From positions 2,368 to 66,367 of the forward strand of contig CAMBDS010000002.1 in the NCBI GenBank assembly GCA_945865405.1: a stretch of DNA of 64,000 nucleotides. Direction: 5' to 3'. The stretch's first letter is position 1; every line of letters starts with the position of its first letter. Shown piece by piece: positions 1 to 64,000 of this stretch. The position numbers were made by a program, and so were the translations under genes. Below the pieces are notes generated by a model. The model was not told the origin of the DNA. It saw only the letters and a program-made list of their open reading frames with translations, and did no database searches. The DNA is from Caldithrix abyssi DSM 13497. GTDB lineage: Bacteria > Electryoneota > AABM5-125-24 > Hatepunaeales > Hatepunaeaceae.

Positions 1-514
1 CTGGAATTTTAATTCTCCCGATTCTGGGACTACCCAATATCCCCATAACATCGAGCAAAGCAGGATCGATGTTCATCACCTTGATGCCGGGAAAATCGAC
101 CAGTGACAGGCCTTGTCCGAAAGCCCGGATTTGGATTCTGTCACCGATCACCATCTTGTCCATTTGCTCTCGTGTGAAGTCGATCATCACATGCTCGACC
201 CCGCCATGAGTTCCAGTTACTCGCCCCCACTCGCCCTTGGCTTCGCCAGATACGACAATTGCCCGATTGCCAACACAGGAGAAAATCTGAAGCGCCGCAT
301 TGGCTGACGATGTTTCCGGCTTGACCGGGCTTTTGATCGAGACGGCCGGTTCGACGTGATCGCAGACCCAGTCGATAGCCGAGTCGCCGATTCGGGCATT
401 GTAGGTTATGCCACCGGTGCCCGGCAATATCATCAATTCGCCGTCTGCCGAGATCCGGTACGGTTTTTCAAGGTTGGCGGGCGGCTCGCAAATTTCGCCA
501 AGTACTGACTGCAT
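1..514 (-). CDS. hypothetical protein, partial (gene runs off window start)
   Basis: Manual reverse-complement translation from ATG (complement of 512-514) is open to the window edge: MQSVLGEICEPPANLEKPYRISADGELMILPGTGGITYNARIGDSAIDWV...GIKVMNIDPALLDVMGILGSPRIGRIKIP. Not in the ORF track because no stop lies inside the window. No family recognised. Confidence 0.4.
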   Translation of the reverse strand, partial: MQSVLGEICEPPANLEKPYRISADGELMILPGTGGITYNARIGDSAIDWVCDHVEPAVSIKSPVKPETSSANAALQIFSCVGNRAIVVSGEAKGEWGRVTGTHGGVEHVMIDFTREQMDKMVIGDRIQIRAFGQGLSLVDFPGIKVMNIDPALLDVMGILGSPRIGRIKIP

Positions 515-580
515 GATCAGCTTGGTGCGGTTGGTCTTTAAGGGCAAAGTAGGCTCCTGAATTGAGTTTATGGCGAAAGA

Positions 581-1840
581 CTAAAAGACGGCGTCTTGAA
601 ACTGTTCGCGGAATTCATCGACAGAGATTCCGGCAACCGAGGCGTATTTGGTCAATTCGCCCAGATCGTCAAAATCTTCCTTTGTCAGGCGTATCATAAA
701 GTTTTGCAACACTTTATATGGGTCGGAATTGGGATCGACCATCCTGATGCGCGCCCGACCGGTCAACGGATCGATCATATCGGGGAACGGAATAGGGATG
801 AACTTACCGTTCTGAACCGAAGCCATCACCGCGTTGCCGCCCTCTATTAGATGAGTTGCCGCGTGATAGCCCAGGTCGCGAGTATATTCGATGTCGAAGG
901 CAATCGGGTCGCAACAACGGAGTTCGTAACCGACGTTTTTGGCAACGACGACAGACTTGATCCCCAACTCCCGCAACCGCTTCTGGACTTCGCGCTTCAT
1001 GATGAGGCCAAAGTCTATCTCGTCGAAGCGGATGTTGTCGTGTTCGTCACGCTCAAGGTGGCCAAGCGCAATCAGATCCTGCACCGGCATTTTGTCCAGA
1101 AGCCCTTCAGCAATAATTGCCACTCCGTCAGGATTACCGTAGGCGAGGCGCTTTATTATCGATCCGGTGATGATGTTGACAAGGCGCTTCATGGTCAGCG
1201 GTGAACTGTCGGGAAATTCCTCAGGGATAAGGGTAAGTGTGTTCCCTGCCGCTTTGGAAATGTTCAATGCAAGATGGCCAGCTTTGCGTCCCATCATCAC
1301 GACGAAGAACCAGCGGGACGTCGTCCTTGCGTCAACCATGAGATTTCGCACAATTTCAAATCCGTAATGACGAGCCGTCTGGAAGCCGAAGGTCGAAATG
1401 CCTGCGGGAAGATCGAGATCGTTGTCGATGGTTTTCGGGACGTGGACGACATGGATGCGTCCTTGCGCCATACGTTCGACGTTCATCGCCGAAAATGCGG
1501 TATCATCCCCGCCAATTGTGACCAGTTTATCGATATTGAGGCGCAGAAGGCTATTGACGACCTGTTCGAGCAGCTTCGGGTCTTTGGTCGGGTTGTCTCT
1601 CGCAATGCCAATGAATGATCCGCCGCTGAAATGGATGCGGCTGACAAGGTCTATTGTGAGTTCCCGAACGTGTGTGATATCGCTTTGCATCAGCCATTTG
1701 AAGCCGTCGAGCAGCCCGACCACTTCGACGCCCGCGACCAGACTGCGGATCGTTGCCGCGCTGATAACGCTGTTGATTCCGGGCGAAGGGCCTCCGGCGA
1801 CCAGTATCCCCATTCTATTTCGGGGTGCGATCATTGTCAT
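581..1840 (-). CDS. pfp: pyrophosphate-dependent 6-phosphofructokinase (PPi-PFK)
   Basis: 419 aa. PFK-A family motifs are GGDDT (rather than the GGDGS of ATP-PFK), PKTIDND (Lys rather than Gly, the PPi-type signature) and MGR. N-terminal glycine-rich loop is VAGGPSPGIN. Confidence 0.8.
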   Translation of the reverse strand: MTMIAPRNRMGILVAGGPSPGINSVISAATIRSLVAGVEVVGLLDGFKWLMQSDITHVRELTIDLVSRIHFSGGSFIGIARDNPTKDPKLLEQVVNSLLRLNIDKLVTIGGDDTAFSAMNVERMAQGRIHVVHVPKTIDNDLDLPAGISTFGFQTARHYGFEIVRNLMVDARTTSRWFFVVMMGRKAGHLALNISKAAGNTLTLIPEEFPDSSPLTMKRLVNIITGSIIKRLAYGNPDGVAIIAEGLLDKMPVQDLIALGHLERDEHDNIRFDEIDFGLIMKREVQKRLRELGIKSVVVAKNVGYELRCCDPIAFDIEYTRDLGYHAATHLIEGGNAVMASVQNGKFIPIPFPDMIDPLTGRARIRMVDPNSDPYKVLQNFMIRLTKEDFDDLGELTKYASVAGISVDEFREQFQDAVF

Positions 1841-2265
1841 TGATGATTCCTAATGTGCAAATTTTTGATAAGATAAGGTGTTCGTGTTTCTTGAACGAAA
1901 GATTGATACGAACGCGATTTAATATTTGTAATACAAGATGATAAACTTAATTTCACGAAAATCTTTCTCAAAAATAGACAAAATCGAGTCAATTGGAAGA
2001 TTCCGCCCGCTCGAATTTGTTGGTCATTTTGTTATATTTTAACGACATCAAGTGAGCGCCCTAAATTATCTTCACATCGTCACAATCGTCACAGACCTTA
2101 TCAGGCAGGGTTTTGTGGCGATTTTACTTATTATTTTCCGTCACCAAAATCACAGAAACAAGTGGCTGGTGGACTGGTGACCGGGTATTGGTCAGCGGAA
2201 ATTATGTCGATAATATACGGAATATTTTGGCAAAAAGCAAGAGAATTGGCGAGTATTTGGAGGGG

Positions 2266-4554
2266 TTATCGCATTAAGACGATTTTTTGAGTGGAAATGT
2301 CGGAACCTGATTGGAGGCGGACGAGATAGACTCCTGCGGGGGCGGAGGAGGCGTTCCAGACAAGTTTGGAATTTGGAGTTTGGAGTTTGGATTGAGGAAG
2401 GTCGAGCAGATCCTTTACAATCCGCCCCGACAGGTCGTAGATGCGTAGCCCGGCTTCCCCGAAGCCGGGGTTGAGAGAGAACCGTATGGTCAGAATCGAG
2501 TTAAACGGATTCGGCGACACACTCAATAACTCAGTCGCGTAGGGCCGATCTCCGAATCGGCCATCTTTCCCCACCCCCAAATCCCGCACCGTCACATCCC
2601 ACGTCACCGTATCCGCCTCAACCGAATCAGCCACAATGGCAGACACTTGGTAGTGCGGATTTAAATCCGCACTACCGGCAAATCTCCACTCCAGCCCCAA
2701 CTCCCCCTCCCGAACCACCTCCCCATCGACAAGCCACTGAATGCTTAGCGACTCGTTCTCCGGCTCACTCGGCACAACCTCGAAATGGACGACGCTGTCG
2801 GGTTCTACGTCGAAAGCAAGAGCCTCTGGCACATACGCCCAGATCGCCCCTCGAACGGCCACGTTCCACGTCACCTGATCGGACGACTGACCGCGATAAG
2901 CCCTTCCTTCAACCGTATAGTCCCCCGACCAAGGAAACTCGAACGTAACGCCGGCATCCCTGCCGGCTTCTTCTGTCTCCCCATTGCTCAGGTTCGTCTT
3001 CGTCCAGACGTATTCCGGTTCCTCTTCGCCAACATACTGAACAGTATCTATCGAGAAATCAACTAAGGAGCCTCTGCGTAGAGTGAGGTTGAGTGTATCG
3101 GGCGTAAACGCGGAGATGTAGAGGTCGGTGACGGTGACGTGCCATTGTACAGAATCGGCAAATTGGCCATCGGAGACTATGCAGACAACCTCGTGGTTAC
3201 CGACATCAGACCAGCTTAGGATTATTGCATTCGATTCTGAAACGACTTCGCCATCGATTTTATACCTAAAAATTACTGAGTCACCTTGAGGATCCTGAGC
3301 ACGAACTCTGAAAAGCAACTCTTGATCAATCAACATATTGACATCGGGCGGTGGCGGGCGAACAAATAGTATTTCAGGAGCTTGGGGTTCGTAACCTAAT
3401 GTCACGACTATACCTCTGCCGCCATTATCAGGATTACTCTGTTCTCCAACAAAGACGAACTCCTGATTACGGTTGACAATCCCCTCAAGCAATAAACCAC
3501 TACCTCCTCTTCCAGGAGGAACAACAAGCCTCAGTTCCCACTGAAGATTACCGGCGCGGTCTGTCAGCACGATTCCTGGAGCGGAATCTGCCCATCCTCC
3601 TATCAGCGCAATCGTTCCGTCATTCAATCGCGCCAATCCGGATGTTCCCAACCAATTTTCAATGTTTATCAATCGGCTATCCCAGCGTACTTCCCCATTC
3701 CTACTCACGCGGAGAACCCTTGGATAGCTTCTGTTGTGATTGAACCAGAAATTCCCGCCCAATAAAAAATCGCCATCATAAGATTCCATACCACTGATTG
3801 CAACATTACTTTCACCAACCGGGTATTGCCAATGATCGACAGTATGCAATTCGTAATCGACGTGTACCAAAGGTCCTGAACTTGTATTATTTTGGCCCGT
3901 AAAGTAGAATCCCTCTCCCGCAGCCTCCCGAGCTACAGTTATCTGAGAACAGATATCGGGATCGTAAGTTGCGTCGATTATAATTTCACCTTCCTCATCT
4001 ACCAAGACGGCGTATCCGTGAAATTCTTCATCAATCATTCTGCGACCTGCCAATAGAAATGTTCCCGCCTTTGTTTCGATAACACTACTGCATTGGCCTT
4101 GATCATTGCCGTTGTATCGACGTTCCCAAATTAACCTTCCGTCGTCTCCTCTGCACATAAAGGCAACAAAGTGATTGCTCGCTATACCCGCCCCGCCGAC
4201 AAGGATGTTACCAGCGTCTGTCTCGATCAAGCACTCCGGACTGTCGCTGGTTTGATCCCCAAATCCGTCCCACCATCGCTCCCAGATGATTTCTCCAACA
4301 TCATCGATTTTGAAGAGCCAGTTGTGAGCATAGGCTCCTGGCCCGCGACGTCCATGATTACTTCCGACACAGATATAGTTGTCATCCTCGCATTGATAGA
4401 TATCGCGGATATCTTCTAACCAAACGCCATAAAAGTGGTAGTCTCGTAAGATGGGCTGGGCACTTAGAGATGAAACTATCAGTGGAATCGAAGTCAGCCA
4501 GAGGAGTAGTCTATGGCTCGAAAATTGAAGGCTCATAATATTTTCTGTAAACAA
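2266..4554 (-). CDS. T9SS C-terminal-domain secreted protein, repeat-rich (beta-propeller-like)
   Basis: 762 aa. N-terminal signal peptide. C-terminus is SVSPNPFNSILTIRFSL...LRIYDLSGRIVKDLL...AGVYLVRLQSGSDISTQKIVLMR, a Por/T9SS sorting domain. Internal repeats are degenerate. Confidence 0.75.
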   Translation of the reverse strand: MFTENIMSLQFSSHRLLLWLTSIPLIVSSLSAQPILRDYHFYGVWLEDIRDIYQCEDDNYICVGSNHGRRGPGAYAHNWLFKIDDVGEIIWERWWDGFGDQTSDSPECLIETDAGNILVGGAGIASNHFVAFMCRGDDGRLIWERRYNGNDQGQCSSVIETKAGTFLLAGRRMIDEEFHGYAVLVDEEGEIIIDATYDPDICSQITVAREAAGEGFYFTGQNNTSSGPLVHVDYELHTVDHWQYPVGESNVAISGMESYDGDFLLGGNFWFNHNRSYPRVLRVSRNGEVRWDSRLINIENWLGTSGLARLNDGTIALIGGWADSAPGIVLTDRAGNLQWELRLVVPPGRGGSGLLLEGIVNRNQEFVFVGEQSNPDNGGRGIVVTLGYEPQAPEILFVRPPPPDVNMLIDQELLFRVRAQDPQGDSVIFRYKIDGEVVSESNAIILSWSDVGNHEVVCIVSDGQFADSVQWHVTVTDLYISAFTPDTLNLTLRRGSLVDFSIDTVQYVGEEEPEYVWTKTNLSNGETEEAGRDAGVTFEFPWSGDYTVEGRAYRGQSSDQVTWNVAVRGAIWAYVPEALAFDVEPDSVVHFEVVPSEPENESLSIQWLVDGEVVREGELGLEWRFAGSADLNPHYQVSAIVADSVEADTVTWDVTVRDLGVGKDGRFGDRPYATELLSVSPNPFNSILTIRFSLNPGFGEAGLRIYDLSGRIVKDLLDLPQSKLQTPNSKLVWNASSAPAGVYLVRLQSGSDISTQKIVLMR
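2365..2392. repeat. (TTTGGAR)4 heptanucleotide repeat inside T9SS cargo CDS
   Basis: tttggaatttggagtttggagtttggat. Encodes KLQTPNSKL in the minus frame. Confidence 0.85.
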
Positions 4555-4602
4555 TTGTAATCGGGGAGCATCTATCGATACTCCCCGAGTGCAAAATTGA
4601 CT

Positions 4603-5022
4603 CTACATTACGAAGGCGAATTGCCAATCAAGATAAGTACTTGAACCACCGCTTGTTGCGTTTCCCGGATTGGCACTGGGACTGACACCCCAATATTCCG
4701 TCTCGCCTTCGTTCGAATATCGAACCCACCAAGTAACAAAATTACCGGCTCGTTGATATGTGTATGTACCAAGACCTTGAGAGGTCGGGTCAGACCATCC
4801 ATCATCTGGTGAATTATTGTTATTGGCGTCAAAACAAAATTGCACACTAATTTCGTCTTCAGCAATTGGCACATGGCTTTCGCCATTCAGCCACCAACAA
4901 TAGACGTTGAAGTAAGTGTCTGCCTTCACCTCTTTCGGCGGCGGATAGACCAACACCCCGACCACAACCGCAATAATTGCAACCAGCCCGATCAGGGCTC
5001 TTAGTCGATCTTGCTTCTTCAT
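4603..5022 (-). CDS. small secreted/membrane-anchored hypothetical protein
   Basis: ORF track gives 4603..5100. The more plausible start is the internal MKKQDRLRALIGLVAIIAVVVGVLV, a signal or anchor helix. The Trp- and Asn-rich C-terminal part matches no known family. Confidence 0.45.
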   Translation of the reverse strand: MKKQDRLRALIGLVAIIAVVVGVLVYPPPKEVKADTYFNVYCWWLNGESHVPIAEDEISVQFCFDANNNNSPDDGWSDPTSQGLGTYTYQRAGNFVTWWVRYSNEGETEYWGVSPSANPGNATSGGSSTYLDWQFAFVM

Positions 5023-5262
5023 TTCAACCTCCAATTTGACTTTCTTAACGAATTTTCGTACATTGGAGGTGCATCCGTTTTGCGACGGACGCACCTCCAC
5101 ATTTATGAGCGTCTCTTCAACTTTTACGGGTTAGGTAGAGACGCTCGTGGTTTTTGACCACCGGGTTCTTTTAAGCAAAAAACCCGCCTCAAGGATCGGC
5201 AGAGCGTTATGAGACGCATCAGCCAATCCCCGGAGCGGGGCTTTAACTTTTTGGCAACCTAA

Positions 5263-5306
5263 GTTGCGAGGGGGTGCAAGGTGCAAGGTGCAAGGTGCAA
5301 GGTGCA
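5263..5306. repeat. (GGTGCAA)6 heptanucleotide tandem repeat, intergenic
   Basis: ggtgcaa x6, read directly. Lies upstream of the minus-strand small secreted protein gene. Confidence 0.9.
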
Positions 5307-5572
5307 AGGTGCAAGGAAAAGATCTGACCATTAGGCTTCCGGTGAAAGGTCTATAGAGTTCTTTTCAGTATCTACCATAACAATATAATAGCGTCATGAA
5401 TACATCGCAAGAAGTTCGGCATTTATTTTTTGAAGATAGGGTGGAGGATTGGGGGAATAACGACGTAAAGTGAAGAATGTGAAATGGTTGAGGCGAAGTA
5501 GAAAGAGGAAGAAGGTTAGTGGATACCGGCGTTCGCCGGTATGAGATGTTATTTAGTGAGAAGTGAGTTTAG

Positions 5573-5635
5573 ATGCTGGCAGACGAGACATCTGCCAGCA
5601 CAAGAGCGGACTTAAAGTCCGCCCTCCAAGAATAG
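5573..5635. repeat. REP-like paired hairpin element, copy 1 (just 3' of rsbW-like stop)
   Basis: gctggcagacg-agaca-tctgccagc, then gcggact-taa-agtccgc CCTCCAAGA. Confidence 0.7.
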
Positions 5636-5640
5636 TATCA

Positions 5641-6063
5641 TTATCCCACCCTCTTAGCATTTTTGGTCATTCTGACGACTTTCAGACCACCCGGCTCGGT
5701 GGAGAATTTGGCGCTGTCCATCAATTCGTTGATAAGATAAATGCCAAGCCCGCCGATTTTTCGATTCATCCACGTCGAAGTGAGATCTACTGGTGCAACT
5801 TCTTCCATCACGTACGGAGTCCCGTTCTCTCTGATCGTGATCGTCAAAGTGTTGTAGTCAGACTCTATCTCAAACTCGAACGTGCGCGAGGAATCTTCGT
5901 GAAGCCCATGCACAATGGCATTTGTGCATGCTTCTGCTACGGCAACCTGAACGTCATGGAGCTCGGTCACGCTCAGGTGGACGAACCCTGCATAGCGTTC
6001 AACCAATTCTGAGACGTCTGCCAGAGAGTTCCGGTCGGCAGGGAGGGTTAATTTCTCCCGCAA
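5641..6063 (-). CDS. anti-sigma factor serine-protein kinase (RsbW/SpoIIAB-like, HATPase_c)
   Basis: 140 aa. GHKL ATPase motifs are EACTNAIVHG (N-box) and GGLGIYLI (G-box). Sits immediately downstream of a STAS-domain gene. Confidence 0.7.
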   Translation of the reverse strand: MREKLTLPADRNSLADVSELVERYAGFVHLSVTELHDVQVAVAEACTNAIVHGLHEDSSRTFEFEIESDYNTLTITIRENGTPYVMEEVAPVDLTSTWMNRKIGGLGIYLINELMDSAKFSTEPGGLKVVRMTKNAKRVG

Positions 6064-6075
6064 GAGTGAAAACTC

Positions 6076-6429
6076 CTACCCGAAAAAGCTTTGGGTGGCA
6101 GTCGGCACATCGTCGAAAATCCTGATGACCGAAAAAAGCCCTGAAAGTTCAAAGACTTTGGAGACCGACTCCGGCAAAGCCGCCACGCGCAAATCTCCGC
6201 GGTGAGTGATGCGCAACTCTTTCGTCATCGCCAACACTACACGCAAGCCTGCTGACGCGATGTACTGTACGTTCGCCATGTTCAGCACGACGTGAGTCAA
6301 TCCGCGTCCGATGCAGTCGCGGATATATTGTTCGACCGATGGCGCTGTCGCCGCATCGAAGCGTCCGTCCAGATTGATCTGAACGACGTTATTCCATACC
6401 TGACCCGAGATATTCAATGTTTTTCCCAA
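6076..6429 (-). CDS. anti-sigma factor antagonist (STAS domain, SpoIIAA/RsbV-like)
   Basis: 117 aa. STAS pattern is LDGRFDAATAP...VVLNMANVQYIASAGLRVVL, with the conserved phosphorylatable Ser in the SAGL context. Confidence 0.75.
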   Translation of the reverse strand: MGKTLNISGQVWNNVVQINLDGRFDAATAPSVEQYIRDCIGRGLTHVVLNMANVQYIASAGLRVVLAMTKELRITHRGDLRVAALPESVSKVFELSGLFSVIRIFDDVPTATQSFFG

Positions 6430-6467
6430 TTTGTTTTCTTGGAGGGCGGATTCTTACTCCGCCTCAA

Positions 6468-9400
6468 TTACCTGACCAAAACTAATTTCGCAATAGCTGA
6501 TTTATCGGCCTGACTGACTCGCACCCAATAGATACCACTTGCCATATGATCTTCCCCAACCGAAGGAAAAAAGAATTTGTGGCTACCGGCTTGCATAACT
6601 GATCGATTGGCATAAACCACCTGCCCGAGCAAGTTGTAGAAGGCGAGGGAAACTTCGCCCGCGACTGCCACATCGACTGTCACCGTCACGCGGCTGTTGA
6701 ATGGATTGGGGAAGACTGGCCTCAAGCCAAATTCAGTCGGCAACACCGGCAGATTGATCGTGAACGACCATCCGCTGTCACCGGGAGCTGCGATGGTCGT
6801 AAAATTCCTCGTATCCATCGCCCGTACCCGCCAGAAGATAGTCATCCCCTCTGGAAGGCCATCGGTAACGTGGCTTACACGTGCAAGGTTCGCAGGAACA
6901 TCGGTAATATAAGTAAATGTGTCCAAAGTTGGCGCGCTCGAAGCAGGGAAATTACCGGTACGCGACCACTCGATGACGTACCTGACGGTGTCCCCCGGAT
7001 CGTTATCGACCGACTTGCTCCACCTGACCAGCACGGAATCGTTCCTGACGCTTGCCCCGTCGGGTGGTGATAACAATTGGAACTGACCGGGTTGATTATA
7101 CCTGTTGGACGCCATCGGCGAACCGTTTCGAACCAACGAAGCGCGCCAATTGGTTGAGTCTTCATTGCGCAATGCCGGATCGATCAATTCGAGCGTTGCG
7201 CCAAGCCCATCCGCTTCTCCGGGCCAGGGCGGAATATCGTTGAAGCGCACGGAGTCGATAGTCTCCAGACGGGAGCTAAGGAGCCTGACCTGATCGCCAT
7301 TCCCATCCAAACCAAAGCCCATATTGCCCAGGACGTTGTTCATCCCCGGAAAAAACCGGTGGAATTTCATAGTATCTTCAGCGACTACCAGGTATTGACC
7401 TGAGGGAATCGTTGTCCCGATGGGGAAAACGTAATGATGGGTAGAATCCTGATCCGAGAGGGACCAATCGGATAAGTTTACTTCGCCGTCTAGTGCGTAT
7501 AACTCGACCCAATCCCCTGTGTCGAAGCTATCAAGCGAATGGTAGTTGATCTCGTTGATAACCGGCAGTCCAACCAACCCTGGAGCGAGGGCAAAGATTG
7601 CCGTCAGTGAGCGGTCATTATCTAATGTTATCGTGATGCGGGAATCTGTCGAAGCTGAACCTCCCGTCCAACCGATAAAGCGATACCCGGGCAGCGGAAC
7701 TGCATCGAGCACTATCGGCACCGTTCTAAAATAGATTCCGCTCCAACCTGTCGGGATGATGTTGCGCCCGTTGATCTTGATGTCACCGCCAACGGGAGGA
7801 TTGCAGCTCAGGGTGATCGACGCGTGACCGGGCAGATTGAATCGCTCTTCGAGAAATTGACGCATCGCGGCGGGTCTGTTATGAGCAAAAGGAGGTATCG
7901 TAGCGACTTTCTCCTCCCATTCGGCAAGATTACGATCCCATCTGACAAGGTGACGCTCGACCTCTCCTTGTATCGTCGCCTTTTTTTCGTTCATATGACG
8001 CAACACATTGTCCGGCTTGAACTGAAAATTCATCAAATTGGCGAAACCGTTGATGAACTTTGCGCGGAATATAGGATTCTCGCACAGTTTACGCAGGTAA
8101 AGAGTTGCATAGGGAGGATTGGGCCAGACGGGTCCGTCAGGATCAAGGGCGTCGGCAAGGCTGTTGTGAACCCAAGAGCTGTCGGCATGTAAACCGAAGC
8201 CGAAGTCGAGGTCAAGCAGGAACCAGTGCCATTTTTCGCCAGGCCTCCTGATGCGGAATAATCGATTGTTGTTGCCGGGCCAATCGCCATTATCTACATA
8301 GATATTGACGGCGTTGTACTTGATAAACTCATCGATATCGACCATCTCTTCGGCAATCCGGTAATTATCGGCTAAAGATAGGTCGCGAGTGTTGAAAAAC
8401 TCGACCAATTCGGTATAGGCGTCCCATTCACCATTAACCTTTTCACCCCAAATTTCGAACTCATCAACTTCGCTCGGATCGACATTGCGGCGCTCGGCGA
8501 CAAACTGCTCGTTCATCTGTTGACGGATATTGAGTATCCCCCAGTAAGCCCCATTCAGATAAATAATAGCGGGTCGATAGGCAGAAATGTAGGGAAAATC
8601 CTCTCGCATCAATCCAGTCAGCAAATCGTCGCGGAAAATCGCATGATCCCAGTCTGATCCACCATTTCGCAAAACCAGAGACTCAAATTTATCGAATGAC
8701 CAATCGGGAAAGACCCGGTAGGCAATGTTGGGATCACCATACTTCGCCCTCGCCATGATTCGCAACGATTTCTGTGGAAATGATCTCGTCCAGCCGCCGT
8801 GAATCTTCAGGCCTGCATCGACCTCAAACGCTTCGAGGCCGTTGGTTTCGAACATCTCGACATGGACAGGCCGCTCCCAATTCTGCCAGAAGTTTGCTCC
8901 TCGAAAGGGCGGCAGCGGGTCGTATGTCGGCCCAAGGACGTACATCCCGGTCTCAGGATTCCAAAGATCGTCGGGCTTCATCGAAAGTGAAATTACCGGC
9001 AACGTAGGTCGGGGTCCTATGATGTAGCTCCTGACCCGGTCAGGGCTGAGCAACTCCCCCGGTATCCGCGCAACTGCTCTCACAACGCAAGATGTATCGA
9101 GCACAAACGGTCCAGTGTAAAATATGGACGATTCGTCTGGAGTTGAGCCGTCAAGCGTGTAATAAATATTCGCTTGTGTAATCGTGTCACGGATCGTGAC
9201 CGTTATCGGAGTCGTGTAAAAGCCAGGCAGTGGCGACATCAGCGGTTTCGGAGTGACAACAGTTCCTCCGACAAGCGGGTTGGGTTCTCCGGGCGTCGGA
9301 ATTTGGAAGATCCGCCAGTCGTTCGAACCATCGGGTGCTCGCCCTCGCGACATATTCGAGGGGACATCCTGAACTATCACTTCATCAACAACTGTCCCGT

Positions 9401-10322
9401 CTCCTCTTCGCAAAATCAGTGTGTCGTTCTCACCGGCAAGCTTGAAGTCGGTGTGCATCTGAAGCAAAAAGCCCCTTAGGGCTTCGACAGGATCACGAGT
9501 AACAACCGGTTGTCTTTTGAGACCAAGAGTAAAAAATGGAATGATCGACAGATCGTCCGATGCAGGATCAGAATTATGTACTTGAATTGCAAGGACGTTG
9601 CGGCCCTGCCTAACCAGTGCTCCAATCGTCGGGACAAAGAACAATTCGGGCCTGCCACCAGCCCACATAACAGCTTCGTGTTCATCGACCGAAGTCGAGT
9701 CAAATCGAGGTGGAAGCCCACCGACGTTGGCACGGGCAACCTCCTCTCCATTTACATAGGCGACAAAACCGTCATCATAATCAGCATGTAGGATAGCATA
9801 CTCTAAATCAGAAACATTATCGACATTAAAATCGATTCTGATATAGAGACTTGTTGTGGCTGGAACGATTGTCGAGTCATCGCCGTCACCATAGCCAAGG
9901 CTAAGCCTGCCACGTTGCCAGTCTGAATCGTTGATATCAGGCCAATACCAGCCAAATGCAGGTTCTGAAGCAGGGACAAGGTATCGGCACGGATCGCCGG
10001 GTCTGATGACAGTCTCGTTAAATGGAGCTAATTGCCCTTTGTTTTTGGCTGAAGCAAAGAACAAGACTCGCTGAAAAGCACTTAATTCGAAATTGGGAAT
10101 GGGCCACGGGAGGGTGTCGGAAGGATGATCGCAGATCGTCCAACCGTTTAATGAGACGGGGTCGAATGAGTTGTTGTACAACTCAAACCAGTCGGGGTAT
10201 CTTCCATCCTCATCCGCAATGGCAGCGAGATTGCCGGTCATGTACTCGTTGATCAAAACACCCTGTGCAAAAACGACCGGATTAATCAACAATACGGTTA
10301 TGACCGCAAACAGGTAACCCAT
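6468..10322 (-). CDS. CotH-kinase-family protein with two lamin-tail domains and a T9SS C-terminal sorting domain
   Basis: ORF track starts at 10499. The likely start is M60 (MGYLFAVITVLLINPVVFAQG, signal peptide), whose ATG overlaps the TAA of the upstream regulator as TAATG. The first lamin-tail domain is VLINEYMTG...DWFELYN...LNGWTI and the second is PVINEINYHSLD...GDWVELYALDGEVNLSDWSLSD. The CotH-like core is LVLRNGGSDWDHAIFRDDLL...AIIYLNGAYWGILNIRQQMNEQF. C-terminus is VFPNPFNSRVTVTV...IYWVRVSQADKSAIAKLVLVR. Confidence 0.8.
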   Translation of the reverse strand: MGYLFAVITVLLINPVVFAQGVLINEYMTGNLAAIADEDGRYPDWFELYNNSFDPVSLNGWTICDHPSDTLPWPIPNFELSAFQRVLFFASAKNKGQLAPFNETVIRPGDPCRYLVPASEPAFGWYWPDINDSDWQRGRLSLGYGDGDDSTIVPATTSLYIRIDFNVDNVSDLEYAILHADYDDGFVAYVNGEEVARANVGGLPPRFDSTSVDEHEAVMWAGGRPELFFVPTIGALVRQGRNVLAIQVHNSDPASDDLSIIPFFTLGLKRQPVVTRDPVEALRGFLLQMHTDFKLAGENDTLILRRGDGTVVDEVIVQDVPSNMSRGRAPDGSNDWRIFQIPTPGEPNPLVGGTVVTPKPLMSPLPGFYTTPITVTIRDTITQANIYYTLDGSTPDESSIFYTGPFVLDTSCVVRAVARIPGELLSPDRVRSYIIGPRPTLPVISLSMKPDDLWNPETGMYVLGPTYDPLPPFRGANFWQNWERPVHVEMFETNGLEAFEVDAGLKIHGGWTRSFPQKSLRIMARAKYGDPNIAYRVFPDWSFDKFESLVLRNGGSDWDHAIFRDDLLTGLMREDFPYISAYRPAIIYLNGAYWGILNIRQQMNEQFVAERRNVDPSEVDEFEIWGEKVNGEWDAYTELVEFFNTRDLSLADNYRIAEEMVDIDEFIKYNAVNIYVDNGDWPGNNNRLFRIRRPGEKWHWFLLDLDFGFGLHADSSWVHNSLADALDPDGPVWPNPPYATLYLRKLCENPIFRAKFINGFANLMNFQFKPDNVLRHMNEKKATIQGEVERHLVRWDRNLAEWEEKVATIPPFAHNRPAAMRQFLEERFNLPGHASITLSCNPPVGGDIKINGRNIIPTGWSGIYFRTVPIVLDAVPLPGYRFIGWTGGSASTDSRITITLDNDRSLTAIFALAPGLVGLPVINEINYHSLDSFDTGDWVELYALDGEVNLSDWSLSDQDSTHHYVFPIGTTIPSGQYLVVAEDTMKFHRFFPGMNNVLGNMGFGLDGNGDQVRLLSSRLETIDSVRFNDIPPWPGEADGLGATLELIDPALRNEDSTNWRASLVRNGSPMASNRYNQPGQFQLLSPPDGASVRNDSVLVRWSKSVDNDPGDTVRYVIEWSRTGNFPASSAPTLDTFTYITDVPANLARVSHVTDGLPEGMTIFWRVRAMDTRNFTTIAAPGDSGWSFTINLPVLPTEFGLRPVFPNPFNSRVTVTVDVAVAGEVSLAFYNLLGQVVYANRSVMQAGSHKFFFPSVGEDHMASGIYWVRVSQADKSAIAKLVLVR

Positions 10323-13300
10323 TACGCGCGAGGCGTGATATCTAAGGTTGAATTCCATTCTGTCAGATGTTTTGAGGTTTCTTCTGCCTGCTTGGTGATC
10401 TGTTTGGCTCGCTCTTTTTCGCCACGATTTGTCAAAATCCGTGCGTAATCCCGAAGTAGATCGGGTTGGATCACCGAGACATTGTTGTTGTTTCGACAAA
10501 TATCGATTGCCTGATTAAAATGACTTTCGGCATCGACAAAATTGTCCTGATCGAACAGCACCAGCCCCATTTCGTGATGGTAGCTGATCCAGTCTTCCGG
10601 GCTATCTTCACCCTGACACATGATATAGCAATCCGCAAGTGCATCGGCGGCACGGTTCAATTCCTTTTCAAGCCGGTGCGCTCTTGCGCTTAAACGATAG
10701 GTCTCCGCCAATTCAAGCCTTGTGCCATGGCTTCGAAGCAACTCAGCGGCTGACTCTAAAAGTGGGACAGCGCGACCCGCTTCTCCTTTTTTCAATAGCA
10801 ATTTGGCCTTAACCAAAAAGAGGAGACCCGTACCCCGAAGTGTCTCATCTGAGTCTGGTAAATTCTCAAGTGACCCCTCAACCTCGCCTATCAGCTTCTC
10901 GGCACCCTCGTAATCCCCTTGAAGGAGCTTCACGTCAGCAAGCGCTCTTTTTGCGGTAATAACCGCTATCGGTTGGCGGCTTGCCGGAGGAGCCACATCA
11001 CGCCCAAGCATTTTAGTCAGCTCGGCGCGGCGGTTTATCAGGTTTGATTGATTGTCGGAAGTACTGGAAAATTTCTGTAGCGCACTTGTCAGGACGTCGA
11101 TAGCCTGTTTGATTGCTCCTAACTGAATAAGGTGGTCGCTGTATTCGACAATCACCTCAAGCATTTTATCGGGTTCTTCGGCCAACCTCTCAAGTGCTGT
11201 TTCATAGGCAACTTTGGAATACCTCAAACCGGCGTGGCGGTCACCGTACCCAAACCAAAATCTTGCTGAAATCAAGAGCGAAGGTATCGCATCGGCTCGA
11301 TTGCCGGAATTGTAGAGGTAGTAAGCTCTGGCGTCATTACTGATCGGTTCGTTTGCCAATTCGATTGCTTTCAGGATATCCCTGAACATTCGTTGACGCT
11401 CAAGATGTGGGATCGTCTCGGCGATTGCCAACTTTATCATCTGATGATTGAACCCGAACGACAACCTGCCGCCCCGGTCGAGATTATGCAACAGGTTGCG
11501 ATCCTCAAGATCGACCATCATATCTTCGAGCGGGTCACGTTCCAACGGGACAATCTGTTGAGCAAGCTCAATGCTGAAGTCGCCGAGAATCAGCGATCCG
11601 GCTCTTAGAAGCCTAACATAATCGGCAGGAAGCTGAGACAGTCGGAAATTCGATATCTTCAGTAACAATGGCGGTACAAGCTTACGTTCGGTTGTCGGGG
11701 TGAAGTCGGGCTGATCGATCAACGCCGGGCTACGGATGAAATCGGTTTGACCGGCAATCAGTGAGTTTGTCAGTTCGATTGCGTATAGCGGGATGCCTGA
11801 TGAGTAGTGATAAATCCGCTCAACCTCCTCGACAGAGAGCTTCTCGATCACCTCCGGCGCTTTCTTCTTGAAAATCTCTATGATGTCATCATAAGAGAGG
11901 CTACCCAGTTCAATTCTGCGAAGTCGTCCGGTTCGGGCAATGGAGATAAGTGCCGAGGCGATTGTATCCTCGGAATTTTCCTCGAATGTCCGAAAGATAC
12001 CGATCAGCAAAAGCGGTAGCCGCTTCACTTCCTGAGCGAGGGTGGAGAAGACTTTATGCAAAGCTTCACCAGCCCAGTGCATATCGTCGAGTGCCACCAG
12101 TACCGGTTGCTGTTTGGCGAGAGATACAATCCAACGGCGGATGCCCTCAAGCAGGTGCGGCTCAGTCGAACCCTCCTGTTGTTGGATCACTTTTTCCTGT
12201 AGAACAAAGAGTTCTTGCAATTCCGCGCGGGCTGTGTCGGTCAATCTCGGATCGCGGCCAATAGATTCCAACACCTGCATCAGATCCTCAAGAGGCCTTG
12301 TCGATTCAATCTCCCGCGATTCACCAATACCGAGAATAAATTCCGATGGCAGCGAGCGAACGAATTCGCTGAATAACCTCGTCTTCCCAATCCCCATCTC
12401 ACCTGAGATAATCAGTACCAAACCCTGCCCCGATTGAACCTCTGTAATCAGGTTTTTCAGATCCTTCAACTCCTCCCGCCGACCGATAAACGGCACATCA
12501 GGCTTACCTGATGGTGCTGGCAGAAGCTCCTCGGGGATATGACTGGGGGGGTTTGTTTCATCCAATGTATGATCGGTCAGAGCAAGATTCGGGTCGATGA
12601 TTACTGGCGGGAGGTACTCTTCTAATTGCGACGGAACTGTAACGATGTAGGTTCCGTTCTGCAGCGAGTCGATCAATCTTACCATCTGTGGTGCGGGTGG
12701 TGCGTTAAAGTCCCGCTTCATCAATTGGGTGTAAACCTGGAACTGCCTGATGGCAGTCGAAACCCGCGCCATGTCAGCGTAAGCGCGAATCAATCCTTCG
12801 TGTGCGCGTTCGTAATCAGGTGCAAAAGAGAGGGCTCGCAAATAGACGTTCGATGCCAAAGCCGCCTGCCCCGTCTTGATGCAATACTCGCCAACCTCTT
12901 CTGAGGTACTTAAAAATGCCTGGTGCAACGTCTCGCGGCGGTGGTAAAGCCAATCCTCCCAATCAGGGAGATTCCGCAGCGTAAACCCATCCCAAAAGGG
13001 GCCTTTGTACAGTTCGAGTGCTTGTATTCTATCGACCATCTTATCACTCGGATTCTGAGTCGATATCAGGCGTTCAAATTCGCGGCCGTCGAGAAGGATC
13101 GATATTCCGGGGTTTAATTGGCAGGTTGACCGGTTGGTTGAGAGCAGGTCGGGGTCATCCTCAGTCTCTTTGAAGACTTTGCGGATGTTCCAAAGCGCAT
13201 AGCGGAGGTTATAGCGTGCCTGATCTTCCGGCGATTCGCTCCAAAACATCGAAATGAGCTTGTCGCGGGAAATCTGCTCGACGCCGGTATCTAACAAATA

Positions 13301-13444
13301 GCAAAGCAGTCCGATCACCTTTTGCGTTGTAAAACCGCTTAGGGTCCGACGACCTCGTCTTAACTTGACTCCTCCAAGAAAATCAACGTAGAGCGAATAG
13401 TTGGAAGAGTTTGAAGTTGGCTTCAATGTTCGGTTCTGCTCCAT
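10322..13444 (-). CDS. SARP/BTAD-family transcriptional regulator fused to an AAA/STAND ATPase and TPR repeats (AfsR-like)
   Basis: 1040 aa. N-terminal OmpR/SARP winged helix is LYVDFLGGVKLRRGRRTLSGFTTQKVIGLLCYLL...NLRYALWNIRKVF. BTAD region is ELYKGPFWDGF...DWEDWLYHRRETL. P-loop is LVLIISGEMGIGKTRLF. The C-terminal half is helical and TPR-like. Confidence 0.8.
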   Translation of the reverse strand: MEQNRTLKPTSNSSNYSLYVDFLGGVKLRRGRRTLSGFTTQKVIGLLCYLLDTGVEQISRDKLISMFWSESPEDQARYNLRYALWNIRKVFKETEDDPDLLSTNRSTCQLNPGISILLDGREFERLISTQNPSDKMVDRIQALELYKGPFWDGFTLRNLPDWEDWLYHRRETLHQAFLSTSEEVGEYCIKTGQAALASNVYLRALSFAPDYERAHEGLIRAYADMARVSTAIRQFQVYTQLMKRDFNAPPAPQMVRLIDSLQNGTYIVTVPSQLEEYLPPVIIDPNLALTDHTLDETNPPSHIPEELLPAPSGKPDVPFIGRREELKDLKNLITEVQSGQGLVLIISGEMGIGKTRLFSEFVRSLPSEFILGIGESREIESTRPLEDLMQVLESIGRDPRLTDTARAELQELFVLQEKVIQQQEGSTEPHLLEGIRRWIVSLAKQQPVLVALDDMHWAGEALHKVFSTLAQEVKRLPLLLIGIFRTFEENSEDTIASALISIARTGRLRRIELGSLSYDDIIEIFKKKAPEVIEKLSVEEVERIYHYSSGIPLYAIELTNSLIAGQTDFIRSPALIDQPDFTPTTERKLVPPLLLKISNFRLSQLPADYVRLLRAGSLILGDFSIELAQQIVPLERDPLEDMMVDLEDRNLLHNLDRGGRLSFGFNHQMIKLAIAETIPHLERQRMFRDILKAIELANEPISNDARAYYLYNSGNRADAIPSLLISARFWFGYGDRHAGLRYSKVAYETALERLAEEPDKMLEVIVEYSDHLIQLGAIKQAIDVLTSALQKFSSTSDNQSNLINRRAELTKMLGRDVAPPASRQPIAVITAKRALADVKLLQGDYEGAEKLIGEVEGSLENLPDSDETLRGTGLLFLVKAKLLLKKGEAGRAVPLLESAAELLRSHGTRLELAETYRLSARAHRLEKELNRAADALADCYIMCQGEDSPEDWISYHHEMGLVLFDQDNFVDAESHFNQAIDICRNNNNVSVIQPDLLRDYARILTNRGEKERAKQITKQAEETSKHLTEWNSTLDITPRA

Positions 13445-13748
13445 TACGATAAATATAGTGAATTAGCCACTTTTTTCCAATGGAACAACAGCTTAATAGC
13501 AGTATTCCGTTAACCTTGATCTTGCCTTGCCTTTCCAGCGCCGAGTCGCTGTGGTTGGAAGCAGATCAGCCAAATCTTCGCGCTTCACAGCTCCCAATAT
13601 TTAATAAAATTATTTTTTTAATATTTTTTCAATAAAACAAAATTAAAACGGAGACTAAACGCTGCTTTCACTGCCATACCAACGCAGCGGATTAAATTAC
13701 CCCACGTAACTTCAACGATAGAACCTTTAGGACCCAAGGACAACCATT

Positions 13749-15425
13749 ATGCTTTATTCTCGCGTCAGCTCAGGTCTCGATTTTCTCGATGCCGCCACCG
13801 GCGGAATCTATTCCAAGCGTTCCTACCTGCTTCACGGACCATCGCAGTCAGGTCGCACCACCGCTGTCCTCCAATTCCTTCTCGCAGGAATCGAGAACGG
13901 CGAAAATGGCATCCTTATATCGAGTGACCGTATCGAGAACGTGATCCTTAAGGCCGAGACCATCGGCATCCCACTCGAATCGCACCTGATCGCCAACCGC
14001 CTTGTGCTTATGGAATATCCCAAAGAGATCCTGAGCGGCCGCTTCCATTACGGCACCATCGTCCAACTCCTCGGCGAATTCGAGCAGTACATCCAGCATT
14101 ATAACTGCTCGCGACTCGCTTTTGATACGTTGCTGCCACTACTGACGATGGCACGTGAACCCCACCTCGTCAACTATATTTACTCACTGATGAACTCGCT
14201 CGAGGCATTGGGTGTCACCGTGCTCGTCACTACCGGCGAACCGAATAGCCCGACCGCGCAGCGCATCACCCAACTGGTCGAAGACGCCGCAGTCGGCTCG
14301 TTTGCCCTTTCCCGTGTCGATACCCGCCAGGGCATGCAACGCTTCTTCTCCATCAACAAGCTCGTAGATAAATTCACCCCGCCGATGACCTTCCGCATCA
14401 AGCTCGAGTACGGAGGCGGCTTGTTACAGGATATTCAGTCTGAAGACACCGCAAACATCGCTCCGACAACAAACCTGACCATTAACGATATCCCGATCCA
14501 TGTCGGCGTACTTGACGGTGATGATGATAGTCAAATCCAACTCGAAGAGATCTTCTCCAAGGGCAGCCAGGTCTATCCCTTCGAGACCGTCGAAGATCTC
14601 GCGTCACAGATGACCGGACTCGATTGCGACATTTTCTTTCTCAACATCTCACGTCCCGGCGTCCATTGGCAACGCGCCCTGAAAATGCTCCGCGAATCGT
14701 ACCCCAAAATGCCTATCTTTCTTTTCAGCGAAGAACGCAGCCTTCGCTTCACCTACCAACAAGCCAAACTTGCTGGTGCTGACGCTCTCTTTTTCAAGCC
14801 GTTTGTCCCCAACGACATTGTCCGCGCACTCGAGAAGTCACTTCGCTCCTTCGGAACTTTCGAAGATCTTGCCGCTCGCAGAAACCTCTCCTCTGCTTCA
14901 GGCGATCTGCCCGAAGATTTCATGGACGAAGACGGCCTTGGCTCGCGCCGTGAAGCCAACGCTGGCGTCTCACTCCTGCCACCTGCTGCATTTCGTGAGC
15001 TTGTCCATCGACAAATCTGGAAGTCTAACCAGAACAAATCACGCTGCGCTCTCGTCTCGTTCAAGATCGTTTACACTGGTGAACTTCCCAAAACTCCCAA
15101 TCTGCCGCAGGGCTTGGAACTCGTACTGAAAGTCGCCCAGATCATCTCTTCCTGCCTCCGCGGTGTCTCCGACAGTACCTCACGATATATGGACAAGGTT
15201 GTCGTTGTGCTCGAAGATTCCGACCGTAAAGGCGCACAGGCATTCGCCCGTCGCGCTGTAGGTGAGTTGAAGACGGGATTGCTTGAAAAACTGAACATTC
15301 AGGTCGATAAACACATCAATGTCCTCACCGCCATCGGCGTCTATCCGGAAGATGCCGACAACGTCAACGATCTTATCACCGAAGTTACCGATGTCCCCCG
15401 CAACTTCTTGAAGACGGTCGCCTGA
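13749..15425 (+). CDS. KaiC/RecA-like ATPase-fold protein with a receiver-like domain and a degenerate GGDEF-like domain (all three apparently non-canonical)
   Basis: 558 aa. KaiC/RadA-like N-terminus is GGIYSKRSYLLHGPSQSGRTTAVLQF, with Arg in place of the Walker A Lys. The middle REC-like domain has Asn in place of the phospho-acceptor Asp (LDCDIFFLNISRPG); the conserved Ser/Thr (PIFLFSE) and Lys (FFKPF) are retained. The C-terminus is GGDEF-like with the motif degenerated to RYMDKVVVVLED. Confidence 0.65.
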   Translation: MLYSRVSSGLDFLDAATGGIYSKRSYLLHGPSQSGRTTAVLQFLLAGIENGENGILISSDRIENVILKAETIGIPLESHLIANRLVLMEYPKEILSGRFHYGTIVQLLGEFEQYIQHYNCSRLAFDTLLPLLTMAREPHLVNYIYSLMNSLEALGVTVLVTTGEPNSPTAQRITQLVEDAAVGSFALSRVDTRQGMQRFFSINKLVDKFTPPMTFRIKLEYGGGLLQDIQSEDTANIAPTTNLTINDIPIHVGVLDGDDDSQIQLEEIFSKGSQVYPFETVEDLASQMTGLDCDIFFLNISRPGVHWQRALKMLRESYPKMPIFLFSEERSLRFTYQQAKLAGADALFFKPFVPNDIVRALEKSLRSFGTFEDLAARRNLSSASGDLPEDFMDEDGLGSRREANAGVSLLPPAAFRELVHRQIWKSNQNKSRCALVSFKIVYTGELPKTPNLPQGLELVLKVAQIISSCLRGVSDSTSRYMDKVVVVLEDSDRKGAQAFARRAVGELKTGLLEKLNIQVDKHINVLTAIGVYPEDADNVNDLITEVTDVPRNFLKTVA

Positions 15426-18400
15426 GTGAAATCGATTTCGTTAATAGTCGGGTTATTCATCCTCACCCTCTTTGTTGCGCTCCCAGTTGAGGCTCAAAAG
15501 CAGTCCCGTGAGATGCTGAACCGGGCAATGACTCTCGAGGCAGGCGGTGTGACGATGGAAGCTGTCACTACTTATGAGGAGTACCTCAAAAAGGAGCCGG
15601 GTGACGCCTCCGCAAGAGCACGCCTCATTGCATTGCTTCTGAAACTCAACAAGCGTCAGGATGCAATTAATCACATTGTTGTACTAAGAAAGCTCGACCC
15701 TGGCAACGCGAGTTACAGCTCCTTTTACGCAATCGAAGATGACTACCGATTGAACGTCGAAGTGGCTCAGGATGCCGACTTCAAAGCCAAAATCAAAGCT
15801 GGCACCGCTACCGCCGCCACTTACCTTGAGTACTCAAAATTCCTCGCCGGACGAAACGATGAGCCTGGCTCGCGGGAGATGTTGCGCAAATACCTCGAAC
15901 ATAAACCAACCGATTTCGACGCTCAACTCAATCTGGCAAGGCGCTACACATGGGCAAAACAGACCGAGGAAGGTCAACGCCACGCCGTTGCGGCTGTCAA
16001 TCTCCAGCCCGACAACGTCGATGCGAATCATCTGCTTGGCGATCTTCACTACTGGAAGGGTAACGAAGACGCGGCACTGGTCTCTTATCAGCGAGCCTCA
16101 AGAGGTGCACCAAACAACAAAGAGATCAAAGCGAAAGTCAGCAAAATAATCGATGCTCCTGGTTATCGCGAAAGGCGGATGATCGAAGCTCTTGCCAAGG
16201 AACCCGATACCAAGGTCAGTCTCGACCTCGCAAAATACTACCTTGATCACCATCGTGAATGGGAAGCCGATTCCCTCGTCAGAAGACGGCTCGTCAAAGT
16301 CCCCGAAGATCAGGACGCCGCCAAACTGTTAGGAGAAATCGAAAAAAGGCGTCAGGAACGATACGCCGTCCAGATCCGGGAATACAAAGCCAGGCTATCC
16401 GTTGCTCCCCGCGACACAACGCTACTTCTCGCTCTGGCAAGGTACTACGTCTCGGTTCCTACGCTCGATTCAGCACTTGAGATTTACGACCGCTTCATGA
16501 AGATCTATCCATCCAATTACGATGTCCGGATGGAAAGAGCCAAGGTACTGATGTGGAACGGACGCTCTGGTGAAGCCTCTGCAGAGTTTCGCGTTATCAG
16601 CATCGCTCAGCCTGACAACATCGAAGCATCACTTTCTCTTGCCGATTGCCTCATCATGAACGATGTCAACGTCGAGGAAGCTGAGAATATCTATCGGCGC
16701 GAGTTGACCGTACACCCCGATTCCATAAGACCGAGAATCGGCTATGCTGATGCTCTCCGCAAAGGGGGTCGCTACGACGAAGCTCAGGAACAGTACAAGG
16801 CTGTCCTTGCCAAAGACCCCGAAAATGAACGAGCGATTATCGGCCTCGAATGGATCAACCGCGATTTAACGCCACTATTGCGCAGACTCGAAAAGAATGT
16901 TGCCGAAAATCCTCGTGACGCCAAAGCTCGCCGCAGACTCGCCGGTCTCTACTATGATGCAAAACGTTACTGGGATGCTGAGCAACAAGTTAATCTGTTG
17001 TTGGCAGAAAACCCTGAAGACAAGCAATTACAATCTTTTCTCGCTGACATCAAAGCTCGGGCGAAAGCATTCCGCACCGCTGGACTTGATAGCCTGCAAC
17101 GGGACGTCGCCGCTCAACCGGAGAACAGTCAGCTTCGCTTAAGACTCGCTGATGAACTCGCTGGAGTAGGTCGTAACGACGAAGCGATTATCCAGTACAA
17201 CATGCTTCTGCAAGCTGATCCTGAAAACACATTCATAAGCATGAAGATTGTCGAAATTTACCTCGCTCAGGGCAAAATGAAGGAAGCGTCGGTCATTCTT
17301 CAACAGGTTGCCGATGACAATCCGGGCAACTTCGAATATCGATTTAAACTCGCCCAGGTTCTCTCATGGATGGGAGATTACGAAGGTGCAATGCGCGAAT
17401 ACGATGCCGCAATGCGCATCAACCCCAATTCGATTGAATGTCAGGTAGCCTTGGCCGACATCACAAAGTGGCGCGGAGATCCCTACACTGCCTACGACAT
17501 GTATAGCCGCATACTGGCAATGAATCCGAGTAACCCCACTGCACGTAAGTCAATTGACGAGCTAAAAGGGACTCTTATCAGAGGTGTTCAAGGGTCACTT
17601 CAGGAAGCTTCCGATAGCGAACATTTCAAAATGCGTGAGACTCGCGCCTCATTATCGGTAAATATTTCGCTCCGAATGGGGGCTCAAGGCGGATTTGGCA
17701 AAATCCATTTCGAACAGTCTGACGCCGTAACTCTTGCCCTCTACTCTGAAACGGGTTGGTTCCTCTTCGGGCAGATCGATTACCGCATCGACCCCCTGAC
17801 ACGTGCTTCCGGACAGATCAAATACTACACTTTTGCCTTAAAAAAGAGCCAGGGACTTCGCTTTGAAATCGAGCATAACTTCAAAGACTTCCCCAATCTC
17901 GACGGAATGATCGGCACAGCGTACTACACATCACAAGAAGCTGTTCTCGATCTCGCTTCCACAAGAAATCTGTTGTCTTGGACTGACAATCTGAAGTCGG
18001 AAAAATTAGGGGCAGTTGTCAACTACATTTATTCACCGAAATGGGTTGGTGAAGGCGAAGTTGCACTGATTGCAGTCTCCGACGGAAACACCCGCACCGA
18101 CATCTGGGCAGAATGGCGACGGGTCTTCAGCAAGTTGATCCAAATTGGCGCCCGCTATGAAAACATCAGCGCAAAGCGAGTTGCGGCTCAATACTGGTCA
18201 CCGAGTGCCTATCAAACTATCAGCCTTGTGGCGCAAATGCAGAATAGCTTCAATAAATGGAGTTATGAAGTTCACGGTGGTGTCGGTCGAGTTCTCAGTA
18301 CCAGTGATGCTTTGCGAAATTTCAGCGCTCAAATTCAGTGGCGCATTGCTCCGGCAATCTATTTCTCGGCCGGGATTCTCGACCTTGCAACCACTCGCGT

Positions 18401-18455
18401 TGATGGTCAGTATCGTTATCGCGGTGTCTCAGCTTCATTAACATTGGAGCGATAG
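15426..18455 (+). CDS. TPR-repeat protein with C-terminal outer-membrane beta-barrel (PgaA/BcsC-like exopolysaccharide export porin)
   Basis: 1009 aa. GTG start abuts the upstream stop as TGAGTG. Signal peptide is MKSISLIVGLFILTLFVALPVEAQ. About 650 aa are TPR-like helical repeats. The last ~300 aa show an alternating hydrophobic beta-strand pattern typical of a porin. Confidence 0.6.
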   Translation: MKSISLIVGLFILTLFVALPVEAQKQSREMLNRAMTLEAGGVTMEAVTTYEEYLKKEPGDASARARLIALLLKLNKRQDAINHIVVLRKLDPGNASYSSFYAIEDDYRLNVEVAQDADFKAKIKAGTATAATYLEYSKFLAGRNDEPGSREMLRKYLEHKPTDFDAQLNLARRYTWAKQTEEGQRHAVAAVNLQPDNVDANHLLGDLHYWKGNEDAALVSYQRASRGAPNNKEIKAKVSKIIDAPGYRERRMIEALAKEPDTKVSLDLAKYYLDHHREWEADSLVRRRLVKVPEDQDAAKLLGEIEKRRQERYAVQIREYKARLSVAPRDTTLLLALARYYVSVPTLDSALEIYDRFMKIYPSNYDVRMERAKVLMWNGRSGEASAEFRVISIAQPDNIEASLSLADCLIMNDVNVEEAENIYRRELTVHPDSIRPRIGYADALRKGGRYDEAQEQYKAVLAKDPENERAIIGLEWINRDLTPLLRRLEKNVAENPRDAKARRRLAGLYYDAKRYWDAEQQVNLLLAENPEDKQLQSFLADIKARAKAFRTAGLDSLQRDVAAQPENSQLRLRLADELAGVGRNDEAIIQYNMLLQADPENTFISMKIVEIYLAQGKMKEASVILQQVADDNPGNFEYRFKLAQVLSWMGDYEGAMREYDAAMRINPNSIECQVALADITKWRGDPYTAYDMYSRILAMNPSNPTARKSIDELKGTLIRGVQGSLQEASDSEHFKMRETRASLSVNISLRMGAQGGFGKIHFEQSDAVTLALYSETGWFLFGQIDYRIDPLTRASGQIKYYTFALKKSQGLRFEIEHNFKDFPNLDGMIGTAYYTSQEAVLDLASTRNLLSWTDNLKSEKLGAVVNYIYSPKWVGEGEVALIAVSDGNTRTDIWAEWRRVFSKLIQIGARYENISAKRVAAQYWSPSAYQTISLVAQMQNSFNKWSYEVHGGVGRVLSTSDALRNFSAQIQWRIAPAIYFSAGILDLATTRVDGQYRYRGVSASLTLER

Positions 18456-20333
18456 GTGCCTTCGAATTTACCAAAAGACTATACTGCAAACGGTCAACCC
18501 CACTCAATGGAGCAAATCTGGGGGTGGACTGATGGTCAAACGCCGGACGAAGAGACAATAGATTCGCACGACCAGTTTGGATCTCAAACACCTCAGCAAA
18601 TCGACGGCATGGGAGATCCTAATCACCATGATAAATTCCCTGAACCGGGCGAGTTTTCCGCGGACGACGATTTCGATTTTTGGGCAGGATATGACACAAC
18701 TCCATCAAACGGATTCCAACCGGCAAATACCAATCTTAATGACGTATCGATACCGGATGATGATGAGTTAACCATTGCTGAAGTATCAATGATCGCTGCA
18801 ACAATGCCAATTGTTTCAACTATTAGCGAGACTTCCACTACCCCGCCACCTCCGCCCGCACCTCGAAAGGTGGCGCGGAAGGCTGAAGACTATCAGGAAC
18901 CTAAAATCCCTTGGCTATCCCAGAAAAAACGTGGCGCCAAGCAATGGGGTTACGGCTTCATCATCGCGATTTTGCTCACTATTTTCGGATCTATTTCCAT
19001 CGGTGTTTATCTCGTCTTGTTGAACTCGAAAGTCTCGATCCCGACCGTTTTCGTGAACGTCTCGATTGTTTCGTTGCTCTTGTTCCTTTTTCTTCTTGTC
19101 GCTCGTTACATCGGCCTGATTTACATGTCCTTCCTCCACCTTAATCGTAGTAAGGAAGAGGAATTCGACGAGGTCAGCCAGCAACTGAAATGTTCAATCC
19201 TCGTCCCGGCTTACAACGAAGGCAAAGGCATCGAAGACTCCATTATCTCAATGCTCGAGATGGATTATGACAACTTTGAGGTCATCGTCATCAATGATGG
19301 ATCGAAGGATGACACCCTTGAGGTCGCACGCAAGCATGAGGGCTGGCACGGTAACGTTCTGGTCAAGGTTATCTCCCAGAAGAACATGGGCAAGTCCAAC
19401 GCCTTGAACTACGGCACCAGCGTCGCCACCGGCGACATCATCCTCTGCGTAGATGGCGACTCCAAGCTCCATCCGCAAACCTTGAAGCTTGGCATGAGGC
19501 ACTTTCAGGATCCCAAGCTCGGCTCGGTTGCCGGTAACGTCAAGGTCATCAATCGTCGCAATATGATGACCAATTTGCAAGCCCTTGAGTATATTGAAGG
19601 CCTTAATCTCGTCCGAAGAGCACAAGCATTGATGCAAGCCGTCAATATTGTCCCAGGTCCTTGTGGATTCTTCAGAAGATCAGTAATTTTGGAGGTTGGA
19701 GGCTGGGACGACGACACCTATGCTGAGGACTGCGACCTCACCTTGAAAGTCCTCACAAGAGGCTACAAAATCGACTACGAGCCGGGCGCGATCAGCTACA
19801 CCGAAGCCCCCGAAAAGCTTCTGCAGCTCCTGAAGCAGCGCTACCGCTGGACTCGCGGCATCCTTCAGGCGATGCGCAAGAATGCCATCCACCTAATCAA
19901 CCCCATTGCCGGCTGGCGAGTCGTCCTCGTCATGTGGCAGATGGTCTTCGAGAGCGTCCTCTGGCCCCTGATGAACGTCGTCGCGAACCTGCTGTTCCTC
20001 CTTGTCGCATTCATTTTCGGAATGTCGCCGCTGATCGTCTTCTGGTGGGTGCAGTTGACGATCCTCGACACCATCGCCGCCATGCACACCGTCGCCATCG
20101 AACGTGAGTCTATCAAGCTCGTCCCTTACGCCGTCCTTTACCGAGCATTCTTCATCCAGCTCGTCGACGTCGCAAAATTGCTCGCAACCTTCGAGGAACT
20201 TATGGGCGTCGAGATGTCCTGGGGACACATGGAGCGTCAAGGTCGCCTCAGCGGCACCGTCGCCCAAGGCGCAACCGTCATTCACCGTACGCATATTACC
20301 ACCACCACCACTACCACCACTCTGGAGACCTAA
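18456..20333 (+). CDS. family-2 processive beta-glycosyltransferase (PgaC/IcaA/NodC/chitin-cellulose synthase-like)
   Basis: 625 aa. GT2 motifs are VPAYNEG...VIVINDGSKDDT, CVDGDS (DxD), YAEDCDLT (TED), QRYRWTRG (QxxRW) and flanking transmembrane helices. There is an unusual ~160-aa acidic, Pro-rich N-terminal extension. The true start is uncertain (GTG at 18456, or internal ATGs). C-terminal poly-Thr run. Confidence 0.8.
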   Translation: MPSNLPKDYTANGQPHSMEQIWGWTDGQTPDEETIDSHDQFGSQTPQQIDGMGDPNHHDKFPEPGEFSADDDFDFWAGYDTTPSNGFQPANTNLNDVSIPDDDELTIAEVSMIAATMPIVSTISETSTTPPPPPAPRKVARKAEDYQEPKIPWLSQKKRGAKQWGYGFIIAILLTIFGSISIGVYLVLLNSKVSIPTVFVNVSIVSLLLFLFLLVARYIGLIYMSFLHLNRSKEEEFDEVSQQLKCSILVPAYNEGKGIEDSIISMLEMDYDNFEVIVINDGSKDDTLEVARKHEGWHGNVLVKVISQKNMGKSNALNYGTSVATGDIILCVDGDSKLHPQTLKLGMRHFQDPKLGSVAGNVKVINRRNMMTNLQALEYIEGLNLVRRAQALMQAVNIVPGPCGFFRRSVILEVGGWDDDTYAEDCDLTLKVLTRGYKIDYEPGAISYTEAPEKLLQLLKQRYRWTRGILQAMRKNAIHLINPIAGWRVVLVMWQMVFESVLWPLMNVVANLLFLLVAFIFGMSPLIVFWWVQLTILDTIAAMHTVAIERESIKLVPYAVLYRAFFIQLVDVAKLLATFEELMGVEMSWGHMERQGRLSGTVAQGATVIHRTHITTTTTTTTLET

Positions 20334-21067
20334 TGGACATCGTCCCGATACTTTCGACGATTATCCTGATATCGACGCTGATCACGCTGATTGTCGCGAT
20401 AGCATCATACATGACCTTCCGCATCAAAGAGAAGAAGAAGCAAGCCGCTATGGCCGAGTTTTCCGAGGTCTTTTCCGCCGATCTGGCCGAGCTTCAGGAA
20501 GCCGCCCCCATGGACAGCCCCGCCCAGCTCCCTGCCGCACAGGTTGTCGCCCAGACGCCTCCCGTTGTCGGCAACATCCAGCCACCCGTCGTGATGACGC
20601 CGCCACAACCCATCATCACTCCAGCGCAAGCTGAAGTCCTGCAAATCCAGCCGCCCGAGCAGTTCCAGCAGCCGCAAGCACCCCAACAACAGCAGCAGCA
20701 GCAACAACACCAGATGCCTTACCAAACGCAACAACCACAGGGACAGCCGTACCCCCCGCAACAGCCGCAACAGCAAGGCTATCCCCAACAGCAACAGCAG
20801 CAGAACCCCAATCAGCCACCGCCCTACCAAGATCCCTATGGCAACCCCTTCCAGTTCCCCCCTCAGCCACAACGCGCACCACAGTTCAGCGGCGCTCAGT
20901 CCGCCTTCATGAAAAGTATGCAAAGTGATGATAAGTCGGAAGAGTTGACCCGCCACCCCCAACAAGGCGCTGACTACGGCCCGATGCGACGCTTTACACC
21001 CCCGGAGCAGAAGCCCCGCCAACAGCCTCCACAGGCCCACCACGACGACTCTCCGGCCTGGAAATAA
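20333..21067 (+). CDS. single-pass membrane protein with Pro/Gln-rich low-complexity tail (possible PgaD/IcaD-like synthase accessory)
   Basis: 244 aa. ATG overlaps the upstream TAA as TAATG. N-terminal transmembrane helix is ILSTIILISTLITLIVAIASY. The rest is Q/P-rich (QQQQQQQHQ...). Confidence 0.5.
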   Translation: MDIVPILSTIILISTLITLIVAIASYMTFRIKEKKKQAAMAEFSEVFSADLAELQEAAPMDSPAQLPAAQVVAQTPPVVGNIQPPVVMTPPQPIITPAQAEVLQIQPPEQFQQPQAPQQQQQQQQHQMPYQTQQPQGQPYPPQQPQQQGYPQQQQQQNPNQPPPYQDPYGNPFQFPPQPQRAPQFSGAQSAFMKSMQSDDKSEELTRHPQQGADYGPMRRFTPPEQKPRQQPPQAHHDDSPAWK

Positions 21068-21070
21068 CCG

Positions 21071-23854
21071 ATGCGATTCTCTTTGACAACACTATCGCTT
21101 GTGCTGTTGGCCGTTTCTACGGCAACTGCACAGGTTGTGCTTGTCAAACCTCAGACAACCGCAAATTTTGTCGCTCCCGACAATCCCGCGAAGCAGATCG
21201 ATGCCTGGACGGCTAACCTTTTGATCTTAATGCGTGAAGCCGGCATCGACCCTGTCGTTGAGAATGAGTCTTTCCTCACCTCTAACACTCTGCCTTCGAC
21301 CATCATCCTCTTCCACGCCGAATACCTTTCCGACGAGCAGGTCAAAGCGTTACAGGAGCATCTGAACCAGGGCAACAACCTCTGGATCACATCGGGAACC
21401 GGTTACCGCACCGCGACCGGCGAAGTCCGCGGTTGGGGTTTCCTACAGGAGGTTCTCGGCGGGACTATCGAACCGACAACACTCCAAAGCGGCACGGCGG
21501 TTTCGCTCCAAATGCGTTACGGAAGACCGGGAAGCTCCTCCCTCCCCCCGGGCTACCGTTGGAGATTAGCTCTTTCAGAAACACCACTATCCCTCAAAAC
21601 AACCAACTCAGATGACATCGTCGGCTACTGGGCAAGAGACGCCTACCAGCTCGAACCTGCCGATTCTATCCCCCGTCAGGCGGGGTTCATATCTCGCACA
21701 ACCTTATCAGGCGGCAGAGTTGTCTGGATTGGAGCAGGTATGGAAGGTCTTCACCTTGATCTCGTCAATCGCGATATGTCGCTCAAAGTGCTGACAGAAA
21801 CGCTCGGCTGGCTGAAGGGTGAAGGAATTCCCTCCGTCGAAGCCTGGCCCTCCGCTCAAAAAAGTGCCGTCTTGATACATGGCGATATCGAAGACAGATT
21901 CGAATATATCCCTCGATTAACCACTATTTTCAAAGGTCAGGACGTCCCGGTCACTTACAACATTCTCACATCGGAAGCCGCTAAATTCCCCAAGGCTCTC
22001 GATGAAATATTAAAAACTCGCGCCGAATTGTCCGTTCACGGAGATGACCACAGCGATTTCGCTGGTCAACCTGTACAGACTCAGATTGACCGCCTGATGT
22101 CCTGCGCTTCATTTATTGCACTCTATGGTCCTCGTCCCACCGCGTTTCGACCCACTTCGCTAAGCTATGATGACAACACCCTTCGTGCAGCAAAAAATGT
22201 CGGCTACACAAGCGTTCTCGCCTATAACAAACCCGACCGCGACTACCCGATTTACAACGTCGATGAACGTTCTCTCGAATCAGGGCTCGTATTTTACCCC
22301 AAAAGTGAACTCGACGATTACGATTTGGTCGAAAAAATACCGATACCAACTGAGGCAGGAAAAGCTCGCAATTTTATCGGCGACTTCAACCGCATCAATG
22401 ACCTGCACGGGCTCTATAAACTCAATTTCCACAGCCAATATCTCGCAACCGAAGAGTTACCTAAAGCGGTTGAAAAAACCCTTATTGAAATAAAAAGCCG
22501 TAACGATGTCTGGATCACCGACACCCAATCTATTTCGGCGTGGCTGAAACTCCGCAGCAGGTTGCTTCTGCAGACTAATTCAAACCAATCGGTCGTCAAC
22601 CTTACTCTAACCAATACATCATCTGCTCCTGCACGTAACGTAATTCTACGAATTTTGCCCCCGCAAAACGTCCCCGCCGAGCTCCTTGTCCCGCGAAACG
22701 TGAGCGAGAGCATCCAATACGATGTCCGCGACGGCGTTCTCTATGCCAGCATCCCAAATCTGAAGCCCGGAGCGATCTTCAAAATGGAACTCGCGGCTGG
22801 TACCGGCCCCGCAATGAACCTCTTCAATAAAAATATGTTAATCACCGGCTTCAAAGCATTCGCCGCTATCGGAGCCATATTCATTCTCTGGTTCGTTATG
22901 TATCTTGCATTTTCAGGCAAGAAAGCCAGGCCTGGTCGTTCACAGCGAACTTTGCCTGACCTCACTACAGAAGAGGAGATCCTCTATCGTAAACTCGGTA
23001 TCAAAAATAGTGATTTGGATTCTACCCAGACTAACATCTCCAATGGCGATTCAGGTTCACAACGCATCGATTTGGTGCACAATATGCCGATAGCATCCGC
23101 TCCTGCCGGGAATTTTCCAATGATCCCTGATCCAAATCAAATTAAGTCTGTTGCGAATAGAAACCAAAACACCTCAAGAGCTGTCCCTTCGATTATCGGC
23201 ACAATCACCGGCACGGGCGATTTTAATGCTCCCACACTTTCGAGTAACGCTGTAGGCACTCACCCAAACGGATTTTCGCGCTTCAACCGCAATTCCAAGG
23301 TTCCGGCACTCCCAATGGTTTTTAAACCGTTAACCTCAACAGGTGACAAACCGGTATCACTTCAACCGCGTCGCAAAGTAGCGCCTCCCCAACTGGAGAT
23401 GTCCCCGATTCCGATCTCTGAACAAATTCAAGCTGACAATCCGCAACAATTATCAGTCAGTACCAATAGCATCTCCGAAGCAGCTCCCCCGCAAAAAGCA
23501 CCTGCTCCTCGGCCAAAGCCCGAGTCGCTGTTGCCTGTTGTTGGAATTCCACCGCAAAGACCAGTGTCTAACGCCCTCAATCCGGCTCAAAAATCAGCCG
23601 CATCATCGCCCAACAGGCCAATGGACAATCGCAACTCCAATACTTTCCAGTCACCTTCCGGATTGCGGACAACTGCCAATTTACCGAAACCAAAACGGCA
23701 GGGAAACGTTGACAACGCTCCGTCAAATAGCTCACAGTCGCAGTCCCAAGGTCAGCCACAGTCCACACCTGACCCACAGGGAATGGTAAGAACTTCAGTG
23801 GAGATGTTTCGCAAACAGAAAGCTAAATCGAACAACGTCGAGGAATGGCGATAA
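21071..23854 (+). CDS. secreted polysaccharide deacetylase-like (CE4/NodB-like) protein with a transmembrane helix and long Ser/Pro/Gln-rich tail
   Basis: 927 aa. Signal peptide is MRFSLTTLSLVLLAVSTATAQ. CE4-like motifs are LIHGDIED, SVHGDDHSDF and FRPTSLSYDD. A transmembrane helix follows (ITGFKAFAAIGAIFILWFVMYLAF), then a low-complexity tail. Confidence 0.45.
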   Translation: MRFSLTTLSLVLLAVSTATAQVVLVKPQTTANFVAPDNPAKQIDAWTANLLILMREAGIDPVVENESFLTSNTLPSTIILFHAEYLSDEQVKALQEHLNQGNNLWITSGTGYRTATGEVRGWGFLQEVLGGTIEPTTLQSGTAVSLQMRYGRPGSSSLPPGYRWRLALSETPLSLKTTNSDDIVGYWARDAYQLEPADSIPRQAGFISRTTLSGGRVVWIGAGMEGLHLDLVNRDMSLKVLTETLGWLKGEGIPSVEAWPSAQKSAVLIHGDIEDRFEYIPRLTTIFKGQDVPVTYNILTSEAAKFPKALDEILKTRAELSVHGDDHSDFAGQPVQTQIDRLMSCASFIALYGPRPTAFRPTSLSYDDNTLRAAKNVGYTSVLAYNKPDRDYPIYNVDERSLESGLVFYPKSELDDYDLVEKIPIPTEAGKARNFIGDFNRINDLHGLYKLNFHSQYLATEELPKAVEKTLIEIKSRNDVWITDTQSISAWLKLRSRLLLQTNSNQSVVNLTLTNTSSAPARNVILRILPPQNVPAELLVPRNVSESIQYDVRDGVLYASIPNLKPGAIFKMELAAGTGPAMNLFNKNMLITGFKAFAAIGAIFILWFVMYLAFSGKKARPGRSQRTLPDLTTEEEILYRKLGIKNSDLDSTQTNISNGDSGSQRIDLVHNMPIASAPAGNFPMIPDPNQIKSVANRNQNTSRAVPSIIGTITGTGDFNAPTLSSNAVGTHPNGFSRFNRNSKVPALPMVFKPLTSTGDKPVSLQPRRKVAPPQLEMSPIPISEQIQADNPQQLSVSTNSISEAAPPQKAPAPRPKPESLLPVVGIPPQRPVSNALNPAQKSAASSPNRPMDNRNSNTFQSPSGLRTTANLPKPKRQGNVDNAPSNSSQSQSQGQPQSTPDPQGMVRTSVEMFRKQKAKSNNVEEWR

Positions 23855-26125
23855 TTGTCAGCCCAATCTGGAAATATACCTCCCGGTAAATTGCCGCCAA
23901 AGCCTGTAGCGCCGGCTAAAAAGGCATCTAAAACCGTTAAAAGCGAAACAAAAAAAACTACAGTTACGATTCCTGTTATCTCGAAGTTATTTCATCGTAA
24001 GAGCCAAAGACCATCAGCTCCGAATTCTGCCCCCCTCGTCGTAGCCCCCCCTTCGGGCACTATTGTCAAACCCAAAGACACCCGCATCGAACGGCTCAAG
24101 AAGCAAGTCGGAGGCTTCCTCTTCCAACTTGTGACGCTCGCTCTGTTTCTGACCGCCTTCGGCTGGTGGGGCTACACGCAGGTGATGAAACAGGTTCTCG
24201 GCCGCTTCGATGTCCTCGACTGGGAATCTGCCGGAGCTTCGCTATACGGTGCTCCAAACGTTCTGTTGATCGATCCGTTACGCACTGAGGAGTACCTTCG
24301 CCCGGACACAGCGCGGCACGATACGATCTGGCCGTACAGCGAACGAATCGACGACTGGCCCCTGTTGGACACCCTTTGGTACGCGCCGGGAATTCCGCAC
24401 CACAGTCGTGACGGGTTTCAGGCATGGGATCTGATGGGTACCGATGACTTCAAACAAGCTGGCCTCGCCGATCCCTGGAAGGAATTGCTTTTCCGCAAGA
24501 AAATCTCGTTCACGCTCGAGCAAGAGCCTGCCCTGACTGCTATACCGGACGGTGTCAATATGGTGATTTTACCCGGAACACTCCTCTTGTCAGCTCAGGA
24601 GCGAAAGGGCATCAAGGACTTTCTCGTCGAAGGCGGCAAGCTACTTTGCTGTTGGTCACCCGGCTGTCGTGACGAAAATGGCAACTGGACGGGATACACT
24701 TTTTTGGAGCAAATTGTCGGGGGCAGTCTGGCAGGTCTTGTTCAGGACCCCACCGGCGGTGAAACAATCCTCCTAAACGGGAGCGGCCCAATAACGGCGA
24801 TGGTCGCCCCCGGCGCGCATCTCGAATTCTTCACCTGGAACGGCAATATCGAGATGAACATCCTTGAGCCTCGCACCACCGCCGACGCATGGCAGTTTGA
24901 GTCTTACTGGCTCAACGCCGGAAAGACCGCTGGAGCTACCCAGCCGGCAATGGCTGCGCATGGAACCTATGTGGCAGGTAAATTTGTCTGGTTCTCTTTC
25001 ACGCCTGATGCGATGCAGCCTCACAAGGATAATAACGTTATCATGGAGAAACTCGCCCTCAATGCCATCTACTGGCTTGCTGGCAAACCTCTCGTCGATA
25101 TCAGTGTCTGGCCGCCCGGCTACTCGGCAGGAGGATCACTGGCACTGACCGGACAGGGAACCCCTTCGGCTATCAACGAACTCCAAAATTCGATTGACAA
25201 GAGCAGAAAGCCGCTCGATCTGATCCTCGATCCTGACAATATCCCGGAGAACATCGAATTTCTTGGTGATGGTTGGGGCGACGTCATCATCGGTTCTTCA
25301 GATACAGCTCTCTTTAACAGCCTTAATCCCCGCGATATATTCGATTGGCTCGAGACAAGCGCTGTCCGTCTCGAAAATATCACAGGCCGCCGCCCCAAAG
25401 GGCTCTTTCCACCTGATTGGAGTTACAGTGAATTCGCTGCCATAGGCGCGGCAACCGAGCAGATGCGCTTTGTCATGTGTTCGCCAAGCCCTCGTTTCTA
25501 CGGCCCGACTGAAAGCCTCCTAAGGCCTCATGGCTGGTGGATCTTTTCCGATAAAGTTCAGCTTGCCACTCTGCCAAAGTGTCAGGTATCATCAGATGAA
25601 TGGGTAGATTACGGGAAGGTAAAGGGAGCGGCGGGAATCTATTCCGCTATGGGCAACAATATGCGACATATTCGTAAATTTGGCGGTATGTACATCGGCA
25701 TCGTCGATCCGACAACCCTTGAGGCGGAAAACGCACTGAACTTACCCGCACAGCTGAGTGCGCGAATGGACTCGCTCGGCTTCTGGCGCGGTTCGATTGG
25801 CGAGGTCATGGATCGCTTTAGTGGATGGAGGGGGTTGAGAGAGGGGACAATGGAGATCACACCCAAACGTCTTCAGCTTCAGCTCTCAAACGAAAGCGAT
25901 GTCGATATGAAAAACGTCAAACTTGAACTCTATTTCACCCCGGACGTTGTCTCTTCATTCGAAGTCACTTCCGAAGTCATGGGACTCCGCGCCGCAGATG
26001 TCAATTGGAACAAGCGTTCCGGGCTCTTTAGTTTTGCAATACCTGAGCTAACAGCCGGGATGAACGCCGTAATCTACATCGACGCAACAACAGGCGAATC
26101 AAAACCGGAAATTATAAACAGATGA
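23855..26125 (+). CDS. membrane-anchored hypothetical protein (possible polysaccharide-modifying enzyme)
   Basis: 756 aa. TTG start directly after the upstream TAA. Basic N-terminus, then one transmembrane helix (FLFQLVTLALFLTAFGWWGY) and a large periplasmic part. The match to deacetylase-like or amidotransferase-like folds is weak. Confidence 0.45.
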   Translation: MSAQSGNIPPGKLPPKPVAPAKKASKTVKSETKKTTVTIPVISKLFHRKSQRPSAPNSAPLVVAPPSGTIVKPKDTRIERLKKQVGGFLFQLVTLALFLTAFGWWGYTQVMKQVLGRFDVLDWESAGASLYGAPNVLLIDPLRTEEYLRPDTARHDTIWPYSERIDDWPLLDTLWYAPGIPHHSRDGFQAWDLMGTDDFKQAGLADPWKELLFRKKISFTLEQEPALTAIPDGVNMVILPGTLLLSAQERKGIKDFLVEGGKLLCCWSPGCRDENGNWTGYTFLEQIVGGSLAGLVQDPTGGETILLNGSGPITAMVAPGAHLEFFTWNGNIEMNILEPRTTADAWQFESYWLNAGKTAGATQPAMAAHGTYVAGKFVWFSFTPDAMQPHKDNNVIMEKLALNAIYWLAGKPLVDISVWPPGYSAGGSLALTGQGTPSAINELQNSIDKSRKPLDLILDPDNIPENIEFLGDGWGDVIIGSSDTALFNSLNPRDIFDWLETSAVRLENITGRRPKGLFPPDWSYSEFAAIGAATEQMRFVMCSPSPRFYGPTESLLRPHGWWIFSDKVQLATLPKCQVSSDEWVDYGKVKGAAGIYSAMGNNMRHIRKFGGMYIGIVDPTTLEAENALNLPAQLSARMDSLGFWRGSIGEVMDRFSGWRGLREGTMEITPKRLQLQLSNESDVDMKNVKLELYFTPDVVSSFEVTSEVMGLRAADVNWNKRSGLFSFAIPELTAGMNAVIYIDATTGESKPEIINR

Positions 26126-27492
26126 AGATAATTACAAAAAAGCCGTTTAGGTATCCGCTGGCTTACGCCCTCGTCTGCCAGCATCAAACCCAAGCTGCGG
26201 GTAGCCCGCCGAGCCTGGCGGGTAGCCCGGCGAGCCTGGCGGGTAGCCCGGCGAGCTTTGCTCGGCGGGTCTTTCCACTTACTCTCTTTTTCACTTTGCT
26301 CATCTTTTCGTCTATTTCTATCATTGGTTGCACGACAGAAACTGTCTCTCCTCGCTACAACAACATCCGTCCTGAGATTATCCTGTTTGAAACCCTTCCC
26401 GACGATTCCATCGAAGTCCAGGATACACTGGTTCTCGAGTGTGAAGCCGATGATCCCGAGGGCCAACCGCTAAGCTATTTCTGGCATGCAGAAAGCGGCA
26501 CAATTCTCTCTGATTCTACCGTAACGACACGATGGGTCGCTCCTCGAGTTCCCGGTAGCTATTGGATAAATTTAACAGTAAGTGATCCTTTTTCAGATAC
26601 AACCGCTTCTCGTTTGGCAATAGTACTACCCCGAGGTGCGACAAATCGTGCACCTGAAATTGTGCAGATTACTACAGTCCCTGATACAGTAACTGCAGGT
26701 GAAATAGTAAACTGCGCAGTACAGGCGACAGACGAAGAGGAAGATGCCCTCAGCTACATCTGGACAGCACAGGCGGGCGAATTCGACCGTTCGTTTGGCT
26801 CCCAAGTTCACTGGGCGGCACCTGCTGAGTTAGGCGAGTATTATATTAAAGTTGCCGTTACCGACGGCAACCACTCCATTTCTGATTCACTTTCAGTTTT
26901 GGTTGCGGCGGACACAGTAACTCTTTATGATGCTGATTTTACTATAGATCAAGTAAGTGGAGCATGGGGGAGTATAGGCTTGTTGGCAGGGTTGGGGGAT
27001 AGTGAGGGTATTAACCAAATAGAATGGGATTCTACAACTCACGCAATGTCAGTTACTTCCAAAACAACTTATGGCACTTATGGATTCAGATTAATAGGCC
27101 GTAATTTCGGCCCCGGAACGTTTTACTGCACCGTGAAAGTCCTTAACGGTGAATATCATAGGATTGCTTTTGTACCAAAACTGATCGACAGGCAAAACTA
27201 TGTTATATTTGGTATCGATCCTTATGTAGGAAGCTGGCAGGTCTTGCGATGTACTGCAGGAACAATGCAATACCTTTCGGAAGGCTGGAACACTTTCGAC
27301 TTGAATAACCCGCTAAGGTTTGAATATAAAGAATCCAATAACCGCGCCACCGCATCTATAAATGGTCAAATGCTTTGGTCTGGCGCAGTTGCACCCGAAT
27401 TTCAGAGAAGTGCTCCGATGGGAGTTGCACTATACGGCACCAACCAATCAGGCCCCGCTCTCTTCGATAACTTCATGATCTCAACACCCTAA
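26122..27492 (+). CDS. lipoprotein with two Ig/PKD-like repeats and a C-terminal beta-sandwich domain
   Basis: 456 aa. ATG overlaps the upstream stop as ATGA. Lipobox-like SISIIGC. Two ~90-aa repeats are PEIILFETLPDD...YFWHAESG and PEIVQITTVPD...YIWTAQAG. The 5' coding region contains a REP-like hairpin and a 3x21-nt tandem repeat. Confidence 0.55.
   Translation: MKIITKKPFRYPLAYALVCQHQTQAAGSPPSLAGSPASLAGSPASFARRVFPLTLFFTLLIFSSISIIGCTTETVSPRYNNIRPEIILFETLPDDSIEVQDTLVLECEADDPEGQPLSYFWHAESGTILSDSTVTTRWVAPRVPGSYWINLTVSDPFSDTTASRLAIVLPRGATNRAPEIVQITTVPDTVTAGEIVNCAVQATDEEEDALSYIWTAQAGEFDRSFGSQVHWAAPAELGEYYIKVAVTDGNHSISDSLSVLVAADTVTLYDADFTIDQVSGAWGSIGLLAGLGDSEGINQIEWDSTTHAMSVTSKTTYGTYGFRLIGRNFGPGTFYCTVKVLNGEYHRIAFVPKLIDRQNYVIFGIDPYVGSWQVLRCTAGTMQYLSEGWNTFDLNNPLRFEYKESNNRATASINGQMLWSGAVAPEFQRSAPMGVALYGTNQSGPALFDNFMISTP
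26155..26185. repeat. REP-like hairpin, copy 4, inside annotated 5' end of lipoprotein ORF
   Basis: ccgctggcttacgccctcgtctgccagcatc is the near-exact reverse complement of gatgctggcatacgagggcgtctgccagcgg at 45754-45784. Confidence 0.7.
26197..26259. repeat. 3 x 21-nt tandem repeat (GCGGGTAGCCCGSCGAGCCTG) in 5' coding region of lipoprotein gene
   Basis: Encodes AGSPPSL AGSPASL AGSPASF. On the opposite strand it gives RRATRQA repeats. Confidence 0.85.
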
Positions 27493-27496
27493 ATAT

Positions 27497-28423
27497 CTAC
27501 TTCAATCTTTTCCGTCTTGCTAAAAATTCAAACAGCGCAATTTCGAAAGGAACGTCTGTCGTGAATAATCGGTAGTCTATCCTCCCCCCGCTGCATCCAT
27601 GTCGATAAAATTCAAGCACCTTCTCCATCTCTTCACGATATGCCTGCCGAATATGGTGAGGTCTTGTCGGCAGCAATTCGGTCGTTTCAAGATCTCTGAA
27701 TTTGGCATCTCTGGGAAAATCAAACGTAACTTCCAGCGGGTCAAGGATATGAAAAACAAGCAATTCATGACCGACGTGCCGAACTGCTCGCATCGCTGCT
27801 AATGTCTCTTCTGGATCATCAAGTAAATCACTGATCAACACTACCAACCCCCTCCGCTTCACTCTCTCTGCCACATCGAACAGCGCTGAAGCGACTTTCG
27901 TTTTGCCAACCGGCTGAAGATCCTGCATTTGTTTCGACAATGTCTCCAGCCACCCCATGGTGGACTTGGGGGGGAGGATGGAGGTGAGGCTTTCCGCAAA
28001 TGTCACCAACCCCACTGCATCTCGTTGTTTCAGCAATAACAACGATATCGCTGCCGCCAAACACGTCGCATACTCTAACTTCGACAGTTTCCCTTCCTTC
28101 ATTCGTAATTCGTCATTCGTAATTCGTAATTCTCCCTTGAACCCCATCGACCCGGAATGGTCAACCAGGATATACGCCTTCAGGTTGGTCTCCTCTTCGA
28201 ACTGCTTGATGTAGTACCGCCCCGTCTTGCCCAACACCTTGTAATCAAGGTGCTTCAGGCTATCCCCCGCCATGTAAGGCCGATGCTGGGCAAACTCGAC
28301 CGAGAAGCCGTGGTACGGGCTTTGGTGCAATCCCGTCAGGAAACCTTCCACTACCGCCTGCGCATTTAGTTGCAGGTTGGATAGCCGCGAGACGGCCGAG
28401 GGGTTGAGAAGCTGTTGCGTCAA
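27497..28423 (-). CDS. DUF58 family protein (vWA-like, MoxR-associated type)
   Basis: 308 aa. DUF58 core is HRPYMAGDSLKHLDYKVLGKTGRYYIKQFEEETNLKAYILVDHSGSMGF. An internal heptanucleotide repeat sits in-frame in the coding sequence. Confidence 0.7.
   Translation of the reverse strand: MTQQLLNPSAVSRLSNLQLNAQAVVEGFLTGLHQSPYHGFSVEFAQHRPYMAGDSLKHLDYKVLGKTGRYYIKQFEEETNLKAYILVDHSGSMGFKGELRITNDELRMKEGKLSKLEYATCLAAAISLLLLKQRDAVGLVTFAESLTSILPPKSTMGWLETLSKQMQDLQPVGKTKVASALFDVAERVKRRGLVVLISDLLDDPEETLAAMRAVRHVGHELLVFHILDPLEVTFDFPRDAKFRDLETTELLPTRPHHIRQAYREEMEKVLEFYRHGCSGGRIDYRLFTTDVPFEIALFEFLARRKRLK
28101..28135. repeat. (ATTCGTM)5 heptanucleotide repeat inside DUF58 CDS
   Basis: attcgta attcgtc attcgta attcgta attctcc. 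Encodes ELRITNDELRM. Confidence 0.8.
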
Positions 28424-28427
28424 AAGA

Positions 28428-29360
28428 TTACTTCTTTGTCTTATAAAGCGATGCGAGAATTGATATTGTCAAAATCCCCAATATGACCCCCAGCGAAAAT
28501 GGTATCGGAATCTTAACAAATTCGACTATTGTCATCTTAATCCCCACAAAGATAAGGATGACCGACAACCCAAGCTTGAGGTAAACGAACCTGTCCACAA
28601 TATCTGCGAGCAGGAAATAGAGTGACCGAAGTCCCAGGATTGCAAAGATATTCGATGTGAACACGATGAACGGATCTCGCGTCACGGCAAAGATCGCCGG
28701 GATCGAGTCAACCGCGAAAATCACGTCGGTTGCTTCGATGGCGACCAGTGCCAGCAGTAGCGGCGTCGCGAATCTCCGCCCGTTCTCCAACACCATGAAC
28801 TTTTCGCCGCGAAACCCGTCGGTGACGGGCATGAATCGCCGTGTCAGCTTGACCAGTGGATTCTTCCCCGGATCGCTTTCGCCATGCTTCTGGATCATCA
28901 GCTTGATGCCGGTGACGATCAGAATTCCGCCGAACAGGTAAATCGTCCAGTGAAACTTCTCCAGGAGTGCGCTTCCAGCAAAAATGAAGATTATCCTCAT
29001 GATCAGCGCACCAAAGATCCCCCAGAACAGGACGCGATGCTGGTAAAGAGGCGGAATTGCAAATGCTGAGAAAATAACGACAAAGACGAAGATGTTGTCG
29101 ACTGAGAGCGCCTTTTCGATCAGGTATCCGGTGACGAATTCCATCGCTCGTTCGGGACCGAACCATACCTTTACGAGGTAGGCGAACCCCAACGACAGCG
29201 CGATCCAGACGATGCTCCAGATCAAGGCGCTCCTCAGGCTTGTCACTTTCGACTTCCTGCGGAATACTCCGAGGTCGAGAGCTAACATTACAAAAATCAG
29301 CGCAAAAAATCCGAGCCACATTGACGGCGTGCCGACCGTATCGATACCGAATAGGTTCAT
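28428..29360 (-). CDS. TerC/Alx family integral membrane protein
   Basis: 310 aa, multi-pass. TerC hallmarks are EKALSVDNIFVFVVIF and ATDVIFAVDSIPAIFAVTRDPFIVFTSNIFAILGLRSLYF. Confidence 0.85.
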   Translation of the reverse strand: MNLFGIDTVGTPSMWLGFFALIFVMLALDLGVFRRKSKVTSLRSALIWSIVWIALSLGFAYLVKVWFGPERAMEFVTGYLIEKALSVDNIFVFVVIFSAFAIPPLYQHRVLFWGIFGALIMRIIFIFAGSALLEKFHWTIYLFGGILIVTGIKLMIQKHGESDPGKNPLVKLTRRFMPVTDGFRGEKFMVLENGRRFATPLLLALVAIEATDVIFAVDSIPAIFAVTRDPFIVFTSNIFAILGLRSLYFLLADIVDRFVYLKLGLSVILIFVGIKMTIVEFVKIPIPFSLGVILGILTISILASLYKTKK

Positions 29361-29439
29361 TGCAAATTTGGGTTAGGTTAAGGTTGAGAGTGATACGGAA
29401 GGAGCCTTGTTGCTATAGGCGTTTGGCAGGAAATTACGA

Positions 29440-29640
29440 CCCGGTAGGACAGGTTTCCAAACCTGTCCCTCTTCTTTCAGGAGGACAGGCGTCCCTGACT
29501 TTCCCCACCGCTTGCGGGGGGGACAAAGGGGGCGTGTGCTTTCGTCACTCTCTCCCGTACGACAGGCGTCCCTGACTGTCATCTTATCCCCCTCTGCTTG
29601 CAGGGGGGAATTAAAGGGGGGGTGGTTTCCCTATTGCAGG
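29440..29640. repeat. cluster of palindromic repeat units (GGACAGGTTTCCAAACCTGTCC; CCCCACCGCTTGCGGGGGG; GACAGGCGTCCCTGAC) between TerC and HK genes
   Basis: The perfect 22-nt palindrome ggacaggtttccaaacctgtcc lies at 29448-29469. G/C-run flanked ccgcttgcgg lies at 29506-29520. gacaggcgtccctgact occurs twice. Confidence 0.8.
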
Positions 29641-29701
29641 TGCGACTCCGTTGAACGGAGTTGCGAAAAGGATCCGATTGATATTATCGGTTCATGGGAG
29701 G

Positions 29702-32700
29702 TCATTTTTCCTTATCCCTATCCAACACCTCCCGCACCTTGGTAGCCAGTTCAACAGGTCTGAAAGGTTTCGGGAGATATGGTGAATCAGGGTCGATTAT
29801 TCCCTGATTGACGACAGCGTTTGTGGTATATCCCGACATGAAAATCACCTTCAAGCCGGGTATATGTCCGCGCATGATTGCCGCAAGTTCATTCCCCTTC
29901 ATCTTCGGCATCACTACATCCGTCAACAACAGGTCGAATTTCAACGATCCAGCGAGGTAAAGGTCGATAGCCTCTTGCCCGTTGGAAGCCGCTGTCACTT
30001 TATAACCGTAGGCTTCGAGGAATTTCACAGCAATCTCTCGCACTGCTCGCTCATCTTCCACTACAAGGATAGACTCGTCGCCTCTAAGTTTCGAGTTGTC
30101 CGTTGTGAGGTTAACCGCATCAATGTTACTCTCTTCCTGAGCCGCTGGCAGATATATCTTGAACGCTGTACCTTTCCCCACTTCTGAATAAACATTGATC
30201 GAGCCATTACTCTGCTTGACAATGCCATAAACAGTCGAAAGCCCCAGCCCCGTCCCCTTTCCAACTTCTTTTGTTGTGAAGAAAGGATCGAAGATTTTGC
30301 TGACGATTTCGCTCGACATTCCTATCCCGGTATCGCTAACCGCAAGCATGACGTGCTGGCCGGCATTCGCTTCAGGATAGAGTTTGATGTATTCCTTATC
30401 AAGAACAATATTGTCTGTTTCTATCGTGAGACTGCCCCCGTCCGGCATGGCATCACGGGCGTTGACGGCAAGATTAATAATCACCTGCTCTATCTGACCC
30501 GGATCGACTTTAACCTTCCAAAGATTAAGCGACCCCTTGCAAACCAAAGTGACATCTTCACCAATCAGACGCCGCAACATTTTTTCCATATTATTGATCG
30601 AATAATTCAAATCAACTATTTTCGGTGCCAAAGCCTGTTTTCGACTGAATGCCAGCAATTGACGCGTAAGGCTTGCCGCTCTATCTGCCGCATCGGCAAT
30701 TTCATTGATATCTTCCCGTACTGGATCATTGTCTTTTAACTTAATCATCGCCAATTCACAGTTACCAGAAATCACCGTAAGAAGATTATTGAAGTCGTGT
30801 GCTACTCCGCCCGCGAGCTGGCCTATCGACTCCATCTTTTGCGACTGGCGTAGTTGACCTTCCAGAATTTTTCGAGCTGAGAGATCACGCAATACAGAGA
30901 CTACCATCCAGTTGTCGCTGAATAGAAATGTATGCGCATTGACCTCAACCGGTACTTTTATCCCGTCCTTGCTTTGAACCAGCATCTCAAAATTATTTAC
31001 TCCTTCTTGCAAAAGTCGCTCACTTCTTTGAAGCATATGTGGACGATCTTCTTCCGCCGCAATGTCGAAGGGGGTCATACAAAGTAATTCATCATGGGTA
31101 AAACCCAGCAATTCAGTAGCGGCAAGATTTACTTCTGTGAACGTTGATAATTTGTCTGGTTCAATATGGCGTACGAGAATTGCGTCACGGGCATTGTCGA
31201 AAAGTGCGCGAAATTTCTCTGCCGATTCTTTGATCATCTTATCAGCACGAATTCGTTCGGTGATATCGCGAATGTTACATTGGATAACCGGCTTGCCTGC
31301 TACATCATAAACATTGCTGATAAACTCAACCAAATGTTCGTTGCCTGCCTTTGATTTTAATGGCAGATTTTCGTAACGAATATACTCTCTATCCTGCAAT
31401 TTCAAGAATTTGGCTTTACTCTCTTCGACGTCGATCCCCCAGCCAATATCCCAGATAGCCTTATCCTTCAGTTCTGCTAAAGTATATCCCAGCATATCCA
31501 GTATAAACGGATTCGCATCGACAATCTTCCCCGATTCCGAATCGAGTATAAGGATTCCATCCTTAGCCGCCTCGAAAAGACGTCGATAGCGCAATTCTGA
31601 CGCAATCGACTCTCGCTCAGCCTTGAGCTTCTCTGTAACATCTTGGACATCAATCAAAGAAGCGGGCATACCTTTGTAGATGAATGGAACTGCATTCATC
31701 TCAACGTTGAATGGCGTTCCGTCCAATTTTAAAAGAATTCCCTTTATTCCTCGCCTCGGAACTCCAGTATTAAGCATATCCTCAATATCTGCCAGAACAT
31801 AGGAACGGGCATATTCAGGAATTCGTTCAATAATGGGGTGTCCGATGACCTGGTTAGGGTCGGTGGCGCCATACATTGCAAGGCCTGATCGGTTGACAAA
31901 TTGCGTTACCCCACCACATTGAAACTCTATCATCGACGAAGTATTCTCGACCACCAGACGATGGAGTTCCTCAGAATGCACCAGTTCTGCTTCAGCAAGT
32001 TTGCGCTTAGTAATATCCTGGTTAACACCATAAGTTTTTACAGTTCTTCCTGTTGAATCTTTTTCTATGAATATCTGAACAGAAAAGTGCCCGATCTGGC
32101 CATCAGCATACAAAACACGGTGTTCGAGGATGCTACTATAATTTGGATCTTCTGTTGAAAGAGCTTTTCCAATCTCTTCTCCAACAAGTGGAAGTTCATC
32201 AGGATGAACGTACTTACCTGCATAGTCGGCTGACGACATTTTATAACCGCCAGCTTCAATTGCCGTGGTTCGAAATAGTGAGTAAAAGGCATCATTGAAA
32301 GTAAACTGATCTGCTGCTACATCATATTCCCAAGGTCCAAGCCGCGCAATGTCAATGGCGTTGGCAAGCTGTATTTTGCTGTTTCTCAGCTCCAGTTCGG
32401 CATTTTTTCGTTCGGTTATTACATCGAACACAGCTACAAAATGATCCCGTTTGGGGCTGTAAATCAACAACGAAAACCACTGCTTCAGAGCTTCTACGTG
32501 GAACTCAATCTTTTGCGTTTCGCCTCCGCGTGATACAGCTCCATAAATTCTAAACAATTCCTTGTCACTCTCAAGTATCCCCGGGATGACGTCCGAAACC
32601 TTTTTTCCAACAACATTTTTGAGTCCGGTCAGCGATTCGAAGGATTCATTGACATCAAGATAGATAAAATCAATAGGTTCATTGTTTTCGTATAACATTT

Positions 32701-33748
32701 GACAATAGGCGTACCCCTCCTGCATATTCTCAAAAAGTGATCGATACTTTATCTCGCTTGCGACTAGTTCCTTTTTCTGCTCGGAAGCTTTTGTCACTAA
32801 CCTTGCCAGAGACCCCAGCTCATCGTCCCTTTTGAGCATATCATTGAGAAGTGACGGGTCGTCTCTCCGTAAGCTTTCTGACAAGTTTTGTAACGGCTGA
32901 TAAATAAATTGATAAGCTCCAATTAATATTAACGCCATTAATCCCAACATAAATAGTGAATAATCAATAATATCCCTCTTGGTCGAGGCGGCAATTTTCG
33001 CAAACGAAGCAGCCTCTTTAGATGAAATCAGATAACCTTGTACTGTATCATTCCAACTCTTTAGCTCAAACCTGAAGTCGATTACTCCGATATCTGGCTC
33101 ATTATCATGGAGATGAGTGAGATTGCTTGCTTGATTCTCTGAATTGGGATACTCAACTGTAACATGACTCTCTATCAAGTCTGAAACCATCGTTACGTAA
33201 TCACTATCCCACAAAACCCCTGTAATAAAATATCCCTGAGGAGTGGTCTTCCTGTCTTGATCTGCTGAAGGTTGTAGCGGAGCGGTTCGAATTTCAAGTT
33301 TTCCCCAGGTTGAGTTGACAAAAAAATGATTGAACCAGTCGTCACTGATTACAGATTTAAGATCAAACGGCAACTCGATTGTCGTGAACTCTTCCTCTTC
33401 GTCCTTCATAACGTTATAAACAACATGAAAGTCCTTGTCTGTCAACCACAACGCGTCAACCTTGAATGTGGAGGTTGCAGGTTGAAGATTTTCAATAGCC
33501 CACACTGTATCAGGTGCCTTGACGAACTCAAGAATGTCATCCCAATAGCTGTAGTCATACGTGAGCAATCTCTGTGATTCATTAATAAGGGATAGCTGAT
33601 TATTGAAAATCCTAAGATCGCCAGCTTCTCTATCTTGATGAATCTCAATTAATTCCTGTTGCTCACTTTTCAACAGGAAATGCCCGCCCACTGCGAAAAG
33701 CAGCACGAACGAAGCGGCTAACAGAACAATTTTTGACTTAGTGTTCAT
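29702..33748 (-). CDS. hybrid sensor histidine kinase with periplasmic sensor, multiple PAS/PAC domains, HisKA, HATPase_c and C-terminal receiver
   Basis: 1348 aa. N-terminal transmembrane helix, then a second one about 250 aa later. Several PAS-like segments. H-box is GGVAHDFNNLLTVISG. GHKL motifs are present. The C-terminal REC domain is LVVEDERAVREI...LLLTDVVMPKMKG. Confidence 0.85.
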   Translation of the reverse strand: MNTKSKIVLLAASFVLLFAVGGHFLLKSEQQELIEIHQDREAGDLRIFNNQLSLINESQRLLTYDYSYWDDILEFVKAPDTVWAIENLQPATSTFKVDALWLTDKDFHVVYNVMKDEEEEFTTIELPFDLKSVISDDWFNHFFVNSTWGKLEIRTAPLQPSADQDRKTTPQGYFITGVLWDSDYVTMVSDLIESHVTVEYPNSENQASNLTHLHDNEPDIGVIDFRFELKSWNDTVQGYLISSKEAASFAKIAASTKRDIIDYSLFMLGLMALILIGAYQFIYQPLQNLSESLRRDDPSLLNDMLKRDDELGSLARLVTKASEQKKELVASEIKYRSLFENMQEGYAYCQMLYENNEPIDFIYLDVNESFESLTGLKNVVGKKVSDVIPGILESDKELFRIYGAVSRGGETQKIEFHVEALKQWFSLLIYSPKRDHFVAVFDVITERKNAELELRNSKIQLANAIDIARLGPWEYDVAADQFTFNDAFYSLFRTTAIEAGGYKMSSADYAGKYVHPDELPLVGEEIGKALSTEDPNYSSILEHRVLYADGQIGHFSVQIFIEKDSTGRTVKTYGVNQDITKRKLAEAELVHSEELHRLVVENTSSMIEFQCGGVTQFVNRSGLAMYGATDPNQVIGHPIIERIPEYARSYVLADIEDMLNTGVPRRGIKGILLKLDGTPFNVEMNAVPFIYKGMPASLIDVQDVTEKLKAERESIASELRYRRLFEAAKDGILILDSESGKIVDANPFILDMLGYTLAELKDKAIWDIGWGIDVEESKAKFLKLQDREYIRYENLPLKSKAGNEHLVEFISNVYDVAGKPVIQCNIRDITERIRADKMIKESAEKFRALFDNARDAILVRHIEPDKLSTFTEVNLAATELLGFTHDELLCMTPFDIAAEEDRPHMLQRSERLLQEGVNNFEMLVQSKDGIKVPVEVNAHTFLFSDNWMVVSVLRDLSARKILEGQLRQSQKMESIGQLAGGVAHDFNNLLTVISGNCELAMIKLKDNDPVREDINEIADAADRAASLTRQLLAFSRKQALAPKIVDLNYSINNMEKMLRRLIGEDVTLVCKGSLNLWKVKVDPGQIEQVIINLAVNARDAMPDGGSLTIETDNIVLDKEYIKLYPEANAGQHVMLAVSDTGIGMSSEIVSKIFDPFFTTKEVGKGTGLGLSTVYGIVKQSNGSINVYSEVGKGTAFKIYLPAAQEESNIDAVNLTTDNSKLRGDESILVVEDERAVREIAVKFLEAYGYKVTAASNGQEAIDLYLAGSLKFDLLLTDVVMPKMKGNELAAIMRGHIPGLKVIFMSGYTTNAVVNQGIIDPDSPYLPKPFRPVELATKVREVLDRDKEK

Positions 33749-34121
33749 GATTCATCCATAGCGTTCTGCTGATCGAAAGCCAGATCACTGCAATCTTGCG
33801 ATCATCGACCGCGCTACCAAACTCTTCATTGGGTAAGTAGCTCAGATTTAGTTGAGGTTCCACTGACCAATCTCCCCACTCAAGCGTTGCGACGCAATGA
33901 TAATTAAGGACGAGCACCCCGGCATCGGATACTCCGAGGTTCACCTCTTTGAATTTCTTCGATGACCATCCTGCGCCAAACTCCTGATTAATGCTGAAGG
34001 ATGGGAATTCCTTTTCGTGTGCAAGGCTCAGGTTGCCAAAATAAGCTCCCTGGTACTCGATCACATCGACAGTGTTGGTGAAGTTAAGGCTGAAGGTCGA
34101 TAGCGGATAGGCGCAGATCAA
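33738..34121 (-). CDS. hypothetical small protein (possible OM beta-barrel fragment); TTG start, boundaries uncertain
   Basis: 127 aa. Alternating hydrophobic pattern. Overlaps the histidine-kinase start by 11 nt. No in-frame ATG upstream. Confidence 0.25.
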   Translation of the reverse strand: MICAYPLSTFSLNFTNTVDVIEYQGAYFGNLSLAHEKEFPSFSINQEFGAGWSSKKFKEVNLGVSDAGVLVLNYHCVATLEWGDWSVEPQLNLSYLPNEEFGSAVDDRKIAVIWLSISRTLWMNHEH

Positions 34122-34414
34122 CTCAACCTCGCCTGTCGAAGGCGATTCTGGAGAAATCGAATTCTCTTTTGGGTGCGCTAACCTCTTCTAACATAACTTT
34201 AATCCATAATTCTAACGAAACTCAGGGCTTTCGTCATGCTGGTTTACTGTAAAATTCGGTGACTTTTGTTCCTCGCTACCGTTGCATATAGTACGACAGA
34301 GTCAGGCTGAGTGTGTGCTCTTCCCCTCTTTATTTAAGACGCATTATTTAAGCGACATTTTCACTTGCTTTTTATCAATTATTGTCGTATATTAGCAGTC
34401 ACAATCTACTACCT

Positions 34415-34460
34415 TACTTCGTACTTCGTACTTCTGACTTCTGACTTCTGACTTCGTACT
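34415..34460. repeat. mixed heptanucleotide tandem repeat (TACTTCG)2(TGACTTC)3, intergenic
   Basis: tacttcgtacttcgtacttctgacttctgacttctgacttcgtact. Confidence 0.8.
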
Positions 34461-34584
34461 TTTTCTGTGACTGATGTGACCATTCAAACATGTTGAATCA
34501 CAAATCGATCACGCCTGTAGCCACTATCCAATAAGCCTTTCCAGATTCCTGTGACTCAGTGATCGATTTTTGACTATACCGCCC

Positions 34585-35994
34585 TTATCCGTGAATCTGC
34601 ATCTTATTGACCGCCAGTGCCGCCTCCTTCAAGGCTTCGGAAAGCGTTGGGTGAGCGTGGATCGTGCGGCCAATATCCTCGGACGACGCGACAAACTCCA
34701 TCGCCATAGCGGCCTCAGCGATCAGGTCGGAAGCTCGCGGCCCCAATATGCTGACCCCCAACACCCTGTCGGTCTCAGCGTCAGCGACAACCTTCACCAA
34801 CCCCTCCGCACTGCCAAGGCTTAGTGCCCGCCCGTTCCCGCGGAAGTAGAACTTCCCGGTCTTGACCGTCTTCCCCGCCGCTTTCGCCTCATCCTCCGAC
34901 AACCCAACCACCGCAAGCTCAGGATTCGTATAGACAACATTCGGGACAACGTCGTAATTGACGTGCCCGGCGTGACCTGTGAGCTGCTCGGCTAACGCGA
35001 CGCCTTCTTCGGATGCCTTGTGCGCCAGCATCGGCCCGCGGATCAGATCGCCGATAGCGTAAACGCTGTGGATGTTGGTCTGGAAGTGGTCGTCAACCAC
35101 GACTTTGCCACGCTCGATGGCGACGCCAGCCTCAGCCAAGCCTGCGCCTTCGCTGAAGGCACGCCTGCCTATCGCGACAAGGATTTTGTCGCCAATGAGG
35201 CTCTGCTCAGCGCCGTCCTTGTCGGTGTAGGTGAGGGTGGCTTTTTTGCCTTTGACGGTCGCGCCGGTGACTTTGGCGTTAAGGATGAATTCGATGCCCT
35301 GATCAGTCAAAGATTTCTGGAGCATCGTCGTCAACTGCTTGTCGGCGAACGGGACGATGTTGGGGAGCATCTCCACGACGGTGACTTTGCTGCCGAGCCG
35401 CCGCCAGACGCTGCCAAGCTCAAGGCCGACCGCGCCAGCGCCGACGACGATCAGGTGGTCGGGGACTTTGTCGAAGGCGAGAGCTTCGGTCGAGGAAACG
35501 ACGAACTTGCCGTCGAACTTCATGAAGGGAAGCTCGATGGGGACAGAGCCCATGGCGAGGACGATGCTCTTAGTTTGGAGTTTGGAGTTTGGAGTTTGGA
35601 ATTGCGGGTCGGCGCTGTCAAGAATTTCGACTTCGCCGGTACCGATGAGCTTTCCAGTCCCTTTGATGACCGTGACCTTATTCTTCTTCATCAGCAAGGC
35701 GATGCCGTCAGTCAGGGTGTTGACGATGTTAGTTTTTTTGCCGAGAAGCTGGGGCAGGTCAAGCGAGACGCCGGAGGTTTTGATGCCGTAGCCAGGAAAT
35801 TTATGGAGGACGTCGTGGAACCATTCGGAGGTTTCGAGCATGGCTTTGGAAGGGATACAGCCAACGTTTAGGCACGTTCCGCCGAGGCGGGCGTCCTTTT
35901 CGACGAGGGCGACTTTCATGCCAAGCTGGGCGGCACGGATGGCGCAGACATAGCCTCCGGGGCCTGAGCCGATGACGACAAGATCGAAGTTCAT
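34585..35994 (-). CDS. lpdA: dihydrolipoyl dehydrogenase (E3)
   Basis: 469 aa. FAD-binding site is VVIGSGPGGYVCAIRAAQLG. Redox-active disulfide is GGTCLNVGCIPSK. Carries an in-frame (TTTGGAG)n insert encoding QTPNSKLQTK. Confidence 0.9.
   Translation of the reverse strand: MNFDLVVIGSGPGGYVCAIRAAQLGMKVALVEKDARLGGTCLNVGCIPSKAMLETSEWFHDVLHKFPGYGIKTSGVSLDLPQLLGKKTNIVNTLTDGIALLMKKNKVTVIKGTGKLIGTGEVEILDSADPQFQTPNSKLQTKSIVLAMGSVPIELPFMKFDGKFVVSSTEALAFDKVPDHLIVVGAGAVGLELGSVWRRLGSKVTVVEMLPNIVPFADKQLTTMLQKSLTDQGIEFILNAKVTGATVKGKKATLTYTDKDGAEQSLIGDKILVAIGRRAFSEGAGLAEAGVAIERGKVVVDDHFQTNIHSVYAIGDLIRGPMLAHKASEEGVALAEQLTGHAGHVNYDVVPNVVYTNPELAVVGLSEDEAKAAGKTVKTGKFYFRGNGRALSLGSAEGLVKVVADAETDRVLGVSILGPRASDLIAEAAMAMEFVASSEDIGRTIHAHPTLSEALKEAALAVNKMQIHG
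35574..35601. repeat. (TTTGGAG)4 heptanucleotide repeat inside lpd CDS
   Basis: tttggagtttggagtttggagtttggaa. Same tract as at 2365. Encodes FQTPNSKLQTK. Confidence 0.85.
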
Positions 35995-36031
35995 TAAGAA
36001 TTAATAATTAAGAATTAATAATTAAGAATAG
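35995..36031. repeat. 14-nt tandem repeat (TTAAGAATTAATAA x2.6) abutting lpd start codon
   Basis: ttaagaattaataa ttaagaattaataa ttaagaata, directly adjacent to the lpd ATG (complement of 35992-35994). Confidence 0.8.
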
Positions 36032-36044
36032 TTGGGAATCCCAA

Positions 36045-36650
36045 TTACTCTTTCCATTTGATGGAACAGCCTTTGGCGACAGTCTCGGCGGTGACGATCT
36101 GGTCGGGCTTGCCTGCGACGAGGGCCTTGATGGCGTCGGAAAGATAGTGCTCTTTGACCAAAGTTTGGTCCTTGGAGTCGTCGATAGCACCGCGGTAGCG
36201 CAAGGTTAAGTTGCCGTCGAAGAGGAAGACGTGGGGGGTGACTCGCGCACCGAAAGCTGTGCCTACCCATTGAGTCGGGTCGTAGAGGTAGGGGAAAGGG
36301 TACTTCTTCTCGAGGGCGCGGGCTTTCATATGTGCTGGGCCGTCGTCGGGGGCGAAAGACGTGTCGTTCGAGGAGATCAGGATGAGCTGGACGCCTTGCT
36401 TGCCGAACTCGTTGCCCAAGGCGATCATGCGGTCTTCGTAAGCCTTGGCAACGGGGCAGTGGTTGCAGGAGAAGATTACACAGACGGCTTTGGACTTGCC
36501 CTCGTAGCGGCTGATGTTGACGAACTTGTCGTCAACGGTGTTGACAAGCTTGAAGTCGGGGGACTTCGCGCCGATGGCAAGCTGCGGAGGGGGATCCTTG
36601 GCGAAAGCGGTCGCGGCAAGGAACAGGGGAAGGATGATGTATTTGGTCAT
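36045..36650 (-). CDS. secreted thioredoxin-fold thiol-disulfide oxidoreductase (TlpA/ResA/AhpC-TSA-like)
   Basis: 201 aa. Signal peptide. CxxC motif is FSCNHCPVAK. Confidence 0.7.
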   Translation of the reverse strand: MTKYIILPLFLAATAFAKDPPPQLAIGAKSPDFKLVNTVDDKFVNISRYEGKSKAVCVIFSCNHCPVAKAYEDRMIALGNEFGKQGVQLILISSNDTSFAPDDGPAHMKARALEKKYPFPYLYDPTQWVGTAFGARVTPHVFLFDGNLTLRYRGAIDDSKDQTLVKEHYLSDAIKALVAGKPDQIVTAETVAKGCSIKWKE

Positions 36651-37097
36651 TTAAGATCCTGTGCGTGAGTGGTGTTTATATAATGTAGTTTCAATGTCAT
36701 TCAAGAGAAATGGATTCAAGTTGTCTTGTAATATCTTGTATTTAATATAGATATAGTTTTGGGGCGTATAGTTCTCTATGCCAAATTCTCTTAATGTCAT
36801 GGGTGATCCAAACTCAATAGTTTTTCTTATAGTAATTGCTAATCCCAAATTACTTTGGCTGTAGTAATCGAGAAATCTGTCTATGTCAATACCACCAATA
36901 GAACCATACTTATTCCATAGACTCTCCGGAGAATCAACGTCCAGTTCATTTACAAAAAATAACCCGACAACTTTAGAAGTTGGTCTGGTTGAATATACGA
37001 GAATCGCATCCGGTTTTTTGCTAAAGGCAATTTTCCTAAACTCAACATGTTTTCGTCCAAGGAATATTGATGCTGTAAATTCGGGATGGATTGGCAT
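36651..37097 (-). CDS. ASCH-domain (PUA-like) protein
   Basis: ORF track gives 36651..37274, which overlaps the upstream gene. The internal start MPIHPEFTASIFLGRKHVEFRK matches the canonical ASCH N-terminus. Further ASCH-type segments are ...AILVYSTRPTSKVVGLFFV...LWNKYG.. and ..LAITIRKTIEFGSPMTLREFG. Lies in the low-GC island. Confidence 0.6.
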   Translation of the reverse strand: MPIHPEFTASIFLGRKHVEFRKIAFSKKPDAILVYSTRPTSKVVGLFFVNELDVDSPESLWNKYGSIGGIDIDRFLDYYSQSNLGLAITIRKTIEFGSPMTLREFGIENYTPQNYIYIKYKILQDNLNPFLLNDIETTLYKHHSRTGS

Positions 37098-37117
37098 CAA
37101 TGCGATCACCGAATTAA

Positions 37118-38596
37118 CTAGTGAATCCAATTTAGAACCTCCTTTGAAATTGACTGAATAGAGCGTGGTGCCATTTTCAGCAATCCATTTTGAATTAATT
37201 TCTCCAAAGAAATTGGCTGTTTCAGTATAATTGCCTGGCGAAAAAGAATGGCAATTACTTTTCTCTTTCGGCAAAGCTCCTCGATTTGATTGTAAGTATA
37301 TACCGTTCTTTTACTAACTAAACGAGCGATCCTATCTGGGTTTTCAGTTTGAATTGCTTTTTCGACAACCCCAACCGCCACGATACTTTTTCGTACCTTT
37401 GATGAATAAAAAAGAATAATCGATCCGGCATCAATTGCCTTAATACTTGAATTTGATAAATAAGCTTTCCGAAGAGAATTACCTGCTTCATTGACGCCAA
37501 CTAAAGTACTAAGTTGCTCCTCCACTTCAGGGAAGAGAACTTTCTGAAATCCAGATAATATTGGAACGATAAAAGTATTCCCTTTCTCACGATGAATTAT
37601 GTGAGGCCCAAATTTAATGTTGTATTCTAAAGAACCGAGGTTCTCGCTATCTAACACATTTGGAGAAAAAGATTTAATATAGAACACATCTCGAAACTGC
37701 TCATTGATAATATCTCTATAAAACCCGAACGTTTGTACCAAGGCAATGAGCGATACGTGTTTGTCAAAGATAGTCAAGTAACAATAGGAAAAGTCATTTG
37801 AATTCGCGTACTCAAATACGGATTTTAAAAGCAGTTCTCCATAGCCGAATCCAATAAAATTGCTTGCTACTTTAAATGAACAAATCTTGAGTACTTTCTT
37901 CTGAAATTCTAAATTCTTTGCAGGATAATCTTCGCTTGATTCGTGTTTGATTATACAAACCGCGGCGTATGGTGTCGATTCATCTCCATCAATAAGCCAA
38001 ATTGATCGATGTTCTCTTTTGACCTTTCTTGACCATTCATCAAACTTTGGATAATCATCACGAAAACTGTCGAAAAAAGGCGCAGAGAAATCGATTTCAT
38101 AAGCGTCTACTTTTCTTACAGATGGTGGAGGAGTAAATGATTCGTCATATAAGAATCGTTTTAGATAGTTGAGTGCCTCTTGAACCGAAAAAATGCGATC
38201 TGAAAAACCTAATTTATCCCCACGTTTCATTAAACGAACATCTTCTGTTATCAAACCATCAACCGCGTCTGCGTGCAGAGCCCCAATCATCTGAAAATCG
38301 ACCCAATCATTGCTTTTATTGCTAACTTCTCCTAACTGCTGAACCACGAATTCAAACGAATGTTTCGGTGTACTAACCAATTGGTATTTACCGAAACTGT
38401 TAAGTCGAATACTCTTTCTTTCCTGATCCCTATCTCGTAATATATCGAATTTTGAGCTCTCGTGAATACAAATATGATGTCCCGCCGTGCTAATCAGTCG
38501 ATGCAAGTCTTGTATTTGCTTGGACATTTGACTAAAATCATCCAATTTCGTTGGCTCTAACGGGATGAAAATATTGGTATCAATCAGAAATTTCAA
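37118..38596 (-). CDS. PIN nuclease - GNAT acetyltransferase - ASCH/PUA-like three-domain fusion protein
   Basis: 492 aa. TTG start 4 nt after the sucB stop. The PIN domain is MKFLIDTNIFIPLE...GLITEDVRLM, with acidic residues at the canonical positions. GNAT motifs A and B are KVLKICSFKVASNFIGFGYGELLLKSVFEYA and YCYLTIFDKHVSLIALVQTFGF. The C-terminal ASCH-like domain is GSIILFYSSKVRKSIVAVGVVE...VIAILFRQAIILKQPISLEKLIQNGLLKMAPRSIQSIS. About 38% GC against about 55% in the flanks. Confidence 0.6.
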   Translation of the reverse strand: MKFLIDTNIFIPLEPTKLDDFSQMSKQIQDLHRLISTAGHHICIHESSKFDILRDRDQERKSIRLNSFGKYQLVSTPKHSFEFVVQQLGEVSNKSNDWVDFQMIGALHADAVDGLITEDVRLMKRGDKLGFSDRIFSVQEALNYLKRFLYDESFTPPPSVRKVDAYEIDFSAPFFDSFRDDYPKFDEWSRKVKREHRSIWLIDGDESTPYAAVCIIKHESSEDYPAKNLEFQKKVLKICSFKVASNFIGFGYGELLLKSVFEYANSNDFSYCYLTIFDKHVSLIALVQTFGFYRDIINEQFRDVFYIKSFSPNVLDSENLGSLEYNIKFGPHIIHREKGNTFIVPILSGFQKVLFPEVEEQLSTLVGVNEAGNSLRKAYLSNSSIKAIDAGSIILFYSSKVRKSIVAVGVVEKAIQTENPDRIARLVSKRTVYTYNQIEELCRKRKVIAILFRQAIILKQPISLEKLIQNGLLKMAPRSIQSISKEVLNWIH

Positions 38597-38600
38597 TCGT

Positions 38601-39893
38601 TCACACTCCCATCATCAACCGTTCCGGCTGTTCGATGCACTCGACGATTTTTTTCAGGAAGGCGACAGACTCGCGGCCGTCAATCAGGCGGTGGTCATAT
38701 GAAAGCGCGAGGTACATCATCGGACGGACGACGATCTGGTCAGAGTCACCAACCACCACAGGACGCTTCTTGACCCCATGCAAGCCCAAAATCCCCGGCT
38801 GAGGCGGGTTCAGGATCGGCGTCGAAAGCATCGAACCGAAGACCCCACCATTGGAAATCGTGAAGACGCCGCCTTGCAAGTCGTCCAAGGTGATCGTCCG
38901 GTTGCGAGCCTTCTCTGCGTAGCGGGCAATTGCAGCCTCAAGCTCGGCAAAACCGAGCTGGTCAGCATCACGAATGACCGGCACAACCAAACCGCGCTCC
39001 GTCGAGACAGCTACGCCGATGTCGTAAAAGTGGTTCTCGACGATTGAGTCGCCGTCGATCCGGGCGTTGACTGCGGGGACGGCTTTCAAAGCCTCGACGG
39101 TCGCCTTCACGAAGAACGACATGAACCCAAGTTTGATACCGTATTTTGCCTGAAATGGTTCCTGCAAGTGAGCGCGCGCAGTCATCACCGCCGACATATC
39201 GACCTCGTTGAAGGTGGACAGTGTGGCAGAGTTATGCTGAGACTCTACCATCCGCTCGGCGATGCGGTGGCGGAGGGAAGACATGGGGCGACGAGTTGTT
39301 CTCTCGGCAATGGAAGGTTTGACACCCCCCCCTGCCCCCCCCGCAAGCGGTGGGGGTAGAGAGACAGGTTTGGAAACCTGTCCTACCGAAACTGCTTTCA
39401 GGGCATCTTCTTTGGTGATGCGGCCGCCTTTGCCTGTGCCGACGATCAGCGCGGGGTTAAGTTGCTCCTCGGCGACGATACGACGAACGGAAGGAGCCAG
39501 GTCGTTTAGATTAGCTTTGAGAGATTCGATGCCTGCGGTTGGGGAGAGAGCGGGAATTTCTGAGGAGGAGGAGGAGACACCCCCCCCTGCCCCCCCCGCA
39601 AGCGGTGGGGATGCGACAGGTTTGGAAACCTGTCCTACCGGGGCGGGAGCCGCTACGGCGTCGGTGTCGATGGTGGCGACGGAACTGCCGATCAAGACGG
39701 TGTCGCCGGGTTTGGCGGAGAGGCTGATTCGTCCGGCCTTCTCTGCGGTGACGGTCATAGAGACTTTGTCGGTCTCAAGCTCGAAGAGAGCGTCGTCCGC
39801 CTTGACGAAGGCTCCGTCGGAAACTTTCCATTCAGCGAGGATACCTTCCGAGATCGACTCGCCTACGGCCGGGACTTTGACGGTAATGCGCAT
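38601..39893 (-). CDS. sucB: dihydrolipoamide succinyltransferase, E2 of 2-oxoglutarate dehydrogenase
   Basis: 430 aa. Lipoyl domain is LFELETDKVSMTV. Two Ala/Pro/Gly linkers. Subunit-binding domain is IVGTGKGGRITKEDA. Catalytic DHRLIDG. Both linkers are encoded by copies of a palindromic repeat element. Confidence 0.85.
   Translation of the reverse strand: MRITVKVPAVGESISEGILAEWKVSDGAFVKADDALFELETDKVSMTVTAEKAGRISLSAKPGDTVLIGSSVATIDTDAVAAPAPVGQVSKPVASPPLAGGAGGGVSSSSSEIPALSPTAGIESLKANLNDLAPSVRRIVAEEQLNPALIVGTGKGGRITKEDALKAVSVGQVSKPVSLPPPLAGGAGGGVKPSIAERTTRRPMSSLRHRIAERMVESQHNSATLSTFNEVDMSAVMTARAHLQEPFQAKYGIKLGFMSFFVKATVEALKAVPAVNARIDGDSIVENHFYDIGVAVSTERGLVVPVIRDADQLGFAELEAAIARYAEKARNRTITLDDLQGGVFTISNGGVFGSMLSTPILNPPQPGILGLHGVKKRPVVVGDSDQIVVRPMMYLALSYDHRLIDGRESVAFLKKIVECIEQPERLMMGV
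39302..39375. repeat. copy of the palindromic element inside sucB linker 2 (in-frame)
   Basis: cccccccctgccccccccgcaagcggtgggggtagagagacaggtttggaaacctgtcctacc is the reverse-complement of the 29440-29520 units. Encodes VGQVSKPVSLPPPLAGGAGGGV. Confidence 0.8.
39582..39650. repeat. second copy of the palindromic element inside sucB linker 1 (in-frame)
   Basis: cccccccctgccccccccgcaagcggtggggatgcgacaggtttggaaacctgtcctacc. Encodes GQVSKPVASPPLAGGAGGGV. Confidence 0.8.
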
Positions 39894-39984
39894 AATTATT
39901 CTAAAATTCCAAAGTTAGAAAGTTGAAAAGAAAACGAAGAGAGTAATTAAAAGACTTATTGTGCCCCAGGTCGAAATATCTTCT

Positions 39985-41061
39985 TTATCTTGCGCCCCTA
40001 TTCTTCCGCCACAGCTTTATAATGCCGAGGCCGCATCCGCTCGCCAGCCTTGTTCCGTCGGGGCTGAACGCGACAGAAAGGACCCAATCATTATGCCCCG
40101 TAAGCGTCCCAAGTAGCGCCCCGTCCGACGGCCGCCACAGCTTGATGCGGTTGTCGCCGCCCCCACTTGCCAGCGTCATCCCGTCGGGACTAAAGGCGAC
40201 GGACGAAACTCCGCCCTTATGCCCCTCGAGCGTCCGCAGACAGGAACCGTCCGAAGCTCGCCATAGATTGATGGCATTATCCCGGCTCCCGCTTGCCAGC
40301 GTCGTCCCGTCAGGGCTGAAAGCGACAGAATGGACCCAATTCGAATGTCCTTCGAGAGTCCGCAGGCGCTCCCCGTCCGAAGCCCGCCACAGCTTGACGG
40401 TTTTATCCGTGCTTCCACTCGCCAGAGTCGCCCCATCGGGGCTGAAGGCGACAGTTAGGATCCCTTTCTTATGCCCTTCGAGCGTCCGCAGACGGGCACC
40501 GTCCGAAGCCTTCCACAGCTTAATGGTTTTATCCAGACTCCCGCTCGCCAGCGTCGTTCCATCGGGGCTGAAGGAGACGGAATTGACCCAATTCGCATGC
40601 CCTTCGAGCGTCCGCAACAGCGACCCGTCCGAAGCCCGCCACAGCTTGATGCGGTTGTCGCATCCCCCACTCGCCAGAGTCGTCCCGTCGGGGCTGAAGG
40701 CGACGGATAAGACTCCATTATTGTGACTCTCAATTGTCTTCAGTAGTTTCCCGTCCGAAGTACGCCACAATTTGATGGTTTCATCCATGCTCCCACTCGC
40801 CAGAGTTGTCCCGTCGGGGTTGAAGGCGACGCACATTGCCCCTCCACCAGTATGCCCCTCGAGTGTCCTTTCGAGCGTGACGTCAATATCTTGCACGGCG
40901 GTGGCTTCGTACGCAAAACAAAGACATATGAGAACGCTAAGGCTGTGAATTCTAATCCAATCAACAAGGCACGAAAGAGGATAAAGCCTCCAAGTTTTTC
41001 CGTCCCAATGCCTAACAGCCTCTTCGTTTCTTTGTGTCTTCGTGTTAAAATCCTTGCACAC
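39985..41061 (-). CDS. WD40-repeat beta-propeller protein (7 near-identical repeats)
   Basis: 358 aa. Seven repeats of the form LEGH...V.SVAFSPDGTTLASGS.D.TIKLWRASDG..LRTL. Hydrophobic N-terminal segment. Confidence 0.8.
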   Translation of the reverse strand: MCKDFNTKTQRNEEAVRHWDGKTWRLYPLSCLVDWIRIHSLSVLICLCFAYEATAVQDIDVTLERTLEGHTGGGAMCVAFNPDGTTLASGSMDETIKLWRTSDGKLLKTIESHNNGVLSVAFSPDGTTLASGGCDNRIKLWRASDGSLLRTLEGHANWVNSVSFSPDGTTLASGSLDKTIKLWKASDGARLRTLEGHKKGILTVAFSPDGATLASGSTDKTVKLWRASDGERLRTLEGHSNWVHSVAFSPDGTTLASGSRDNAINLWRASDGSCLRTLEGHKGGVSSVAFSPDGMTLASGGGDNRIKLWRPSDGALLGTLTGHNDWVLSVAFSPDGTRLASGCGLGIIKLWRKNRGAR

Positions 41062-41090
41062 TTTTTTTCACCGTGGAGTTTTTGTGGTTA

Positions 41091-43910
41091 TTACGATTCG
41101 ATCATTTCCGGGAGGATCGTCACGTCGTGTCCGACTGCGTTGCCGGTGATTGCAGACTTGACAATCTCGGCTTGCTCGCGCTGATGACGAATCAGAGATC
41201 CTGTCGCGGCGGCGGCGGCGTAGCCTCGCCCAACGTAATGTAGAGGTGTACCCGTAAATAGATATTGAAGCCAGGGTCGGATAAAAGTCCAGGCACCACG
41301 ATTCTTCGGTTCTTCCTGCGCCCAGACGATCTCAGAGACTCCCTTGTAACGACTGGCAATTTGTTGCATCAGGTCGTTCTTTAAAGGGTAGAGTTGTTCA
41401 ATGCGCACGAGGGCAATGTCATCGACATTTTGAGCGGTGCGGTACTCGAGAAGCTCATAGTAGAGCTTGCCGTTGCAAAGGACGAGCCGACGGGGATTCT
41501 TGGGCGGCGTCGGGTCGTCTAGGATTTCGTGGAAGCCGTCGTCGGTGAACTCGCTCAACTTCGAGACGGCGAGCTTATGCCTGAGCATCGACTTAGGTGC
41601 CATAAGAATTAGAGGACGGCGGAACTTGCGGCGAACCTGACGACGAAGGGCGTGGAAATATTGTGCCGGGGTTGTCAGGTTGCAGACCTGCATGTTGTCT
41701 TGAGCACACGCAGAGAGGTAACGCTCCAAGTAGGCGTTGGAATGCTCCGCGCCCTGACCTTCGAAGCCGTGGGGGAGTAGCATGATCAGGCCTGAGGTGC
41801 GCTGCCACTTTGATTGAGATGCGACTATGAACTGGTCGATTATCATCTGGGCACCGTTGGAGAAATCGCCAAACTGGGCTTCCCAGAGGATCATCATGCG
41901 TGGTTCAGCAAGCGAGTAGCCGTAATCGAAACCGAGGACTGCAGCCTCAGAGAGGGGGCTGTTGTAAACGCAGAAGTGCGATTGTTCGCTGGAAATGTTG
42001 TTCAGCGGGATATAGCTCGATTCGGTCACCATGTCTTTCCAAACAGAGTGACGCTGTGAGAAGGTACCGCGCTCGCTGTCCTGCCCGGAGAGCCGAATGG
42101 GGGTCTTCTCTTGCAACAATGTTCCAAAAGCAAGTGCTTCGGCGAACGACCAGTCGAGACCGTTATCCTGCTCGAACGCAGTCAGTTTGTCGGCCATCTG
42201 GCGGGCGATCTTGGGGTTTAGATTGAAGTCCCCGGGGACTCGCGTTAAGGCTCGGGCGACAATTTCGAGGGCTTCGGGAGTGACGGAAGTCTTGAAAGGC
42301 GCTTCGCTCCACTTTTGATCGAGGCCTTCCCAACGGGGGTCTACCGCATGCGAGCGGAACTCAACCTCTTTTTTGTGGTTGGTGAAGTGTGCCTGAAGGT
42401 CGGACTGGAATTCAGTGGCGATCTTCTCGGTCTCGGTCGGGTCAATCTCGCCGGCTTCGAGCAGAGCTTTGCCGTAGAGTTTATAGATCGAGGGACGATT
42501 CTTGATTTTGTCGTACATCAAGGGTTGGGTGAAAGCTGGTTCGTCGGCTTCGTTGTGGCCGAACCGACGGTAACATACCATATCGATGACGACGTCGCGC
42601 TGGAATTCCTGACGGAATTTCAAGGCAAGTTCCGTGACATAGACGACAGCTTCGGGGTCATCGCTATTGACATGGAAGATAGGGGCTTCGATAGCTTTGG
42701 CTGAGTCGGTGCAGTAGGCGGAGCTGCGGCCGTCCTGAGGAACAGTGGTGAAGCCGATCTGGTTATTGATGACGAAGTGGATTGTCCCGCCGACATGATA
42801 GCCTTTTAGCTGTGACATGTTGAGGACTTCCGCAACGAGTCCTTGCCCGGCAAATGCGGCATCGCCATGGATCAGGAAGGGAAGTACACCGCGACGGTCA
42901 ACATTTTCACCGGGAGCGTAAGTACCACCGCGAACGTGGTGGAGTTGGCGTTGTTTGGCGCGAGCACGTCCGAGCACGACGGGATCGACAGCCTCAAGAT
43001 GGGAGGGGTTGGCAGTTAGAGTCAGGTGGACAGACTTGCCGGAAGCGTTGACGTGGTTGCTTGAGAAGCCGAGGTGGTACTTGACGTCGCCGTCGCCGCC
43101 GAAGGAGTCGGGCAGAAGCATCCCCTCGAACTCGCTGAAAATCATATCATATTCTTTGTCGAGGATGTTCGCCAGCATGTTGAGCCTGCCGCGGTGTGCC
43201 ATGCCAAGGACGATCTCGTTGACGCCGAGGTCGGGGGCAAGCATGACTAAGGCGTGAACAGCAGGGATCAACGTTTCGCCACCTTGAAGCGAGAAGCGTT
43301 TATGACCCGGGTAGCGGGTGTGGATAAACGACTCAAACATCTCAGCTTCAGAAAGGAGGCGAAGAATCTCGGCTTTTTTTGCTTTGTCAAAGTTGGGCCG
43401 GTTGCGACGAGGCTCGATTTCGGCTTGTATCCAGCGGCGTATCGATTTGTCCTGAATGTGGGTATATTGGACGCCGATTGTGCCGCAATAAGTCTCCTGC
43501 AAGATGGTCAGAATTTGTTGCAGAGAGGCTCGAGGAGGACCACCGAGATGCCCGGTATCGAATACAGAATCGAGGTCTTTGTCGGTGAAGTCGTAGTTGT
43601 GATAATCGAGGTCGGCAATCGAGTAAGGGTTTACGGGATTACCCAACGGATCGAGGTGGGCGGCGAAGTGACCCTCCGTCCGGTAAGCGAAGATCAAGCT
43701 GGCGACCTGCGACTGTAGATGAGCACGAGACGAAGCGACACAAGTGCGGGGGCACATTGCCATCTCGAAGCCGCGGAAAAACATCTGCCAGTCGGGGGAC
43801 AGGGACGCGGGGTCTTCCTCCCATTGGGCGTGGAGGTTGAGGACGTAGTCCTGATTCCAGCCGGTAACGGCGGGAGATTTGTGTCGGGTTGGTGAGTCTG
43901 TTATTGACAA
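41091..43910 (-). CDS. sucA: 2-oxoglutarate dehydrogenase E1 component
   Basis: 939 aa. Contains HGDAAFAGQGLVAEVLNMSQLKGYHVGGTIHFVINNQIGFTT and ThDP-binding regions typical of SucA. Confidence 0.9.
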   Translation of the reverse strand: MSITDSPTRHKSPAVTGWNQDYVLNLHAQWEEDPASLSPDWQMFFRGFEMAMCPRTCVASSRAHLQSQVASLIFAYRTEGHFAAHLDPLGNPVNPYSIADLDYHNYDFTDKDLDSVFDTGHLGGPPRASLQQILTILQETYCGTIGVQYTHIQDKSIRRWIQAEIEPRRNRPNFDKAKKAEILRLLSEAEMFESFIHTRYPGHKRFSLQGGETLIPAVHALVMLAPDLGVNEIVLGMAHRGRLNMLANILDKEYDMIFSEFEGMLLPDSFGGDGDVKYHLGFSSNHVNASGKSVHLTLTANPSHLEAVDPVVLGRARAKQRQLHHVRGGTYAPGENVDRRGVLPFLIHGDAAFAGQGLVAEVLNMSQLKGYHVGGTIHFVINNQIGFTTVPQDGRSSAYCTDSAKAIEAPIFHVNSDDPEAVVYVTELALKFRQEFQRDVVIDMVCYRRFGHNEADEPAFTQPLMYDKIKNRPSIYKLYGKALLEAGEIDPTETEKIATEFQSDLQAHFTNHKKEVEFRSHAVDPRWEGLDQKWSEAPFKTSVTPEALEIVARALTRVPGDFNLNPKIARQMADKLTAFEQDNGLDWSFAEALAFGTLLQEKTPIRLSGQDSERGTFSQRHSVWKDMVTESSYIPLNNISSEQSHFCVYNSPLSEAAVLGFDYGYSLAEPRMMILWEAQFGDFSNGAQMIIDQFIVASQSKWQRTSGLIMLLPHGFEGQGAEHSNAYLERYLSACAQDNMQVCNLTTPAQYFHALRRQVRRKFRRPLILMAPKSMLRHKLAVSKLSEFTDDGFHEILDDPTPPKNPRRLVLCNGKLYYELLEYRTAQNVDDIALVRIEQLYPLKNDLMQQIASRYKGVSEIVWAQEEPKNRGAWTFIRPWLQYLFTGTPLHYVGRGYAAAAATGSLIRHQREQAEIVKSAITGNAVGHDVTILPEMIES

Positions 43911-43943
43911 GGTTATTCGGTATTGAAATTTCGATGGATACGA

Positions 43944-44198
43944 TTAATAAGCTTCTGACCGGTGAGCTACTTTGTTGACGGTTACAATTTTGGCTTTATC
44001 GTCGATTGAGTAGAGTATCCGCAAATCGCCGATACGAACACGGTAAACGTTATCAAAATCAGCGAGCTTGAGACAACCTATTGGTCGAGGATTAGTTTCA
44101 AACGCAATGAGTTTTGCCTCAACACGCAAAAAGTGATCGTCAGAAAGCTGTCTCATGGATTTCTGAGCTCCTTTAGTCACAACGACAAGATACTTCAC
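43944..44198 (-). CDS. RelE/ParE-family type II toxin
   Basis: 84 aa. YRVRIGDLRILYSIDDKAKIVTVNKVAHRSEAY is the RelE/ParE signature. Overlaps the upstream antitoxin stop. Confidence 0.75.
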   Translation of the reverse strand: MKYLVVVTKGAQKSMRQLSDDHFLRVEAKLIAFETNPRPIGCLKLADFDNVYRVRIGDLRILYSIDDKAKIVTVNKVAHRSEAY

Positions 44199-44411
44199 TT
44201 AAAGGCCGCGTTTTTGGCGTTCTTCCCGCAGGACTTGCTCAAGCGGCACGGTCTCTTCGTTTCGACTTTCATCTATTGACGCAACATCTTCGATGTCTTC
44301 TATCAGTTCCTGTAATCTGCGCCAGCTTTTCATATCGATCAGGACACCTGTTCGACGACCTCGTTGATTTGTGACAAAGTGAGGGTTAAGTTTAAGAGCA
44401 TTGGTTGTCAT
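44199..44411 (-). CDS. type II antitoxin (Phd/YefM- or RelB-like)
   Basis: 70 aa, acidic C-terminus. Immediately upstream of the RelE/ParE toxin and coupled to it. Confidence 0.55.
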   Translation of the reverse strand: MTTNALKLNPHFVTNQRGRRTGVLIDMKSWRRLQELIEDIEDVASIDESRNEETVPLEQVLREERQKRGL

Positions 44412-44459
44412 GTCAATTTTACTCTCGATTGAGGATTCTTATCTTAACAAAATCTGTTT

Positions 44460-45476
44460 TCAATTTGCCCGTTCCGGCAGTCCAGTCAGCTTTCGCACCT
44501 CACTGATCGTTTCGCGGGAAATTTGGCGGGCGGCGGCGGTGCCCTGGGTGATAATTTTGTCGATACGAGCGGGATCCTTCATCAGTTCGGCGCGGCGGGC
44601 GCGCATGGAGGACGTAAGCTCGACCAGAGCGTCAGCGACGGCTTCTTTCAGGTTGACATAACGAAGAGTGCCAGCTTTGTAGTCGTTCAGAAGGCTTTCG
44701 GCAACGTCGTTTTTATTGCAAGACTTAAGGATAGTCAACATGTTGGCGACGCCGGGACTGACGGTGACACCTTCAGGAAGGGCTCCTGAGTCGGTGACGG
44801 CGGTTTTGACCTTTTTGCGGATGGAAGACTCTTCCTCGAACAGACCGACAGTGTGCTTGTCGCCAAGGCTCTTCGACATCTTCTTTTCAGGATCGGCGAG
44901 CGACATGACCTTGGCGGCTTCGGTGAGAAGCGGTGCGGGCTCGGGGAAGTATTCGCCGAAGGAATAGTTGAACCGGCGGGCTATTTCGCGGGAAAGCTCG
45001 AGATGCTGAACCTGATCCTTGCCAACCGGAACCTGATCAGCGCGGTAGATCAGGATGTCCGCGGCTTGCAGGACGGGATAGTCGAAAAGACCTGCCGAGA
45101 TGAACGCGCCGCCTTCGCCCTCCACCTGATCCGACTTGTCCTTGAATTGCGTCATCCTGCCGAGATCACCGATGGGGGTCAGGCAGTTGAATATCCAGCA
45201 AAGCTCGGTGTGTTCAGGGATTAGCGACTGGATTATCAGCGTGCATTTGTCGGGGTTGAGACCGGCGGCGATCAAGTCGATGAACATTTGCCGCGTGTTG
45301 GCGCGAAGGACTGCCGGGTCGAACGGCATCGTCATCGCGTGAAGATCGACCACGCCGAAAATGCACTCGTGCGTTTCCTGCAGGCGGACGTAGTTGGCGA
45401 CAGCGCCAAAGTAGTTGCCGACGTGCATATCGCCTGTCGGCTGGATCAGTGATAAGACCCGGTTGGTAGTGATCAT
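44460..45476 (-). CDS. trpS: tryptophan--tRNA ligase
   Basis: 338 aa. HIGH-like motif is PTGDMHVGNYFGAV. KMSKS is present (KMSKSLGD). Confidence 0.9.
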   Translation of the reverse strand: MITTNRVLSLIQPTGDMHVGNYFGAVANYVRLQETHECIFGVVDLHAMTMPFDPAVLRANTRQMFIDLIAAGLNPDKCTLIIQSLIPEHTELCWIFNCLTPIGDLGRMTQFKDKSDQVEGEGGAFISAGLFDYPVLQAADILIYRADQVPVGKDQVQHLELSREIARRFNYSFGEYFPEPAPLLTEAAKVMSLADPEKKMSKSLGDKHTVGLFEEESSIRKKVKTAVTDSGALPEGVTVSPGVANMLTILKSCNKNDVAESLLNDYKAGTLRYVNLKEAVADALVELTSSMRARRAELMKDPARIDKIITQGTAAARQISRETISEVRKLTGLPERAN

Positions 45477-45674
45477 GAGGAAAGTTAAAGGTTGAAAGTT
45501 AAAAGTTTAATGGTGCCAGAGACGTCATGTGTCCGGGAAGTTAATATAAGCAATTTTTCAGATTTTTTGTGCGTAAAGGAAAGAGATATCCTTCCCCCCG
45601 ATCAGGTCAGGGGCTACGACCGTTCAGGATACATTCTGCCTCAGGCAGACGAGGACGTCTGCCTGAAAGAAACG

Positions 45675-45700
45675 GAAGCGCAAGCAAGCTTGCGCTTCCG
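45675..45700. repeat. perfect 26-nt palindrome ggaagcgcaagc-aa-gcttgcgcttcc in trpS-SDR intergenic region
   Basis: Read directly. 12-bp arms. Confidence 0.85.
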
Positions 45701-45712
45701 GAACTGGTAGAC

Positions 45713-45822
45713 GGGCGGACAGGAGTGTCCGCCCTCCAAGAGGATGTGTCTTGATGCTGGCATACGAGGGCGTCTGCCAGCGGATTAGAAGAGCGGACTG
45801 AAAGTCCGACCTCCAAGAAACC
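45713..45822. repeat. REP-like hairpin cluster, copies 2-3 (just 3' of SDR gene stop)
   Basis: ggcggaca-ggag-tgtccgcc CTCCAAGAG, then gctggcatacg-aggg-cgtctgccagc, then gcggact-gaa-agtccgA CCTCCAAGA. Shares arms and the CCTCCAAGA tail with copy 1. Confidence 0.7.
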
Positions 45823-46608
45823 TTACTGACAAGCTAATCGCCCGCCATCGACGGCAAGGCTGACGCCACTGATATATGCGGCGGCGGGAGTTGCCAGGAA
45901 GGCTACTGCGGCAGCGATCTCCTCCGGTTTGCCGAAGCGACCAGCAGGAATGGCTTGCAAGTTGATATTTTCGATGGCTTCGACCGATAGATTGGCGGCT
46001 CCTGCGCGGTGCTTGAAGAGCGAATCGAGCCGCTCGGTGCGAGTCATACCTGGCAGGATGTTGTTGACGGTGATTCCGTACTGACCAAGCTCCGCCGCCA
46101 ACGTTCTGCCCCAATTGGCGACTGCCGCCCTGAGGGAATTGGAGACACCCAAACCTCGCAAGGGTTGAAGCACAGAAGTTGAAAGAATGTTGATGATGCG
46201 GCCGTAACAAGCACTTTTCATGCCGGGGAGAAGCGTCTGGACGAACATCTGGTAAGCCATAAGGTGGCCTTGGATTGCATTGGCGAATTCGTCGGGGGCG
46301 GCTTCGGAGGCAAGGCCGGGCTTGGGGCCGCCGCTGTTATTGATCAGAATGTGGACTGGATTGGCCCATGCGAGCTTTTCCAAGCTGTCGTGGAGGGCGT
46401 CTTGGTCAAAAAGATCAAGTTCAACAAACGAGTGGTTGATGCTATCACAGGTTGGCAACTCAGCAAGAACTTGATGGAGTTTTTCACGGTTTCGGGCGAC
46501 AAGGATAATCTCAGCGCCGAGACCGGCGAGTTCAAGAGCAATGGCGCGACCAATGCCTTGGGATGAACCGAGGATCAGAGCGCGTTTCCCGTGTAGAGAG
46601 AGGTCCAT
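45823..46608 (-). CDS. SDR-family oxidoreductase (FabG-like)
   Basis: 261 aa. Rossmann motif is LILGSSQGIGRAIA. Catalytic YxxxK region is present. Confidence 0.8.
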   Translation of the reverse strand: MDLSLHGKRALILGSSQGIGRAIALELAGLGAEIILVARNREKLHQVLAELPTCDSINHSFVELDLFDQDALHDSLEKLAWANPVHILINNSGGPKPGLASEAAPDEFANAIQGHLMAYQMFVQTLLPGMKSACYGRIINILSTSVLQPLRGLGVSNSLRAAVANWGRTLAAELGQYGITVNNILPGMTRTERLDSLFKHRAGAANLSVEAIENINLQAIPAGRFGKPEEIAAAVAFLATPAAAYISGVSLAVDGGRLACQ

Positions 46609-46786
46609 TAAAATCTCGACGTTAGATTATGGCTTTCGACAGAAAAGAATTGGTAGATTTCTGACTTCTAAATAAGAGAATACGTAGCGGAAGGTGCAGT
46701 GTTAGGCAACTGGAACAAGATTGATTATATTATGAGCTACTTTACGCGTTAATACGCAAATCCTATCCAATAAAAGGAACATTTCC

Positions 46787-47674
46787 ATGCGTCTGATTAC
46801 CCGCGCCGACCTTGACGGCGTAGTTAGTGCCGTAATGATTACACAGATGGAAGATATTGAGAAAGTTGTTTACGCTCAACCCCAGGACATCGAAGACGGG
46901 ACAGTACGTGTCGAAATGGGAGACGCGATTGCCAATCTTTCAATCCATCACAACGCTGTTCTCTGGTTCGATCATCACGACCGCGCCGAGTCGATCCCGG
47001 ATGTCAACCCGCGCTTGAAAGGAAAATGGGGTGTAGCCCCGAGCGCGGCGCGACTCGTCTATGAGTATTACAATTCTCCCCGCCTGGAGAAGTTTGAGGC
47101 AATTGTCGAAGCGACCGACCGATTCGACAGCGGCCACCTCTCGGTCAACGACGTACTCGACCCGAAAGGCTGGTTCCTGCTCGGATTTACACTCGACCCA
47201 TACATGGGGTTGGCGGCTTTCACCGGTTATGCGAACGAAGTCGCAGCTGCAATCAAACACGGCTCGCCCATTGAGCAGATCCTTAATACCCACGACGTAA
47301 TGGCACGGGTACGGTTATACAAACGCGATGCGGATGAATTCAGAGCAGAAATCAGGCGATTGTCACAGCTTGATGGTAATCTGTTGATTACCGATACACG
47401 CAACGAGGAAGTACTTCCGGCGGGGAACCGTTTCCTTGCTTTCGCAATGTTCCCGGATGCCGCTTTGCAGGTGGTATTGACACATCACAGCGCCAAAGAA
47501 AAGGTGCGCCTCAGGGTTGCGAAGAGTATCTTTAACCGCACGTCGCAAGTTCATCTGGGCAGACTGATGGCGGAATATGGCGGCGGCGGCCTCGATGGGG
47601 CGGCCGGTTGTCTGCTTGAAACTCATGATGCTGACAACAAGATACCAGAGATCATTGAGAGGTTGCGGGGTTAA
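46787..47674 (+). CDS. DHH-family phosphoesterase (NrnA/RecJ-like domain)
   Basis: 295 aa. Motifs are ADLDGVVSAV and WFDHHD. Confidence 0.55.
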   Translation: MRLITRADLDGVVSAVMITQMEDIEKVVYAQPQDIEDGTVRVEMGDAIANLSIHHNAVLWFDHHDRAESIPDVNPRLKGKWGVAPSAARLVYEYYNSPRLEKFEAIVEATDRFDSGHLSVNDVLDPKGWFLLGFTLDPYMGLAAFTGYANEVAAAIKHGSPIEQILNTHDVMARVRLYKRDADEFRAEIRRLSQLDGNLLITDTRNEEVLPAGNRFLAFAMFPDAALQVVLTHHSAKEKVRLRVAKSIFNRTSQVHLGRLMAEYGGGGLDGAAGCLLETHDADNKIPEIIERLRG

Positions 47675-47692
47675 ATAGTAACAGACCTAATT

Positions 47693-47959
47693 ATGCCGGA
47701 GATAAGTCGATTTATGGGGATTGTGATTCAAATGTACATCGATGAGCACAATCCCCCACATTTCCATGCAGATTATGGCGAGTACCGCGCCGAAATTGAT
47801 ATTCGTACTCTCCAAATGATCACAGGCAATCTTCCTCCAAGGATTTTGCGCAAAGTCCTCTTATGGGCGTCAATTCACCAAGAAGAACTTTTGGCCAATT
47901 GGAATAACTTAAGATTGCAAAAACCTACAACAAAAATTGAACCATTGAGTAACAAATGA
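47693..47959 (+). CDS. DUF4160 family protein
   Basis: 88 aa. Signature is MPEISRFMGIVIQMYIDEHNPPHFHADY. Overlaps the downstream DUF2442 gene. Confidence 0.7.
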   Translation: MPEISRFMGIVIQMYIDEHNPPHFHADYGEYRAEIDIRTLQMITGNLPPRILRKVLLWASIHQEELLANWNNLRLQKPTTKIEPLSNK

Positions 47960-48288
47960 TTCCAAAAGTCAAATCAGTCACTCCCCTGCCCAATCTAAAA
48001 ATTGATGTCACATTTCAGGATGGTGTAACCGGCGTCATCGATATTGGTAAATCGCTGAAACTAATAGGCGTCCTGGAACCACTCAAAGACCCGGAATTCT
48101 TTGCGTTAGTTCATATCGGAAAGTTGAGCAAGTCCGTTACTTGGCCAGGTGAGCTAGATCTCGATCCGGTCATGCTCTATCACCGAGCAACCGGGAAGAG
48201 TATTAAGTGGATACTCGATCAAGATGATCCACCCAAACCGACACGAAAACGGAAAACAGAGACGTCGATTCAACCTGCCAAGCCTTAA
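47956..48288 (+). CDS. DUF2442 family protein
   Basis: 110 aa. Partner of DUF4160, with a 4-nt overlap. Confidence 0.7.
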   Translation: MIPKVKSVTPLPNLKIDVTFQDGVTGVIDIGKSLKLIGVLEPLKDPEFFALVHIGKLSKSVTWPGELDLDPVMLYHRATGKSIKWILDQDDPPKPTRKRKTETSIQPAKP

Positions 48289-48297
48289 TAGCCTGAA

Positions 48298-51200
48298 CTA
48301 CTCTCTTTTCAGAATCACCGCTCCCAACGGCGGCAGTGTAATCAGCACCGAATCTGGTCGCCCATGAAATCCTTCGCCCGTTGAGTAAACCTGCCCGAAG
48401 TTGCCTTTGCCAGAGCCAGCATAGTGCTCGGAATCGCTGTTGAATAACTCCTTCCAAGTTCCTCCCCACGGAACGCCCAGCCGGTAATCGAAACGAGTTT
48501 CCGGCGTAAAATTCAAAACTACCAATACACACTCACTACGATCACGATTCCAGCGAAGATAGCTGAGCGAAGATCCTTCGGCATCGTTACAATCAAGCCA
48601 CTCAAAACCAGCCACATCACAATCGAGTTCGTACAGAGCAGATTCTCGCCGGTAAATCTCATTCAGGCTTGTGACGAGCTGCTTTAGCCCGGAATGGTTT
48701 GGGTAGTCAAGTAGATGCCAGTCGAGACTGCGGTCGTGATTCCACTCTGACCACTGCCCAATTTCCCCACCCATGAACAACAACTTTTTACCCGGCTGAG
48801 TGAATTGAACCGTCATCAACAAGCGAAGGTTGGCGAATTTCTGCCATGCATCACCCGGCATTTTGCCGATCAGTGAGCCTTTGCCATGGACGACCTCGTC
48901 GTGCGATAACGGGAGGACGAAGTTCTCATGCCAGGCGTAGAGCATACGGAAGGTGAGAGAATTGTGATAATATTTACGGTGGATTGGGTCTCGCGAAAAG
49001 TAGTCGAGAATGTCGTGCATCCAACCCATATCCCATTTGTAGCCAAAACCTAATCCGCCGAGGTAGGTGGGTCTTGAGACGGCGGGCCATGAGGTTGACT
49101 CCTCTGCCATAATTTGGACATCGGGGTAACGGGAATAGACCTCTTCGTTAAAGCGGCGGAGAAACGAGATGGCGTCGAGATTTTCCCGGCCGCCATAATG
49201 GTTGGTTATCCATTCGCCTGCTTTGCGTGAATAGTCGAGGTAGAGCATCGAGGCGACGGCATCGACTCGCAAACCGTCGGCGTGGAATTTATCGAGCCAG
49301 AACAAGCCGCTTGAGAAGAGGAAACTGCGGACTTCGTTACGGCCATAATTGAATATAAGGCTCCCCCAGTCGGGATGGAATCCCTGCCGGGAGTCGGCAT
49401 GTTCGTAGAGGTGCGTACCATCGAAATATGCGAGACCGTGCTCATCGGAGGGAAAGTGTGACGGAACCCAGTCGAGAATGACGGCGATGTTGTTCTGGTG
49501 CAAGACGTCAATCAGATGCATCAGATCCTGGGGAGTTCCATATCGACTTGTCGGGGCGAAATAGCCGGTTGTCTGGTAGCCCCAGGAACCGTAAAAGGGA
49601 TGCTCCATGACCGGCAGGAACTGGACATGTGTGAATCCGAGGTCTATCAGGTAAGACGGTAGCTGTTCGGCAAGTTCACGGTAGCTTAGGGAGCGTTCGC
49701 CTTGCTCAACAACTCTGCGCCAGGATCCGAGGTGCATCTCGTAGATCGACATTGGTGCATCGAGGCGATTCTTCGCGCCTCGACCCTCCATCCAAGTTGA
49801 GTCGCTCCATTTGTAGTCAGTATTCCAGACCTTCGAGCCGGTTTTGGGGGAAGTCTCGGCGTGAAAAGCAAAGGGATCGGCTTTTTCAACCTGAAATCCG
49901 TTAAAACGGCTTTTAACGAAGTATTTGTAGGTGGTGGTGGCTGTGATTCCGGGGATGAAGGCTTCCCAGATGCCGGAGGAATCGTTCGTGAAAAGCGGGT
50001 GGGTTGTGCGATTCCAGCCGTTGAAATCGCCGATCAGATGGACAGACTCGGCGTCAGGAGCCCAAACGGCGAAATGTGTGCCCGCGACCCCATCGACTTC
50101 TCCCAAGTGAGAGCCGAGCTTTTCATATAGATTTAGGTGGGAACCTTCGTTAAATAGGTAACAATCGTCTTTGGTAAGCCTGAAATATGATTGGGACGAC
50201 CCAACGGTTGTTCCTATAACTTCTTCTGAACTTTTGATTATTGGAGTCGCTCCTGATGCGACTTCGTTCTTTTTTCTCCCTGCCATAGTAATTGCTCTCC
50301 CCCGTTTTCCTACCAGTTCTTTTATTTGATCTGCAATTGTAATATCTGTAATGATTTCATCAAGTGATTTGGTGAATTTCTTGCGCCAATTGGGAATTGG
50401 ATCGACGGTTCCAGGTCGGTTTTGCGACTCGGTTTCAGCCCAGAGGTCTTCGATATTGAGAAGAACTACTGATGAGTCGCTCGCTGCGAGTAGGTTGTGT
50501 GCCGCGCGTATGGCGGTTTTTGTATCTTCTCCTCCTTCGGGCCAGACATTTTTTGCGAGCGCTTCTTTTCTAACGGCAGCACGAAACCTGCCTCGCTCCT
50601 GGCGCGAAAGCCCTTCTTGTCGCTCATCCAACCACCCCCACTCACTCCTCTCATTGATATCTGACTCCTGCCAGTACCCAGCAAAAGGGACGAGATCGTG
50701 GGTATTGAGCGAAGCAATCGAATTAACAGGAGGAGGTTTAATCTCTGGATCACTCTGGGAATCTGCCTCGAACGGCAATACATAGAGCCGGAGGGCTGCT
50801 CGCCGGTTCATCTCTTCGCGCACCTCATCGGGGACGGTGCCAAGGTCTTCACCGACAATTTCGCACCTGTTCAGATGCGATTCGAGGGATAGAATTGCCC
50901 AAAGTTCTTCAGCCGGATATTTGACGTATACGCCTTCGCTGGCGGGCATACCATCAGGTACCCAGAAGAGCCTATGCAGGCCCGTGACGTGGTCGATGCG
51001 AAGAAGACTGGCGATGCTGGTGTGGCGGCGGATGACTTCACGTAGATAGGCATGGCCTGTTCGGCGAGAGACTATGGGGTTTATTGGAGGTATCCCCCAG
51101 ACCTGACCTTCGGGTCCCAACGGATCGGGTGGTGCACCGATACTCATTCCAGAAACAAAGATATCTTTGTATTTCCAGAGATCATATCCTTGTGAGTGAG

Positions 51201-52248
51201 ATCCGAGCGGGAGGTCGAGGTAGAGTCCTACGCCGAGCGACTCACTTTCGGTAACTAATTCGGTCAGTTGGGTCGCAACGATCCATTGGGTGTAGATAAA
51301 GTACTCGATGAGTCGTTCGGGAGGGAAGTCGTTCTTTGCTTCGGACACTGAACGGAAGCGAGCATATTCAATGAGATCGGGGTTAGCCTCGACAAATAGA
51401 CGCATTTCTGCATTGCGTGGAGATTCTGCATCGCTACAAACTTCCTCTGAAAGCAGTTCCAGAATTTGGCGCTTCAACGCGGCAGTCCGGCGATAATCTA
51501 CGTAGATGAAATCCGCGAGAGTCTTTCGCTCTTTCTCGATAGCGGAAGTTGCGACGAGACGATGAACTCGAGAAGAAGACCGATATTCAGGCAATCGACG
51601 TAAATCGATGTAAAGTTCGTTCCAGAAGAGGCGGCTGAGCGGTTGGTAGGGACTTGGGTCGCACGGATCGGCAAGAAACTGCGCAGAGAGAGGCAGTGTT
51701 CCTACTACATCGACGCCACGCTTGACTGCCCAGCGGATCAGCTCGCGAGCGTCGCCAAAATCACCAACTCCCCACGATGAATTCGAACGTAAGGCATAAA
51801 ATGGCGCGAAAATTCCGAGGCGTTGGACGGTCGGACTTTTTTGATAACATTTTGAAGGAGCTGATATTACCAACGAAATGGTTGTGGTACCATCCTGCGT
51901 TTGTTCCAGATTGAAATAACCTATTGGAAGAGGTTGATTTAGGTCGATACTCGCTCCGCCCTGCTCCGGAGTGATCCTGATATTTCCCGCCCCGAGCGAC
52001 GGGCAGTGGCCATCCCAAGCGACAATGACAGAAGAATGGACATTCGGTGACGATTGCCCTGTACGTTCTGCGAGGAGTTCCTCAGCATGATTGGGATCAT
52101 CTATATGAACTCCGAGACTTCGCAAAGCCGCCATTAACGAATCGGGGGAGGCATAACAGACCTCCCCCGACAGATTGGTATAACTCGTCAAAACACCTGC
52201 CTCGTCGGCAAGTCGTTCCAGAGCATTGGATATTCGCGATTCGTTCAC
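48298..52248 (-). CDS. fusion of 4-alpha-glucanotransferase (MalQ, GH77) and 1,4-alpha-glucan branching enzyme (GlgB, GH13)
   Basis: 1316 aa, continuous ORF. The N-terminal half has WGVGDFGD (GH77) and an actinobacterial-type MalQ N-terminus. The C-terminal half has the GlgB motifs FAVWAPDAESVHLIGDFNGWN, YEMHLGSW, GFTHVQFLPV, DWVPSHFP, GLRVDAVASMLY, AEESTSWP and KWDMGWMHD. Confidence 0.8.
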   Translation of the reverse strand: MNESRISNALERLADEAGVLTSYTNLSGEVCYASPDSLMAALRSLGVHIDDPNHAEELLAERTGQSSPNVHSSVIVAWDGHCPSLGAGNIRITPEQGGASIDLNQPLPIGYFNLEQTQDGTTTISLVISAPSKCYQKSPTVQRLGIFAPFYALRSNSSWGVGDFGDARELIRWAVKRGVDVVGTLPLSAQFLADPCDPSPYQPLSRLFWNELYIDLRRLPEYRSSSRVHRLVATSAIEKERKTLADFIYVDYRRTAALKRQILELLSEEVCSDAESPRNAEMRLFVEANPDLIEYARFRSVSEAKNDFPPERLIEYFIYTQWIVATQLTELVTESESLGVGLYLDLPLGSHSQGYDLWKYKDIFVSGMSIGAPPDPLGPEGQVWGIPPINPIVSRRTGHAYLREVIRRHTSIASLLRIDHVTGLHRLFWVPDGMPASEGVYVKYPAEELWAILSLESHLNRCEIVGEDLGTVPDEVREEMNRRAALRLYVLPFEADSQSDPEIKPPPVNSIASLNTHDLVPFAGYWQESDINERSEWGWLDERQEGLSRQERGRFRAAVRKEALAKNVWPEGGEDTKTAIRAAHNLLAASDSSVVLLNIEDLWAETESQNRPGTVDPIPNWRKKFTKSLDEIITDITIADQIKELVGKRGRAITMAGRKKNEVASGATPIIKSSEEVIGTTVGSSQSYFRLTKDDCYLFNEGSHLNLYEKLGSHLGEVDGVAGTHFAVWAPDAESVHLIGDFNGWNRTTHPLFTNDSSGIWEAFIPGITATTTYKYFVKSRFNGFQVEKADPFAFHAETSPKTGSKVWNTDYKWSDSTWMEGRGAKNRLDAPMSIYEMHLGSWRRVVEQGERSLSYRELAEQLPSYLIDLGFTHVQFLPVMEHPFYGSWGYQTTGYFAPTSRYGTPQDLMHLIDVLHQNNIAVILDWVPSHFPSDEHGLAYFDGTHLYEHADSRQGFHPDWGSLIFNYGRNEVRSFLFSSGLFWLDKFHADGLRVDAVASMLYLDYSRKAGEWITNHYGGRENLDAISFLRRFNEEVYSRYPDVQIMAEESTSWPAVSRPTYLGGLGFGYKWDMGWMHDILDYFSRDPIHRKYYHNSLTFRMLYAWHENFVLPLSHDEVVHGKGSLIGKMPGDAWQKFANLRLLMTVQFTQPGKKLLFMGGEIGQWSEWNHDRSLDWHLLDYPNHSGLKQLVTSLNEIYRRESALYELDCDVAGFEWLDCNDAEGSSLSYLRWNRDRSECVLVVLNFTPETRFDYRLGVPWGGTWKELFNSDSEHYAGSGKGNFGQVYSTGEGFHGRPDSVLITLPPLGAVILKRE

Positions 52249-55200
52249 TCGGAAACTTCCAGAAGCTGCAAAAGCCCTCTGAGCGGGATATCGATCCAGG
52301 TCGGTCGATTATTCAATTCGTAATCCAACTCGTAAAGCGCTTTGTCAAGCATATAGATACGAACCATAAAGTTCAGTTCGGCGTCGTCTTTTGGAAGAAT
52401 TCCAGCCTTGCGAATCGACGGTACGTAGGAACTGAGGAACGAAGCCGCTGTCCAATCACTCCAGTAACGTCCCCAAGGCTCGAGGGTGATTTTCTGATCT
52501 TCGGTCAGGGCAAGCTGAGAAATAGGGCCTGTTAGTGCCGCTTCAGAAGCATAATGAAATGATCTTATCATCCCGGCGACATCTTTCAAGGGCGACCTTT
52601 TGATACGTCGTTCGCCGATGGAGCGCGACGGTTCGCCCTCAAAGTCGATCACGACATAATCGTTCCCGGAACAGAGCATTTGCCCCAAATGGTAATCACC
52701 ATGGACGCGAATGCGGAGCGTGTTGATCTGCGCGTCCTTGACACGGCGGAACTTTTCTTCGATCTGAGACTGGCTCTTCAGGACTTTTTGCGCAAGTGGG
52801 CGGCTGATACTGCCGAGAGCGTCGAGTCCCCCTTTGAGCGAAGCGAGAGTTTGGCTGGCACGAGCGAGCATTCCGTGGCTGATAGAACGAAGATATAGCT
52901 CGGAAAATTCCTCAGGTTCAAAAGCTGCCCCACCGCCTTTGCTGGTGAGGGCAAGGTGCATCCCGGCTGTCCGCTCGCCGATTAGTCGGGCTTTTTCGAG
53001 GTAAGGGCCAATCAGTTCCCGTACTGAGTCGGGGATGCCGTGAAGTGCCGCCCAGTTGCGGTCGGGAAGTGGAGTGACATCGAGACGCTTTTCAGGAGGA
53101 AGCACCAGTACCGACTCGTAGAAATGTCCGAGGTTATCAAGCGCTTCGCTCCAGGCATCGCCTTCGCTGGCAACAAAGTTTTGCAAGACAGCGAGGGTAT
53201 ACGCCGGTTTTCCTTTGACATTGTAATCGAGGGAACCGAGAATTTGTGGAATTCTCGTGAACTCACTTTTTTCGGCGAGGTGCCTTCCAATCTCAAGCTC
53301 GGGGTTGACTCCGCCTTCGACCCTGCGGAACAACTTAAGATTAAGGCGATCCGAGAAGTTGATCGAGCTGTTTGACTGCTCACGACCCATCGGACGAGGT
53401 TTCAGGCTGGAGTCGGTTATAGTAGAGTTTAAGAGATCAGATGGGAAAAGGACTCCTGTAATTTCGCCGTGCAAACCTTTGATAACTTTACGTTTGCGAA
53501 CCGCATCAAGTAGGGCGAGGCTACACTGGGTGACGTTTGTAGATTCGATTAAATAGTGGTGGTTGAGGGCTCCGCGATGCTCTATCGAAATGCTACAGAT
53601 AGCCTCTTTTTCGAGATTGCTTCCCCCATCTTTGCCCGCAACGGTCAGTGGAATCTGGTAAATCTCCGGCTCACCCTCAGTGAACTCGACTCTGACAAAG
53701 ATCAGCTTGGTCGGGTGGTCGCTATTGGCAATCGGGAACTCTTCCTGGAGGTGCAGGGCCTGAATAACCTTACCCTTGCTTCCAAACCAGCGCCTTGTCG
53801 GCAGCCATGCAGTGAGCAGGGGGACTAACTGATTCCATTTAGTGGATTGAAGAACCTCGTCCCAACTCTCGGAAACTGACAAATCTATTAAAGTACGTCG
53901 AAGAGTCGACTTTTTGTCACTCGAGGCTGACTTACGTTTAAGGGAGAACCAGAGGAACGAGTGAGGGCCTACGGTTAGGACATAGGGGTTGGTTTCGACT
54001 TTCGGGAAGCGCGTCTGCCCGAAAAGTTCGACGGGGGTAGCACCTTGAAATTCAGAGAGGTTGAGTTCTGCCGCCTGCGCAAATCGTGAGAGGTTGGCAA
54101 CAACAAGAATCGTTTCGTCTTCATGCCTGCGCAAATAAGCGAGGACTTTGCGATTTGCCGGGAAGAGGAACTCGAGGCTGCCAAGCCCGAAAACGGGGTG
54201 TTTTTTCCGGAGAGCGATCAATCTTTTCATCCACCAGTAGAGGGAGTGAGGGTTGCTCTGGCCGTTTTCGACATTGACAGTCTCGTAGTGATACTCGGGG
54301 TCGATGATGACCGGGAAGTAGAGCTTCTGCGGGTTGGCTCTGGAAAAGCCGGCGTTGCGGTCGCCTGACCACTGCATCGGTGTGCGGACGCCGTTGCGGT
54401 CGCCGAGATAGACATTGTCGCCCATGCCGAGTTCATCACCGTAATAGATGATCGGCGTGCCGGGCAGACTGAAGAGTAGCCCGTTCATCAACTCAATTTT
54501 GCGTCGGTTATTGCCAAGAAGAGGAGCCAGTCGCCTGCGGATTCCAAGATTAACGCGAGCCTGCGGATCGGCAGCATAAACGCGGTACATATAGTCGCGC
54601 TCCTCGTCAGTCACCATCTCGAGGGTCAGCTCATCGTGATTTCGAAGAAATAGTGCCCACTGGCAAGAGGCGGGAATGGCTGGCGTCTGGTCGAGGATTT
54701 CGATAATCGGAAAGCGATCTTCCATGCGGACAGACATAAAGAGCCTCGGCATAAGCGGAAAGTGGAATGCCATCTGGCACTCATCGCCTTTACCGAAATA
54801 AGCGATGGAATCTTCAGGCCACTGGTTCGCTTCGCCGAGAAGCATTCGCCCCGGGAAGTTGGTATCTACATGTGACCGTAGTTGGCGAAGGTACTCGTGT
54901 GTCTCAGGCAGATTCTCGTTGTTAGTACCATCCCGTTCGTAGAGATAGGGTACCGCGTCGAGCCTTAAGCCATCGACCCCCATCCCGAGCCAGAAATCGA
55001 GCACCTTGAACATCGAGCGGCGAACCTCCGCGTTATCGAAATTAAGGTCAGGCTGGTGGTGGTAAAAGCGGTGCCAGTAATACTGTTCGGCTATCGGATC
55101 CCAACTCCAGTTGGACGGCTCAAAGTCTTGAAAGATAATCCTTGTCTCACGATAGCGGTCAGGATCGTCGTTCCAAACATAAAAGTTGCGGTAACGACTG

Positions 55201-55598
55201 CCCTTGGGTGAGCGACGGGCGCGCTGGAACCAGGGGTGTTGGTCGGAAGTGTGGTTCAGGACAAGCTCGGTGATGACCTTCAAGCCGCGGCTATGAGCTT
55301 CCTTCATGAAGGTGCGGAAGTCGCGCATGTCGCCATAGGTAGGGTTGATCGAGTAGTAGTCCGCGATGTCGTAGCCGTCGTCGCGAAGCGGTGAGGGATA
55401 GAAGGGCAAAACCCAAAGTGCAGTTACGCCTAATTCTTGCAGGTAGTCGAGCTTCTGGGTCAAGCCTTTTAGATCACCGACGCCATCACCATCTGAGTCA
55501 AAGAAAGCTCGGATGTGAAGCTCGTAGATGACAGCTTCTTTGTACCATTCGAGAGCGATTTTTTCGCTGTTTTTGGGATTATTTGGAAATTGGTTCAT
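52245..55598 (-). CDS. treS: trehalose synthase / maltokinase fusion (TreS-Mak/Pep2)
   Basis: 1117 aa. The N-terminal GH13 TreS part is WYKEAVIYELHIRAFFDSDGDGVGD...PLRDDGYDIADYY. The C-terminal maltokinase part is HGDYHLGQMLC...VIDFEGEP. Confidence 0.85.
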   Translation of the reverse strand: MNQFPNNPKNSEKIALEWYKEAVIYELHIRAFFDSDGDGVGDLKGLTQKLDYLQELGVTALWVLPFYPSPLRDDGYDIADYYSINPTYGDMRDFRTFMKEAHSRGLKVITELVLNHTSDQHPWFQRARRSPKGSRYRNFYVWNDDPDRYRETRIIFQDFEPSNWSWDPIAEQYYWHRFYHHQPDLNFDNAEVRRSMFKVLDFWLGMGVDGLRLDAVPYLYERDGTNNENLPETHEYLRQLRSHVDTNFPGRMLLGEANQWPEDSIAYFGKGDECQMAFHFPLMPRLFMSVRMEDRFPIIEILDQTPAIPASCQWALFLRNHDELTLEMVTDEERDYMYRVYAADPQARVNLGIRRRLAPLLGNNRRKIELMNGLLFSLPGTPIIYYGDELGMGDNVYLGDRNGVRTPMQWSGDRNAGFSRANPQKLYFPVIIDPEYHYETVNVENGQSNPHSLYWWMKRLIALRKKHPVFGLGSLEFLFPANRKVLAYLRRHEDETILVVANLSRFAQAAELNLSEFQGATPVELFGQTRFPKVETNPYVLTVGPHSFLWFSLKRKSASSDKKSTLRRTLIDLSVSESWDEVLQSTKWNQLVPLLTAWLPTRRWFGSKGKVIQALHLQEEFPIANSDHPTKLIFVRVEFTEGEPEIYQIPLTVAGKDGGSNLEKEAICSISIEHRGALNHHYLIESTNVTQCSLALLDAVRKRKVIKGLHGEITGVLFPSDLLNSTITDSSLKPRPMGREQSNSSINFSDRLNLKLFRRVEGGVNPELEIGRHLAEKSEFTRIPQILGSLDYNVKGKPAYTLAVLQNFVASEGDAWSEALDNLGHFYESVLVLPPEKRLDVTPLPDRNWAALHGIPDSVRELIGPYLEKARLIGERTAGMHLALTSKGGGAAFEPEEFSELYLRSISHGMLARASQTLASLKGGLDALGSISRPLAQKVLKSQSQIEEKFRRVKDAQINTLRIRVHGDYHLGQMLCSGNDYVVIDFEGEPSRSIGERRIKRSPLKDVAGMIRSFHYASEAALTGPISQLALTEDQKITLEPWGRYWSDWTAASFLSSYVPSIRKAGILPKDDAELNFMVRIYMLDKALYELDYELNNRPTWIDIPLRGLLQLLEVSE

Positions 55599-55674
55599 AG
55601 TTGTGATAATATCGAAAGGACTATTTGAAGTAAATGGAATATTGGGATCGATGCACGATCACAAACTGTCTGAC

Positions 55675-57732
55675 TTACTCAAAACTTTCGGCCCCACCAT
55701 CGCCAGTTTTGCGGGTCAGCTTAAAGATATGTGCCGGGATATTGAACGGGTGTAGCTCAATGTAGTTGCGCTCGCCTTGCCAGATGTACTTCAGATCGGT
55801 CAAGAGGTCGTGGACCTGGTAGCTCTCGTTCCAGCTCAACCCGAGATCGGCGATGCGGAGATCAACCCACCCGATTTGCGTGTTGTGCGGATCGAGGTTG
55901 ACCGCGACCAATATTGTGTTTGACTTGTCTGCTGTTTGACGGCTGTAAAAGAGCATGAACGGATTGTCAATTTTGTGGAACCGTATGTTCCAATTCGTCT
56001 GAAGGGCGACATTCTCTCTGCGAGCCTTGTTGACTTTCGAAATGATGTGTCGAATGCTGATAGGGTCGTCAAGATTGTGATGCGCAATTTCGTACTTTTC
56101 TGAATCCAGGTACTCTTCAGAACTCTTTTCTTTCGGAGTATTGTAGCAAAGCTCATAGGCTGGCCCATAGATGCCGAAATTGCCGCTCGATGTTGCTGCC
56201 AAGACCAGGCGGGTGATAAAGGCAGACCTTCCCCCTGTTTGCAGCGATTCGTGTAGAATATCAGGGGTGTTGGGCCAAAAATTAGGGATAAAATACTCAC
56301 GGCCAGACCCTTCGGCGATCTCATTGAAGTATAGCTCAAGCTCCCACTTGTCGTTGCGCCAAGTGAAATAGGTGTAGGATTGCGTGAAGCCAATCTTGGC
56401 AAGACGGTGCATTGTTTTGGGGCGGGTGAACGCCTCGGCAAGGAAGAGTATTTCCGGATGGTCGCGCTTAACTTCGGCGATCAACCACTCCCAGAACCGG
56501 AACGGCTTGGTGTGGGGGTTATCTACGCGGAAAATCGTCACTCCCTGCTCGACCCAGTAGAGAAAAACGCTCTTAATCTCCTCCCAGAGAGCGACGCAAT
56601 CATCAGACTCAAAGTTTAGCGGATAAATGTCCTGATATTTTTTGGGCGGGTTCTCGGCATACTGGATGCGCCCGTCGGGTCGCTCTTTGAACCAGCTACG
56701 ATGCTCCTTTACCCACGGATGGTCGGGGGAACATTGAAGGGCTATATCGAGAGCGATTTCGATGCCATACTCCTTTGCCTCCCGCACAAGTTGGTGGAAG
56801 TCAGGGAGCGTTCCGAGTTCGGAGTTGATCTCTTTGTGTCCACCTTCCTCAGAGCCAATACCCCATGGGCTGCCGGGATCTTCAGAAGAGGCTACCAGAG
56901 CGTTGTTCCGTCCTTTGCGGAAGCTTTTGCCAATCGGATGGATTGGCGGGAGGTAAAGAACGTCGAAGCCAAGTTCGGCAATATAAGGCAATCGGTTGAT
57001 GACATCACTAAAGGTACCGTGTCTACCTGGCTCAAGGGATGTTGAACGGGGAAAAATTTCGTACCAACTGCTAAATCGAGCCTGGGGGCGATCGACTGAG
57101 ACCGACAGAACTTGATGATATGAGGTTGAATTCTCGCGGTCAGGATAACGGGTCATCAAGAGTTGTAAGTGTTCATCGAGGGCAGTTTCGACGCGGGAAG
57201 CGATTTCACCACTCTTCATCAAGTCGATGAAGTGTTTTATGTACTGCAAGTCGTCACCAGTCAATCGCCGTAGAGTCTGTCGAACGAGTTTGACACCAAT
57301 TTCGATCTCTATTGCAAGATCTTGCCCTGCGAGAATTCTTTTTTCGAGATCGGCGCGCCAACTAGCAAAGGGGTCTAACCACGCTTCAACAGTGTACTCA
57401 TATTTCCCGACTTGCGAAACAGTGAAGCTTCCCTGCCAGAGATCGTTGCCCAATAGGCTCATCGGCGATTCTTCCCAACGGATATCGGTAGAGTGTCGCC
57501 ACAACAATCTGGCACCGAGCTTCTCATGGCCATCGGCATAGATATCGGCTTCGACTACGACCGATTCCCCTATGACCCGTTTAATAGGGAATCTTCCGCC
57601 GTTAACCTTGGGCGTAACATGCTCTACAACAACTCGTTGACGGGAAATCTTGTCGGTAAATTGTTCCACTACCGGAGACCTGATTTGGTTGAACTTAAGC
57701 GCGATAATAAATGAAGAAATTCCTCTATTCAA
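55675..57732 (-). CDS. glgE: alpha-1,4-glucan:maltose-1-phosphate maltosyltransferase
   Basis: 685 aa. GlgE N-terminus is HVTPKVNGGRFPIKRVIGESVVVEADIYADGHE. A GH13 catalytic core follows. Confidence 0.85.
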   Translation of the reverse strand: MNRGISSFIIALKFNQIRSPVVEQFTDKISRQRVVVEHVTPKVNGGRFPIKRVIGESVVVEADIYADGHEKLGARLLWRHSTDIRWEESPMSLLGNDLWQGSFTVSQVGKYEYTVEAWLDPFASWRADLEKRILAGQDLAIEIEIGVKLVRQTLRRLTGDDLQYIKHFIDLMKSGEIASRVETALDEHLQLLMTRYPDRENSTSYHQVLSVSVDRPQARFSSWYEIFPRSTSLEPGRHGTFSDVINRLPYIAELGFDVLYLPPIHPIGKSFRKGRNNALVASSEDPGSPWGIGSEEGGHKEINSELGTLPDFHQLVREAKEYGIEIALDIALQCSPDHPWVKEHRSWFKERPDGRIQYAENPPKKYQDIYPLNFESDDCVALWEEIKSVFLYWVEQGVTIFRVDNPHTKPFRFWEWLIAEVKRDHPEILFLAEAFTRPKTMHRLAKIGFTQSYTYFTWRNDKWELELYFNEIAEGSGREYFIPNFWPNTPDILHESLQTGGRSAFITRLVLAATSSGNFGIYGPAYELCYNTPKEKSSEEYLDSEKYEIAHHNLDDPISIRHIISKVNKARRENVALQTNWNIRFHKIDNPFMLFYSRQTADKSNTILVAVNLDPHNTQIGWVDLRIADLGLSWNESYQVHDLLTDLKYIWQGERNYIELHPFNIPAHIFKLTRKTGDGGAESFE

Positions 57733-57940
57733 GTTAAGCTTGGCAACGCATCATGTCAAGCGGGGAGGGATGACAATTGCAGGTATATTCATGTCAAGCA
57801 TTAGATGGTTAATACCTTGACAATATAGTAAGATTATGTGTATATTTAAGGTTGGAAGTCTCCGTTAAGCTTTACAAACTGTCACCACAAGCAATTCGCA
57901 TTCTTAAAATCAAATCCTTTTGTCACCAAGGCGGTAAGAG

Positions 57941-60900
57941 ATGTTTTTTCAAAAACATTCGATTTTGGCACTCTATATTTCGATTTTTTTCTCGACGGCC
58001 AATTTCGCTGTCGCTGCTTCTAATCAAGAATTTCAAGCCAACGCTGTATCAATAAAGAGCTCAAATGCTCACTCGATAAAGCTTGGGTTTGACATCCAGA
58101 ATTTAGAGCAGAAGCGCATTGAGAAAGATGGTGACGAATTTGAACTGATGCAAGTACCAGAAGAAGGCATGACGTTCGAGTATGGAAGACCGTTGCTTCC
58201 TGCTATCAGCCGCTTTGTGCTCGTCCCGCCGAACGCAGGACTTCAATTCAGCTACACTTTCGATGAACCGCGTTCGTTGCGATCAACCGCATCTCCCGCA
58301 CTTTGTGACGATTCAATCATGATAGGATCGGTTGCCAGTCCCATGGACGGACTTTATCCAGGCAAAATCGCCGAAATGTCCGAACCGTTTATAATCCGTG
58401 GTGCAAGACTTGTTAAGGTGACCGTTTATCCGCTTCAGTACGACCCAATCAGCCAATCTTATGTTCGCTACGAAAATATTCAGACTGAAATCACTTACAC
58501 GGATGATGAGCCGATCAATCCGGTGCAGTCTCCGAATCGCCGCCACCGCAGCAAGTTATTCAAAAACCTCATTGGCGAACTTGCCATCAATGGTGACGAA
58601 CTTGGGCGTGACGATCCGCCTGATTCCGAACCAGAATATGTCGCTCACTATCTTATAGTGGCGCATCAGGCAACGCTCGGATTTCAGATGGTCAGAGACT
58701 GGATCGAGTTCCGCAGACGAACCGGTTACAAGATGGAGATACTTATTCCTCGTGACCCCAGCAACGCAGATGGAACGAGACAGGATATTCAAGGTCGTTA
58801 CAACGCTTATCTTCAACGTGGTGAAGATCCATTCGACTACGTTGCTCTCATTGGCGATCTAAATTACGATCAGGCACCTGTCCATCAGGCGTCAAATATA
58901 CTGCAAGCCCCTACAGGCTGGTCGATTTGGGGTGGATTTCCCCACGCAGATTTTCTGTTTGCCTGCCTCGAAGGTGGCCAAAACGACCTTCATCCCGATG
59001 TTGGGTACTCAAGATTTCCCGCCGGAAGCGAAGGAGCTGCAAATCTTATTTTTGGCAGGACACTTCTTTACGAAGAGAAGCCACGTATGACCAATCCAGA
59101 GTGGTTCCGCCGCGGGATGGTTTACTCTCAGCATTGGGGGAATAGCCCTGAGTCAGCATGGCATATTTCAATCCATACGAATGTTCGTTATGGCGAAGAA
59201 GTTTTGAAAAGCCTCGGCTTCAATGACATCAACTTCTATGAGAATACCGACTACGATCAGCCAGGCTCGCAGATAGGTCCGAGAGTTGCCGAGCAGTACA
59301 ATCGCGGCGTCAACGTGATGATTGGACGTGCTGAGATATACTACTGGCAGTCTCAATACCAGGGTGTCAACGGCGTCAATGAGAATAATACTGATTTTGT
59401 TTACCCTATAGACATTGTCTATTCAGGACATGGCGAGTGGGCAAACCAGGTCGTATTCAGGTCCGGAACCTGGCCTAATGAGATGAAGGGTCCGGTTGCG
59501 AGGACGTGCGGATGGGGTTGGCCTGCCTCTGCTCCCGTAAGCTATATCTGGCTGTCGATGGTGAATGGCGTGCTACAGCGCGACCTACCGCTCGGAATTG
59601 CACGGGCAAGGTCTGTCACAGCTATAGAAGGGGTCTTCCCGAATTTCGATATACCTAACGTCGGTGGTCAACTCTATGCTCATATCAAGACTGACACGGA
59701 CATGTATGGGGACCCAGGGCTACAACCTTGGATAGGGGTGCCGCGACTTCCTGAAATTAATATGCCGGAGACAATTCCTCCCTCAACGAAATCTCTTGAG
59801 GTTTTTGTTCATAGATACCGCGCTGATGATCCGATGCCAGGCGCACAGGTGACTCTCTACTCACCAGGAAACATGCCAGCACTGAACCAGCCAGCACAGT
59901 ACGCAGCTTACGCGGGATTCCTGCAGAAAACGACTACCGCGGACGCCGATGGTATCGCACGATTCGTGCTTGAAGGCAACGAAGCCTTTATCGCTAATCG
60001 ACCGATTTGCATTTCTGCTTCCGGGCGTGACATTCGCCCCTTTACCGATACAGTACGGGTTGCAAATGTCCCCGCGGCAATTGAACTTCTTGAATACACA
60101 CTGACTTCGATTCCCGATGATGCAGATGAAACAGTTAATCCAGGTGACGCGTTTGAACTCAATGTAACTGTTAAAAACGTTGGTGCTTCCGAAGACCTGA
60201 ATGATGTTTTTGTGGAAGCTATTTCTGTCTCACCATACCTTGAGGTGGTCGAAAATGCCCAAATTGAAATTGGCAATGTCGCGCACGGCGAAGCGGCTCA
60301 GGCTGGTGCCAACATCATTGTTCAATTTGCACCTAATACACCGGATGGGACGTCCAGGCCTATCACACGACCGATATTGAAACTGCATTTTACCAGTGGT
60401 GATGATAGTTGGGATTCGCAGATCAAGTTTATGCCGGAATCACCTAATTTTGAGCTACATGCCTTTCTCGGCGGGAACATTATTGGCGATACTGTACAGG
60501 CTCTGAATCTCGACATCAAGAACGACGGTGAATTGGACGCCAGGCGGTTATCAGTCGAATTACGTAGCCTTGGAATGGGTGTGACCGTCGTCGAAAATAC
60601 GGCAATGTTGGATGACCTTGATGCGGGAGATCATGATCGCATGGAATCGGCATTCTCAATCTCTGGCAACAGGGTTGTCGTCCCCGGCTCAAAAAATCAG
60701 ATGGTGGCGATATTCCGCGCTGATGATGGTTTTGTTGACTCACTCTTCTTTGAGCTACAGGTTCTGCGTGAGAGGGCTCACGCTCCGACTGGGCCTGATA
60801 ATTTTGGATACATTTGCTTCGATGACACAGACACCGATTGGGATATGGCACCGCAATATGAATGGATTGAGATCAATCCCCAGGGACAAAATGCCGAGTA

Positions 60901-63460
60901 CGACGGAACGCGAATTCAGGCACTTGAAGGCAATGTTGAGTTCGATATTGGCAAGTGCATTGTCGTCGATTTAGGTTTTACCACCCAGTTTTACGGCAAG
61001 GAATATACGCAGATAACCATTGCCACAAACGGCTTTATTGCGATGGGATCTCAGCCCCGTATTACAAATTATGCCAATTGGCCGATGGATCAGTGTATTG
61101 GTGGCGGTGTGGGTATGCTTGCGCCGTTCTGGGATGATATTCGATTCGGGCAAAACGGAAGAATCTGGAAATACTACGATGAAGATAACGGCCGATTTAT
61201 CGTCGAATGGGAGCGAATGCGCCCGGCAAATGGCGACGCTGAGTGGACCTTTCAGGTAATCATCCTTGATAAAGACATCTGGATCACTGAATCGGGCGAC
61301 CCTAACATCCTGTTCCAGTATAAGACCGTTTCTAATATTGAGAACATCCGCCAGAATGATGTGCAGTGGTCTAACAACATTCCATTCGGCTCGGTTGGTA
61401 TTTCATCACCTGACGGCAGATCGGGTATTAACTACTCGTTCCTTAACCGACGCCCCGTTAGCGCCGAACCAGTGCAGGCTCGCAGAGCACTCCTTTTCTC
61501 GACTTCCCCCAGATACAAAGCTTGCACGTTGCGAGGCTTTGTCCACGATGCGCGAACCGGAGAAGCACTTGAGGGAGTGAGGGTTTATACGGAACATGGA
61601 TTCGTCGATGACACTGACGCTGACGGATTCTGGCAGATTATCGATGCTCTTGCCGAAGTTCCGTTCGATATTACTGCCCATAAACAGGGTTATAATGACT
61701 CGACCTATTTCGATCAAGAAGTTGAAGAAGGCGATACTGTTCAATTCGACTTCGATCTCCTCCATCCGGAATTTTCTCCCTCGACGGAATTATTGTCGGA
61801 CAGACTTGATCCCGATCGGGCGCGCGACTTGCCTTGGAGTATCTTCAATGGAGGAAACGGACCACTCTTCTGGACTGCTGAAAAGAGGCTACTTGGTGAT
61901 GCAAATGCTCAACCGTGGGAACTGCGCAGAACCTACAACGTAAGCGACACCGTCGCAGACCTTCGCATCGAAGGAGTGATATTCGCTGAAGATCAATTCT
62001 TTCTTTCTGGAGCAAATGAAGCAGGCGATATCAATGACAATGTAATTTATAGACTTGATCGAAACGGTGCATTAATCGATACATTCCTGCAGACGGGATC
62101 TTCTCGATACGGATACAAAGACATGGATTGGGATGGAGAATATATCTGGGCGGTAGGCGAGGATAATGTTTATGCCTTGACCATCGCTGGAGAGGTGGCA
62201 ATCAGCTGGGAATTGCCCATGCAAAATCCTACTCCCTATATTGCTTTCAACTCTGACGAGGGAGTGATTTACCTATGTGGTACTACCTCAGACATTTTCA
62301 GATTCGACCGGGAAGGAAACCGTCTCGAAGGCGATCTCGATAATCTTGGACTTAAGACTTACGGTCTCTCCTATTGGCCAGAAGATCCGGAAGGCCATAA
62401 TCTCTATATCATCAACAAGCCCTCAAATGCCGAAAACAGATCATTCGTTACAAAGATGGATGTCAATACAGGCGATACTCTCTCGGCGTTTGAGATTGCT
62501 CAAGATACTAGCTCGACCGGTCAGATAGGAGGATGGATAACCAATGAGTTCGATGTCTATAGCTGGGTCTTCATGAGTCTACAGAACATTTCCGAACCAG
62601 GTGGAGGAGACAAAGTACAAATTCATCAACTCGATGCGAGAAGGGACTGGCTGAATCTCGATGTATGGGAAGGGACGTTGAACCCGAACGAAACTCAGGA
62701 GTTGATCCTGACGCTTGACGCGGCAGCGCTCCCGGATACATTATTTGAAGGCGAACTTTATTTCCGTCATAACGCCGACGATGGCGAGGCAATAATCAGC
62801 GTTGAACTCGATGTGATCGGACCTGAACAGCCCGAGCAATTTAACCTTCTGACACCGACTGACGGCGACACAATTACCGCCCACCCGCTTCACGGAGACA
62901 CGCTCCGCATACCGGAAATTGCCTTCAAATGGGAGCCATCGGCTGATGCGAATTTCGATGACACTCTCATCTCCTACATATTCGCATTGAAGGCAGGTGA
63001 CGAACTCTTTACGACAACAATCGCCAACACTGAGTTGACTCTTTTACTCGATACACTTGACCTTCCGTTCTGGTTCGACAATTTTTATGAATGGTCGGTG
63101 AAGGCTGTGTCGGGAGCCGACACTATTAATTGTGTAGCACCATTCCACTTTGGAATTGTGCCTGATGATGTCGATTTAGAGAAGCGACCAATTCCTGTTG
63201 AGTTCGGCATTCACGCTCTCTTCCCGAGCCCGTTCAACTCGGTGACCACCATTAGCTTCGGTGCCGATAAGGCCGTCCCAACATCGCTTAAGATATACAA
63301 TGTTCTTGGGCGTGAAGTCTCGACCTTGTTCGAGCGGACGCCGGAAGTTGGCAATTGCAAGATTGCCTGGAACGCAACGAGTATGCCAACCGGGATTTAC
63401 GTAGTAAAGCTTGAATCGGCTAACAGGACAGCTATCCAGAAGATTGCGTTAATTCGATAG
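57941..63460 (+). CDS. very large T9SS cargo protein with peptidase C25 (gingipain)-like region and C-terminal sorting domain
   Basis: 1839 aa. Signal peptide. C25-like segments are YLIVAHQATLGFQMVRDWIEFRRRTGYKMEI and VYSGHGEWANQ. C-terminus is LFPSPFNSVTTISF...IYVVKLESANRTAIQKIALIR. Followed by a strong intrinsic terminator. Confidence 0.55.
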   Translation: MFFQKHSILALYISIFFSTANFAVAASNQEFQANAVSIKSSNAHSIKLGFDIQNLEQKRIEKDGDEFELMQVPEEGMTFEYGRPLLPAISRFVLVPPNAGLQFSYTFDEPRSLRSTASPALCDDSIMIGSVASPMDGLYPGKIAEMSEPFIIRGARLVKVTVYPLQYDPISQSYVRYENIQTEITYTDDEPINPVQSPNRRHRSKLFKNLIGELAINGDELGRDDPPDSEPEYVAHYLIVAHQATLGFQMVRDWIEFRRRTGYKMEILIPRDPSNADGTRQDIQGRYNAYLQRGEDPFDYVALIGDLNYDQAPVHQASNILQAPTGWSIWGGFPHADFLFACLEGGQNDLHPDVGYSRFPAGSEGAANLIFGRTLLYEEKPRMTNPEWFRRGMVYSQHWGNSPESAWHISIHTNVRYGEEVLKSLGFNDINFYENTDYDQPGSQIGPRVAEQYNRGVNVMIGRAEIYYWQSQYQGVNGVNENNTDFVYPIDIVYSGHGEWANQVVFRSGTWPNEMKGPVARTCGWGWPASAPVSYIWLSMVNGVLQRDLPLGIARARSVTAIEGVFPNFDIPNVGGQLYAHIKTDTDMYGDPGLQPWIGVPRLPEINMPETIPPSTKSLEVFVHRYRADDPMPGAQVTLYSPGNMPALNQPAQYAAYAGFLQKTTTADADGIARFVLEGNEAFIANRPICISASGRDIRPFTDTVRVANVPAAIELLEYTLTSIPDDADETVNPGDAFELNVTVKNVGASEDLNDVFVEAISVSPYLEVVENAQIEIGNVAHGEAAQAGANIIVQFAPNTPDGTSRPITRPILKLHFTSGDDSWDSQIKFMPESPNFELHAFLGGNIIGDTVQALNLDIKNDGELDARRLSVELRSLGMGVTVVENTAMLDDLDAGDHDRMESAFSISGNRVVVPGSKNQMVAIFRADDGFVDSLFFELQVLRERAHAPTGPDNFGYICFDDTDTDWDMAPQYEWIEINPQGQNAEYDGTRIQALEGNVEFDIGKCIVVDLGFTTQFYGKEYTQITIATNGFIAMGSQPRITNYANWPMDQCIGGGVGMLAPFWDDIRFGQNGRIWKYYDEDNGRFIVEWERMRPANGDAEWTFQVIILDKDIWITESGDPNILFQYKTVSNIENIRQNDVQWSNNIPFGSVGISSPDGRSGINYSFLNRRPVSAEPVQARRALLFSTSPRYKACTLRGFVHDARTGEALEGVRVYTEHGFVDDTDADGFWQIIDALAEVPFDITAHKQGYNDSTYFDQEVEEGDTVQFDFDLLHPEFSPSTELLSDRLDPDRARDLPWSIFNGGNGPLFWTAEKRLLGDANAQPWELRRTYNVSDTVADLRIEGVIFAEDQFFLSGANEAGDINDNVIYRLDRNGALIDTFLQTGSSRYGYKDMDWDGEYIWAVGEDNVYALTIAGEVAISWELPMQNPTPYIAFNSDEGVIYLCGTTSDIFRFDREGNRLEGDLDNLGLKTYGLSYWPEDPEGHNLYIINKPSNAENRSFVTKMDVNTGDTLSAFEIAQDTSSTGQIGGWITNEFDVYSWVFMSLQNISEPGGGDKVQIHQLDARRDWLNLDVWEGTLNPNETQELILTLDAAALPDTLFEGELYFRHNADDGEAIISVELDVIGPEQPEQFNLLTPTDGDTITAHPLHGDTLRIPEIAFKWEPSADANFDDTLISYIFALKAGDELFTTTIANTELTLLLDTLDLPFWFDNFYEWSVKAVSGADTINCVAPFHFGIVPDDVDLEKRPIPVEFGIHALFPSPFNSVTTISFGADKAVPTSLKIYNVLGREVSTLFERTPEVGNCKIAWNATSMPTGIYVVKLESANRTAIQKIALIR

Positions 63461-63482
63461 TATCCAGTTGGAAGCTATTATA

Positions 63483-63528
63483 CAAAGCCGTCATCCTGAG
63501 ATTACAGGGTGACGGCTTTGTATTTTAG
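63483..63528 (+). terminator. rho-independent terminator after the 1839-aa T9SS cargo gene
   Basis: caaagccgtcaTcctg-agatta-cagggtgacggctttg, a 16-bp stem with one mismatch, followed by TATTTTA. Confidence 0.7.
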
Positions 63529-63631
63529 TATGGACTAATCAACCCTCCAGAATGAGCTACTCGCGTGTGCCTTTTGCAACAATTGTTGTTATATTGAGTC
63601 ACTCTACCACAATCAAAATTTGAGACTTCCC

Positions 63632-64000
63632 ATGCCCCTGACTCCCCCTTCAACCACTCCACGTGCACGACTAACGAGAATCATTGCAACAGTTGGTCCT
63701 GCATCGGAATCACCTACCGAAATTGAGAGACTTATTACCGCAGGAGTTGAGGTATTCCGCCTGAACTTCAGCCACGGCACCCACGAATTCCATCGGGCAA
63801 CCTACGACACCATCAGGTCAGTAGCGGCAAAATTAGGCAACCCAATTGTTATTCTGCAGGACATTTCCGGGCCGAAAATCCGTATTGGTGAGTTTGCGGG
63901 TGGTGAGACTAAAGTCGCAGTAGGTAGCCCGTTTCGGTTAATCGAAGGTTTGAAGTTCGGCAATTCAGAATCGGTCGGTTTCACCGACACAGGGTGGTTC
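63632..64000 (+). CDS. pyk: pyruvate kinase, N-terminal part (continues beyond window)
   Basis: Sequence is RIIATVGPASESPTEIERLITAGVEVFRLNFSHG...VILQDISGPKIRIG. Runs off the window end. Confidence 0.85.
   Translation, partial: MPLTPPSTTPRARLTRIIATVGPASESPTEIERLITAGVEVFRLNFSHGTHEFHRATYDTIRSVAAKLGNPIVILQDISGPKIRIGEFAGGETKVAVGSPFRLIEGLKFGNSESVGFTDTGWF

What the first reader, a model, noticed from the sequence alone, without database searches (positions are those of the whole stretch)
2365..2392. Identical (TTTGGAG)n heptanucleotide tract embedded in-frame in two unrelated genes (T9SS cargo and lpd)
A tract of 4 x TTTGGAR lies at 2365-2392, inside the sorting domain of the 762-aa T9SS cargo protein, where it encodes KLQTPNSKL. 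A near-identical tract lies at 35574-35601 inside the essential lpdA gene, encoding FQTPNSKLQTK in a variable surface loop.

Heptamer tracts are not multiples of three, so single-unit slippage would frameshift. Finding the same tract in two coding contexts points to an active mechanism that spreads or expands short repeats in this genome. The cargo gene could be a contingency locus. In lpd the tract would be under strong purifying selection against slippage.
Basis: seen in the sequence. Interest (0 to 1): 0.6.

Follow-up and report, generated by a model that had tools for sequence, protein, structure and literature searches.

The report
Seven-base repeat tracts inside genes
The same 28-base tract, four copies of a 7-base unit, sits in-frame in two unrelated genes because this uncultured bacterium and its relatives keep making and renewing short 7-base tandem repeats all over their genomes, which is a known but poorly explained kind of bacterial repeat rather than an on/off switch.

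Summary
(AGTTTGG)x4.1 lies at 2363-2391 in the sorting domain of a T9SS cargo gene, with one mismatch. A perfect copy lies at 35572-35600 in lpd. Zero such matches occurred in 100 shuffles.

It is not an isolated pair. Period 7 is the only period from 5 to 15 with tandem arrays in the window. There are about eight arrays, with other units. One is a third in-frame tract in a DUF58/VWA gene, and two abut start codons.

Relatives are equally rich in heptamers. Four lpd orthologues whose four-fold sites are only 38-55% identical all carry about four copies at the same site. Each has its own unit (TCCAAAC, TCCAAAT, TCCAAAA, TCAGAAA), so the tract is renewed after speciation.

Homologous non-coding arrays differ by exactly three units. 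Within a genome, one unit recurs at unrelated loci.

Best reading: a heptanucleotide simple-sequence-repeat system, like cyanobacterial STRRs and the Beggiatoaceae TAACTGA and Xanthomonas GGGAATC repeats. Coding copies appear to be tolerated passengers in loops, limited to frame-preserving sizes.

Phase variation is unsupported: independent assemblies and a paralogue are identical. Whether units spread between loci by conversion or mobility remains open.

The parts
2363..2391 (-). Heptamer tract (TCCAAAC)x4.1 on the coding strand, with one variant unit (TCCAAAT). It is in-frame in the C-terminal sorting domain of the cargo gene and encodes SKLQTPNSKL.
   Evidence: An identical tract, including the variant unit, is in paralogue L088 12123-12151.
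2266..4554 (-). Cargo gene with a T9SS C-terminal sorting domain (762-aa ORF; the database version, 756 aa, starts at an internal Met). It belongs to a family with highly conserved C-terminal halves and a hypervariable loop where the tract sits.
   Evidence: Pfam Por_Secre_tail 4.4e-10 at residues 680-759. Family alignment.
35572..35600 (-). Perfect heptamer tract (TCCAAAC)x4.1 in-frame in lpd, encoding FQTPNSKLQT (residues 132-141).
   Evidence: Orthologues carry TCCAAAT, TCCAAAA or TCAGAAA arrays at the same site. In the AF2 model the residues span loop 126-136 and the start of strand 137-146, with block pLDDT 67-74.
34585..35994 (-). lpd, dihydrolipoyl dehydrogenase (E3), 469 aa.
   Evidence: Pfam and PDB matches. 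100% identical to database protein P0001.
28099..28132 (-). Third in-frame heptamer tract, (GAATTAC)x4.9, encoding ELRITNDELRM. It lies in a variable loop of a DUF58/VWA gene (27497..28423), just after DHSGSMGF.
5273..5316 (.). Intergenic perfect array (GGTGCAA)x6.3, upstream of the small ORF that precedes the cargo gene.
   Evidence: The homologous region in L209 has 3.3 copies, exactly 21 nt fewer.
34413..34461 (.). Intergenic array of TACTTCG/TACTTCTGACTTCG units, x6.7, lying 124 nt downstream of the lpd stop codon.
35993..36029 (-). AT-rich array (TTCTTAA/TTATTAA)x5.3 that runs directly into the lpd ATG as its 5' leader.
   Evidence: Orthologues have heptamer-like AT-rich leaders in the same place. 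The same two units form a 70-nt array in L212.
45481..45507 (-). [quoted passage not shown]

Best explanation
The two tracts belong to a genome-wide population of short tandem heptanucleotide repeats. These are long simple sequence repeats of the 7-nt class, like cyanobacterial STRRs. This uncultured FCB-group bacterium (nearest named Lpd is from a Calditrichaeota MAG, 70% identity) and its relatives generate and renew them continuously.

Inferred mechanism. Slipped-strand-type expansion and contraction is unusually active for 7-nt units in this lineage. It amplifies a short native seed. Point changes in one unit are then spread through the array by repeated contraction and re-expansion (concerted evolution). 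In non-coding DNA, arrays change by any number of units and can become long. Inside genes, only arrays in tolerant loops or linkers survive, and only at frame-preserving sizes (steps of 3 units = 21 nt = 7 aa). This would explain why coding arrays stay at about 4-5 copies.

The coding tracts are probably neutral passengers, not switches. The lpd and cargo tracts have the same unit because each genome has a small set of favoured units that recur at unrelated loci. How units come to be shared between loci (ectopic conversion, copy-paste of mini-cassettes, or sequence preference of the expansion process) is not resolved.

Shown here: enrichment, orthologous-site unit turnover, 3-unit length differences, loop location, and absence of length variation among assemblies. 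Inferred: slippage as the engine, and neutrality.
For: (1) Period 7 is special. There are exact arrays of 3 or more copies for period 7 only among periods 5-15. TRF lists about 8 period-7 arrays with different units. Counting arrays of at least 3.5 copies, the window has 6 in 64 kb, L084 has 4 in 21 kb, and L087 has 4 in 14.5 kb. The 80 control loci from other phyla have 14 in 1.29 Mb, and those lie only in Acidobacteriota and Bacteroidota loci.

(2) Orthologous site, different unit. The lpd genes of the window, L083 (87% aa), L084 (80%) and L087 (78%) all have about four copies at the same position, with units TCCAAAC, TCCAAAT, TCAGAAA and TCCAAAA. More distant Lpd proteins lack the insert. 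Four-fold degenerate sites are only 38-55% identical between these genes. Near-perfect arrays therefore cannot be relics and must have been homogenised or re-expanded after divergence. The window and L083 tracts differ at exactly three sites, all the same C/T change 7 nt apart. By my own count, about 1% of placements of three differences would share a phase by chance.

(3) Native seed. In L084 and L087 the last unit is the conserved K/E-I-E-A codon stretch (…AAATCG|AAGCC). This fits growth from local sequence.

(4) Direct length change. The homologous upstream regions at window 5273-5316 and L209 9199-9221 have 6.3 and 3.3 copies, exactly 21 nt apart, with otherwise well-aligned flanks.

(5) Tolerant sites. 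The lpd tract lies in a loop with lower pLDDT. The cargo tract lies in the hypervariable loop of the sorting domain. The DUF58 tract lies in a variable loop. E2 tracts in relatives lie in inter-domain linkers.

(6) Generality. The pattern (TCCAAAN)x4 occurs in at least 120 metagenome contigs. The 80 retrieved loci carry 173 period-7 arrays (400 per Mb), against 18 per Mb or fewer for other periods. Within long ORFs the tracts are 28 sense to 7 antisense. They sit inside UvrD-type helicase, CheA, ValRS, PurL, P-type ATPase and other genes. Coding arrays reach at most 47 nt, while non-coding arrays reach 130 nt.

(7) Literature. Mrazek 2007 found heptanucleotide repeats to be the most abundant long SSR class in most of the genomes examined (summarised in PMC4679880). 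PMC4679880 describes genome-specific TAACTGA arrays, some inside ORFs and most upstream of start codons. PMC4692102 reports a preference for four units in GGGAATC repeats.
Against: Pure local slippage does not explain why the same unit recurs at unrelated loci within one genome but differs between genomes.
- The window has TCCAAAC in lpd and in the cargo gene.
- L087 has TCCAAAA, with the same TCCAAAT variant, in lpd and in E2 linkers (22-nt exact matches).
- GCA_964355675.1 has TCTTAAA at four loci.

The two E2 arrays of L084 are identical over 36 nt, including a TCTGAAA variant that removes an in-frame TAA. That looks copied rather than independently grown.

Single copies of the units are not over-represented outside arrays, so seed abundance does not explain which sites expand.

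No slippage event was observed directly. Independent assemblies are identical. Four copies of a 7-mer is short for high slippage rates in well-studied bacteria (my own knowledge). The persistence of arrays at the same sites across species could also mean selection for a function.
Confidence: 0.6

Rival explanations
1. Dispersal in trans. The tracts are copies of very small cassettes (about 27-36 nt) that are written into, or homogenised between, unrelated loci. This could happen by ectopic gene conversion or by a copy-paste process like the small dispersed repeats of Nostoc. On this view slippage is secondary.
For: The same unit occurs at unrelated loci within a genome and differs between genomes. 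The L084 E2 linker arrays are identical over 36 nt, including the stop-avoiding variant. L087 lpd and E2 share 22-nt exact stretches with the same alternation of two variants. A 27-nt sequence, CTCGTCTTTGCGAACGAAGTGAAGCAA, is identical and in-frame in a cargo-family gene (L209) and in E2 of another assembly (L084). In each case a different heptamer array follows it directly. Hairpin modules occur both in the E2 linkers and in an intergenic region of the window. Elhai et al. 2008 reported 21-27-nt mobile repeats often embedded in tandem heptamers (my own knowledge; the reference is confirmed).
Against: In lpd of L084 and L087 the array ends in the native conserved codons, as expected for local growth. 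The lpd units form a single-step series AAAATCC > AAATTCC > AAACTCC along the orthologues, which fits in-place evolution. The window's lpd and cargo tracts share only 5 of 6 nt of 5' flank and nothing at the 3' side. No empty-site versus filled-site pair with clean boundaries was found. Within-genome unit sharing is only marginally significant once intragenic duplicates are removed (my tally: 5/54 within-genome pairs versus 2/99 between-genome pairs).
Confidence: 0.22
2. Contingency locus. The tract in the cargo gene (and perhaps others) is a phase-variation switch. Gain or loss of one unit would turn the secreted protein off and on.
For: A 7-nt unit shifts the frame with every single-unit change (shown directly by the sequence). 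The gene encodes a secreted or surface protein in a multi-copy family, which is the usual setting for phase variation.
Against: The tract has only four copies and is interrupted by a variant unit. It lies 94 nt from the stop codon, inside the sorting domain. The ORF is intact, and the paralogue L088 has the identical tract. The same kind of tract sits in lpd, DUF58 and E2, and in ValRS, PurL and CheA elsewhere, where switching makes no sense. No length differences were seen among independent assemblies of the related loci.
Confidence: 0.05
3. Functional cis-elements. The arrays would be kept by selection as binding sites or unstructured leaders, for example translation enhancers recognised by ribosomal protein S1 or another single-strand binder. 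Coding copies would be by-products or would add flexible linker peptides.
For: Arrays persist at the same positions across species whose neutral sites are near saturation: the lpd loop, the lpd leader, and just after the lpd stop codon in Acidobacteriota loci L004, L005 and L007. Several arrays abut start codons: window 35993-36029 and 45481-45507, L084 11469-11507, L212 15544-15575, and L211 1461-1486. This matches the Beggiatoaceae pattern (PMC4679880).
Against: Units at orthologous positions differ, so no specific sequence is conserved. Coding arrays sit in loops where relatives have unrelated sequences or nothing. No binding factor or expression data are available.
Confidence: 0.1
4. Chance resemblance or assembly artefact.
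For: None found.
Against: No match occurred in 100 shuffles. The 29-nt tracts are far shorter than the assembly k-mer implied by the contig name prefix k141 (my inference from the name). ENA and Logan assemblies are identical for the window locus, and the NCBI, ENA and Logan assemblies are identical for the L084 locus. Orthologues from other samples carry arrays at the same site.
Confidence: 0.01

Closest known systems
Heptanucleotide long simple sequence repeats in prokaryotes (Mrazek, Guo and Shah 2007, as summarised in PMC4679880)
   Same: Tandem 7-nt units are over-represented relative to other unit lengths. The distribution across taxa is sporadic. Polymerase slippage was proposed as the source.
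   Different: That survey noted that units whose length is a multiple of three are favoured in coding regions. Here 7-nt arrays sit in-frame in essential genes, at a site shared by related species while the unit changes. The host lineage is an uncultured FCB-group bacterium that was not in that survey.
Cyanobacterial STRR heptamers (Calothrix/Nostoc; Mazel 1990, my own knowledge) and the small dispersed repeats of Nostoc (Elhai 2008; reference confirmed)
   Same: Genome-characteristic tandem heptamers occur at many loci. They are associated with 21-27-nt dispersed sequences. Here a 27-nt identical module sits next to heptamer arrays.
   Different: The phylum and the units differ. Mobility of the 27-nt module is not shown here. 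STRRs are described mainly as intergenic.
TAACTGA direct repeats of marine Beggiatoaceae, some Cyanobacteria and Bacteroidetes (MacGregor 2015, PMC4679880)
   Same: [quoted passage not shown] Most sets lie just upstream of start codons. A minority lie inside ORFs in the stop-free orientation, at protein peripheries. No mechanism is known.
   Different: The units differ, and several unit families occur per genome. Here the ORF copies lie in internal loops of conserved enzymes, and comparison of orthologues shows unit turnover.
GGGAATC / GGGGAYT repeats of Xanthomonas and Nostoc (Rehm 2015, PMC4692102)
   Same: [quoted passage not shown] They are found near ORF ends, and inverted pairs occur. 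Inverted pairs of arrays are also seen in the metagenome loci.
   Different: Those units are G-rich and the four-unit preference was attributed to G-quadruplex formation. The units here (the sense strand of TCCAAAC has no G) cannot form quadruplexes, yet about four copies is again typical.
Rickettsia palindromic elements inserted in-frame in protein genes (Ogata 2000, my own knowledge)
   Same: Repeated DNA is tolerated in-frame in surface loops of conserved, even essential, proteins.
   Different: RPEs are palindromic mobile elements of about 100-150 bp. The tracts here are unstructured tandem repeats of about 28 nt.
Phase-variable simple sequence contingency loci (Haemophilus, Neisseria; my own knowledge; background in PMC2651432)
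   Same: A repeat whose unit is not a multiple of three lies inside an ORF for a surface or secreted protein.
   Different: Contingency tracts are long and polymorphic in length. This one is short, interrupted, invariant where tested, and shared with housekeeping genes.

Membership tests
Heptanucleotide long simple sequence repeats (STRR-like) | Head-to-tail copies of a 7-nt unit, three or more copies | tested here: met
   TRF finds period 7 with 4.1 copies at both loci. The exact-run census agrees.
Heptanucleotide long simple sequence repeats (STRR-like) | Period-7 arrays over-represented relative to chance and to other periods in the same genome | tested here: met
   The window has 6 arrays of at least 3.5 copies for period 7 and none for periods 4-6 and 8-12. 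Control loci have 11 per Mb. Only 64-143 kb of the genome could be sampled.
Heptanucleotide long simple sequence repeats (STRR-like) | Many loci, with one or a few favoured units per genome | tested here: inconclusive
   TCCAAAC occurs at 3 loci (2 of them paralogous) out of 11 arrays in 143 kb. TCTTAAA occurs at 4 of 7 arrays in 44 kb of GCA_964355675.1. The sample is too small for firm statistics.
Heptanucleotide long simple sequence repeats (STRR-like) | Copy number changes between homologous loci | tested here: met
   The window has 6.3 copies and L209 has 3.3 copies of GGTGCAA in homologous flanks.
Contingency (phase-variable) locus | Repeat in an ORF or promoter whose unit change shifts frame or spacing | tested here: met
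   A 7-nt unit lies inside the ORF.
Contingency (phase-variable) locus | Length polymorphism of the tract within or between close populations, with frame-shifted alleles | tested here: not met
   The paralogue tract is identical. Independent assemblies are 100% identical at the lpd locus of the window and of L084, including the tracts. All ORFs are intact. For the cargo tract itself the only comparison is the paralogue. Read-level data were not available, so low-frequency variants cannot be excluded.
Small dispersed repeats / miniature mobile elements (Elhai-type SDR) | Identical short (about 21-27 nt) sequence at unrelated loci | tested here: met
   The lpd and cargo tracts share 20 nt exactly (28 of 29 positions overall). 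An identical 27-nt module occurs in L209 and L084.
Small dispersed repeats / miniature mobile elements (Elhai-type SDR) | Filled versus empty sites with precise boundaries showing insertion | tested here: inconclusive
   The window's E2 linkers lack the arrays present in L084 and L087, but the boundaries are not clean.
Small dispersed repeats / miniature mobile elements (Elhai-type SDR) | Conserved secondary structure of the element | tested here: not met
   The sense strand of the tract contains no G and has no self-complementarity beyond isolated A-U pairs (read directly from the sequence). No folding was run.
T9SS cargo (C-terminal sorting domain protein), host gene of tract 1 | Pfam Por_Secre_tail at the C-terminus plus an N-terminal signal-like segment | tested here: met
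   PF18962 scores 40.2 bits against a cut-off of 27, at residues 680-759. The N-terminus is hydrophobic. Secretion itself was not tested.
Dihydrolipoyl dehydrogenase (E3), host gene of tract 2 | Pyr_redox_2 plus Pyr_redox_dim architecture and full-length similarity to solved E3 structures | tested here: met
   In relatives the orthologues lie in sucA-sucB-lpd order.

The most novel reading that the evidence does not exclude
The arrays may not be products of ordinary slippage alone. A trans-acting process may install and keep uniform a genome-specific set of 7-nt units at many loci, including internal loops of essential genes and positions abutting start and stop codons. Candidates are ectopic conversion between arrays, or an RNA- or DNA-templated copy-paste of cassettes of about 27-36 nt related to the Nostoc small dispersed repeats. 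If so, this lineage would offer orthologous, in-frame 'write sites' (lpd, E2 linkers) with which to dissect a mechanism that has been unexplained since heptamer repeats were first described in cyanobacteria.
Probability: 0.2. Interest if true: 0.8.

Novelty: new member of a known kind. Interest (0 to 1): 0.45.

Why it matters
Bacterial heptanucleotide repeats have been known for decades in cyanobacteria, Xanthomonas and Beggiatoaceae. Why the unit is 7 nt, why about four copies are typical, and why each genome has its own favoured units have no accepted explanation.

This locus adds two useful facts. First, the phenomenon extends to an uncultured FCB-group lineage, and metagenome data show it inside many housekeeping genes. 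Second, an essential gene (lpd) carries an array at one fixed site in four species, with the unit sequence replaced in each. That gives a natural time series of array turnover under a strict frame constraint.

The data also show that the four-copy habit does not depend on G-quadruplex potential.

For annotation, such tracts should not be read as phase-variation switches by default.

Tried and rejected
(1) A genome-contig scan with Lpd returned only relatives at 64% identity or less. The source species and its close relatives were not reached that way, so orthologues came from the protein database and contig look-ups instead. The 80 loci from that scan served as controls.

(2) A look-up of paralogue P0122 failed because it is not on record. 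It is not inside the window.

(3) I looked for a sharp preferred array length. The (TCCAAAN)x4 hits peak at 31-34 nt, but the search pattern biases against shorter arrays. Arrays with other units show only a broad hump. I therefore claim only that coding arrays are short and non-coding arrays can be long.

(4) I tested whether the units are favoured words outside arrays, as HIP1 is in cyanobacteria. They are not: observed counts match maximal-order Markov expectation.

(5) I considered that the shared peptide frame is meaningful. I rejected this, because any frame of three heptamers gives a rotation of the same 7-aa peptide.

(6) I considered that the tract derives from the hairpin module GACAGGTTTCCAAACCTGTC, which contains TCCAAAC and lies in the E2 linkers. 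This is suggestive for the L087 E2 linker 1 only, so I did not adopt it.

(7) Elhai 2008 could not be read. It is cited from memory, with the reference confirmed.

(8) Source names for the organism were not available.
Full report
**Observation**

The window contains AGTTTGGAATTTGGAGTTTGGAGTTTGGA at 2363-2391 and AGTTTGGAGTTTGGAGTTTGGAGTTTGGA at 35572-35600. Tandem Repeats Finder scores both as period 7 with 4.1 copies, at 90% and 100% matches.

Both tracts lie in minus-strand ORFs.
- ORF 2266..4554 (762 aa) has a Por_Secre_tail domain at residues 680-759. It reads ...DLPQSKLQTPNSKLVWNAS....
- ORF 34585..35994 (469 aa) is a dihydrolipoyl dehydrogenase. It reads ...DPQFQTPNSKLQTKSIV....

A 20-mer from the tract, with up to three mismatches allowed, matches only these two loci. 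None of 100 dinucleotide-preserving shuffles gave any match.

The identical peptide frame adds nothing, because three heptamers run through all three frames.

**The tracts are not alone**

In an exact census of the window, period 7 is the only period from 5 to 15 with arrays of three or more copies. TRF lists further period-7 arrays with other units:
- GGTGCAA x6.3 at 5273-5316
- ATTCGTA x4.6 at 28101-28132
- TACTTCG x6.7 at 34415-34461
- ATTAAGA x5.3 at 35993-36029
- AAAGTTA x3.9 at 45481-45507

The array at 28099-28132 is a third in-frame coding tract. It encodes ELRITNDELRM in a variable loop of a DUF58/VWA protein that is otherwise 87% identical to its orthologue.

Two arrays abut start codons. 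One runs straight into the lpd ATG. The other stops 4 nt before the start of a class-I tRNA synthetase gene.

**Source and relatives**

The window is part of ENA contig ERZ27280224 k141_682591, which is 228,884 bp long. The closest named Lpd comes from a Calditrichaeota MAG at 70% identity. The one-genome-per-species collection gave only distant Lpd loci, at 64% identity or less. I used those 80 loci as controls.

Counting period-7 arrays of at least 3.5 copies:

| Sequence | Arrays | Length |
|---|---|---|
| Window | 6 | 64 kb |
| L084 (relative) | 4 | 21 kb |
| L087 (relative) | 4 | 14.5 kb |
| 80 control loci | 14 | 1.29 Mb |

All 14 control arrays lie in Acidobacteriota or Bacteroidota loci.

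**The key result: lpd orthologues**

Four Lpd proteins form a close group: the window, P0002 (87%), P0003 (80%) and P0004 (78%). All have extra residues in the same loop. More distant Lpd proteins have a shorter loop.

Their DNA shows a heptamer array of about four copies at the same site in each, but with a different unit:

| Genome | Array at the lpd site |
|---|---|
| Window | TCCAAAC x4 |
| L083 | TCCAAAT x3 + TCCAAAC |
| L087 | TCCAAAA, with one TCCAAAT |
| L084 | TCAGAAA, with one TCGGAAA |

Four-fold degenerate sites in these genes are only 38-55% identical, so neutral sites are close to saturation. Arrays this perfect cannot be unchanged relics. They have been homogenised or re-expanded after the lineages split.

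The window and L083 tracts differ at three positions. All three are the same C/T change and lie exactly 7 nt apart. By my count, about 1% of placements of three differences would share a phase by chance.

In L084 and L087 the last unit is the conserved native codon stretch for K/E-I-E-A. This fits growth from a local seed. The units also form a single-step series, AAAATCC > AAATTCC > AAACTCC.

Relatives do not encode the peptide with non-repetitive codons.

**Direct evidence of copy-number change**

The region upstream of the cargo cassette is homologous between the window and L209. It carries 6.3 copies of the GGTGCAA unit in the window and 3.3 copies in L209. That is a difference of exactly 21 nt between otherwise well-aligned flanks.

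**Where coding arrays sit**

- In an AlphaFold model of Lpd (mean pLDDT 85.7), the tract residues 132-141 span loop 126-136 and the start of the next strand. Block pLDDT there is 67-74.
- In the cargo family, the tract sits in a loop whose length varies from almost nothing to about 26 residues among homologues.
- In relatives, the E2 subunit (sucB) carries heptamer arrays in both inter-domain linkers. The window's E2 has none at those positions.
- Across the lineage and the metagenome loci, arrays inside long ORFs do not exceed 47 nt. Non-coding arrays reach 130 nt.

This fits a frame constraint: only steps of three units (21 nt, 7 aa) are viable inside genes.

**Against phase variation**

- The cargo tract has four copies and one variant unit.
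- Paralogue L088, from the same sample, has the identical tract including the variant, while the surrounding 143 nt are 90% identical.
- ENA and Logan assemblies of the window's lpd locus are identical. So are the NCBI, ENA and Logan assemblies of the L084 locus.
- The same kind of tract occurs in genes where switching is implausible (see the next section).

Read-level heterogeneity could not be examined.

**Generality**

The pattern (TCCAAAN)x4 occurs in at least 120 metagenome contigs. The 80 retrieved loci (432 kb) hold 173 period-7 arrays, or 400 per Mb. Other periods reach 18 per Mb or fewer.

Within long ORFs the tract is sense 28 times and antisense 7 times. It lies inside a UvrD-type helicase, CheA, valyl-tRNA synthetase, PurL, a P-type ATPase, a lytic transglycosylase and others. 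In-frame heptamer arrays in housekeeping genes are therefore widespread in environmental genomes.

**What plain slippage does not explain**

Within a genome the same unit recurs at unrelated loci, while orthologous loci in other genomes carry other units.
- The window has TCCAAAC in lpd and in two cargo paralogues.
- L087 has TCCAAAA, with the same TCCAAAT variant, in lpd and in both E2 linkers (22-nt exact matches).
- GCA_964355675.1 has TCTTAAA in both E2 linkers and directly upstream of two unrelated start codons.

The two E2 arrays of L084 are identical over 36 nt. Both include a TCTGAAA variant that removes an otherwise unavoidable in-frame TAA.

A 27-nt sequence is identical and in-frame in a cargo-family gene (L209) and in the E2 gene of L084. 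A different heptamer array follows it in each.

Single copies of the units are not over-represented outside arrays.

These facts leave room for conversion between arrays, or for copy-paste of very small cassettes. Once intragenic duplicates are removed, my tally of unit sharing is only marginal (5/54 pairs within genomes against 2/99 between).

**Comparison with what is known**

- Mrazek and colleagues found heptanucleotide repeats to be the most abundant long simple sequence repeats in most of the genomes they examined, and suggested polymerase slippage (as summarised in PMC4679880).
- MacGregor described genome-specific TAACTGA arrays in Beggiatoaceae, Cyanobacteria and Bacteroidetes. Most lie just upstream of start codons and a few lie inside ORFs. 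No mechanism was evident.
[quoted passage not shown] Units that cannot form quadruplexes show the same habit here.
- Elhai and colleagues described 21-27-nt mobile repeats often embedded in tandem heptamers (my own knowledge; reference confirmed; the paper could not be read).

The present case fits this class. It is a new member in an uncultured FCB-group lineage. Its added value is an orthologous, in-frame array series in an essential gene.

**Verdict**

It is partly unsupported: there is no evidence for a contingency locus.

The best explanation is a heptanucleotide simple-sequence-repeat system in which coding copies are tolerated passengers (confidence about 0.6). The main open rival is dispersal or homogenisation in trans (about 0.2). 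Interest is moderate.

Noticed in passing
window 28099-28132 (gene 27497..28423, minus strand): A third in-frame heptamer tract, (GAATTAC)x4.9, encodes ELRITNDELRM. It lies in a variable loop of a DUF58/VWA protein, right after the DHSGSMGF motif. The L084 orthologue (87% identical) has a longer, unrelated insert at the same place. The same unit and peptide (ELRITNYELRE) occur in metagenome locus L136.
   Followed up: yes
window 35993-36029 and 45481-45507; L084 9966-9997 and 11469-11507; L212 15544-15575; L211 1461-1486; L087 7839-7874: Several AT-rich arrays (the L087 one has an 8-nt unit, the others 7-nt) run up to, or within a few bases of, start codons of lpd, a tRNA synthetase, DUF58, a 1092-aa sorting-domain protein, a short-chain dehydrogenase and E2. 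No Shine-Dalgarno sequence lies between array and start. This resembles the TAACTGA pattern in Beggiatoaceae.
   Followed up: partly
window 39321-39388 and 39576-39645 (both E2/sucB linkers, minus strand) and 29437-29532 (intergenic, opposite orientation): Two hairpin-forming modules, GACAGGTTTCCAAACCTGTC and CCCCACCGCTTGCGGGGGGG, occur together in-frame in both linkers of E2, encoding ...GQVSKPV...PPLAGGAGGGV. They occur again in an intergenic region. The first module contains the heptamer unit TCCAAAC. A variant of the second module is also in-frame in the cargo homologue in L209.
   Followed up: partly
L209 12227-12253 and L084 8494-8520 (also L085): The 27-nt sequence CTCGTCTTTGCGAACGAAGTGAAGCAA (LVFANEVKQ) is identical and in-frame in a cargo-family sorting-domain loop and in E2 linker 2 of a different assembly. 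In each case a different heptamer array follows it immediately (TCATCCC x4.3 versus TCTTAAA x5).
   Followed up: partly
window 5273-5316 versus L209 9199-9221: Homologous regions upstream of the cargo cassettes carry 6.3 versus 3.3 copies of the GGTGCAA unit. The difference is exactly 21 nt, between otherwise well-aligned flanks.
   Followed up: yes
L084 8254-8290 and 8519-8557: The two in-frame TCTTAAA arrays in the E2 linkers are identical over 36 nt. Both carry the same TCTGAAA variant, which removes the TAA stop that a pure array would put in frame.
   Followed up: yes
window 2266..4554; L088, L209, L210, L211, L212 (genes at 10001 onward): The cargo gene belongs to a family with at least five members in the same sample. 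Their C-terminal halves are nearly identical and their N-terminal halves are divergent (35-45% identity overall). Five of the six copies examined are directly preceded by a small ORF of 123-165 aa with no Pfam match on record; L210 is not.
   Followed up: partly
L004 2438-2464, L005 11393-11419, L007 11394-11427: In Acidobacteriota (Sulfomarinibacteraceae) control loci, a heptamer array sits immediately after the lpd stop codon, with a different unit in each genome. This is the same 'fixed site, changing unit' pattern in another phylum.
   Followed up: no
L106, L130, L167, L109 (metagenome loci): Pairs of arrays of the same unit occur in opposite orientation, 30-130 nt apart. Such pairs could form long hairpins.
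   Followed up: no
window 40037-40831: A tandem repeat of 126 nt (252-nt super-unit), about 6.3 copies at 71-75% identity. It presumably reflects a repeat-domain protein.
   Followed up: no
window 26197-26256; L087 8391-8496: Other in-register tandem repeats: a 21-nt unit x2.9 in the window, and a 30-nt unit x3.5 in the L087 E2 linker (ASEGGKGVVS repeats).
   Followed up: no

What the first reader, a model, noticed from the sequence alone, without database searches (positions are those of the whole stretch)
5641..13444. Operon coupling a SARP-STAND-TPR regulator, a CotH-kinase/lamin-tail T9SS cargo protein and a STAS/RsbW partner-switching pair
Four minus-strand genes are closely spaced and co-oriented. 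The regulator-CotH junction is TAATG. In order they are:
- the AfsR-like SARP-STAND-TPR regulator;
- a 1284-aa CotH-family (atypical protein kinase) protein with two lamin-tail domains and a T9SS sorting domain;
- a STAS anti-sigma antagonist;
- an RsbW-like serine kinase.

The unit ends at a REP-like hairpin. Placing an atypical secreted kinase under a dedicated STAND regulator and next to a partner-switching module is an unusual regulatory wiring.
Basis: partly seen in the sequence, partly recalled or inferred. Interest (0 to 1): 0.55.

Follow-up and report, generated by a model that had tools for sequence, protein, structure and literature searches.

The report
Regulator, secreted CotH kinase, switch pair
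The four genes are really there, but they look like three separate, individually ordinary modules that sit together only in one narrow group of Caldithrix-like bacteria; the big regulator's evolutionarily stable partner is the sugar-polymer (biofilm) operon on its other side, not the secreted kinase.

Summary
Four minus-strand genes at 5641-13444 encode a SARP(BTAD)-STAND-TPR regulator, an LTD/CotH/T9SS-tail protein, a STAS protein and an RsbW-like kinase. TAATG is at the first junction and REP-like hairpins lie at the end.

The interpretation as one dedicated regulatory unit is only partly supported. The set recurs in just two related Caldithrix-type loci (SARP 69-82% identical).

- **Regulator:** in all 9 distinct places where it is at least 47% identical, counting the window, its conserved neighbour is the divergent PNAG-like exopolysaccharide operon. 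That operon's upstream region carries an invariant SARP-style direct-repeat element. What lies downstream of the regulator varies.
- **CotH protein:** it belongs to a very large FCB-group family (>1500 homologues). It has intact catalytic residues and a CotH-kinase fold. About 32 homologue loci outside the clade show no SARP, STAS or RsbW gene beside it.
- **STAS-RsbW:** elsewhere the orthologues form STAS-RsbW-HAMP/PP2C modules without CotH. Here a REP-like element separates the pair from CotH. No PP2C phosphatase or sigma factor is in the 64 kb.

Only SARP-CotH coupling looks real, through a conserved 36-37-nt overlap. Verdict: a lineage-specific juxtaposition of known parts, of low-to-moderate interest.

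The parts
10322..13444 (-). Large SARP-type STAND regulator, 1040 aa. It has an N-terminal OmpR-like wHTH (weak match), BTAD, an AAA_16 NOD with Walker A GEMGIGKT and Walker B LDDMHW, and C-terminal TPR.
   Evidence: Pfam. NCBIfam AfsR N-terminal region 9-260 at 1.1e-12, below cut-off. A tight orthogroup of about 30 proteins, then a cliff to 27% identity.
13452..13480 (-). Promoter-like site of the regulator gene (TTGGAA-17-TATATT). The TATATTT box ends about 8-10 nt before the ATG, which suggests a leaderless or near-leaderless mRNA.
   Evidence: TATATTT or TATAAT is conserved at the same place in L001, L035, L047, L048, L031 and L036. That it functions as a promoter is an inference.
6468..10358 (-). 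T9SS cargo protein with domain order LTD - jelly-roll-like region - CHB_HEX_C/Fn3_assoc - CotH kinase core - Flg_new_2 - LTD - FN3-like - Por_Secre_tail. It is 1296 aa from ATG 10358, or 1284 aa from ATG 10322 (TAATG).
   Evidence: Pfam. The AlphaFold model of the core (pLDDT 81.7) best matches B. cereus CotH 5jd9 at E 4.7e-10. The catalytic D680, N685 and D704 are invariant. The start is discussed.
6438..6467 (-). REP-like palindromic unit (TTGAGGCGGAGTAAGAATCCGCCCTCCAAG) in the CotH-STAS spacer. It has no U-tract.
   Evidence: L001 has CTTGGAGGGCGGGTTTAAACCCGCCCTCCAAG at the same position.
6076..6417 (-). STAS anti-sigma-antagonist-like protein, 113 aa from TTG 6417. The longest ORF starts at TTG 6429. 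Ser59 (numbering from 6429) is at the SpoIIAA Ser58 position.
   Evidence: Pfam STAS 3.4e-18. SpoIIAA 1th8_B at 2.4e-13 with Ser aligned. IAS-GLRV is invariant in 13 orthologues.
5641..6063 (-). RsbW/SpoIIAB-like GHKL serine kinase / anti-sigma-type protein, 140 aa. It starts 12 nt after the STAS stop.
   Evidence: HATPase_c_2 at 4.7e-24. B. subtilis RsbW 6m36 at 3e-9. N-box EACTN and G2 IGGLG are conserved.
5575..5630 (-). Composite REP/BIME-like element made of two GC-rich hairpins, directly after the RsbW stop.
   Evidence: Fold of -39 kcal/mol, z = -6.25. A near-identical composite lies at about 45760-45815.
13646..13698 (+). Conserved candidate operator/promoter of the divergent exopolysaccharide operon: AAACG-N6-AAACG-N4-TTTCAC-N8-CAACG-N8-TAAATT. 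It lies 103-51 nt upstream of the KaiC-like gene.
   Evidence: Present with the same spacing in all 8 distinct orthologous loci. Six 6-mers are shared by all 8, against 0 in 500 shuffles. The layout fits the SARP promoter rule quoted in PMC10936776.
13749..27492 (+). Divergent synthase-dependent exopolysaccharide operon. Gene order: KaiC-like ATPase-REC-(degenerate) GGDEF, 1009-aa TPR protein, PgaC/IcaA-like GT2, orf244, 927-aa polysaccharide deacetylase, orf756, PKD protein.
   Evidence: Pfam. NCBIfam PgaC_IcaA at 2.9e-65, below cut-off. Conserved next to the regulator in L001, L031/32, L035, L036, L037, L047, L048 and L050.

Best explanation
The region is a lineage-specific juxtaposition of three independent, individually ordinary modules in a Caldithrix-like (Calditrichota) genome.

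1. **Regulator and exopolysaccharide operon.** The large SARP/STAND/TPR regulator is the pathway regulator of the divergently transcribed PNAG-like exopolysaccharide operon. By analogy with AfsR, its TPR/NOD part would hold the SARP domain inactive until a signal and ATP release it. SARP protomers would then bind side by side to the conserved AAACG direct repeats (11 bp and about 22 bp apart, the last one 8 bp from a TAAATT box) and recruit RNA polymerase. This step is inferred.
2. **CotH protein.** In a narrow clade, a common FCB-group T9SS-secreted LTD-CotH kinase-like protein lies immediately downstream. Its start codon is embedded in the regulator's last codons. It is therefore most likely co-transcribed and translationally coupled with the regulator, as a passenger rather than as the regulator's target. 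The overlap is shown; the coupling is inferred.
3. **STAS/RsbW.** This pair is a separate partner-switching module. In relatives it is a STAS-RsbW-HAMP/PP2C sensor-phosphatase cassette. Here it has lost adjacency to its phosphatase, has no sigma factor nearby, and is set off from CotH by a REP-like hairpin. The hairpin may stabilise or attenuate the upstream transcript.
For: **Regulator and exopolysaccharide operon**
- All 9 distinct places with the regulator at 47% identity or more have the divergent KaiC-like/TPR/GT2 operon: window, L001, L031/32, L035, L036, L037, L047, L048, L050.
- The operator-like block is invariant in all 8 distinct loci compared, at -103 to -66 from the KaiC-like ATG. 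Shared 6-mers number 6, against 0 in shuffles.
- Its geometry matches the published SARP rule.
- The motif is absent upstream of SARP, CotH and STAS.

**What lies downstream of the regulator**
- It differs among loci: CotH-STAS-RsbW in 3, orf174 + T9SS745 in L031, AAA_15/AAA_21 in L036, GroES/EL in L037.

**CotH**
- More than 1500 homologues share the same architecture.
- About 32 loci outside the clade have no SARP, STAS or RsbW nearby.
- The embedded ATG is conserved in the 3 loci.

**STAS/RsbW**
- STAS orthologues at 54-59% identity lie in STAS-RsbW-HAMP/SpoIIE cassettes.
- The CotH-STAS spacer holds REP-like or palindromic repeats and varies from 50 to 70 to 292 nt.
Against: - The three genes CotH, STAS and RsbW are present or absent as a block at this site: present in the window, L001 and L035, absent in L031. 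This could reflect a functional link.
- The spacer hairpin has no U-tract, and no promoter for STAS was identified. Read-through from CotH into STAS-RsbW therefore cannot be excluded.
- No binding or expression data exist. The AAACG repeats could belong to another factor. The third repeat is 23 bp from the second rather than 22 bp.
- The wHTH of the regulator is below the Pfam cut-off.
- Regulator orthologues at 39-44% identity (L033, L038, L039, L052) lack the exopolysaccharide operon, so the pairing is not universal.
- In L001 the regulator carries an in-frame stop at codon 109.
Confidence: 0.6

Rival explanations
1. The four genes form one dedicated operon. The STAND regulator specifically controls the secreted CotH kinase, and the STAS/RsbW partner switch acts on the same process through an unlinked sigma factor.
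For: - The genes are co-oriented and tightly spaced, and SARP and CotH overlap.
- The set is conserved in L001 and L035 despite only 54-69% CotH identity and indels further downstream.
- The spacer hairpin lacks a U-tract.
Against: - There is no association outside the narrow clade for any pair of the modules.
- The regulator's conserved partner and the only conserved SARP-style repeat element are on the exopolysaccharide side.
- No sigma factor or PP2C phosphatase is in the 64 kb.
- The spacer is invaded by different repeats and varies from 50 to 292 nt.
Confidence: 0.12
2. CotH has been functionally recruited into the exopolysaccharide/biofilm programme of this clade. Because it is translated from the regulator's own transcript, it is made whenever the regulator is made. 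After T9SS export it would modify matrix or cell-surface components, for example by phosphorylating them or by binding them through its LTD/CHB_HEX_C modules. STAS/RsbW is unrelated.
For: - The embedded start codon is conserved in 3 loci.
- The catalytic residues are intact and the fold is that of a CotH kinase.
- A CHB_HEX_C module, known from hexosaminidases, sits next to a PgaC-like GlcNAc-polymer operon.
- Some distant homologues sit beside GT2 or GH genes.
Against: - The same domain set occurs in more than 1500 homologues that are not next to such operons, so the modules say nothing specific here.
- An extracellular ATP source is unexplained.
- Relatives with the same exopolysaccharide operon and regulator lack CotH at this site.
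Confidence: 0.2
3. The STAS/RsbW pair is a non-sigma partner switch whose target is a neighbouring signalling protein, either the KaiC-REC-GGDEF protein or the STAND regulator. This would be analogous to Pseudomonas HsbA acting on a diguanylate cyclase.
For: - There is no sigma factor in the window.
- The phosphorylatable Ser and the kinase boxes are conserved.
- STAS is under strong constraint (84-87% identity) while RsbW is only 49-54% identical.
- The Pseudomonas precedent is from my own knowledge and was not checked here.
Against: - Orthologous STAS-RsbW-PP2C cassettes in L044-L046 have neither protein nearby.
- The proximity here spans 7-8 kb and another transcription unit.
- No direct evidence supports it.
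Confidence: 0.08

Closest known systems
AfsR of Streptomyces coelicolor (a 'large' SARP: SARP domain + NOD + TPR)
   Same: The domain order is the same: wHTH/BTAD, STAND ATPase with Walker A and B, then TPR. The candidate target promoter has direct repeats one and about two helical turns apart, the last one 8 bp from a -10-like box, as described for SARPs.
   Different: - Only about 25% identical to other SARPs, and its own orthogroup is confined to Calditrichota-type bacteria.
- The wHTH is below the Pfam cut-off.
- The associated genes are an exopolysaccharide operon, not an antibiotic cluster.
- The repeat motif (AAACG) is unrelated to the afs box.
- The organism is not an actinomycete, and its promoter and sigma-factor conventions are unknown.
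CotH spore-coat kinase of Bacillus (PDB 5jd9/5jda; B. subtilis D228 and D251 are catalytic)
   Same: The fold is the same atypical kinase fold: Foldseek E 4.7e-10, TM 0.64-0.69. The catalytic Asp, the Asn and the metal-binding Asp are kept as D680, N685 and D704.
   Different: - About 14% identity.
- Embedded in a 1284-1296-aa multidomain protein with two LTDs, CHB_HEX_C and a T9SS tail.
- Exported rather than acting in a mother-cell cytoplasm.
- The organism is not a spore former.
- Substrates and ATP source are unknown.
RsbV-RsbW (sigma B) and SpoIIAA-SpoIIAB (sigma F) partner-switching pairs of Bacillus
   Same: A STAS protein with Ser at the SpoIIAA Ser58 position is followed 12 nt later by a GHKL kinase with N and G2 boxes.
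   Different: - No sigma factor gene and no PP2C phosphatase gene are adjacent or anywhere in the 64 kb.
- The residue before the Ser is Ala, not Asp.
- The G1 box has Glu in place of Asp in the whole orthogroup.
- Relatives have a membrane HAMP/SpoIIE phosphatase as third gene.
pgaABCD / icaADBC poly-N-acetylglucosamine systems (for the divergent operon)
   Same: It combines a GT2 synthase whose best match is PgaC/IcaA, a polysaccharide deacetylase, and a large TPR protein with weak PgaA/BcsC similarity.
   Different: - All matches are below the equivalog cut-offs.
- The operon starts with a KaiC-like ATPase-REC-degenerate GGDEF protein.
- It contains three proteins without family matches.
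- The polymer is unknown.
REP/BIME elements of enterobacteria
   Same: Short imperfect GC-rich palindromes are dispersed in intergenic 3' regions, sometimes in tandem and in both orientations, including inside a gene cluster.
   Different: The sequence is unrelated. Only 4-5 units were seen in 64 kb. Genome-wide abundance and any RAYT transposase were not examined.

Membership tests
Large SARP (AfsR-like) STAND regulators | N-terminal OmpR-type winged-helix DNA-binding domain | tested here: inconclusive
   Trans_reg_C scores E 0.0021 and 18.5 bits, against a cut-off of 26.2. The AfsR model aligns to residues 9-260 at 1.1e-12, far below the equivalog cut-off. This region is the most conserved part of the orthogroup.
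Large SARP (AfsR-like) STAND regulators | BTAD (bacterial transcriptional activation domain) | tested here: met
   PF03704 at 7.6e-15 and 56 bits, against a cut-off of 22.1; residues 139-261.
Large SARP (AfsR-like) STAND regulators | NOD/STAND ATPase with Walker A and B, followed by a TPR sensor | tested here: met
   AAA_16 at 3.8e-21. GEMGIGKT and LDDMHW are invariant in 21 orthologues. TPR_12 and TPR_MalT lie at the C-terminus.
Large SARP (AfsR-like) STAND regulators | Target promoter with direct repeats 11 or 22 bp apart, the 3' repeat 8 bp from the -10 element | tested here: met
   This is a sequence pattern only. AAACG lies at 13646 and 13657 (11 bp apart), CAACG at 13680 (23 bp further on), then 8 nt to TAAATT at 13693. 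The pattern is conserved in 8 loci, and the rule is quoted. Binding was not tested.
CotH kinase family (PF08757) | Full-length CotH domain and atypical kinase fold | tested here: met
   Pfam 1.7e-43 over model positions 1-321 of 322. The model has pLDDT 81.7 and pTM 0.83, and its top hits are 5jd9/5jda.
CotH kinase family (PF08757) | Catalytic Asp, Asn and metal-binding Asp (B. subtilis D228 and D251) | tested here: met
   D680, N685 and D704 lie in invariant columns that align with B. cereus D224, N229 and D247. The mutant data come from PMC7821199.
CotH kinase family (PF08757) | Protein kinase activity on defined substrates | not testable with these tools
   This needs biochemistry.
T9SS type A cargo | C-terminal sorting domain | tested here: met
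   Por_Secre_tail scores 31.3 bits against a cut-off of 27. TIGR04183 scores 37.8 bits against a cut-off of 23.
T9SS type A cargo | N-terminal Sec signal peptide | tested here: inconclusive
   No predictor was available. The sequence shows MEFNLRYHASRVMGYLFAVITVLLINPVVFA/QG from ATG 10358.
T9SS type A cargo | T9SS machinery encoded in the genome | not testable with these tools
   Only 64 kb is held. Two other Por_Secre_tail proteins are in the window.
Partner-switching module (RsbV/RsbW type) | STAS antagonist with a phosphorylatable Ser | tested here: met
   Ser59 aligns with SpoIIAA Ser58 and is invariant in 13 orthologues.
Partner-switching module (RsbV/RsbW type) | GHKL serine kinase / anti-sigma partner | tested here: met
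   HATPase_c_2 at 4.7e-24 and RsbW 6m36 at 3e-9. The G1 box has Glu in place of Asp in all orthologues.
Partner-switching module (RsbV/RsbW type) | Cognate PP2C phosphatase in the module | tested here: not met
   None is present in the window. One is present as the third gene in orthologous modules L044-L046.
Partner-switching module (RsbV/RsbW type) | Target sigma factor encoded with the module | tested here: not met
   No sigma-factor domain is found in any ORF of 120 aa or more in the window, nor in L044-L046.
Single four-gene operon | Same strand, with overlaps or gaps too short for a promoter or terminator | tested here: inconclusive
   SARP and CotH overlap, and the STAS-RsbW gap is 12 nt. 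The CotH-STAS gap of 50 nt holds a stable REP-like hairpin and is 70 nt in L001 and 292 nt in L035.
Single four-gene operon | Gene set conserved beyond close relatives | tested here: not met
   It is found only in the window, L001 and L035. It is absent from all other regulator, CotH and STAS orthologue loci.
REP/BIME-like dispersed palindromes | Several copies of one imperfect palindrome in intergenic regions | tested here: met
   Units lie at 5601-5630, 6438-6467, about 45714-45740 and about 45790-45815, with a partner hairpin at 5575-5599 and at about 45755-45780. The exact 9-mer GGAGGGCGG occurs 3 times, always in such hairpins.

The most novel reading that the evidence does not exclude
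In this Caldithrix-like clade, a secreted CotH kinase has been wired into a SARP-controlled exopolysaccharide/biofilm programme by embedding its start codon in the regulator gene. The adjacent orphan STAS/RsbW switch, lacking both a sigma factor and a phosphatase gene nearby, has been re-targeted to a component of that programme, either the STAND regulator or the KaiC-REC-GGDEF protein. This would give a non-sigma partner switch governing matrix production and an extracellular kinase.
Probability: 0.08. Interest if true: 0.6.

Novelty: new member of a known kind. Interest (0 to 1): 0.3.

Why it matters
As proposed, the finding would have linked three signalling systems into one unusual circuit. 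The comparative evidence instead shows that gene adjacency in a single contig over-states functional coupling here.

Two points remain useful:
- **A testable SARP pairing outside actinomycetes.** A large SARP/STAND regulator is conserved next to a PNAG-like exopolysaccharide operon, with a conserved direct-repeat operator. This extends the SARP paradigm from antibiotic clusters to matrix production in a poorly studied phylum.
- **An unexplained family of exported kinases.** More than 1500 T9SS-exported LTD-CotH proteins keep intact kinase catalytic residues. Their substrates and ATP source outside the cell are unknown. The literature searches made here found no paper that treats them.

Tried and rejected
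- **PDB search with the full-length CotH protein:** phmmer found nothing. A profile of 17 homologues was needed to reach 5jd9.
- **Structure prediction with locus-derived sequences:** It was redone with database proteins.
- **Nguyen et al. 2016 (PNAS):** not held. The catalytic-residue data were taken from PMC7821199 instead.
- **Rfam and tRNA scans of the window:** no hits.
- **Strict hairpin pattern GGCGGA-N-TCCGCC:** only 2 hits. The 9-mer with 1 mismatch is not above chance, at 17 hits against 15 expected. The REP-like claim therefore rests on the longer composite similarity seen by eye.
- **Degenerate-kinase idea for RsbW:** I considered that Glu for Asp in the G1 box, plus fast divergence, marks a degenerate kinase. 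I rejected it because the Glu is present in all orthologues, including those with an adjacent PP2C.
- **AAACG-N6-AAACG upstream of SARP, CotH or STAS:** searched for and not found.
- **Literature searches:** CotH + lamin tail domain, CotH + T9SS, and SARP + exopolysaccharide gave nothing relevant.
- **Consensus terminator scan:** no U-tract terminator between any of the four genes.

Full report
**1. What is in the sequence**

Four minus-strand ORFs fill 5641-13444.

- **Regulator, 10322-13444:** BTAD 7.6e-15, AAA_16 3.8e-21, C-terminal TPR_12/TPR_MalT, and a sub-threshold OmpR-type Trans_reg_C.
- **1284-aa protein:** a full-length CotH domain (1.7e-43), two LTD stretches, CHB_HEX_C_1/Fn3_assoc, Flg_new_2 and Por_Secre_tail. 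NCBIfam also finds the T9SS sorting domain.
- **117-aa ORF:** STAS, 3.4e-18.
- **140-aa ORF:** HATPase_c_2, 4.7e-24.

TAATG is present at 10324-10320. Two strong hairpins follow the last gene.

**2. Refinements of the anatomy**

An ATG at 10358 lies inside the regulator's Glu-Trp codons (GAATGG), 37 nt before its stop. It gives CotH a more canonical signal peptide, MEFNLRYHASRV-MGYLFAVITVLLINPVVFA/QG.

The same embedded ATG opens the CotH reading frame in the two syntenic loci L001 and L035. In L001 it is the only ATG in that frame upstream of the conserved N-terminus that I could find by eye. The regulator-CotH overlap is thus a conserved feature of this clade, and co-transcription with translational coupling is the natural reading (an inference).

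The STAS gene most likely starts at TTG 6417, giving 113 aa like all database orthologues. This leaves a 50-nt spacer after CotH.

That spacer is almost filled by the palindrome TTGAGGCGGAGTAAGAATCCGCCCTCCAAG. It is the inverted form of the unit CTTGGAGGGCGGAC...GTCCGCTCTTG that follows RsbW. The RsbW-distal composite (that unit plus a GCTGGCAGA hairpin) recurs almost verbatim at about 45760-45815, with a further unit at 45714-45740.

L001 has CTTGGAGGGCGGGTTTAAACCCGCCCTCCAAG in its 70-nt CotH-STAS spacer. L035 has a 292-nt spacer containing two direct copies of a different palindromic repeat.

So 'REP-like' is apt. However, one such element lies inside the proposed operon, and that spacer is evolutionarily unstable.

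**3. Origin**

The best genome match is an uncultured Caldithrix MAG (L001). Named regulator orthologues are from Calditrichota and Candidatus Hatepunaea. The identical CotH and regulator proteins sit on a 228,885-bp contig in public data.

**4. Is the arrangement conserved?**

Only narrowly. L001 and L035 have the layout exopolysaccharide operon <> SARP-CotH-STAS-RsbW. Identities to the window are:

| Locus | SARP | CotH | STAS | RsbW |
|---|---|---|---|---|
| L001 | 82% | 69% | 85-87% | 53-54% |
| L035 | 69% | 54% | 84% | 49% |

*Regulator.* Its orthologues form a tight group of about 30 proteins, followed by a cliff to 27% identity. I examined their contexts.

- All nine distinct places with at least 47% identity, counting the window, carry the divergently transcribed KaiC-like ATPase-REC-GGDEF / TPR / GT2 operon. 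These are the window, L001, L031/32, L035, L036, L037, L047, L048 and L050.
- Downstream of the regulator the genes differ. There is CotH in three loci, orf174 + a T9SS protein in L031, AAA_15/AAA_21 and a helicase in L036, and GroES/EL in L037. L050 has none of the window genes downstream.
- The L031 pair (orf174 + T9SS protein) is homologous to the window's orf165 + T9SS762, which lie after RsbW.
- Orthologues at 39-44% identity have neither the exopolysaccharide operon nor CotH.

*CotH.* More than 1500 proteins at E <= 1e-30 share its architecture across Ignavibacteria, KSB1, Bacteroidota and others. In 29 genome loci and 3 further distinct contexts, sensitive searches found no SARP, STAS or RsbW neighbour. 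The one exception is an unrelated RsbW-like gene 9 kb away in a Faecalibacterium contig.

*STAS.* Orthologues at 54-59% identity lie in Lactamase_B | STAS - HATPase_c_2 - (dCache)-HAMP-SpoIIE cassettes with no CotH or SARP.

Each module therefore has its own independent evolutionary context.

**5. A conserved cis element points the regulator at the other side**

I aligned the 150 nt upstream of the KaiC-like gene from the eight distinct loci. This reveals an invariant block, AAACG-N6-(A/T)AACG-N4-TTTCAC ... AAC(G/A)-N8-TAAATT, at -103 to about -50.

Six 6-mers are shared by all eight intergenic regions, against none in 500 shuffles. In the window the repeats start at 13646, 13657 and 13680, and TAAATT starts at 13693.

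SARPs are reported to bind direct repeats spaced 11 or 22 bp apart, with the 3' repeat 8 bp from the -10 element (PMC10936776). The block fits this, with 23 bp rather than 22 bp for the second spacing.

The two-repeat motif occurs nowhere upstream of SARP, CotH or STAS. Binding itself is inferred, not shown.

The operon encodes the following:
- a PgaC/IcaA-like GT2 (2.9e-65, below the equivalog cut-off);
- a 927-aa polysaccharide deacetylase;
- a 1009-aa TPR protein with weak PgaA/BcsC similarity;
- several proteins with no family match.

This makes it a synthase-dependent, PNAG-like exopolysaccharide system.

**6. The CotH core**

A profile of 17 homologues reaches B. cereus CotH at 1.3e-6. 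The invariant columns N678, D680, N685 and D704 (VDNGDWPGNNN ... WHWFLLDLDFG) align with B. cereus D224, N229 and D247. These correspond to B. subtilis D228 and D251, whose mutation inactivates the kinase.

An AlphaFold model of residues 470-860 has pLDDT 81.7 and pTM 0.83. It matches 5jd9/5jda first (E 4.7e-10, TM 0.64-0.69), then other kinase-like folds.

The protein is thus a bona fide, probably active, CotH-family member, and a typical one for its large family. What an exported kinase phosphorylates, and with what ATP, is unknown for the whole family. My literature searches found nothing on it.

**7. The partner-switching pair**

STAS Ser59 aligns with the phosphorylated Ser58 of SpoIIAA and is invariant in 13 orthologues. 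The kinase is closest to B. subtilis RsbW (3e-9) and SpoIIAB, and it has N and G2 boxes.

A Glu replaces the usual G1-box Asp. This holds for the whole orthogroup, including members with an adjacent phosphatase, so it is not a sign of decay.

No sigma factor or PP2C domain occurs in any ORF of 120 aa or more in the 64 kb. The module is therefore incomplete locally. Its output cannot be named from these data.

**8. Conclusion**

Even so, the 'unusual wiring' is best explained as a clade-specific juxtaposition of three parts:
- a SARP/STAND regulator tied to the divergent exopolysaccharide operon;
- a common T9SS LTD-CotH protein riding on the regulator's transcript;
- a separate STAS-RsbW remnant of a three-gene sensor cassette, set apart by a REP-like element.

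CotH, STAS and RsbW are present or absent together at this site. This keeps a functional link possible but unproven. Synteny among three genomes this closely related is also expected by descent alone.

Noticed in passing
window 13646-13698 (+) and 13749-27492 (+): A PNAG-like synthase-dependent exopolysaccharide operon. Its first gene fuses a KaiC-like ATPase, a receiver domain and a weak or degenerate GGDEF domain. It is preceded by an invariant direct-repeat element, AAACG-N6-AAACG-N4-TTTCAC...AACG-N8-TAAATT, that is conserved in 8 loci down to 47% regulator identity.
   Followed up: yes
window 5575-5630, 6438-6467, ~45714-45815: A family of GC-rich palindromic units built around CTTGGAGGGCGGAC, sometimes paired with a GCTGGCAGA hairpin. 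They lie at the 3' ends of genes in both orientations and behave like REP/BIME elements. Genome-wide count and any associated transposase are unknown.
   Followed up: partly
window 5273-5316: A perfect 7-nt microsatellite (GGTGCAA x 6.3) in the 540-nt gene-free stretch between RsbW and orf165.
   Followed up: no
L001 7065-7067: The regulator orthologue in the Caldithrix MAG L001 has an in-frame stop replacing Gln109 (STC*LNP). The rest of the gene stays 82% identical. This could be a pseudogene, a population variant or an assembly error.
   Followed up: partly
L035 13640-13890: The CotH-STAS spacer of L035 contains two direct copies, about 115 nt each, of a composite palindromic repeat (GGACAAGCG..CGCTTGTC plus a long CACCAAGACAC hairpin). 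It resembles a MITE or REP insertion.
   Followed up: no
window 13452-13457 and the equivalent sites in L001, L035, L047, L048: A conserved TATATTT box ends only about 8-10 nt before the regulator's ATG. This suggests a leaderless or near-leaderless transcript for the regulator.
   Followed up: partly
window 2266-5100 (-); L031 13515-16346 and 18446-21199: A small ORF (165 aa, no family match) is paired with a T9SS-tail protein of about 750 aa. The pair is duplicated in tandem in L031, where one copy directly follows the regulator. It is a mobile or expanding gene pair of unknown function.
   Followed up: partly
window 48298-57732 (-): A GlgE-type alpha-glucan gene cluster with unusual fusions. 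One 1316-aa protein joins GH77 4-alpha-glucanotransferase to a CBM48/alpha-amylase branching-enzyme-like part. One 1117-aa protein joins a TreS-like alpha-amylase to a maltokinase N-cap. GlgE is also present.
   Followed up: no
window 38601-43910 (-): A seven-bladed WD40 protein gene (39985-41061) sits between the 2-oxoglutarate dehydrogenase E1 and E2 genes.
   Followed up: no
L036/L050 intergenic region (L050 ~2090-2260): The regulator/KaiC-like intergenic region of the 47%-identity relative holds tandem copies of a palindromic repeat of about 34 nt (GGGTAGCCCGGACGCGCCGTCGTCCGGGAAAGGC). L036 is masked with Ns at the same place.
   Followed up: no

What the first reader, a model, noticed from the sequence alone, without database searches (positions are those of the whole stretch)
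13749..27492. Seven-gene, translationally coupled synthase-dependent exopolysaccharide operon headed by a triple-pseudoenzyme regulator
Seven plus-strand genes are joined by overlapping or abutting start and stop codons (TGAGTG, TAGGTG, TAATG, TAAccgATG, TAATTG, ATGA). In order they are:
- a KaiC-like / receiver-like / GGDEF-like protein;
- a TPR + C-terminal beta-barrel protein (PgaA/BcsC-like);
- a GT2 processive synthase with DxD, TED and QxxRW motifs (PgaC/IcaA/NodC-like);
- a Pro/Gln-rich single-pass membrane protein (possible PgaD/IcaD analogue);
- a CE4-like secreted protein with a transmembrane helix and low-complexity tail;
- a second large membrane-anchored protein;
- a lipoprotein with Ig-like repeats.

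This resembles Pga/Bcs/Pel-type secretion machinery. The accessory proteins and the regulator are non-standard, so the polymer and its regulation are probably uncharacterised.
Basis: partly seen in the sequence, partly recalled or inferred. Interest (0 to 1): 0.7.

Follow-up and report, generated by a model that had tools for sequence, protein, structure and literature searches.

The report
Pga-like exopolysaccharide operon with BcsE-like regulator
This is a real, conserved seven-gene operon of Calditrichota bacteria that very probably makes and exports a GlcNAc-type biofilm polysaccharide using a PgaC-like synthase and a PgaA-like outer-membrane pore, controlled by a three-domain sensor built like E. 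coli's cellulose regulator BcsE but not detectably related to it.

Summary
Seven + strand ORFs (13749-27492) have exactly the stated junctions, and the gene order recurs in more than 15 Calditrichota or related loci at 45-58% identity.

**What the genes are**
- g3 is a PgaC-type processive GT2 (hhalign 99.9%, 33% identity).
- The g2 C-terminus folds confidently (pLDDT 93) into a 16-stranded barrel.
- g5 is a membrane-anchored CE4-like protein. g6 is its paralogue and lacks the His-His motif.
- g7 is a PKD lipoprotein.
- g1 is KaiC/RecA-like + receiver + GGDEF-like. All three catalytic motifs are altered in the whole family: Walker K→R, phospho-Asp→Asn, GGDEF→MDK.

**What is new here**
- g1's three-domain plan is the known plan of E. 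coli BcsE, though no sequence homology is detectable.
- g4 is a single-pass protein with a nearly invariant helix. It resembles BcsF in topology, not PgaD.
- A divergent SARP/AfsR-like regulator lies upstream, with conserved 11-bp-phased AAAC(G) repeats ahead of g1.

**Verdict**
New variant of a known kind, of moderate interest. The polymer, the g1 ligand and co-transcription are untested.

The parts
10322..13444 (-). g0: divergent AfsR/SARP-like regulator (weak OmpR-type wHTH + BTAD + AAA_16 + TPR). Candidate transcriptional activator of the operon.
   Evidence: Pfam gives BTAD 7.6e-15, AAA_16 3.8e-21 and TPR. The N-terminal 150 aa give Trans_reg_C at E 1.3e-4, 22.4 bits, below the 26.2-bit cutoff. 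The gene sits in the same divergent position in L003/L017, L008 and L009 at 47-82% identity, and is absent next to g1 in the other loci.
13646..13683 (+). Three phased direct repeats AAAC(G) at 13646, 13657 and 13680, spaced 11 and 23 bp, at -103, -92 and -69 from the g1 ATG. Putative activator operator overlapping the promoter.
   Evidence: The pattern AAACN{7,8}AAACN{18,21}MAAC has 2 matches in the window against 0.18 expected. It occurs once, directly upstream of g1, in L003/L017, L005, L006, L008, L009, L010, L014, L016, L026 and L029. Binding by g0 is inferred, not shown.
13749..15425 (+). g1: cytosolic three-domain regulator. KaiC/RecA-like domain (aa 7-227, nt 13767-14429), degenerate receiver (aa 249-368, nt 14493-14852), degenerate GGDEF (aa 410-555, nt 14976-15413).
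15426..18455 (+). g2: outer-membrane exporter. Signal peptide (aa 1-23), TPR superhelix (about aa 24-700), 16-stranded beta-barrel (aa 717-1009, nt 17574-18452).
   Evidence: TPR families and hhalign to the BcsC TPR region at 98.2%. AF2 of aa 700-1009 gives pLDDT 93.3, pTM 0.84 and 16 strands. Foldseek top hit is the PgaA barrel 4y25 (E 3.3e-9, TM 0.67/0.72); PelB TM 0.66; BcsC TM 0.60-0.62. Weak OMP-barrel Pfam hits occur in orthologues. Homologues have aromatic C-termini.
18456..20333 (+). g3: PgaC-like processive GT2 synthase. Low-complexity N-terminal region (aa 1-165), 2 N-terminal TM helices, GT-A domain (aa 246-480, nt 19191-19895) with DGD, AED and QRYRW motifs, C-terminal TM helices. 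No PilZ domain.
   Evidence: NCBIfam PgaC_IcaA 2.9e-65, 220.8 bits (cutoff 422.3); NodC 111 bits; CelA 66.6 bits. hhalign to E. coli PgaC 99.9%, E 3.9e-36, 33% identity over 297 columns with motifs aligned. PDB sequence hits include hyaluronan and cellulose synthases across the TM region. TM helices.
20333..21067 (+). g4: single-pass inner-membrane subunit. Nearly invariant N-terminal TM helix (aa 1-36, nt 20333-20440), then a hypervariable Gln/Pro-rich cytosolic tail.
   Evidence: The N-terminus MDIVPILSTIILISTLITLIVAIASY..FRIKEKKK is 60-82% identical in most of the 18 loci (36-42% in L001, L010/L027 and L024), while the tails are unalignable. No similarity to PgaD or BcsF. A g4-like gene also follows g1 in L001/L015, where no synthase is adjacent.
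21071..23854 (+). g5: type I membrane protein. Signal peptide, GATase1/GIFT-like domain, CE4 deacetylase-like domain (aa about 262-480, nt 21854-22510), beta-sandwich, TM helix (aa 596-614), 310-aa low-complexity cytosolic tail.
   Evidence: Pfam Polysacc_deac_1 3.8e-11. PDB chitin/xylan deacetylases 7y51 at 6.2e-6 and 7fbw at 1.4e-5. The motifs HGD, H-G-D-D-H, F-R-P and L-N-F-H are kept in the window's clade but lost in L004, L005, L006, L012 and L029. Topology.
23855..26125 (+). g6: type II membrane protein and paralogue of g5. Lys/Pro-rich cytosolic N-terminus, TM helix (aa 85-103), strongly conserved GATase1/GIFT-like domain, CE4-like region without the His-His motif, beta-sandwich.
   Evidence: BLASTP of g5 against g6 gives 6e-10 over about 550 aa. 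The A3 alignment shows conservation concentrated in aa 88-420 and no H-x3-H. The A3 profile hits GH42 domain B (4ucf, 6.8e-5) and weakly IFT52. Weak Pfam hit to ABC_transp_aux.
26122..27492 (+). g7: lipoprotein with two PKD/Ig-like domains and an unassigned C-terminal domain (aa about 270-456).
   Evidence: PKD 8e-11 with two stretches. The lipobox Cys is conserved in all orthologues. g7 is present after g6 in L022, L023, L024, L026, L027 and L029. The C-terminal domain has no significant Pfam or PDB match.

Best explanation
The window carries a lineage-specific (Calditrichota and relatives) synthase-dependent exopolysaccharide system of the PNAG (Pga) type.

**Shown**
- g3 is a membrane-embedded processive GT2 closest to PgaC/IcaA.
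- g2 is a TPR protein ending in a 16-stranded PgaA-like barrel.
- g5 carries a CE4 deacetylase-like domain.
- The seven genes are syntenic across divergent genomes.

**Inferred mechanism**
- g3 polymerises a UDP-GlcNAc-derived chain and threads it across the inner membrane. The ultra-conserved helix of g4 packs against it as an obligate small subunit.
- The periplasmic domains of g5 and g6 are both tethered to the inner membrane, and one lacks the catalytic motif. Together they receive the chain, and in this clade g5 partially de-N-acetylates it.
- The TPR region of g2 hands the chain to the barrel for export.
- The lipoprotein g7 assists at the outer membrane or cell surface.

**Regulation (inferred)**
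- Transcription is driven from a promoter overlapped by three helically phased AAAC(G) repeats. The likely activator is the SARP/AfsR-like g0.
- After translation, cytosolic g1 acts like BcsE. Its RecA/KaiC-like domain is a natural Walker K→R, Glu→Asp form, so it probably binds nucleotide with little turnover. It would dock to a cytosolic tail, most likely g4's, in the way BcsF recruits BcsE.
- The non-phosphorylatable receiver and the GGDEF-like domain, with its invariant RGxxD...R-x-MDK patch, would sense a nucleotide second messenger, most likely c-di-GMP. This would switch the synthase on or stabilise the assembly. g3 has no PilZ domain and the operon has no PgaD.
For: **Gene order and junctions:**

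**Synteny:** found in L003-L006, L008-L012, L014, L016, L019, L023-L027, L029 and L031.

**g3:**

**g2 barrel:**

**g5 and g6:**

**g7 lipobox and PKD:**

**g1 domains and family-wide motif changes:**

**BcsE/BcsF precedent**
- BcsE is a degenerate NTPase + REC* + GGDEF* protein and leads its operon.
- It is recruited by the tail of the single-pass protein BcsF.
- It binds c-di-GMP through the GGDEF* I-site (PMC7439463; PMC11470070).

**g4:** helix conservation, and linkage to g1 even without an adjacent synthase.

**Repeat array and g0:**

**Known variation in pga operons:** operons lacking pgaD or the PgaB hydrolase domain are documented (PMC7112194).
Against: - No experiment or transcript data exist for any of this.
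- g3 scores below NCBI's PgaC_IcaA equivalog cutoff (220.8 against 422.3 bits), so the linkage and the sugar are not established.
- The canonical CE4 Asp-Asp is not evident in g5, and the His-His motif is lost in several orthologous lineages. L031 appears to lack g5 altogether. Deacetylation is therefore not a universal feature.
- The I-site-like motif is RxxxD, not the canonical RxxD five residues before GGDEF, so c-di-GMP binding is unproven.
- g4 has no similarity to BcsF.
- g0 is adjacent in only about three distinct lineages, whereas the repeats are nearly universal.
- In one complete genome (L001/L015) g1 is not next to any synthase.
Confidence: 0.7

Rival explanations
1. It is simply an orthologous pgaABCD operon. 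It makes canonical beta-1,6 PNAG by the E. coli mechanism, with PgaCD-type direct c-di-GMP activation, and the extra genes are peripheral.
For: - g3 is 33% identical to E. coli PgaC (hhalign 99.9%).
- The best structural match of the g2 barrel is PgaA.
- A CE4 gene follows the synthase.
Against: - g3 is below the PgaC_IcaA equivalog cutoff.
- There is no PgaD: g4 has one helix and no similarity.
- g5 has no GH153 hydrolase domain, is not a lipoprotein, and gives hhalign probability 0.1% against PgaB.
- g1, g4, g6 and g7 are as conserved in synteny as the core genes.
Confidence: 0.12
2. The machinery is as described, but the polymer is not PNAG. It could be a chitin/chitosan-like beta-1,4 GlcNAc chain or a mixed or hexosamine-uronic polymer, since PgaC, NodC, chitin synthases and hyaluronan synthases are close GT2 relatives.
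For: - NodC is the second-best family at 111 bits, and there is a Chitin_synth_2 hit.
- PDB sequence hits to hyaluronan synthases span aa 306-590.
- The best CE4 matches for g5 are chitin/xylan deacetylases.
Against: - PgaC_IcaA scores twice as high as NodC.
- The exporter barrel is most like PgaA.
- Nothing here can discriminate the linkage.
Confidence: 0.2
3. g1 is not a c-di-GMP receptor. It is an ATP-driven or ATP-gated KaiC/ArlH-like switch, working by autophosphorylation or an oligomeric state change. Its REC-like and GGDEF-like domains serve only as protein-interaction scaffolds, or bind GTP or another ligand.
For: - The P-loop geometry G-x4-G-R-T and the Walker B Asp126 are invariant across the family, unlike the eroded P-loop of BcsE (PMC7439463).
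- The closest folds are KaiC and the archaellum regulator FlaH/ArlH.
- The I-site Arg is displaced by one residue.
Against: - Walker Lys→Arg and catalytic Glu→Asp normally cripple hydrolysis. This rests on established knowledge of RecA K72R, not on a test here.
- The most conserved patch of the C-terminal half lies exactly at the I-site and A-site positions of GGDEF domains.
- The operon has no other c-di-GMP-sensing module.
Confidence: 0.3
4. The genes are adjacent by chance or belong to several unrelated functions, so they are not one system.
For: No transcript data exist. The start codons of g3 and g6 are uncertain.
Against: The same order is conserved in more than 15 loci at 45-58% g1 identity. 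There are no intergenic gaps, and there are fewer terminator-like sites than expected by chance.
Confidence: 0.02

Closest known systems
E. coli pgaABCD (PNAG synthesis and export)
   Same: - A PgaC-like GT2 synthase: 33% identity, same DxD, xED and QxxRW motifs, TM helices on both sides of the GT domain.
- A TPR protein with a 16-stranded barrel exporter whose best structural match is PgaA.
- A CE4-type modifying protein encoded downstream.
   Different: - Gene order differs.
- There is no PgaD. Instead there is a single-pass protein with a long Gln/Pro-rich tail.
- The CE4 protein is anchored to the inner membrane by a C-terminal helix. It lacks the GH153 domain, has an N-terminal GATase1/GIFT-like domain, and is duplicated as a paralogue (g6) lacking the His-His motif.
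- A PKD lipoprotein and a cytosolic three-domain regulator are added.
- g3 is below the equivalog score.
E. coli BcsE-BcsF (type II cellulose secretion regulators)
   Same: - g1 has the same three-part plan as BcsE: RecA/KaiC-like NTPase-like domain, then a non-phosphorylatable receiver, then a non-catalytic GGDEF domain.
- g1 leads its operon, as BcsE does.
- g4 has the topology of BcsF: one N-terminal TM helix and a cytosolic tail.
   Different: - No sequence similarity to BcsE or BcsF (hhalign probabilities 0.6% and 0.7%).
- The domains of g1 are still recognisable by the canonical Pfam models, and its P-loop is nearly intact (K→R). BcsE's P-loop is eroded, and its GGDEF* domain lacks the P-loop and the alpha-1 helix.
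- The I-site is RGxxD, not RxGD/RxxD.
- There are no BcsR/BcsQ partners.
- The synthase is PgaC-type and has no PilZ domain.
- g4 is 244 aa against 63 aa for BcsF.
Pseudomonas PelD and PelB (Pel system)
   Same: - Both use a degenerate GGDEF domain as the dedicated regulator of a synthase-dependent EPS system.
- Both have a TPR-plus-barrel exporter. The PelB barrel matches at TM 0.66.
- Both deacetylate a hexosamine polymer.
   Different: - PelD is membrane-bound with a GAF domain. It has no RecA-like or receiver domain.
- Pel uses a GT4 (PelF), not a GT2 synthase.
- There is no PelC-type lipoprotein ring.
KaiC-family single-domain regulators (archaeal FlaH/ArlH, PH0284)
   Different: They carry a Walker A Lys and are not fused to REC or GGDEF domains. 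They belong to a different cellular system.

Membership tests
Synthase-dependent EPS secretion systems (Pga/Bcs/Pel/Alg class) | Inner-membrane processive glycosyltransferase that couples polymerisation to translocation | tested here: met
   g3 matches PgaC_IcaA at 2.9e-65 and E. coli PgaC by hhalign at 99.9%. It has DGD, AED and QRYRW motifs with TM helices on both sides. Activity was not assayed.
Synthase-dependent EPS secretion systems (Pga/Bcs/Pel/Alg class) | TPR-containing periplasmic scaffold fused or coupled to an outer-membrane beta-barrel porin | tested here: met
   The AF2 barrel has pLDDT 93.3 and 16 strands. The highest TM-scores are to PgaA, PelB and BcsC (TM 0.60-0.72), with OmpG hits interleaved at lower TM (0.45-0.48). 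TPR families are found in aa 24-700.
Synthase-dependent EPS secretion systems (Pga/Bcs/Pel/Alg class) | Post-translational control by a c-di-GMP receptor | tested here: inconclusive
   g1 has a degenerate GGDEF domain with invariant R471-G-x-x-D475 at the I-site position, but the Arg is shifted by one residue. There is no PilZ domain and no PgaD. Binding cannot be tested with these tools.
Pga (PNAG) system, PgaC/IcaA equivalog | Score above NCBIfam TIGR03937 cutoff (422.3 bits) | tested here: not met
   The score is 220.8 bits. PgaC_IcaA is the closest family, but g3 is not an equivalog.
Pga (PNAG) system | PgaD: a small two-helix inner-membrane partner that binds c-di-GMP together with PgaC | tested here: not met
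   g4 has a single TM helix. hhalign against PgaD gives probability 0.1%.
Pga (PNAG) system | PgaB: a lipoprotein with an N-terminal CE4 deacetylase and a C-terminal GH153 hydrolase domain | tested here: not met
   g5 has a CE4-like domain. hhalign against PgaB gives probability 0.1%. No hydrolase domain was detected. g5 has a signal peptide plus a C-terminal TM anchor rather than a lipobox.
Pga (PNAG) system | Product is beta-1,6-linked poly-N-acetylglucosamine | not testable with these tools
   This needs polymer isolation and linkage analysis.
BcsE (CBP_BcsE / GIL) family | Three-part architecture: degenerate RecA-like NTPase, degenerate REC, degenerate GGDEF | tested here: met
   Supported. 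The architecture of BcsE is taken from PMC7439463 and PMC11470070.
BcsE (CBP_BcsE / GIL) family | Detectable sequence homology to BcsE | tested here: not met
BcsE (CBP_BcsE / GIL) family | Canonical I-site RxxD (RxGD) that binds c-di-GMP | tested here: inconclusive
   The motif present is R-G-x-x-D, which is RxxxD. Binding was not testable.
BcsE (CBP_BcsE / GIL) family | Genomic association with bcsA/bcsB, bcsR/bcsQ and bcsF/bcsG | tested here: not met
   The neighbours are a PgaC-like synthase, a PgaA-like porin and CE4-like proteins. No Bcs-specific genes are present.
CE4 metal-dependent polysaccharide deacetylases (g5) | Asp-His-His metal triad plus catalytic Asp and His (motifs TFDD, H[ST]xxH, RxPY, LxH) | tested here: inconclusive
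   H-G-D-D-H, F-R-P and L-N-F-H are present in the window's clade. The first motif reads H-G-D-I-E-D instead of TFDD. The motifs are lost in L004, L005, L006, L012 and L029. g6 lacks the H-x3-H motif; its other CE4 motifs were not examined.
SARP/AfsR-type regulators (g0) | OmpR-type winged helix + BTAD (+ NB-ARC/AAA + TPR in large SARPs), acting on 11-bp-phased direct repeats near -35 | tested here: inconclusive
   BTAD, AAA_16 and TPR are clear. The wHTH hit is below cutoff at 22.4 against 26.2 bits. Phased repeats are present and conserved. Binding was not testable.

The most novel reading that the evidence does not exclude
g1 and g4 form a BcsE/BcsF-type cytosolic sensor and membrane tether attached to a PgaC-type synthase rather than a cellulose synthase. 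The module either evolved independently or diverged very anciently.

The plan 'degenerate RecA-like + REC* + GGDEF* protein docked on the tail of a single-pass peptide' would then be a general, modular solution for gating synthase-dependent polysaccharide secretion.

In this version the RecA-like domain is a natural Walker K→R nucleotide-binding switch, so the machine would integrate ATP status with a cyclic-dinucleotide signal.
Probability: 0.3. Interest if true: 0.65.

Novelty: new variant of a known kind. Interest (0 to 1): 0.5.

Why it matters
- Synthase-dependent polysaccharide systems (cellulose, PNAG, Pel, alginate) are the best-understood biofilm matrix machines, but almost all knowledge comes from Proteobacteria.
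- This cluster shows how an uncultured FCB-group lineage rebuilt the same machine. The synthase and the porin are kept. The PgaD/PilZ-type c-di-GMP switch is replaced by a BcsE-like three-domain sensor and a single-pass subunit with a nearly invariant helix. The periplasmic modifying enzyme is replaced by a tethered pair of paralogues, one with and one without the CE4 His-His motif.
- If the BcsE/BcsF analogy holds, the regulatory logic described for E. coli cellulose secretion would extend beyond enterobacteria.
- The g1 family is small and sharply defined, with invariant altered motifs, so mutagenesis and ligand-binding tests are straightforward to design.

Tried and rejected
- **hhalign against E. 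coli proteins.** The g1 profile against BcsE, g4 against PgaD and BcsF, and g5 and g6 against PgaB all gave probability of 1% or less. Homology claims to these proteins were dropped.
- **hhalign of the barrel profile.** Against the E. coli PgaA and BcsC barrel sequences it was inconclusive (0.5-1%, then 37% with a deeper profile). The question was settled by structure prediction instead.
- **Word-indexed homologue searches on the barrel.** Two searches returned only three close fragments, so those searches were largely wasted. The exhaustive HMMER search gave 23 representatives, which made the AF2 alignment possible.
- **Home-made amphipathic-strand counter.** It found only 8 of the 16 strands and was discarded.
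- **phmmer against PDB.** Neither the GGDEF-like domain alone nor g7 returned anything useful.
- **Rfam scan of the g1 leader.** It gave only a chance-level hit (Cyano-2, E 0.37), so no riboswitch is claimed.
- **Literature searches.** Searches for Calditrichota EPS, KaiC-like + GGDEF, and Caldithrix + PNAG found no prior description.
- **Other system types considered and rejected.** A Wzx/Wzy or ABC-dependent capsule locus was rejected because there is no flippase, polymerase or ABC transporter. A Pel system was rejected because there is no GT4 or PelD-type GAF domain.

Full report
**1. Observation**

ORF listing confirms seven + strand ORFs: 13749-15425 (g1, 558 aa), 15426-18455 (g2, 1009 aa), 18456-20333 (g3, 625 aa), 20333-21067 (g4, 244 aa), 21071-23854 (g5, 927 aa), 23855-26125 (g6, 756 aa) and 26122-27492 (g7, 456 aa). 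The junctions read TGAGTG, TAGGTG, TAATG, TAAccgATG, TAATTG and ATGA, exactly as reported.

The lister always takes the first start codon after a stop, so abutment is partly built in. Independent support for the starts is as follows.
- g2: signal peptide MKSISLIVGLFILTLFVALPVEAQ.
- g4: N-terminus conserved in 18 loci.
- g5: signal peptide.
- g7: only start codon upstream of a conserved lipobox.
- g3 and g6: alternative in-frame starts exist, so these are unverified.

Terminator-like sites within the cluster are fewer than in shuffles (7 against 16.8). The cluster is bounded by a 304-nt divergent intergenic region upstream and a convergent DUF58 gene 4 nt downstream.

**2. Source organism and conservation**

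Several window proteins carry T9SS sorting domains. g1 is 92% identical to a protein of an 'uncultured Caldithrix sp.' MAG.

The g1 family is small.
- 34 full-length relatives turned up in a 5.8-billion-protein collection. Those with names are labelled Calditrichota or Candidatus Hatepunaea meridiana.
- 12 loci were found among 185,579 species-representative genomes.

tblastn of the window proteins against all fetched loci shows the order g1-g2-g3-g4-g5-g6, with g7 wherever the contig reaches. This holds in L003/L017, L004/L011, L005, L006, L008-L010, L012, L014, L016, L019, L023-L027 and L029, at only 46-58% g1 identity for most.

There are exceptions.
- L031 has no detectable g5.
- In L001/L002 (4.34-Mb record) and L015 (4.24-Mb chromosome), g1 is followed by a 186-aa protein, a g4-like protein and nucleotide-sugar genes, but no synthase.

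This is a conserved gene cluster, not a chance arrangement.

**3. The core machine**

*g3 (synthase).*
- Its best curated family is PgaC_IcaA (2.9e-65, 220.8 bits, below the 422.3-bit equivalog cutoff). NodC follows at 111 bits and cellulose synthase at 66.6 bits.
- A profile of g3 orthologues aligns to E. coli PgaC with 99.9% probability and 33% identity over 297 columns. VDGDS aligns with IDGDA, AEDCD with TEDID, and QRYRW with QRLRW.
- It has two TM helices before the GT domain and more after it. PDB sequence matches to hyaluronan and cellulose synthases run through that C-terminal region.
- It therefore does not group with non-polymerising GT2 enzymes. There is no PilZ domain.

*g2 (exporter).*
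- It has a signal peptide and about 680 aa of TPR. hhalign to the BcsC TPR region gives 98.2%.
- The last 310 aa belong to a tiny family, with 23 representatives among 1.84 billion proteins.
- With a 17-sequence alignment, AlphaFold2 gave pLDDT 93.3, pTM 0.84 and 16 beta-strands.
- Foldseek against the PDB puts the PgaA barrel first (4y25, E 3.3e-9, TM 0.67/0.72). PelB follows at TM 0.66 and BcsC at 0.60-0.62.
- Orthologues give weak hits to four outer-membrane barrel Pfam families. Their C-termini end in alternating, aromatic beta-signal-like sequences.

**4. Accessory proteins**

*g5.*
- It consists of a signal peptide, an N-terminal domain with weak GATase1-clan hits, a CE4 domain (Pfam 3.8e-11; PDB chitin/xylan deacetylases at 6e-6), a beta-sandwich, one TM helix (aa 596-614) and a 310-aa Pro/Ser/Asn-rich tail.
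- Alignment of orthologues shows HGD, H-G-D-D-H, F-R-P and L-N-F-H in the window's clade.
- These motifs are lost in L004, L005, L006, L012 and L029.

*g6.*
- It is a distant paralogue of g5 (BLASTP 6e-10 over about 550 aa) with the opposite anchoring: an N-terminal Lys/Pro-rich tail followed by a TM helix.
- Its best-conserved part is the N-terminal domain. That domain matches domain B of GH42 beta-galactosidases, a GATase1-like fold (6.8e-5), and weakly matches IFT52.
- It has no H-x3-H motif.

*g7.* It has a conserved lipobox Cys, two PKD domains and an unassigned C-terminal domain.

*g4.*
- Its first 36 residues (MDIVPILSTIILISTLITLIVAIASY..FRIKEKKK) are 60-82% identical in most loci, more conserved than any other protein of the cluster.
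- The remainder (25% Gln, 20% Pro) is unalignable.
- The positive charges after the helix place the tail in the cytoplasm. This topology is inferred.
- It resembles neither PgaD nor BcsF in sequence.

**5. The regulator g1**

Across 28 family members at 44-92% identity:
- Walker A is G-P-S-Q-S-G-R36-T. R36 aligns with the Walker Lys of RecA (GPESSGKT), and D60 aligns with RecA's catalytic Glu96. Walker B Asp126 is invariant.
- The receiver keeps the Lys-Pro of beta-5, but has Asn (Ser in three members) where the phospho-Asp should be.
- The GGDEF signature is replaced by invariant R479-x-M481-D482-K483. Invariant R471-G472-x-x-D475 lies upstream.

Using the established rule that the I-site RxxD lies five residues before GG(D/E)EF, D475 is in register, but the Arg is one residue further away (RxxxD).

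From established knowledge, RecA K72R binds ATP but barely hydrolyses it. I therefore infer a nucleotide-binding, low-turnover switch rather than a dead domain. This is not tested.

**6. Comparison with known systems**

The literature confirms that E. coli BcsE is a degenerate RecA/KaiC-like NTPase + REC* + GGDEF* protein.
- It leads the bcsEFG operon.
- It binds c-di-GMP through the GGDEF* I-site.
- It is recruited to the membrane when the cytosolic tail of the single-pass peptide BcsF adds a strand to the NTPase-like sheet (PMC7439463; PMC11470070).

g1 and g4 reproduce this plan: same domain order, leader position, and a single-pass partner with a cytosolic tail. g1 stays next to a g4-like gene even in the genome where no synthase is adjacent.

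Membership in the BcsE family is nevertheless not supported.
- hhalign probability is 0.6%.
- No BcsE Pfam or NCBIfam hit is returned.
- The genomic partners are different.

g1 works, I propose, like BcsE, but it is not shown to be a BcsE. Relative to pgaABCD, the PgaC-like and PgaA-like features are met. PgaD, the two-domain lipoprotein PgaB and the equivalog score are not. A published survey of synthase-dependent operons already notes pga variants lacking pgaD or the PgaB hydrolase domain, with unknown regulation. It has no Calditrichota entries (PMC7112194).

**7.

Aligning the 220 nt upstream of g1 from 16 loci reveals three direct AAAC(G) repeats spaced 11 and 22-24 bp apart. A TAnnTTG-like box follows.

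In the window the repeats are at 13646, 13657 and 13680. The pattern has 2 matches in the window against 0.18 expected. It occurs exactly once, immediately upstream of g1, in ten further distinct loci.

The divergent gene g0 (10322-13444, - strand) has BTAD, AAA_16 and TPR domains, plus a sub-threshold OmpR-type winged helix. That is the architecture of large SARP/AfsR regulators, which are known to bind 11-bp-phased direct repeats overlapping the -35 region (own knowledge). g0 is adjacent only in L003/L017, L008 and L009, so the assignment is tentative.

No Rfam element was found in the leader.

**8. Verdict**

The finding is real, and its interpretation is essentially right. It is a lineage-restricted variant of the PNAG-type synthase-dependent secretion system, with the following distinctive features:
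- a BcsE-like but apparently non-homologous sensor;
- a BcsF-like small subunit with a nearly invariant helix;
- a tethered pair of CE4-like paralogues, g5 with and g6 without the His-His motif;
- a PKD lipoprotein;
- probably a SARP-type activator.

Polymer identity, the g1 ligand and co-transcription remain to be tested. I rate it a new variant of a known kind, with interest about 0.5.

Noticed in passing
window 13646-13683 (and about 13690-13700): There are three helically phased AAAC(G) direct repeats followed by a TAnnTTG-like box. They are conserved upstream of g1 in more than 10 divergent loci. They probably form an activator operator overlapping an FCB-type promoter.
   Followed up: yes
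window 48235-48274 (+): This is the only other window match to the phased-repeat pattern. It lies in the gap between the ORF ending at 47674 and the stop of the MalQ-GlgB fusion gene. It may be chance: 3 of 100 shuffles reach 2 matches.
   Followed up: no
window 18456-18950, 20450-21067, 22916-23854, 23855-24106: All four inner-membrane proteins of the operon carry long low-complexity tails rich in Pro, Gln, Ser, Asn or Lys: g3 N-terminus, g4 tail, g5 tail and g6 N-terminus. All are predicted to be cytosolic. The tails are present but unalignable and variable in length in orthologues. Their role is unknown; they could be a scaffold for g1.
   Followed up: partly
L004, L005, L006, L012, L029 (g5 orthologues); L031 4991-6464: The CE4 His-His and LxH motifs of g5 are lost in several lineages, and L031 seems to lack g5 entirely. 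g6 is always kept. The structural role of the pair may matter more than deacetylation.
   Followed up: partly
L001 10001-13368 (= L002, L015): In L001/L002 (4.34-Mb record) and L015 (4.24-Mb chromosome), g1 (48% identity) is followed by a 186-aa protein and a 311-aa protein with a g4-like N-terminal helix. Next come Polysacc_synt_2, DegT and methyltransferase genes, with no g2 or g3 nearby. The AAAC repeats are still upstream.
   Followed up: partly
window 15426-15512: A public gene call for the identical protein (P0044, 980 aa) starts 29 codons downstream, at the ATG. That start removes the signal peptide. The GTG start at 15426 fits an outer-membrane protein better.
   Followed up: partly
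window 26122-26265: g7 has an unusual 48-aa extension before its lipoprotein signal peptide. It contains a short repeat (AGSPPSLAGSPASLAGSPASFA). Orthologues differ here, and most are about 40 aa shorter.
   Followed up: partly
window 48298-57732 (-): This is an alpha-glucan (GlgE-pathway) cluster with fused enzymes. One protein combines GH77 4-alpha-glucanotransferase with a branching-enzyme-like CBM48/alpha-amylase (1316 aa). Another combines a trehalose-synthase-like alpha-amylase with a maltokinase N-cap (1117 aa). A GlgE maltosyltransferase follows.
   Followed up: no
window 6468-10499 (-) and 57941-63460 (+): There are two giant T9SS-sorted proteins. One combines a CotH kinase domain with lamin-tail and chitobiase-C domains. 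The other is a 1839-aa gingipain-like C25 peptidase.
   Followed up: no
window 14889-14969 (g1 aa 381-407): The disordered linker between the REC-like and GGDEF-like domains contains a nearly invariant short motif, L-P-E-D-F. It may be a docking peptide.
   Followed up: no
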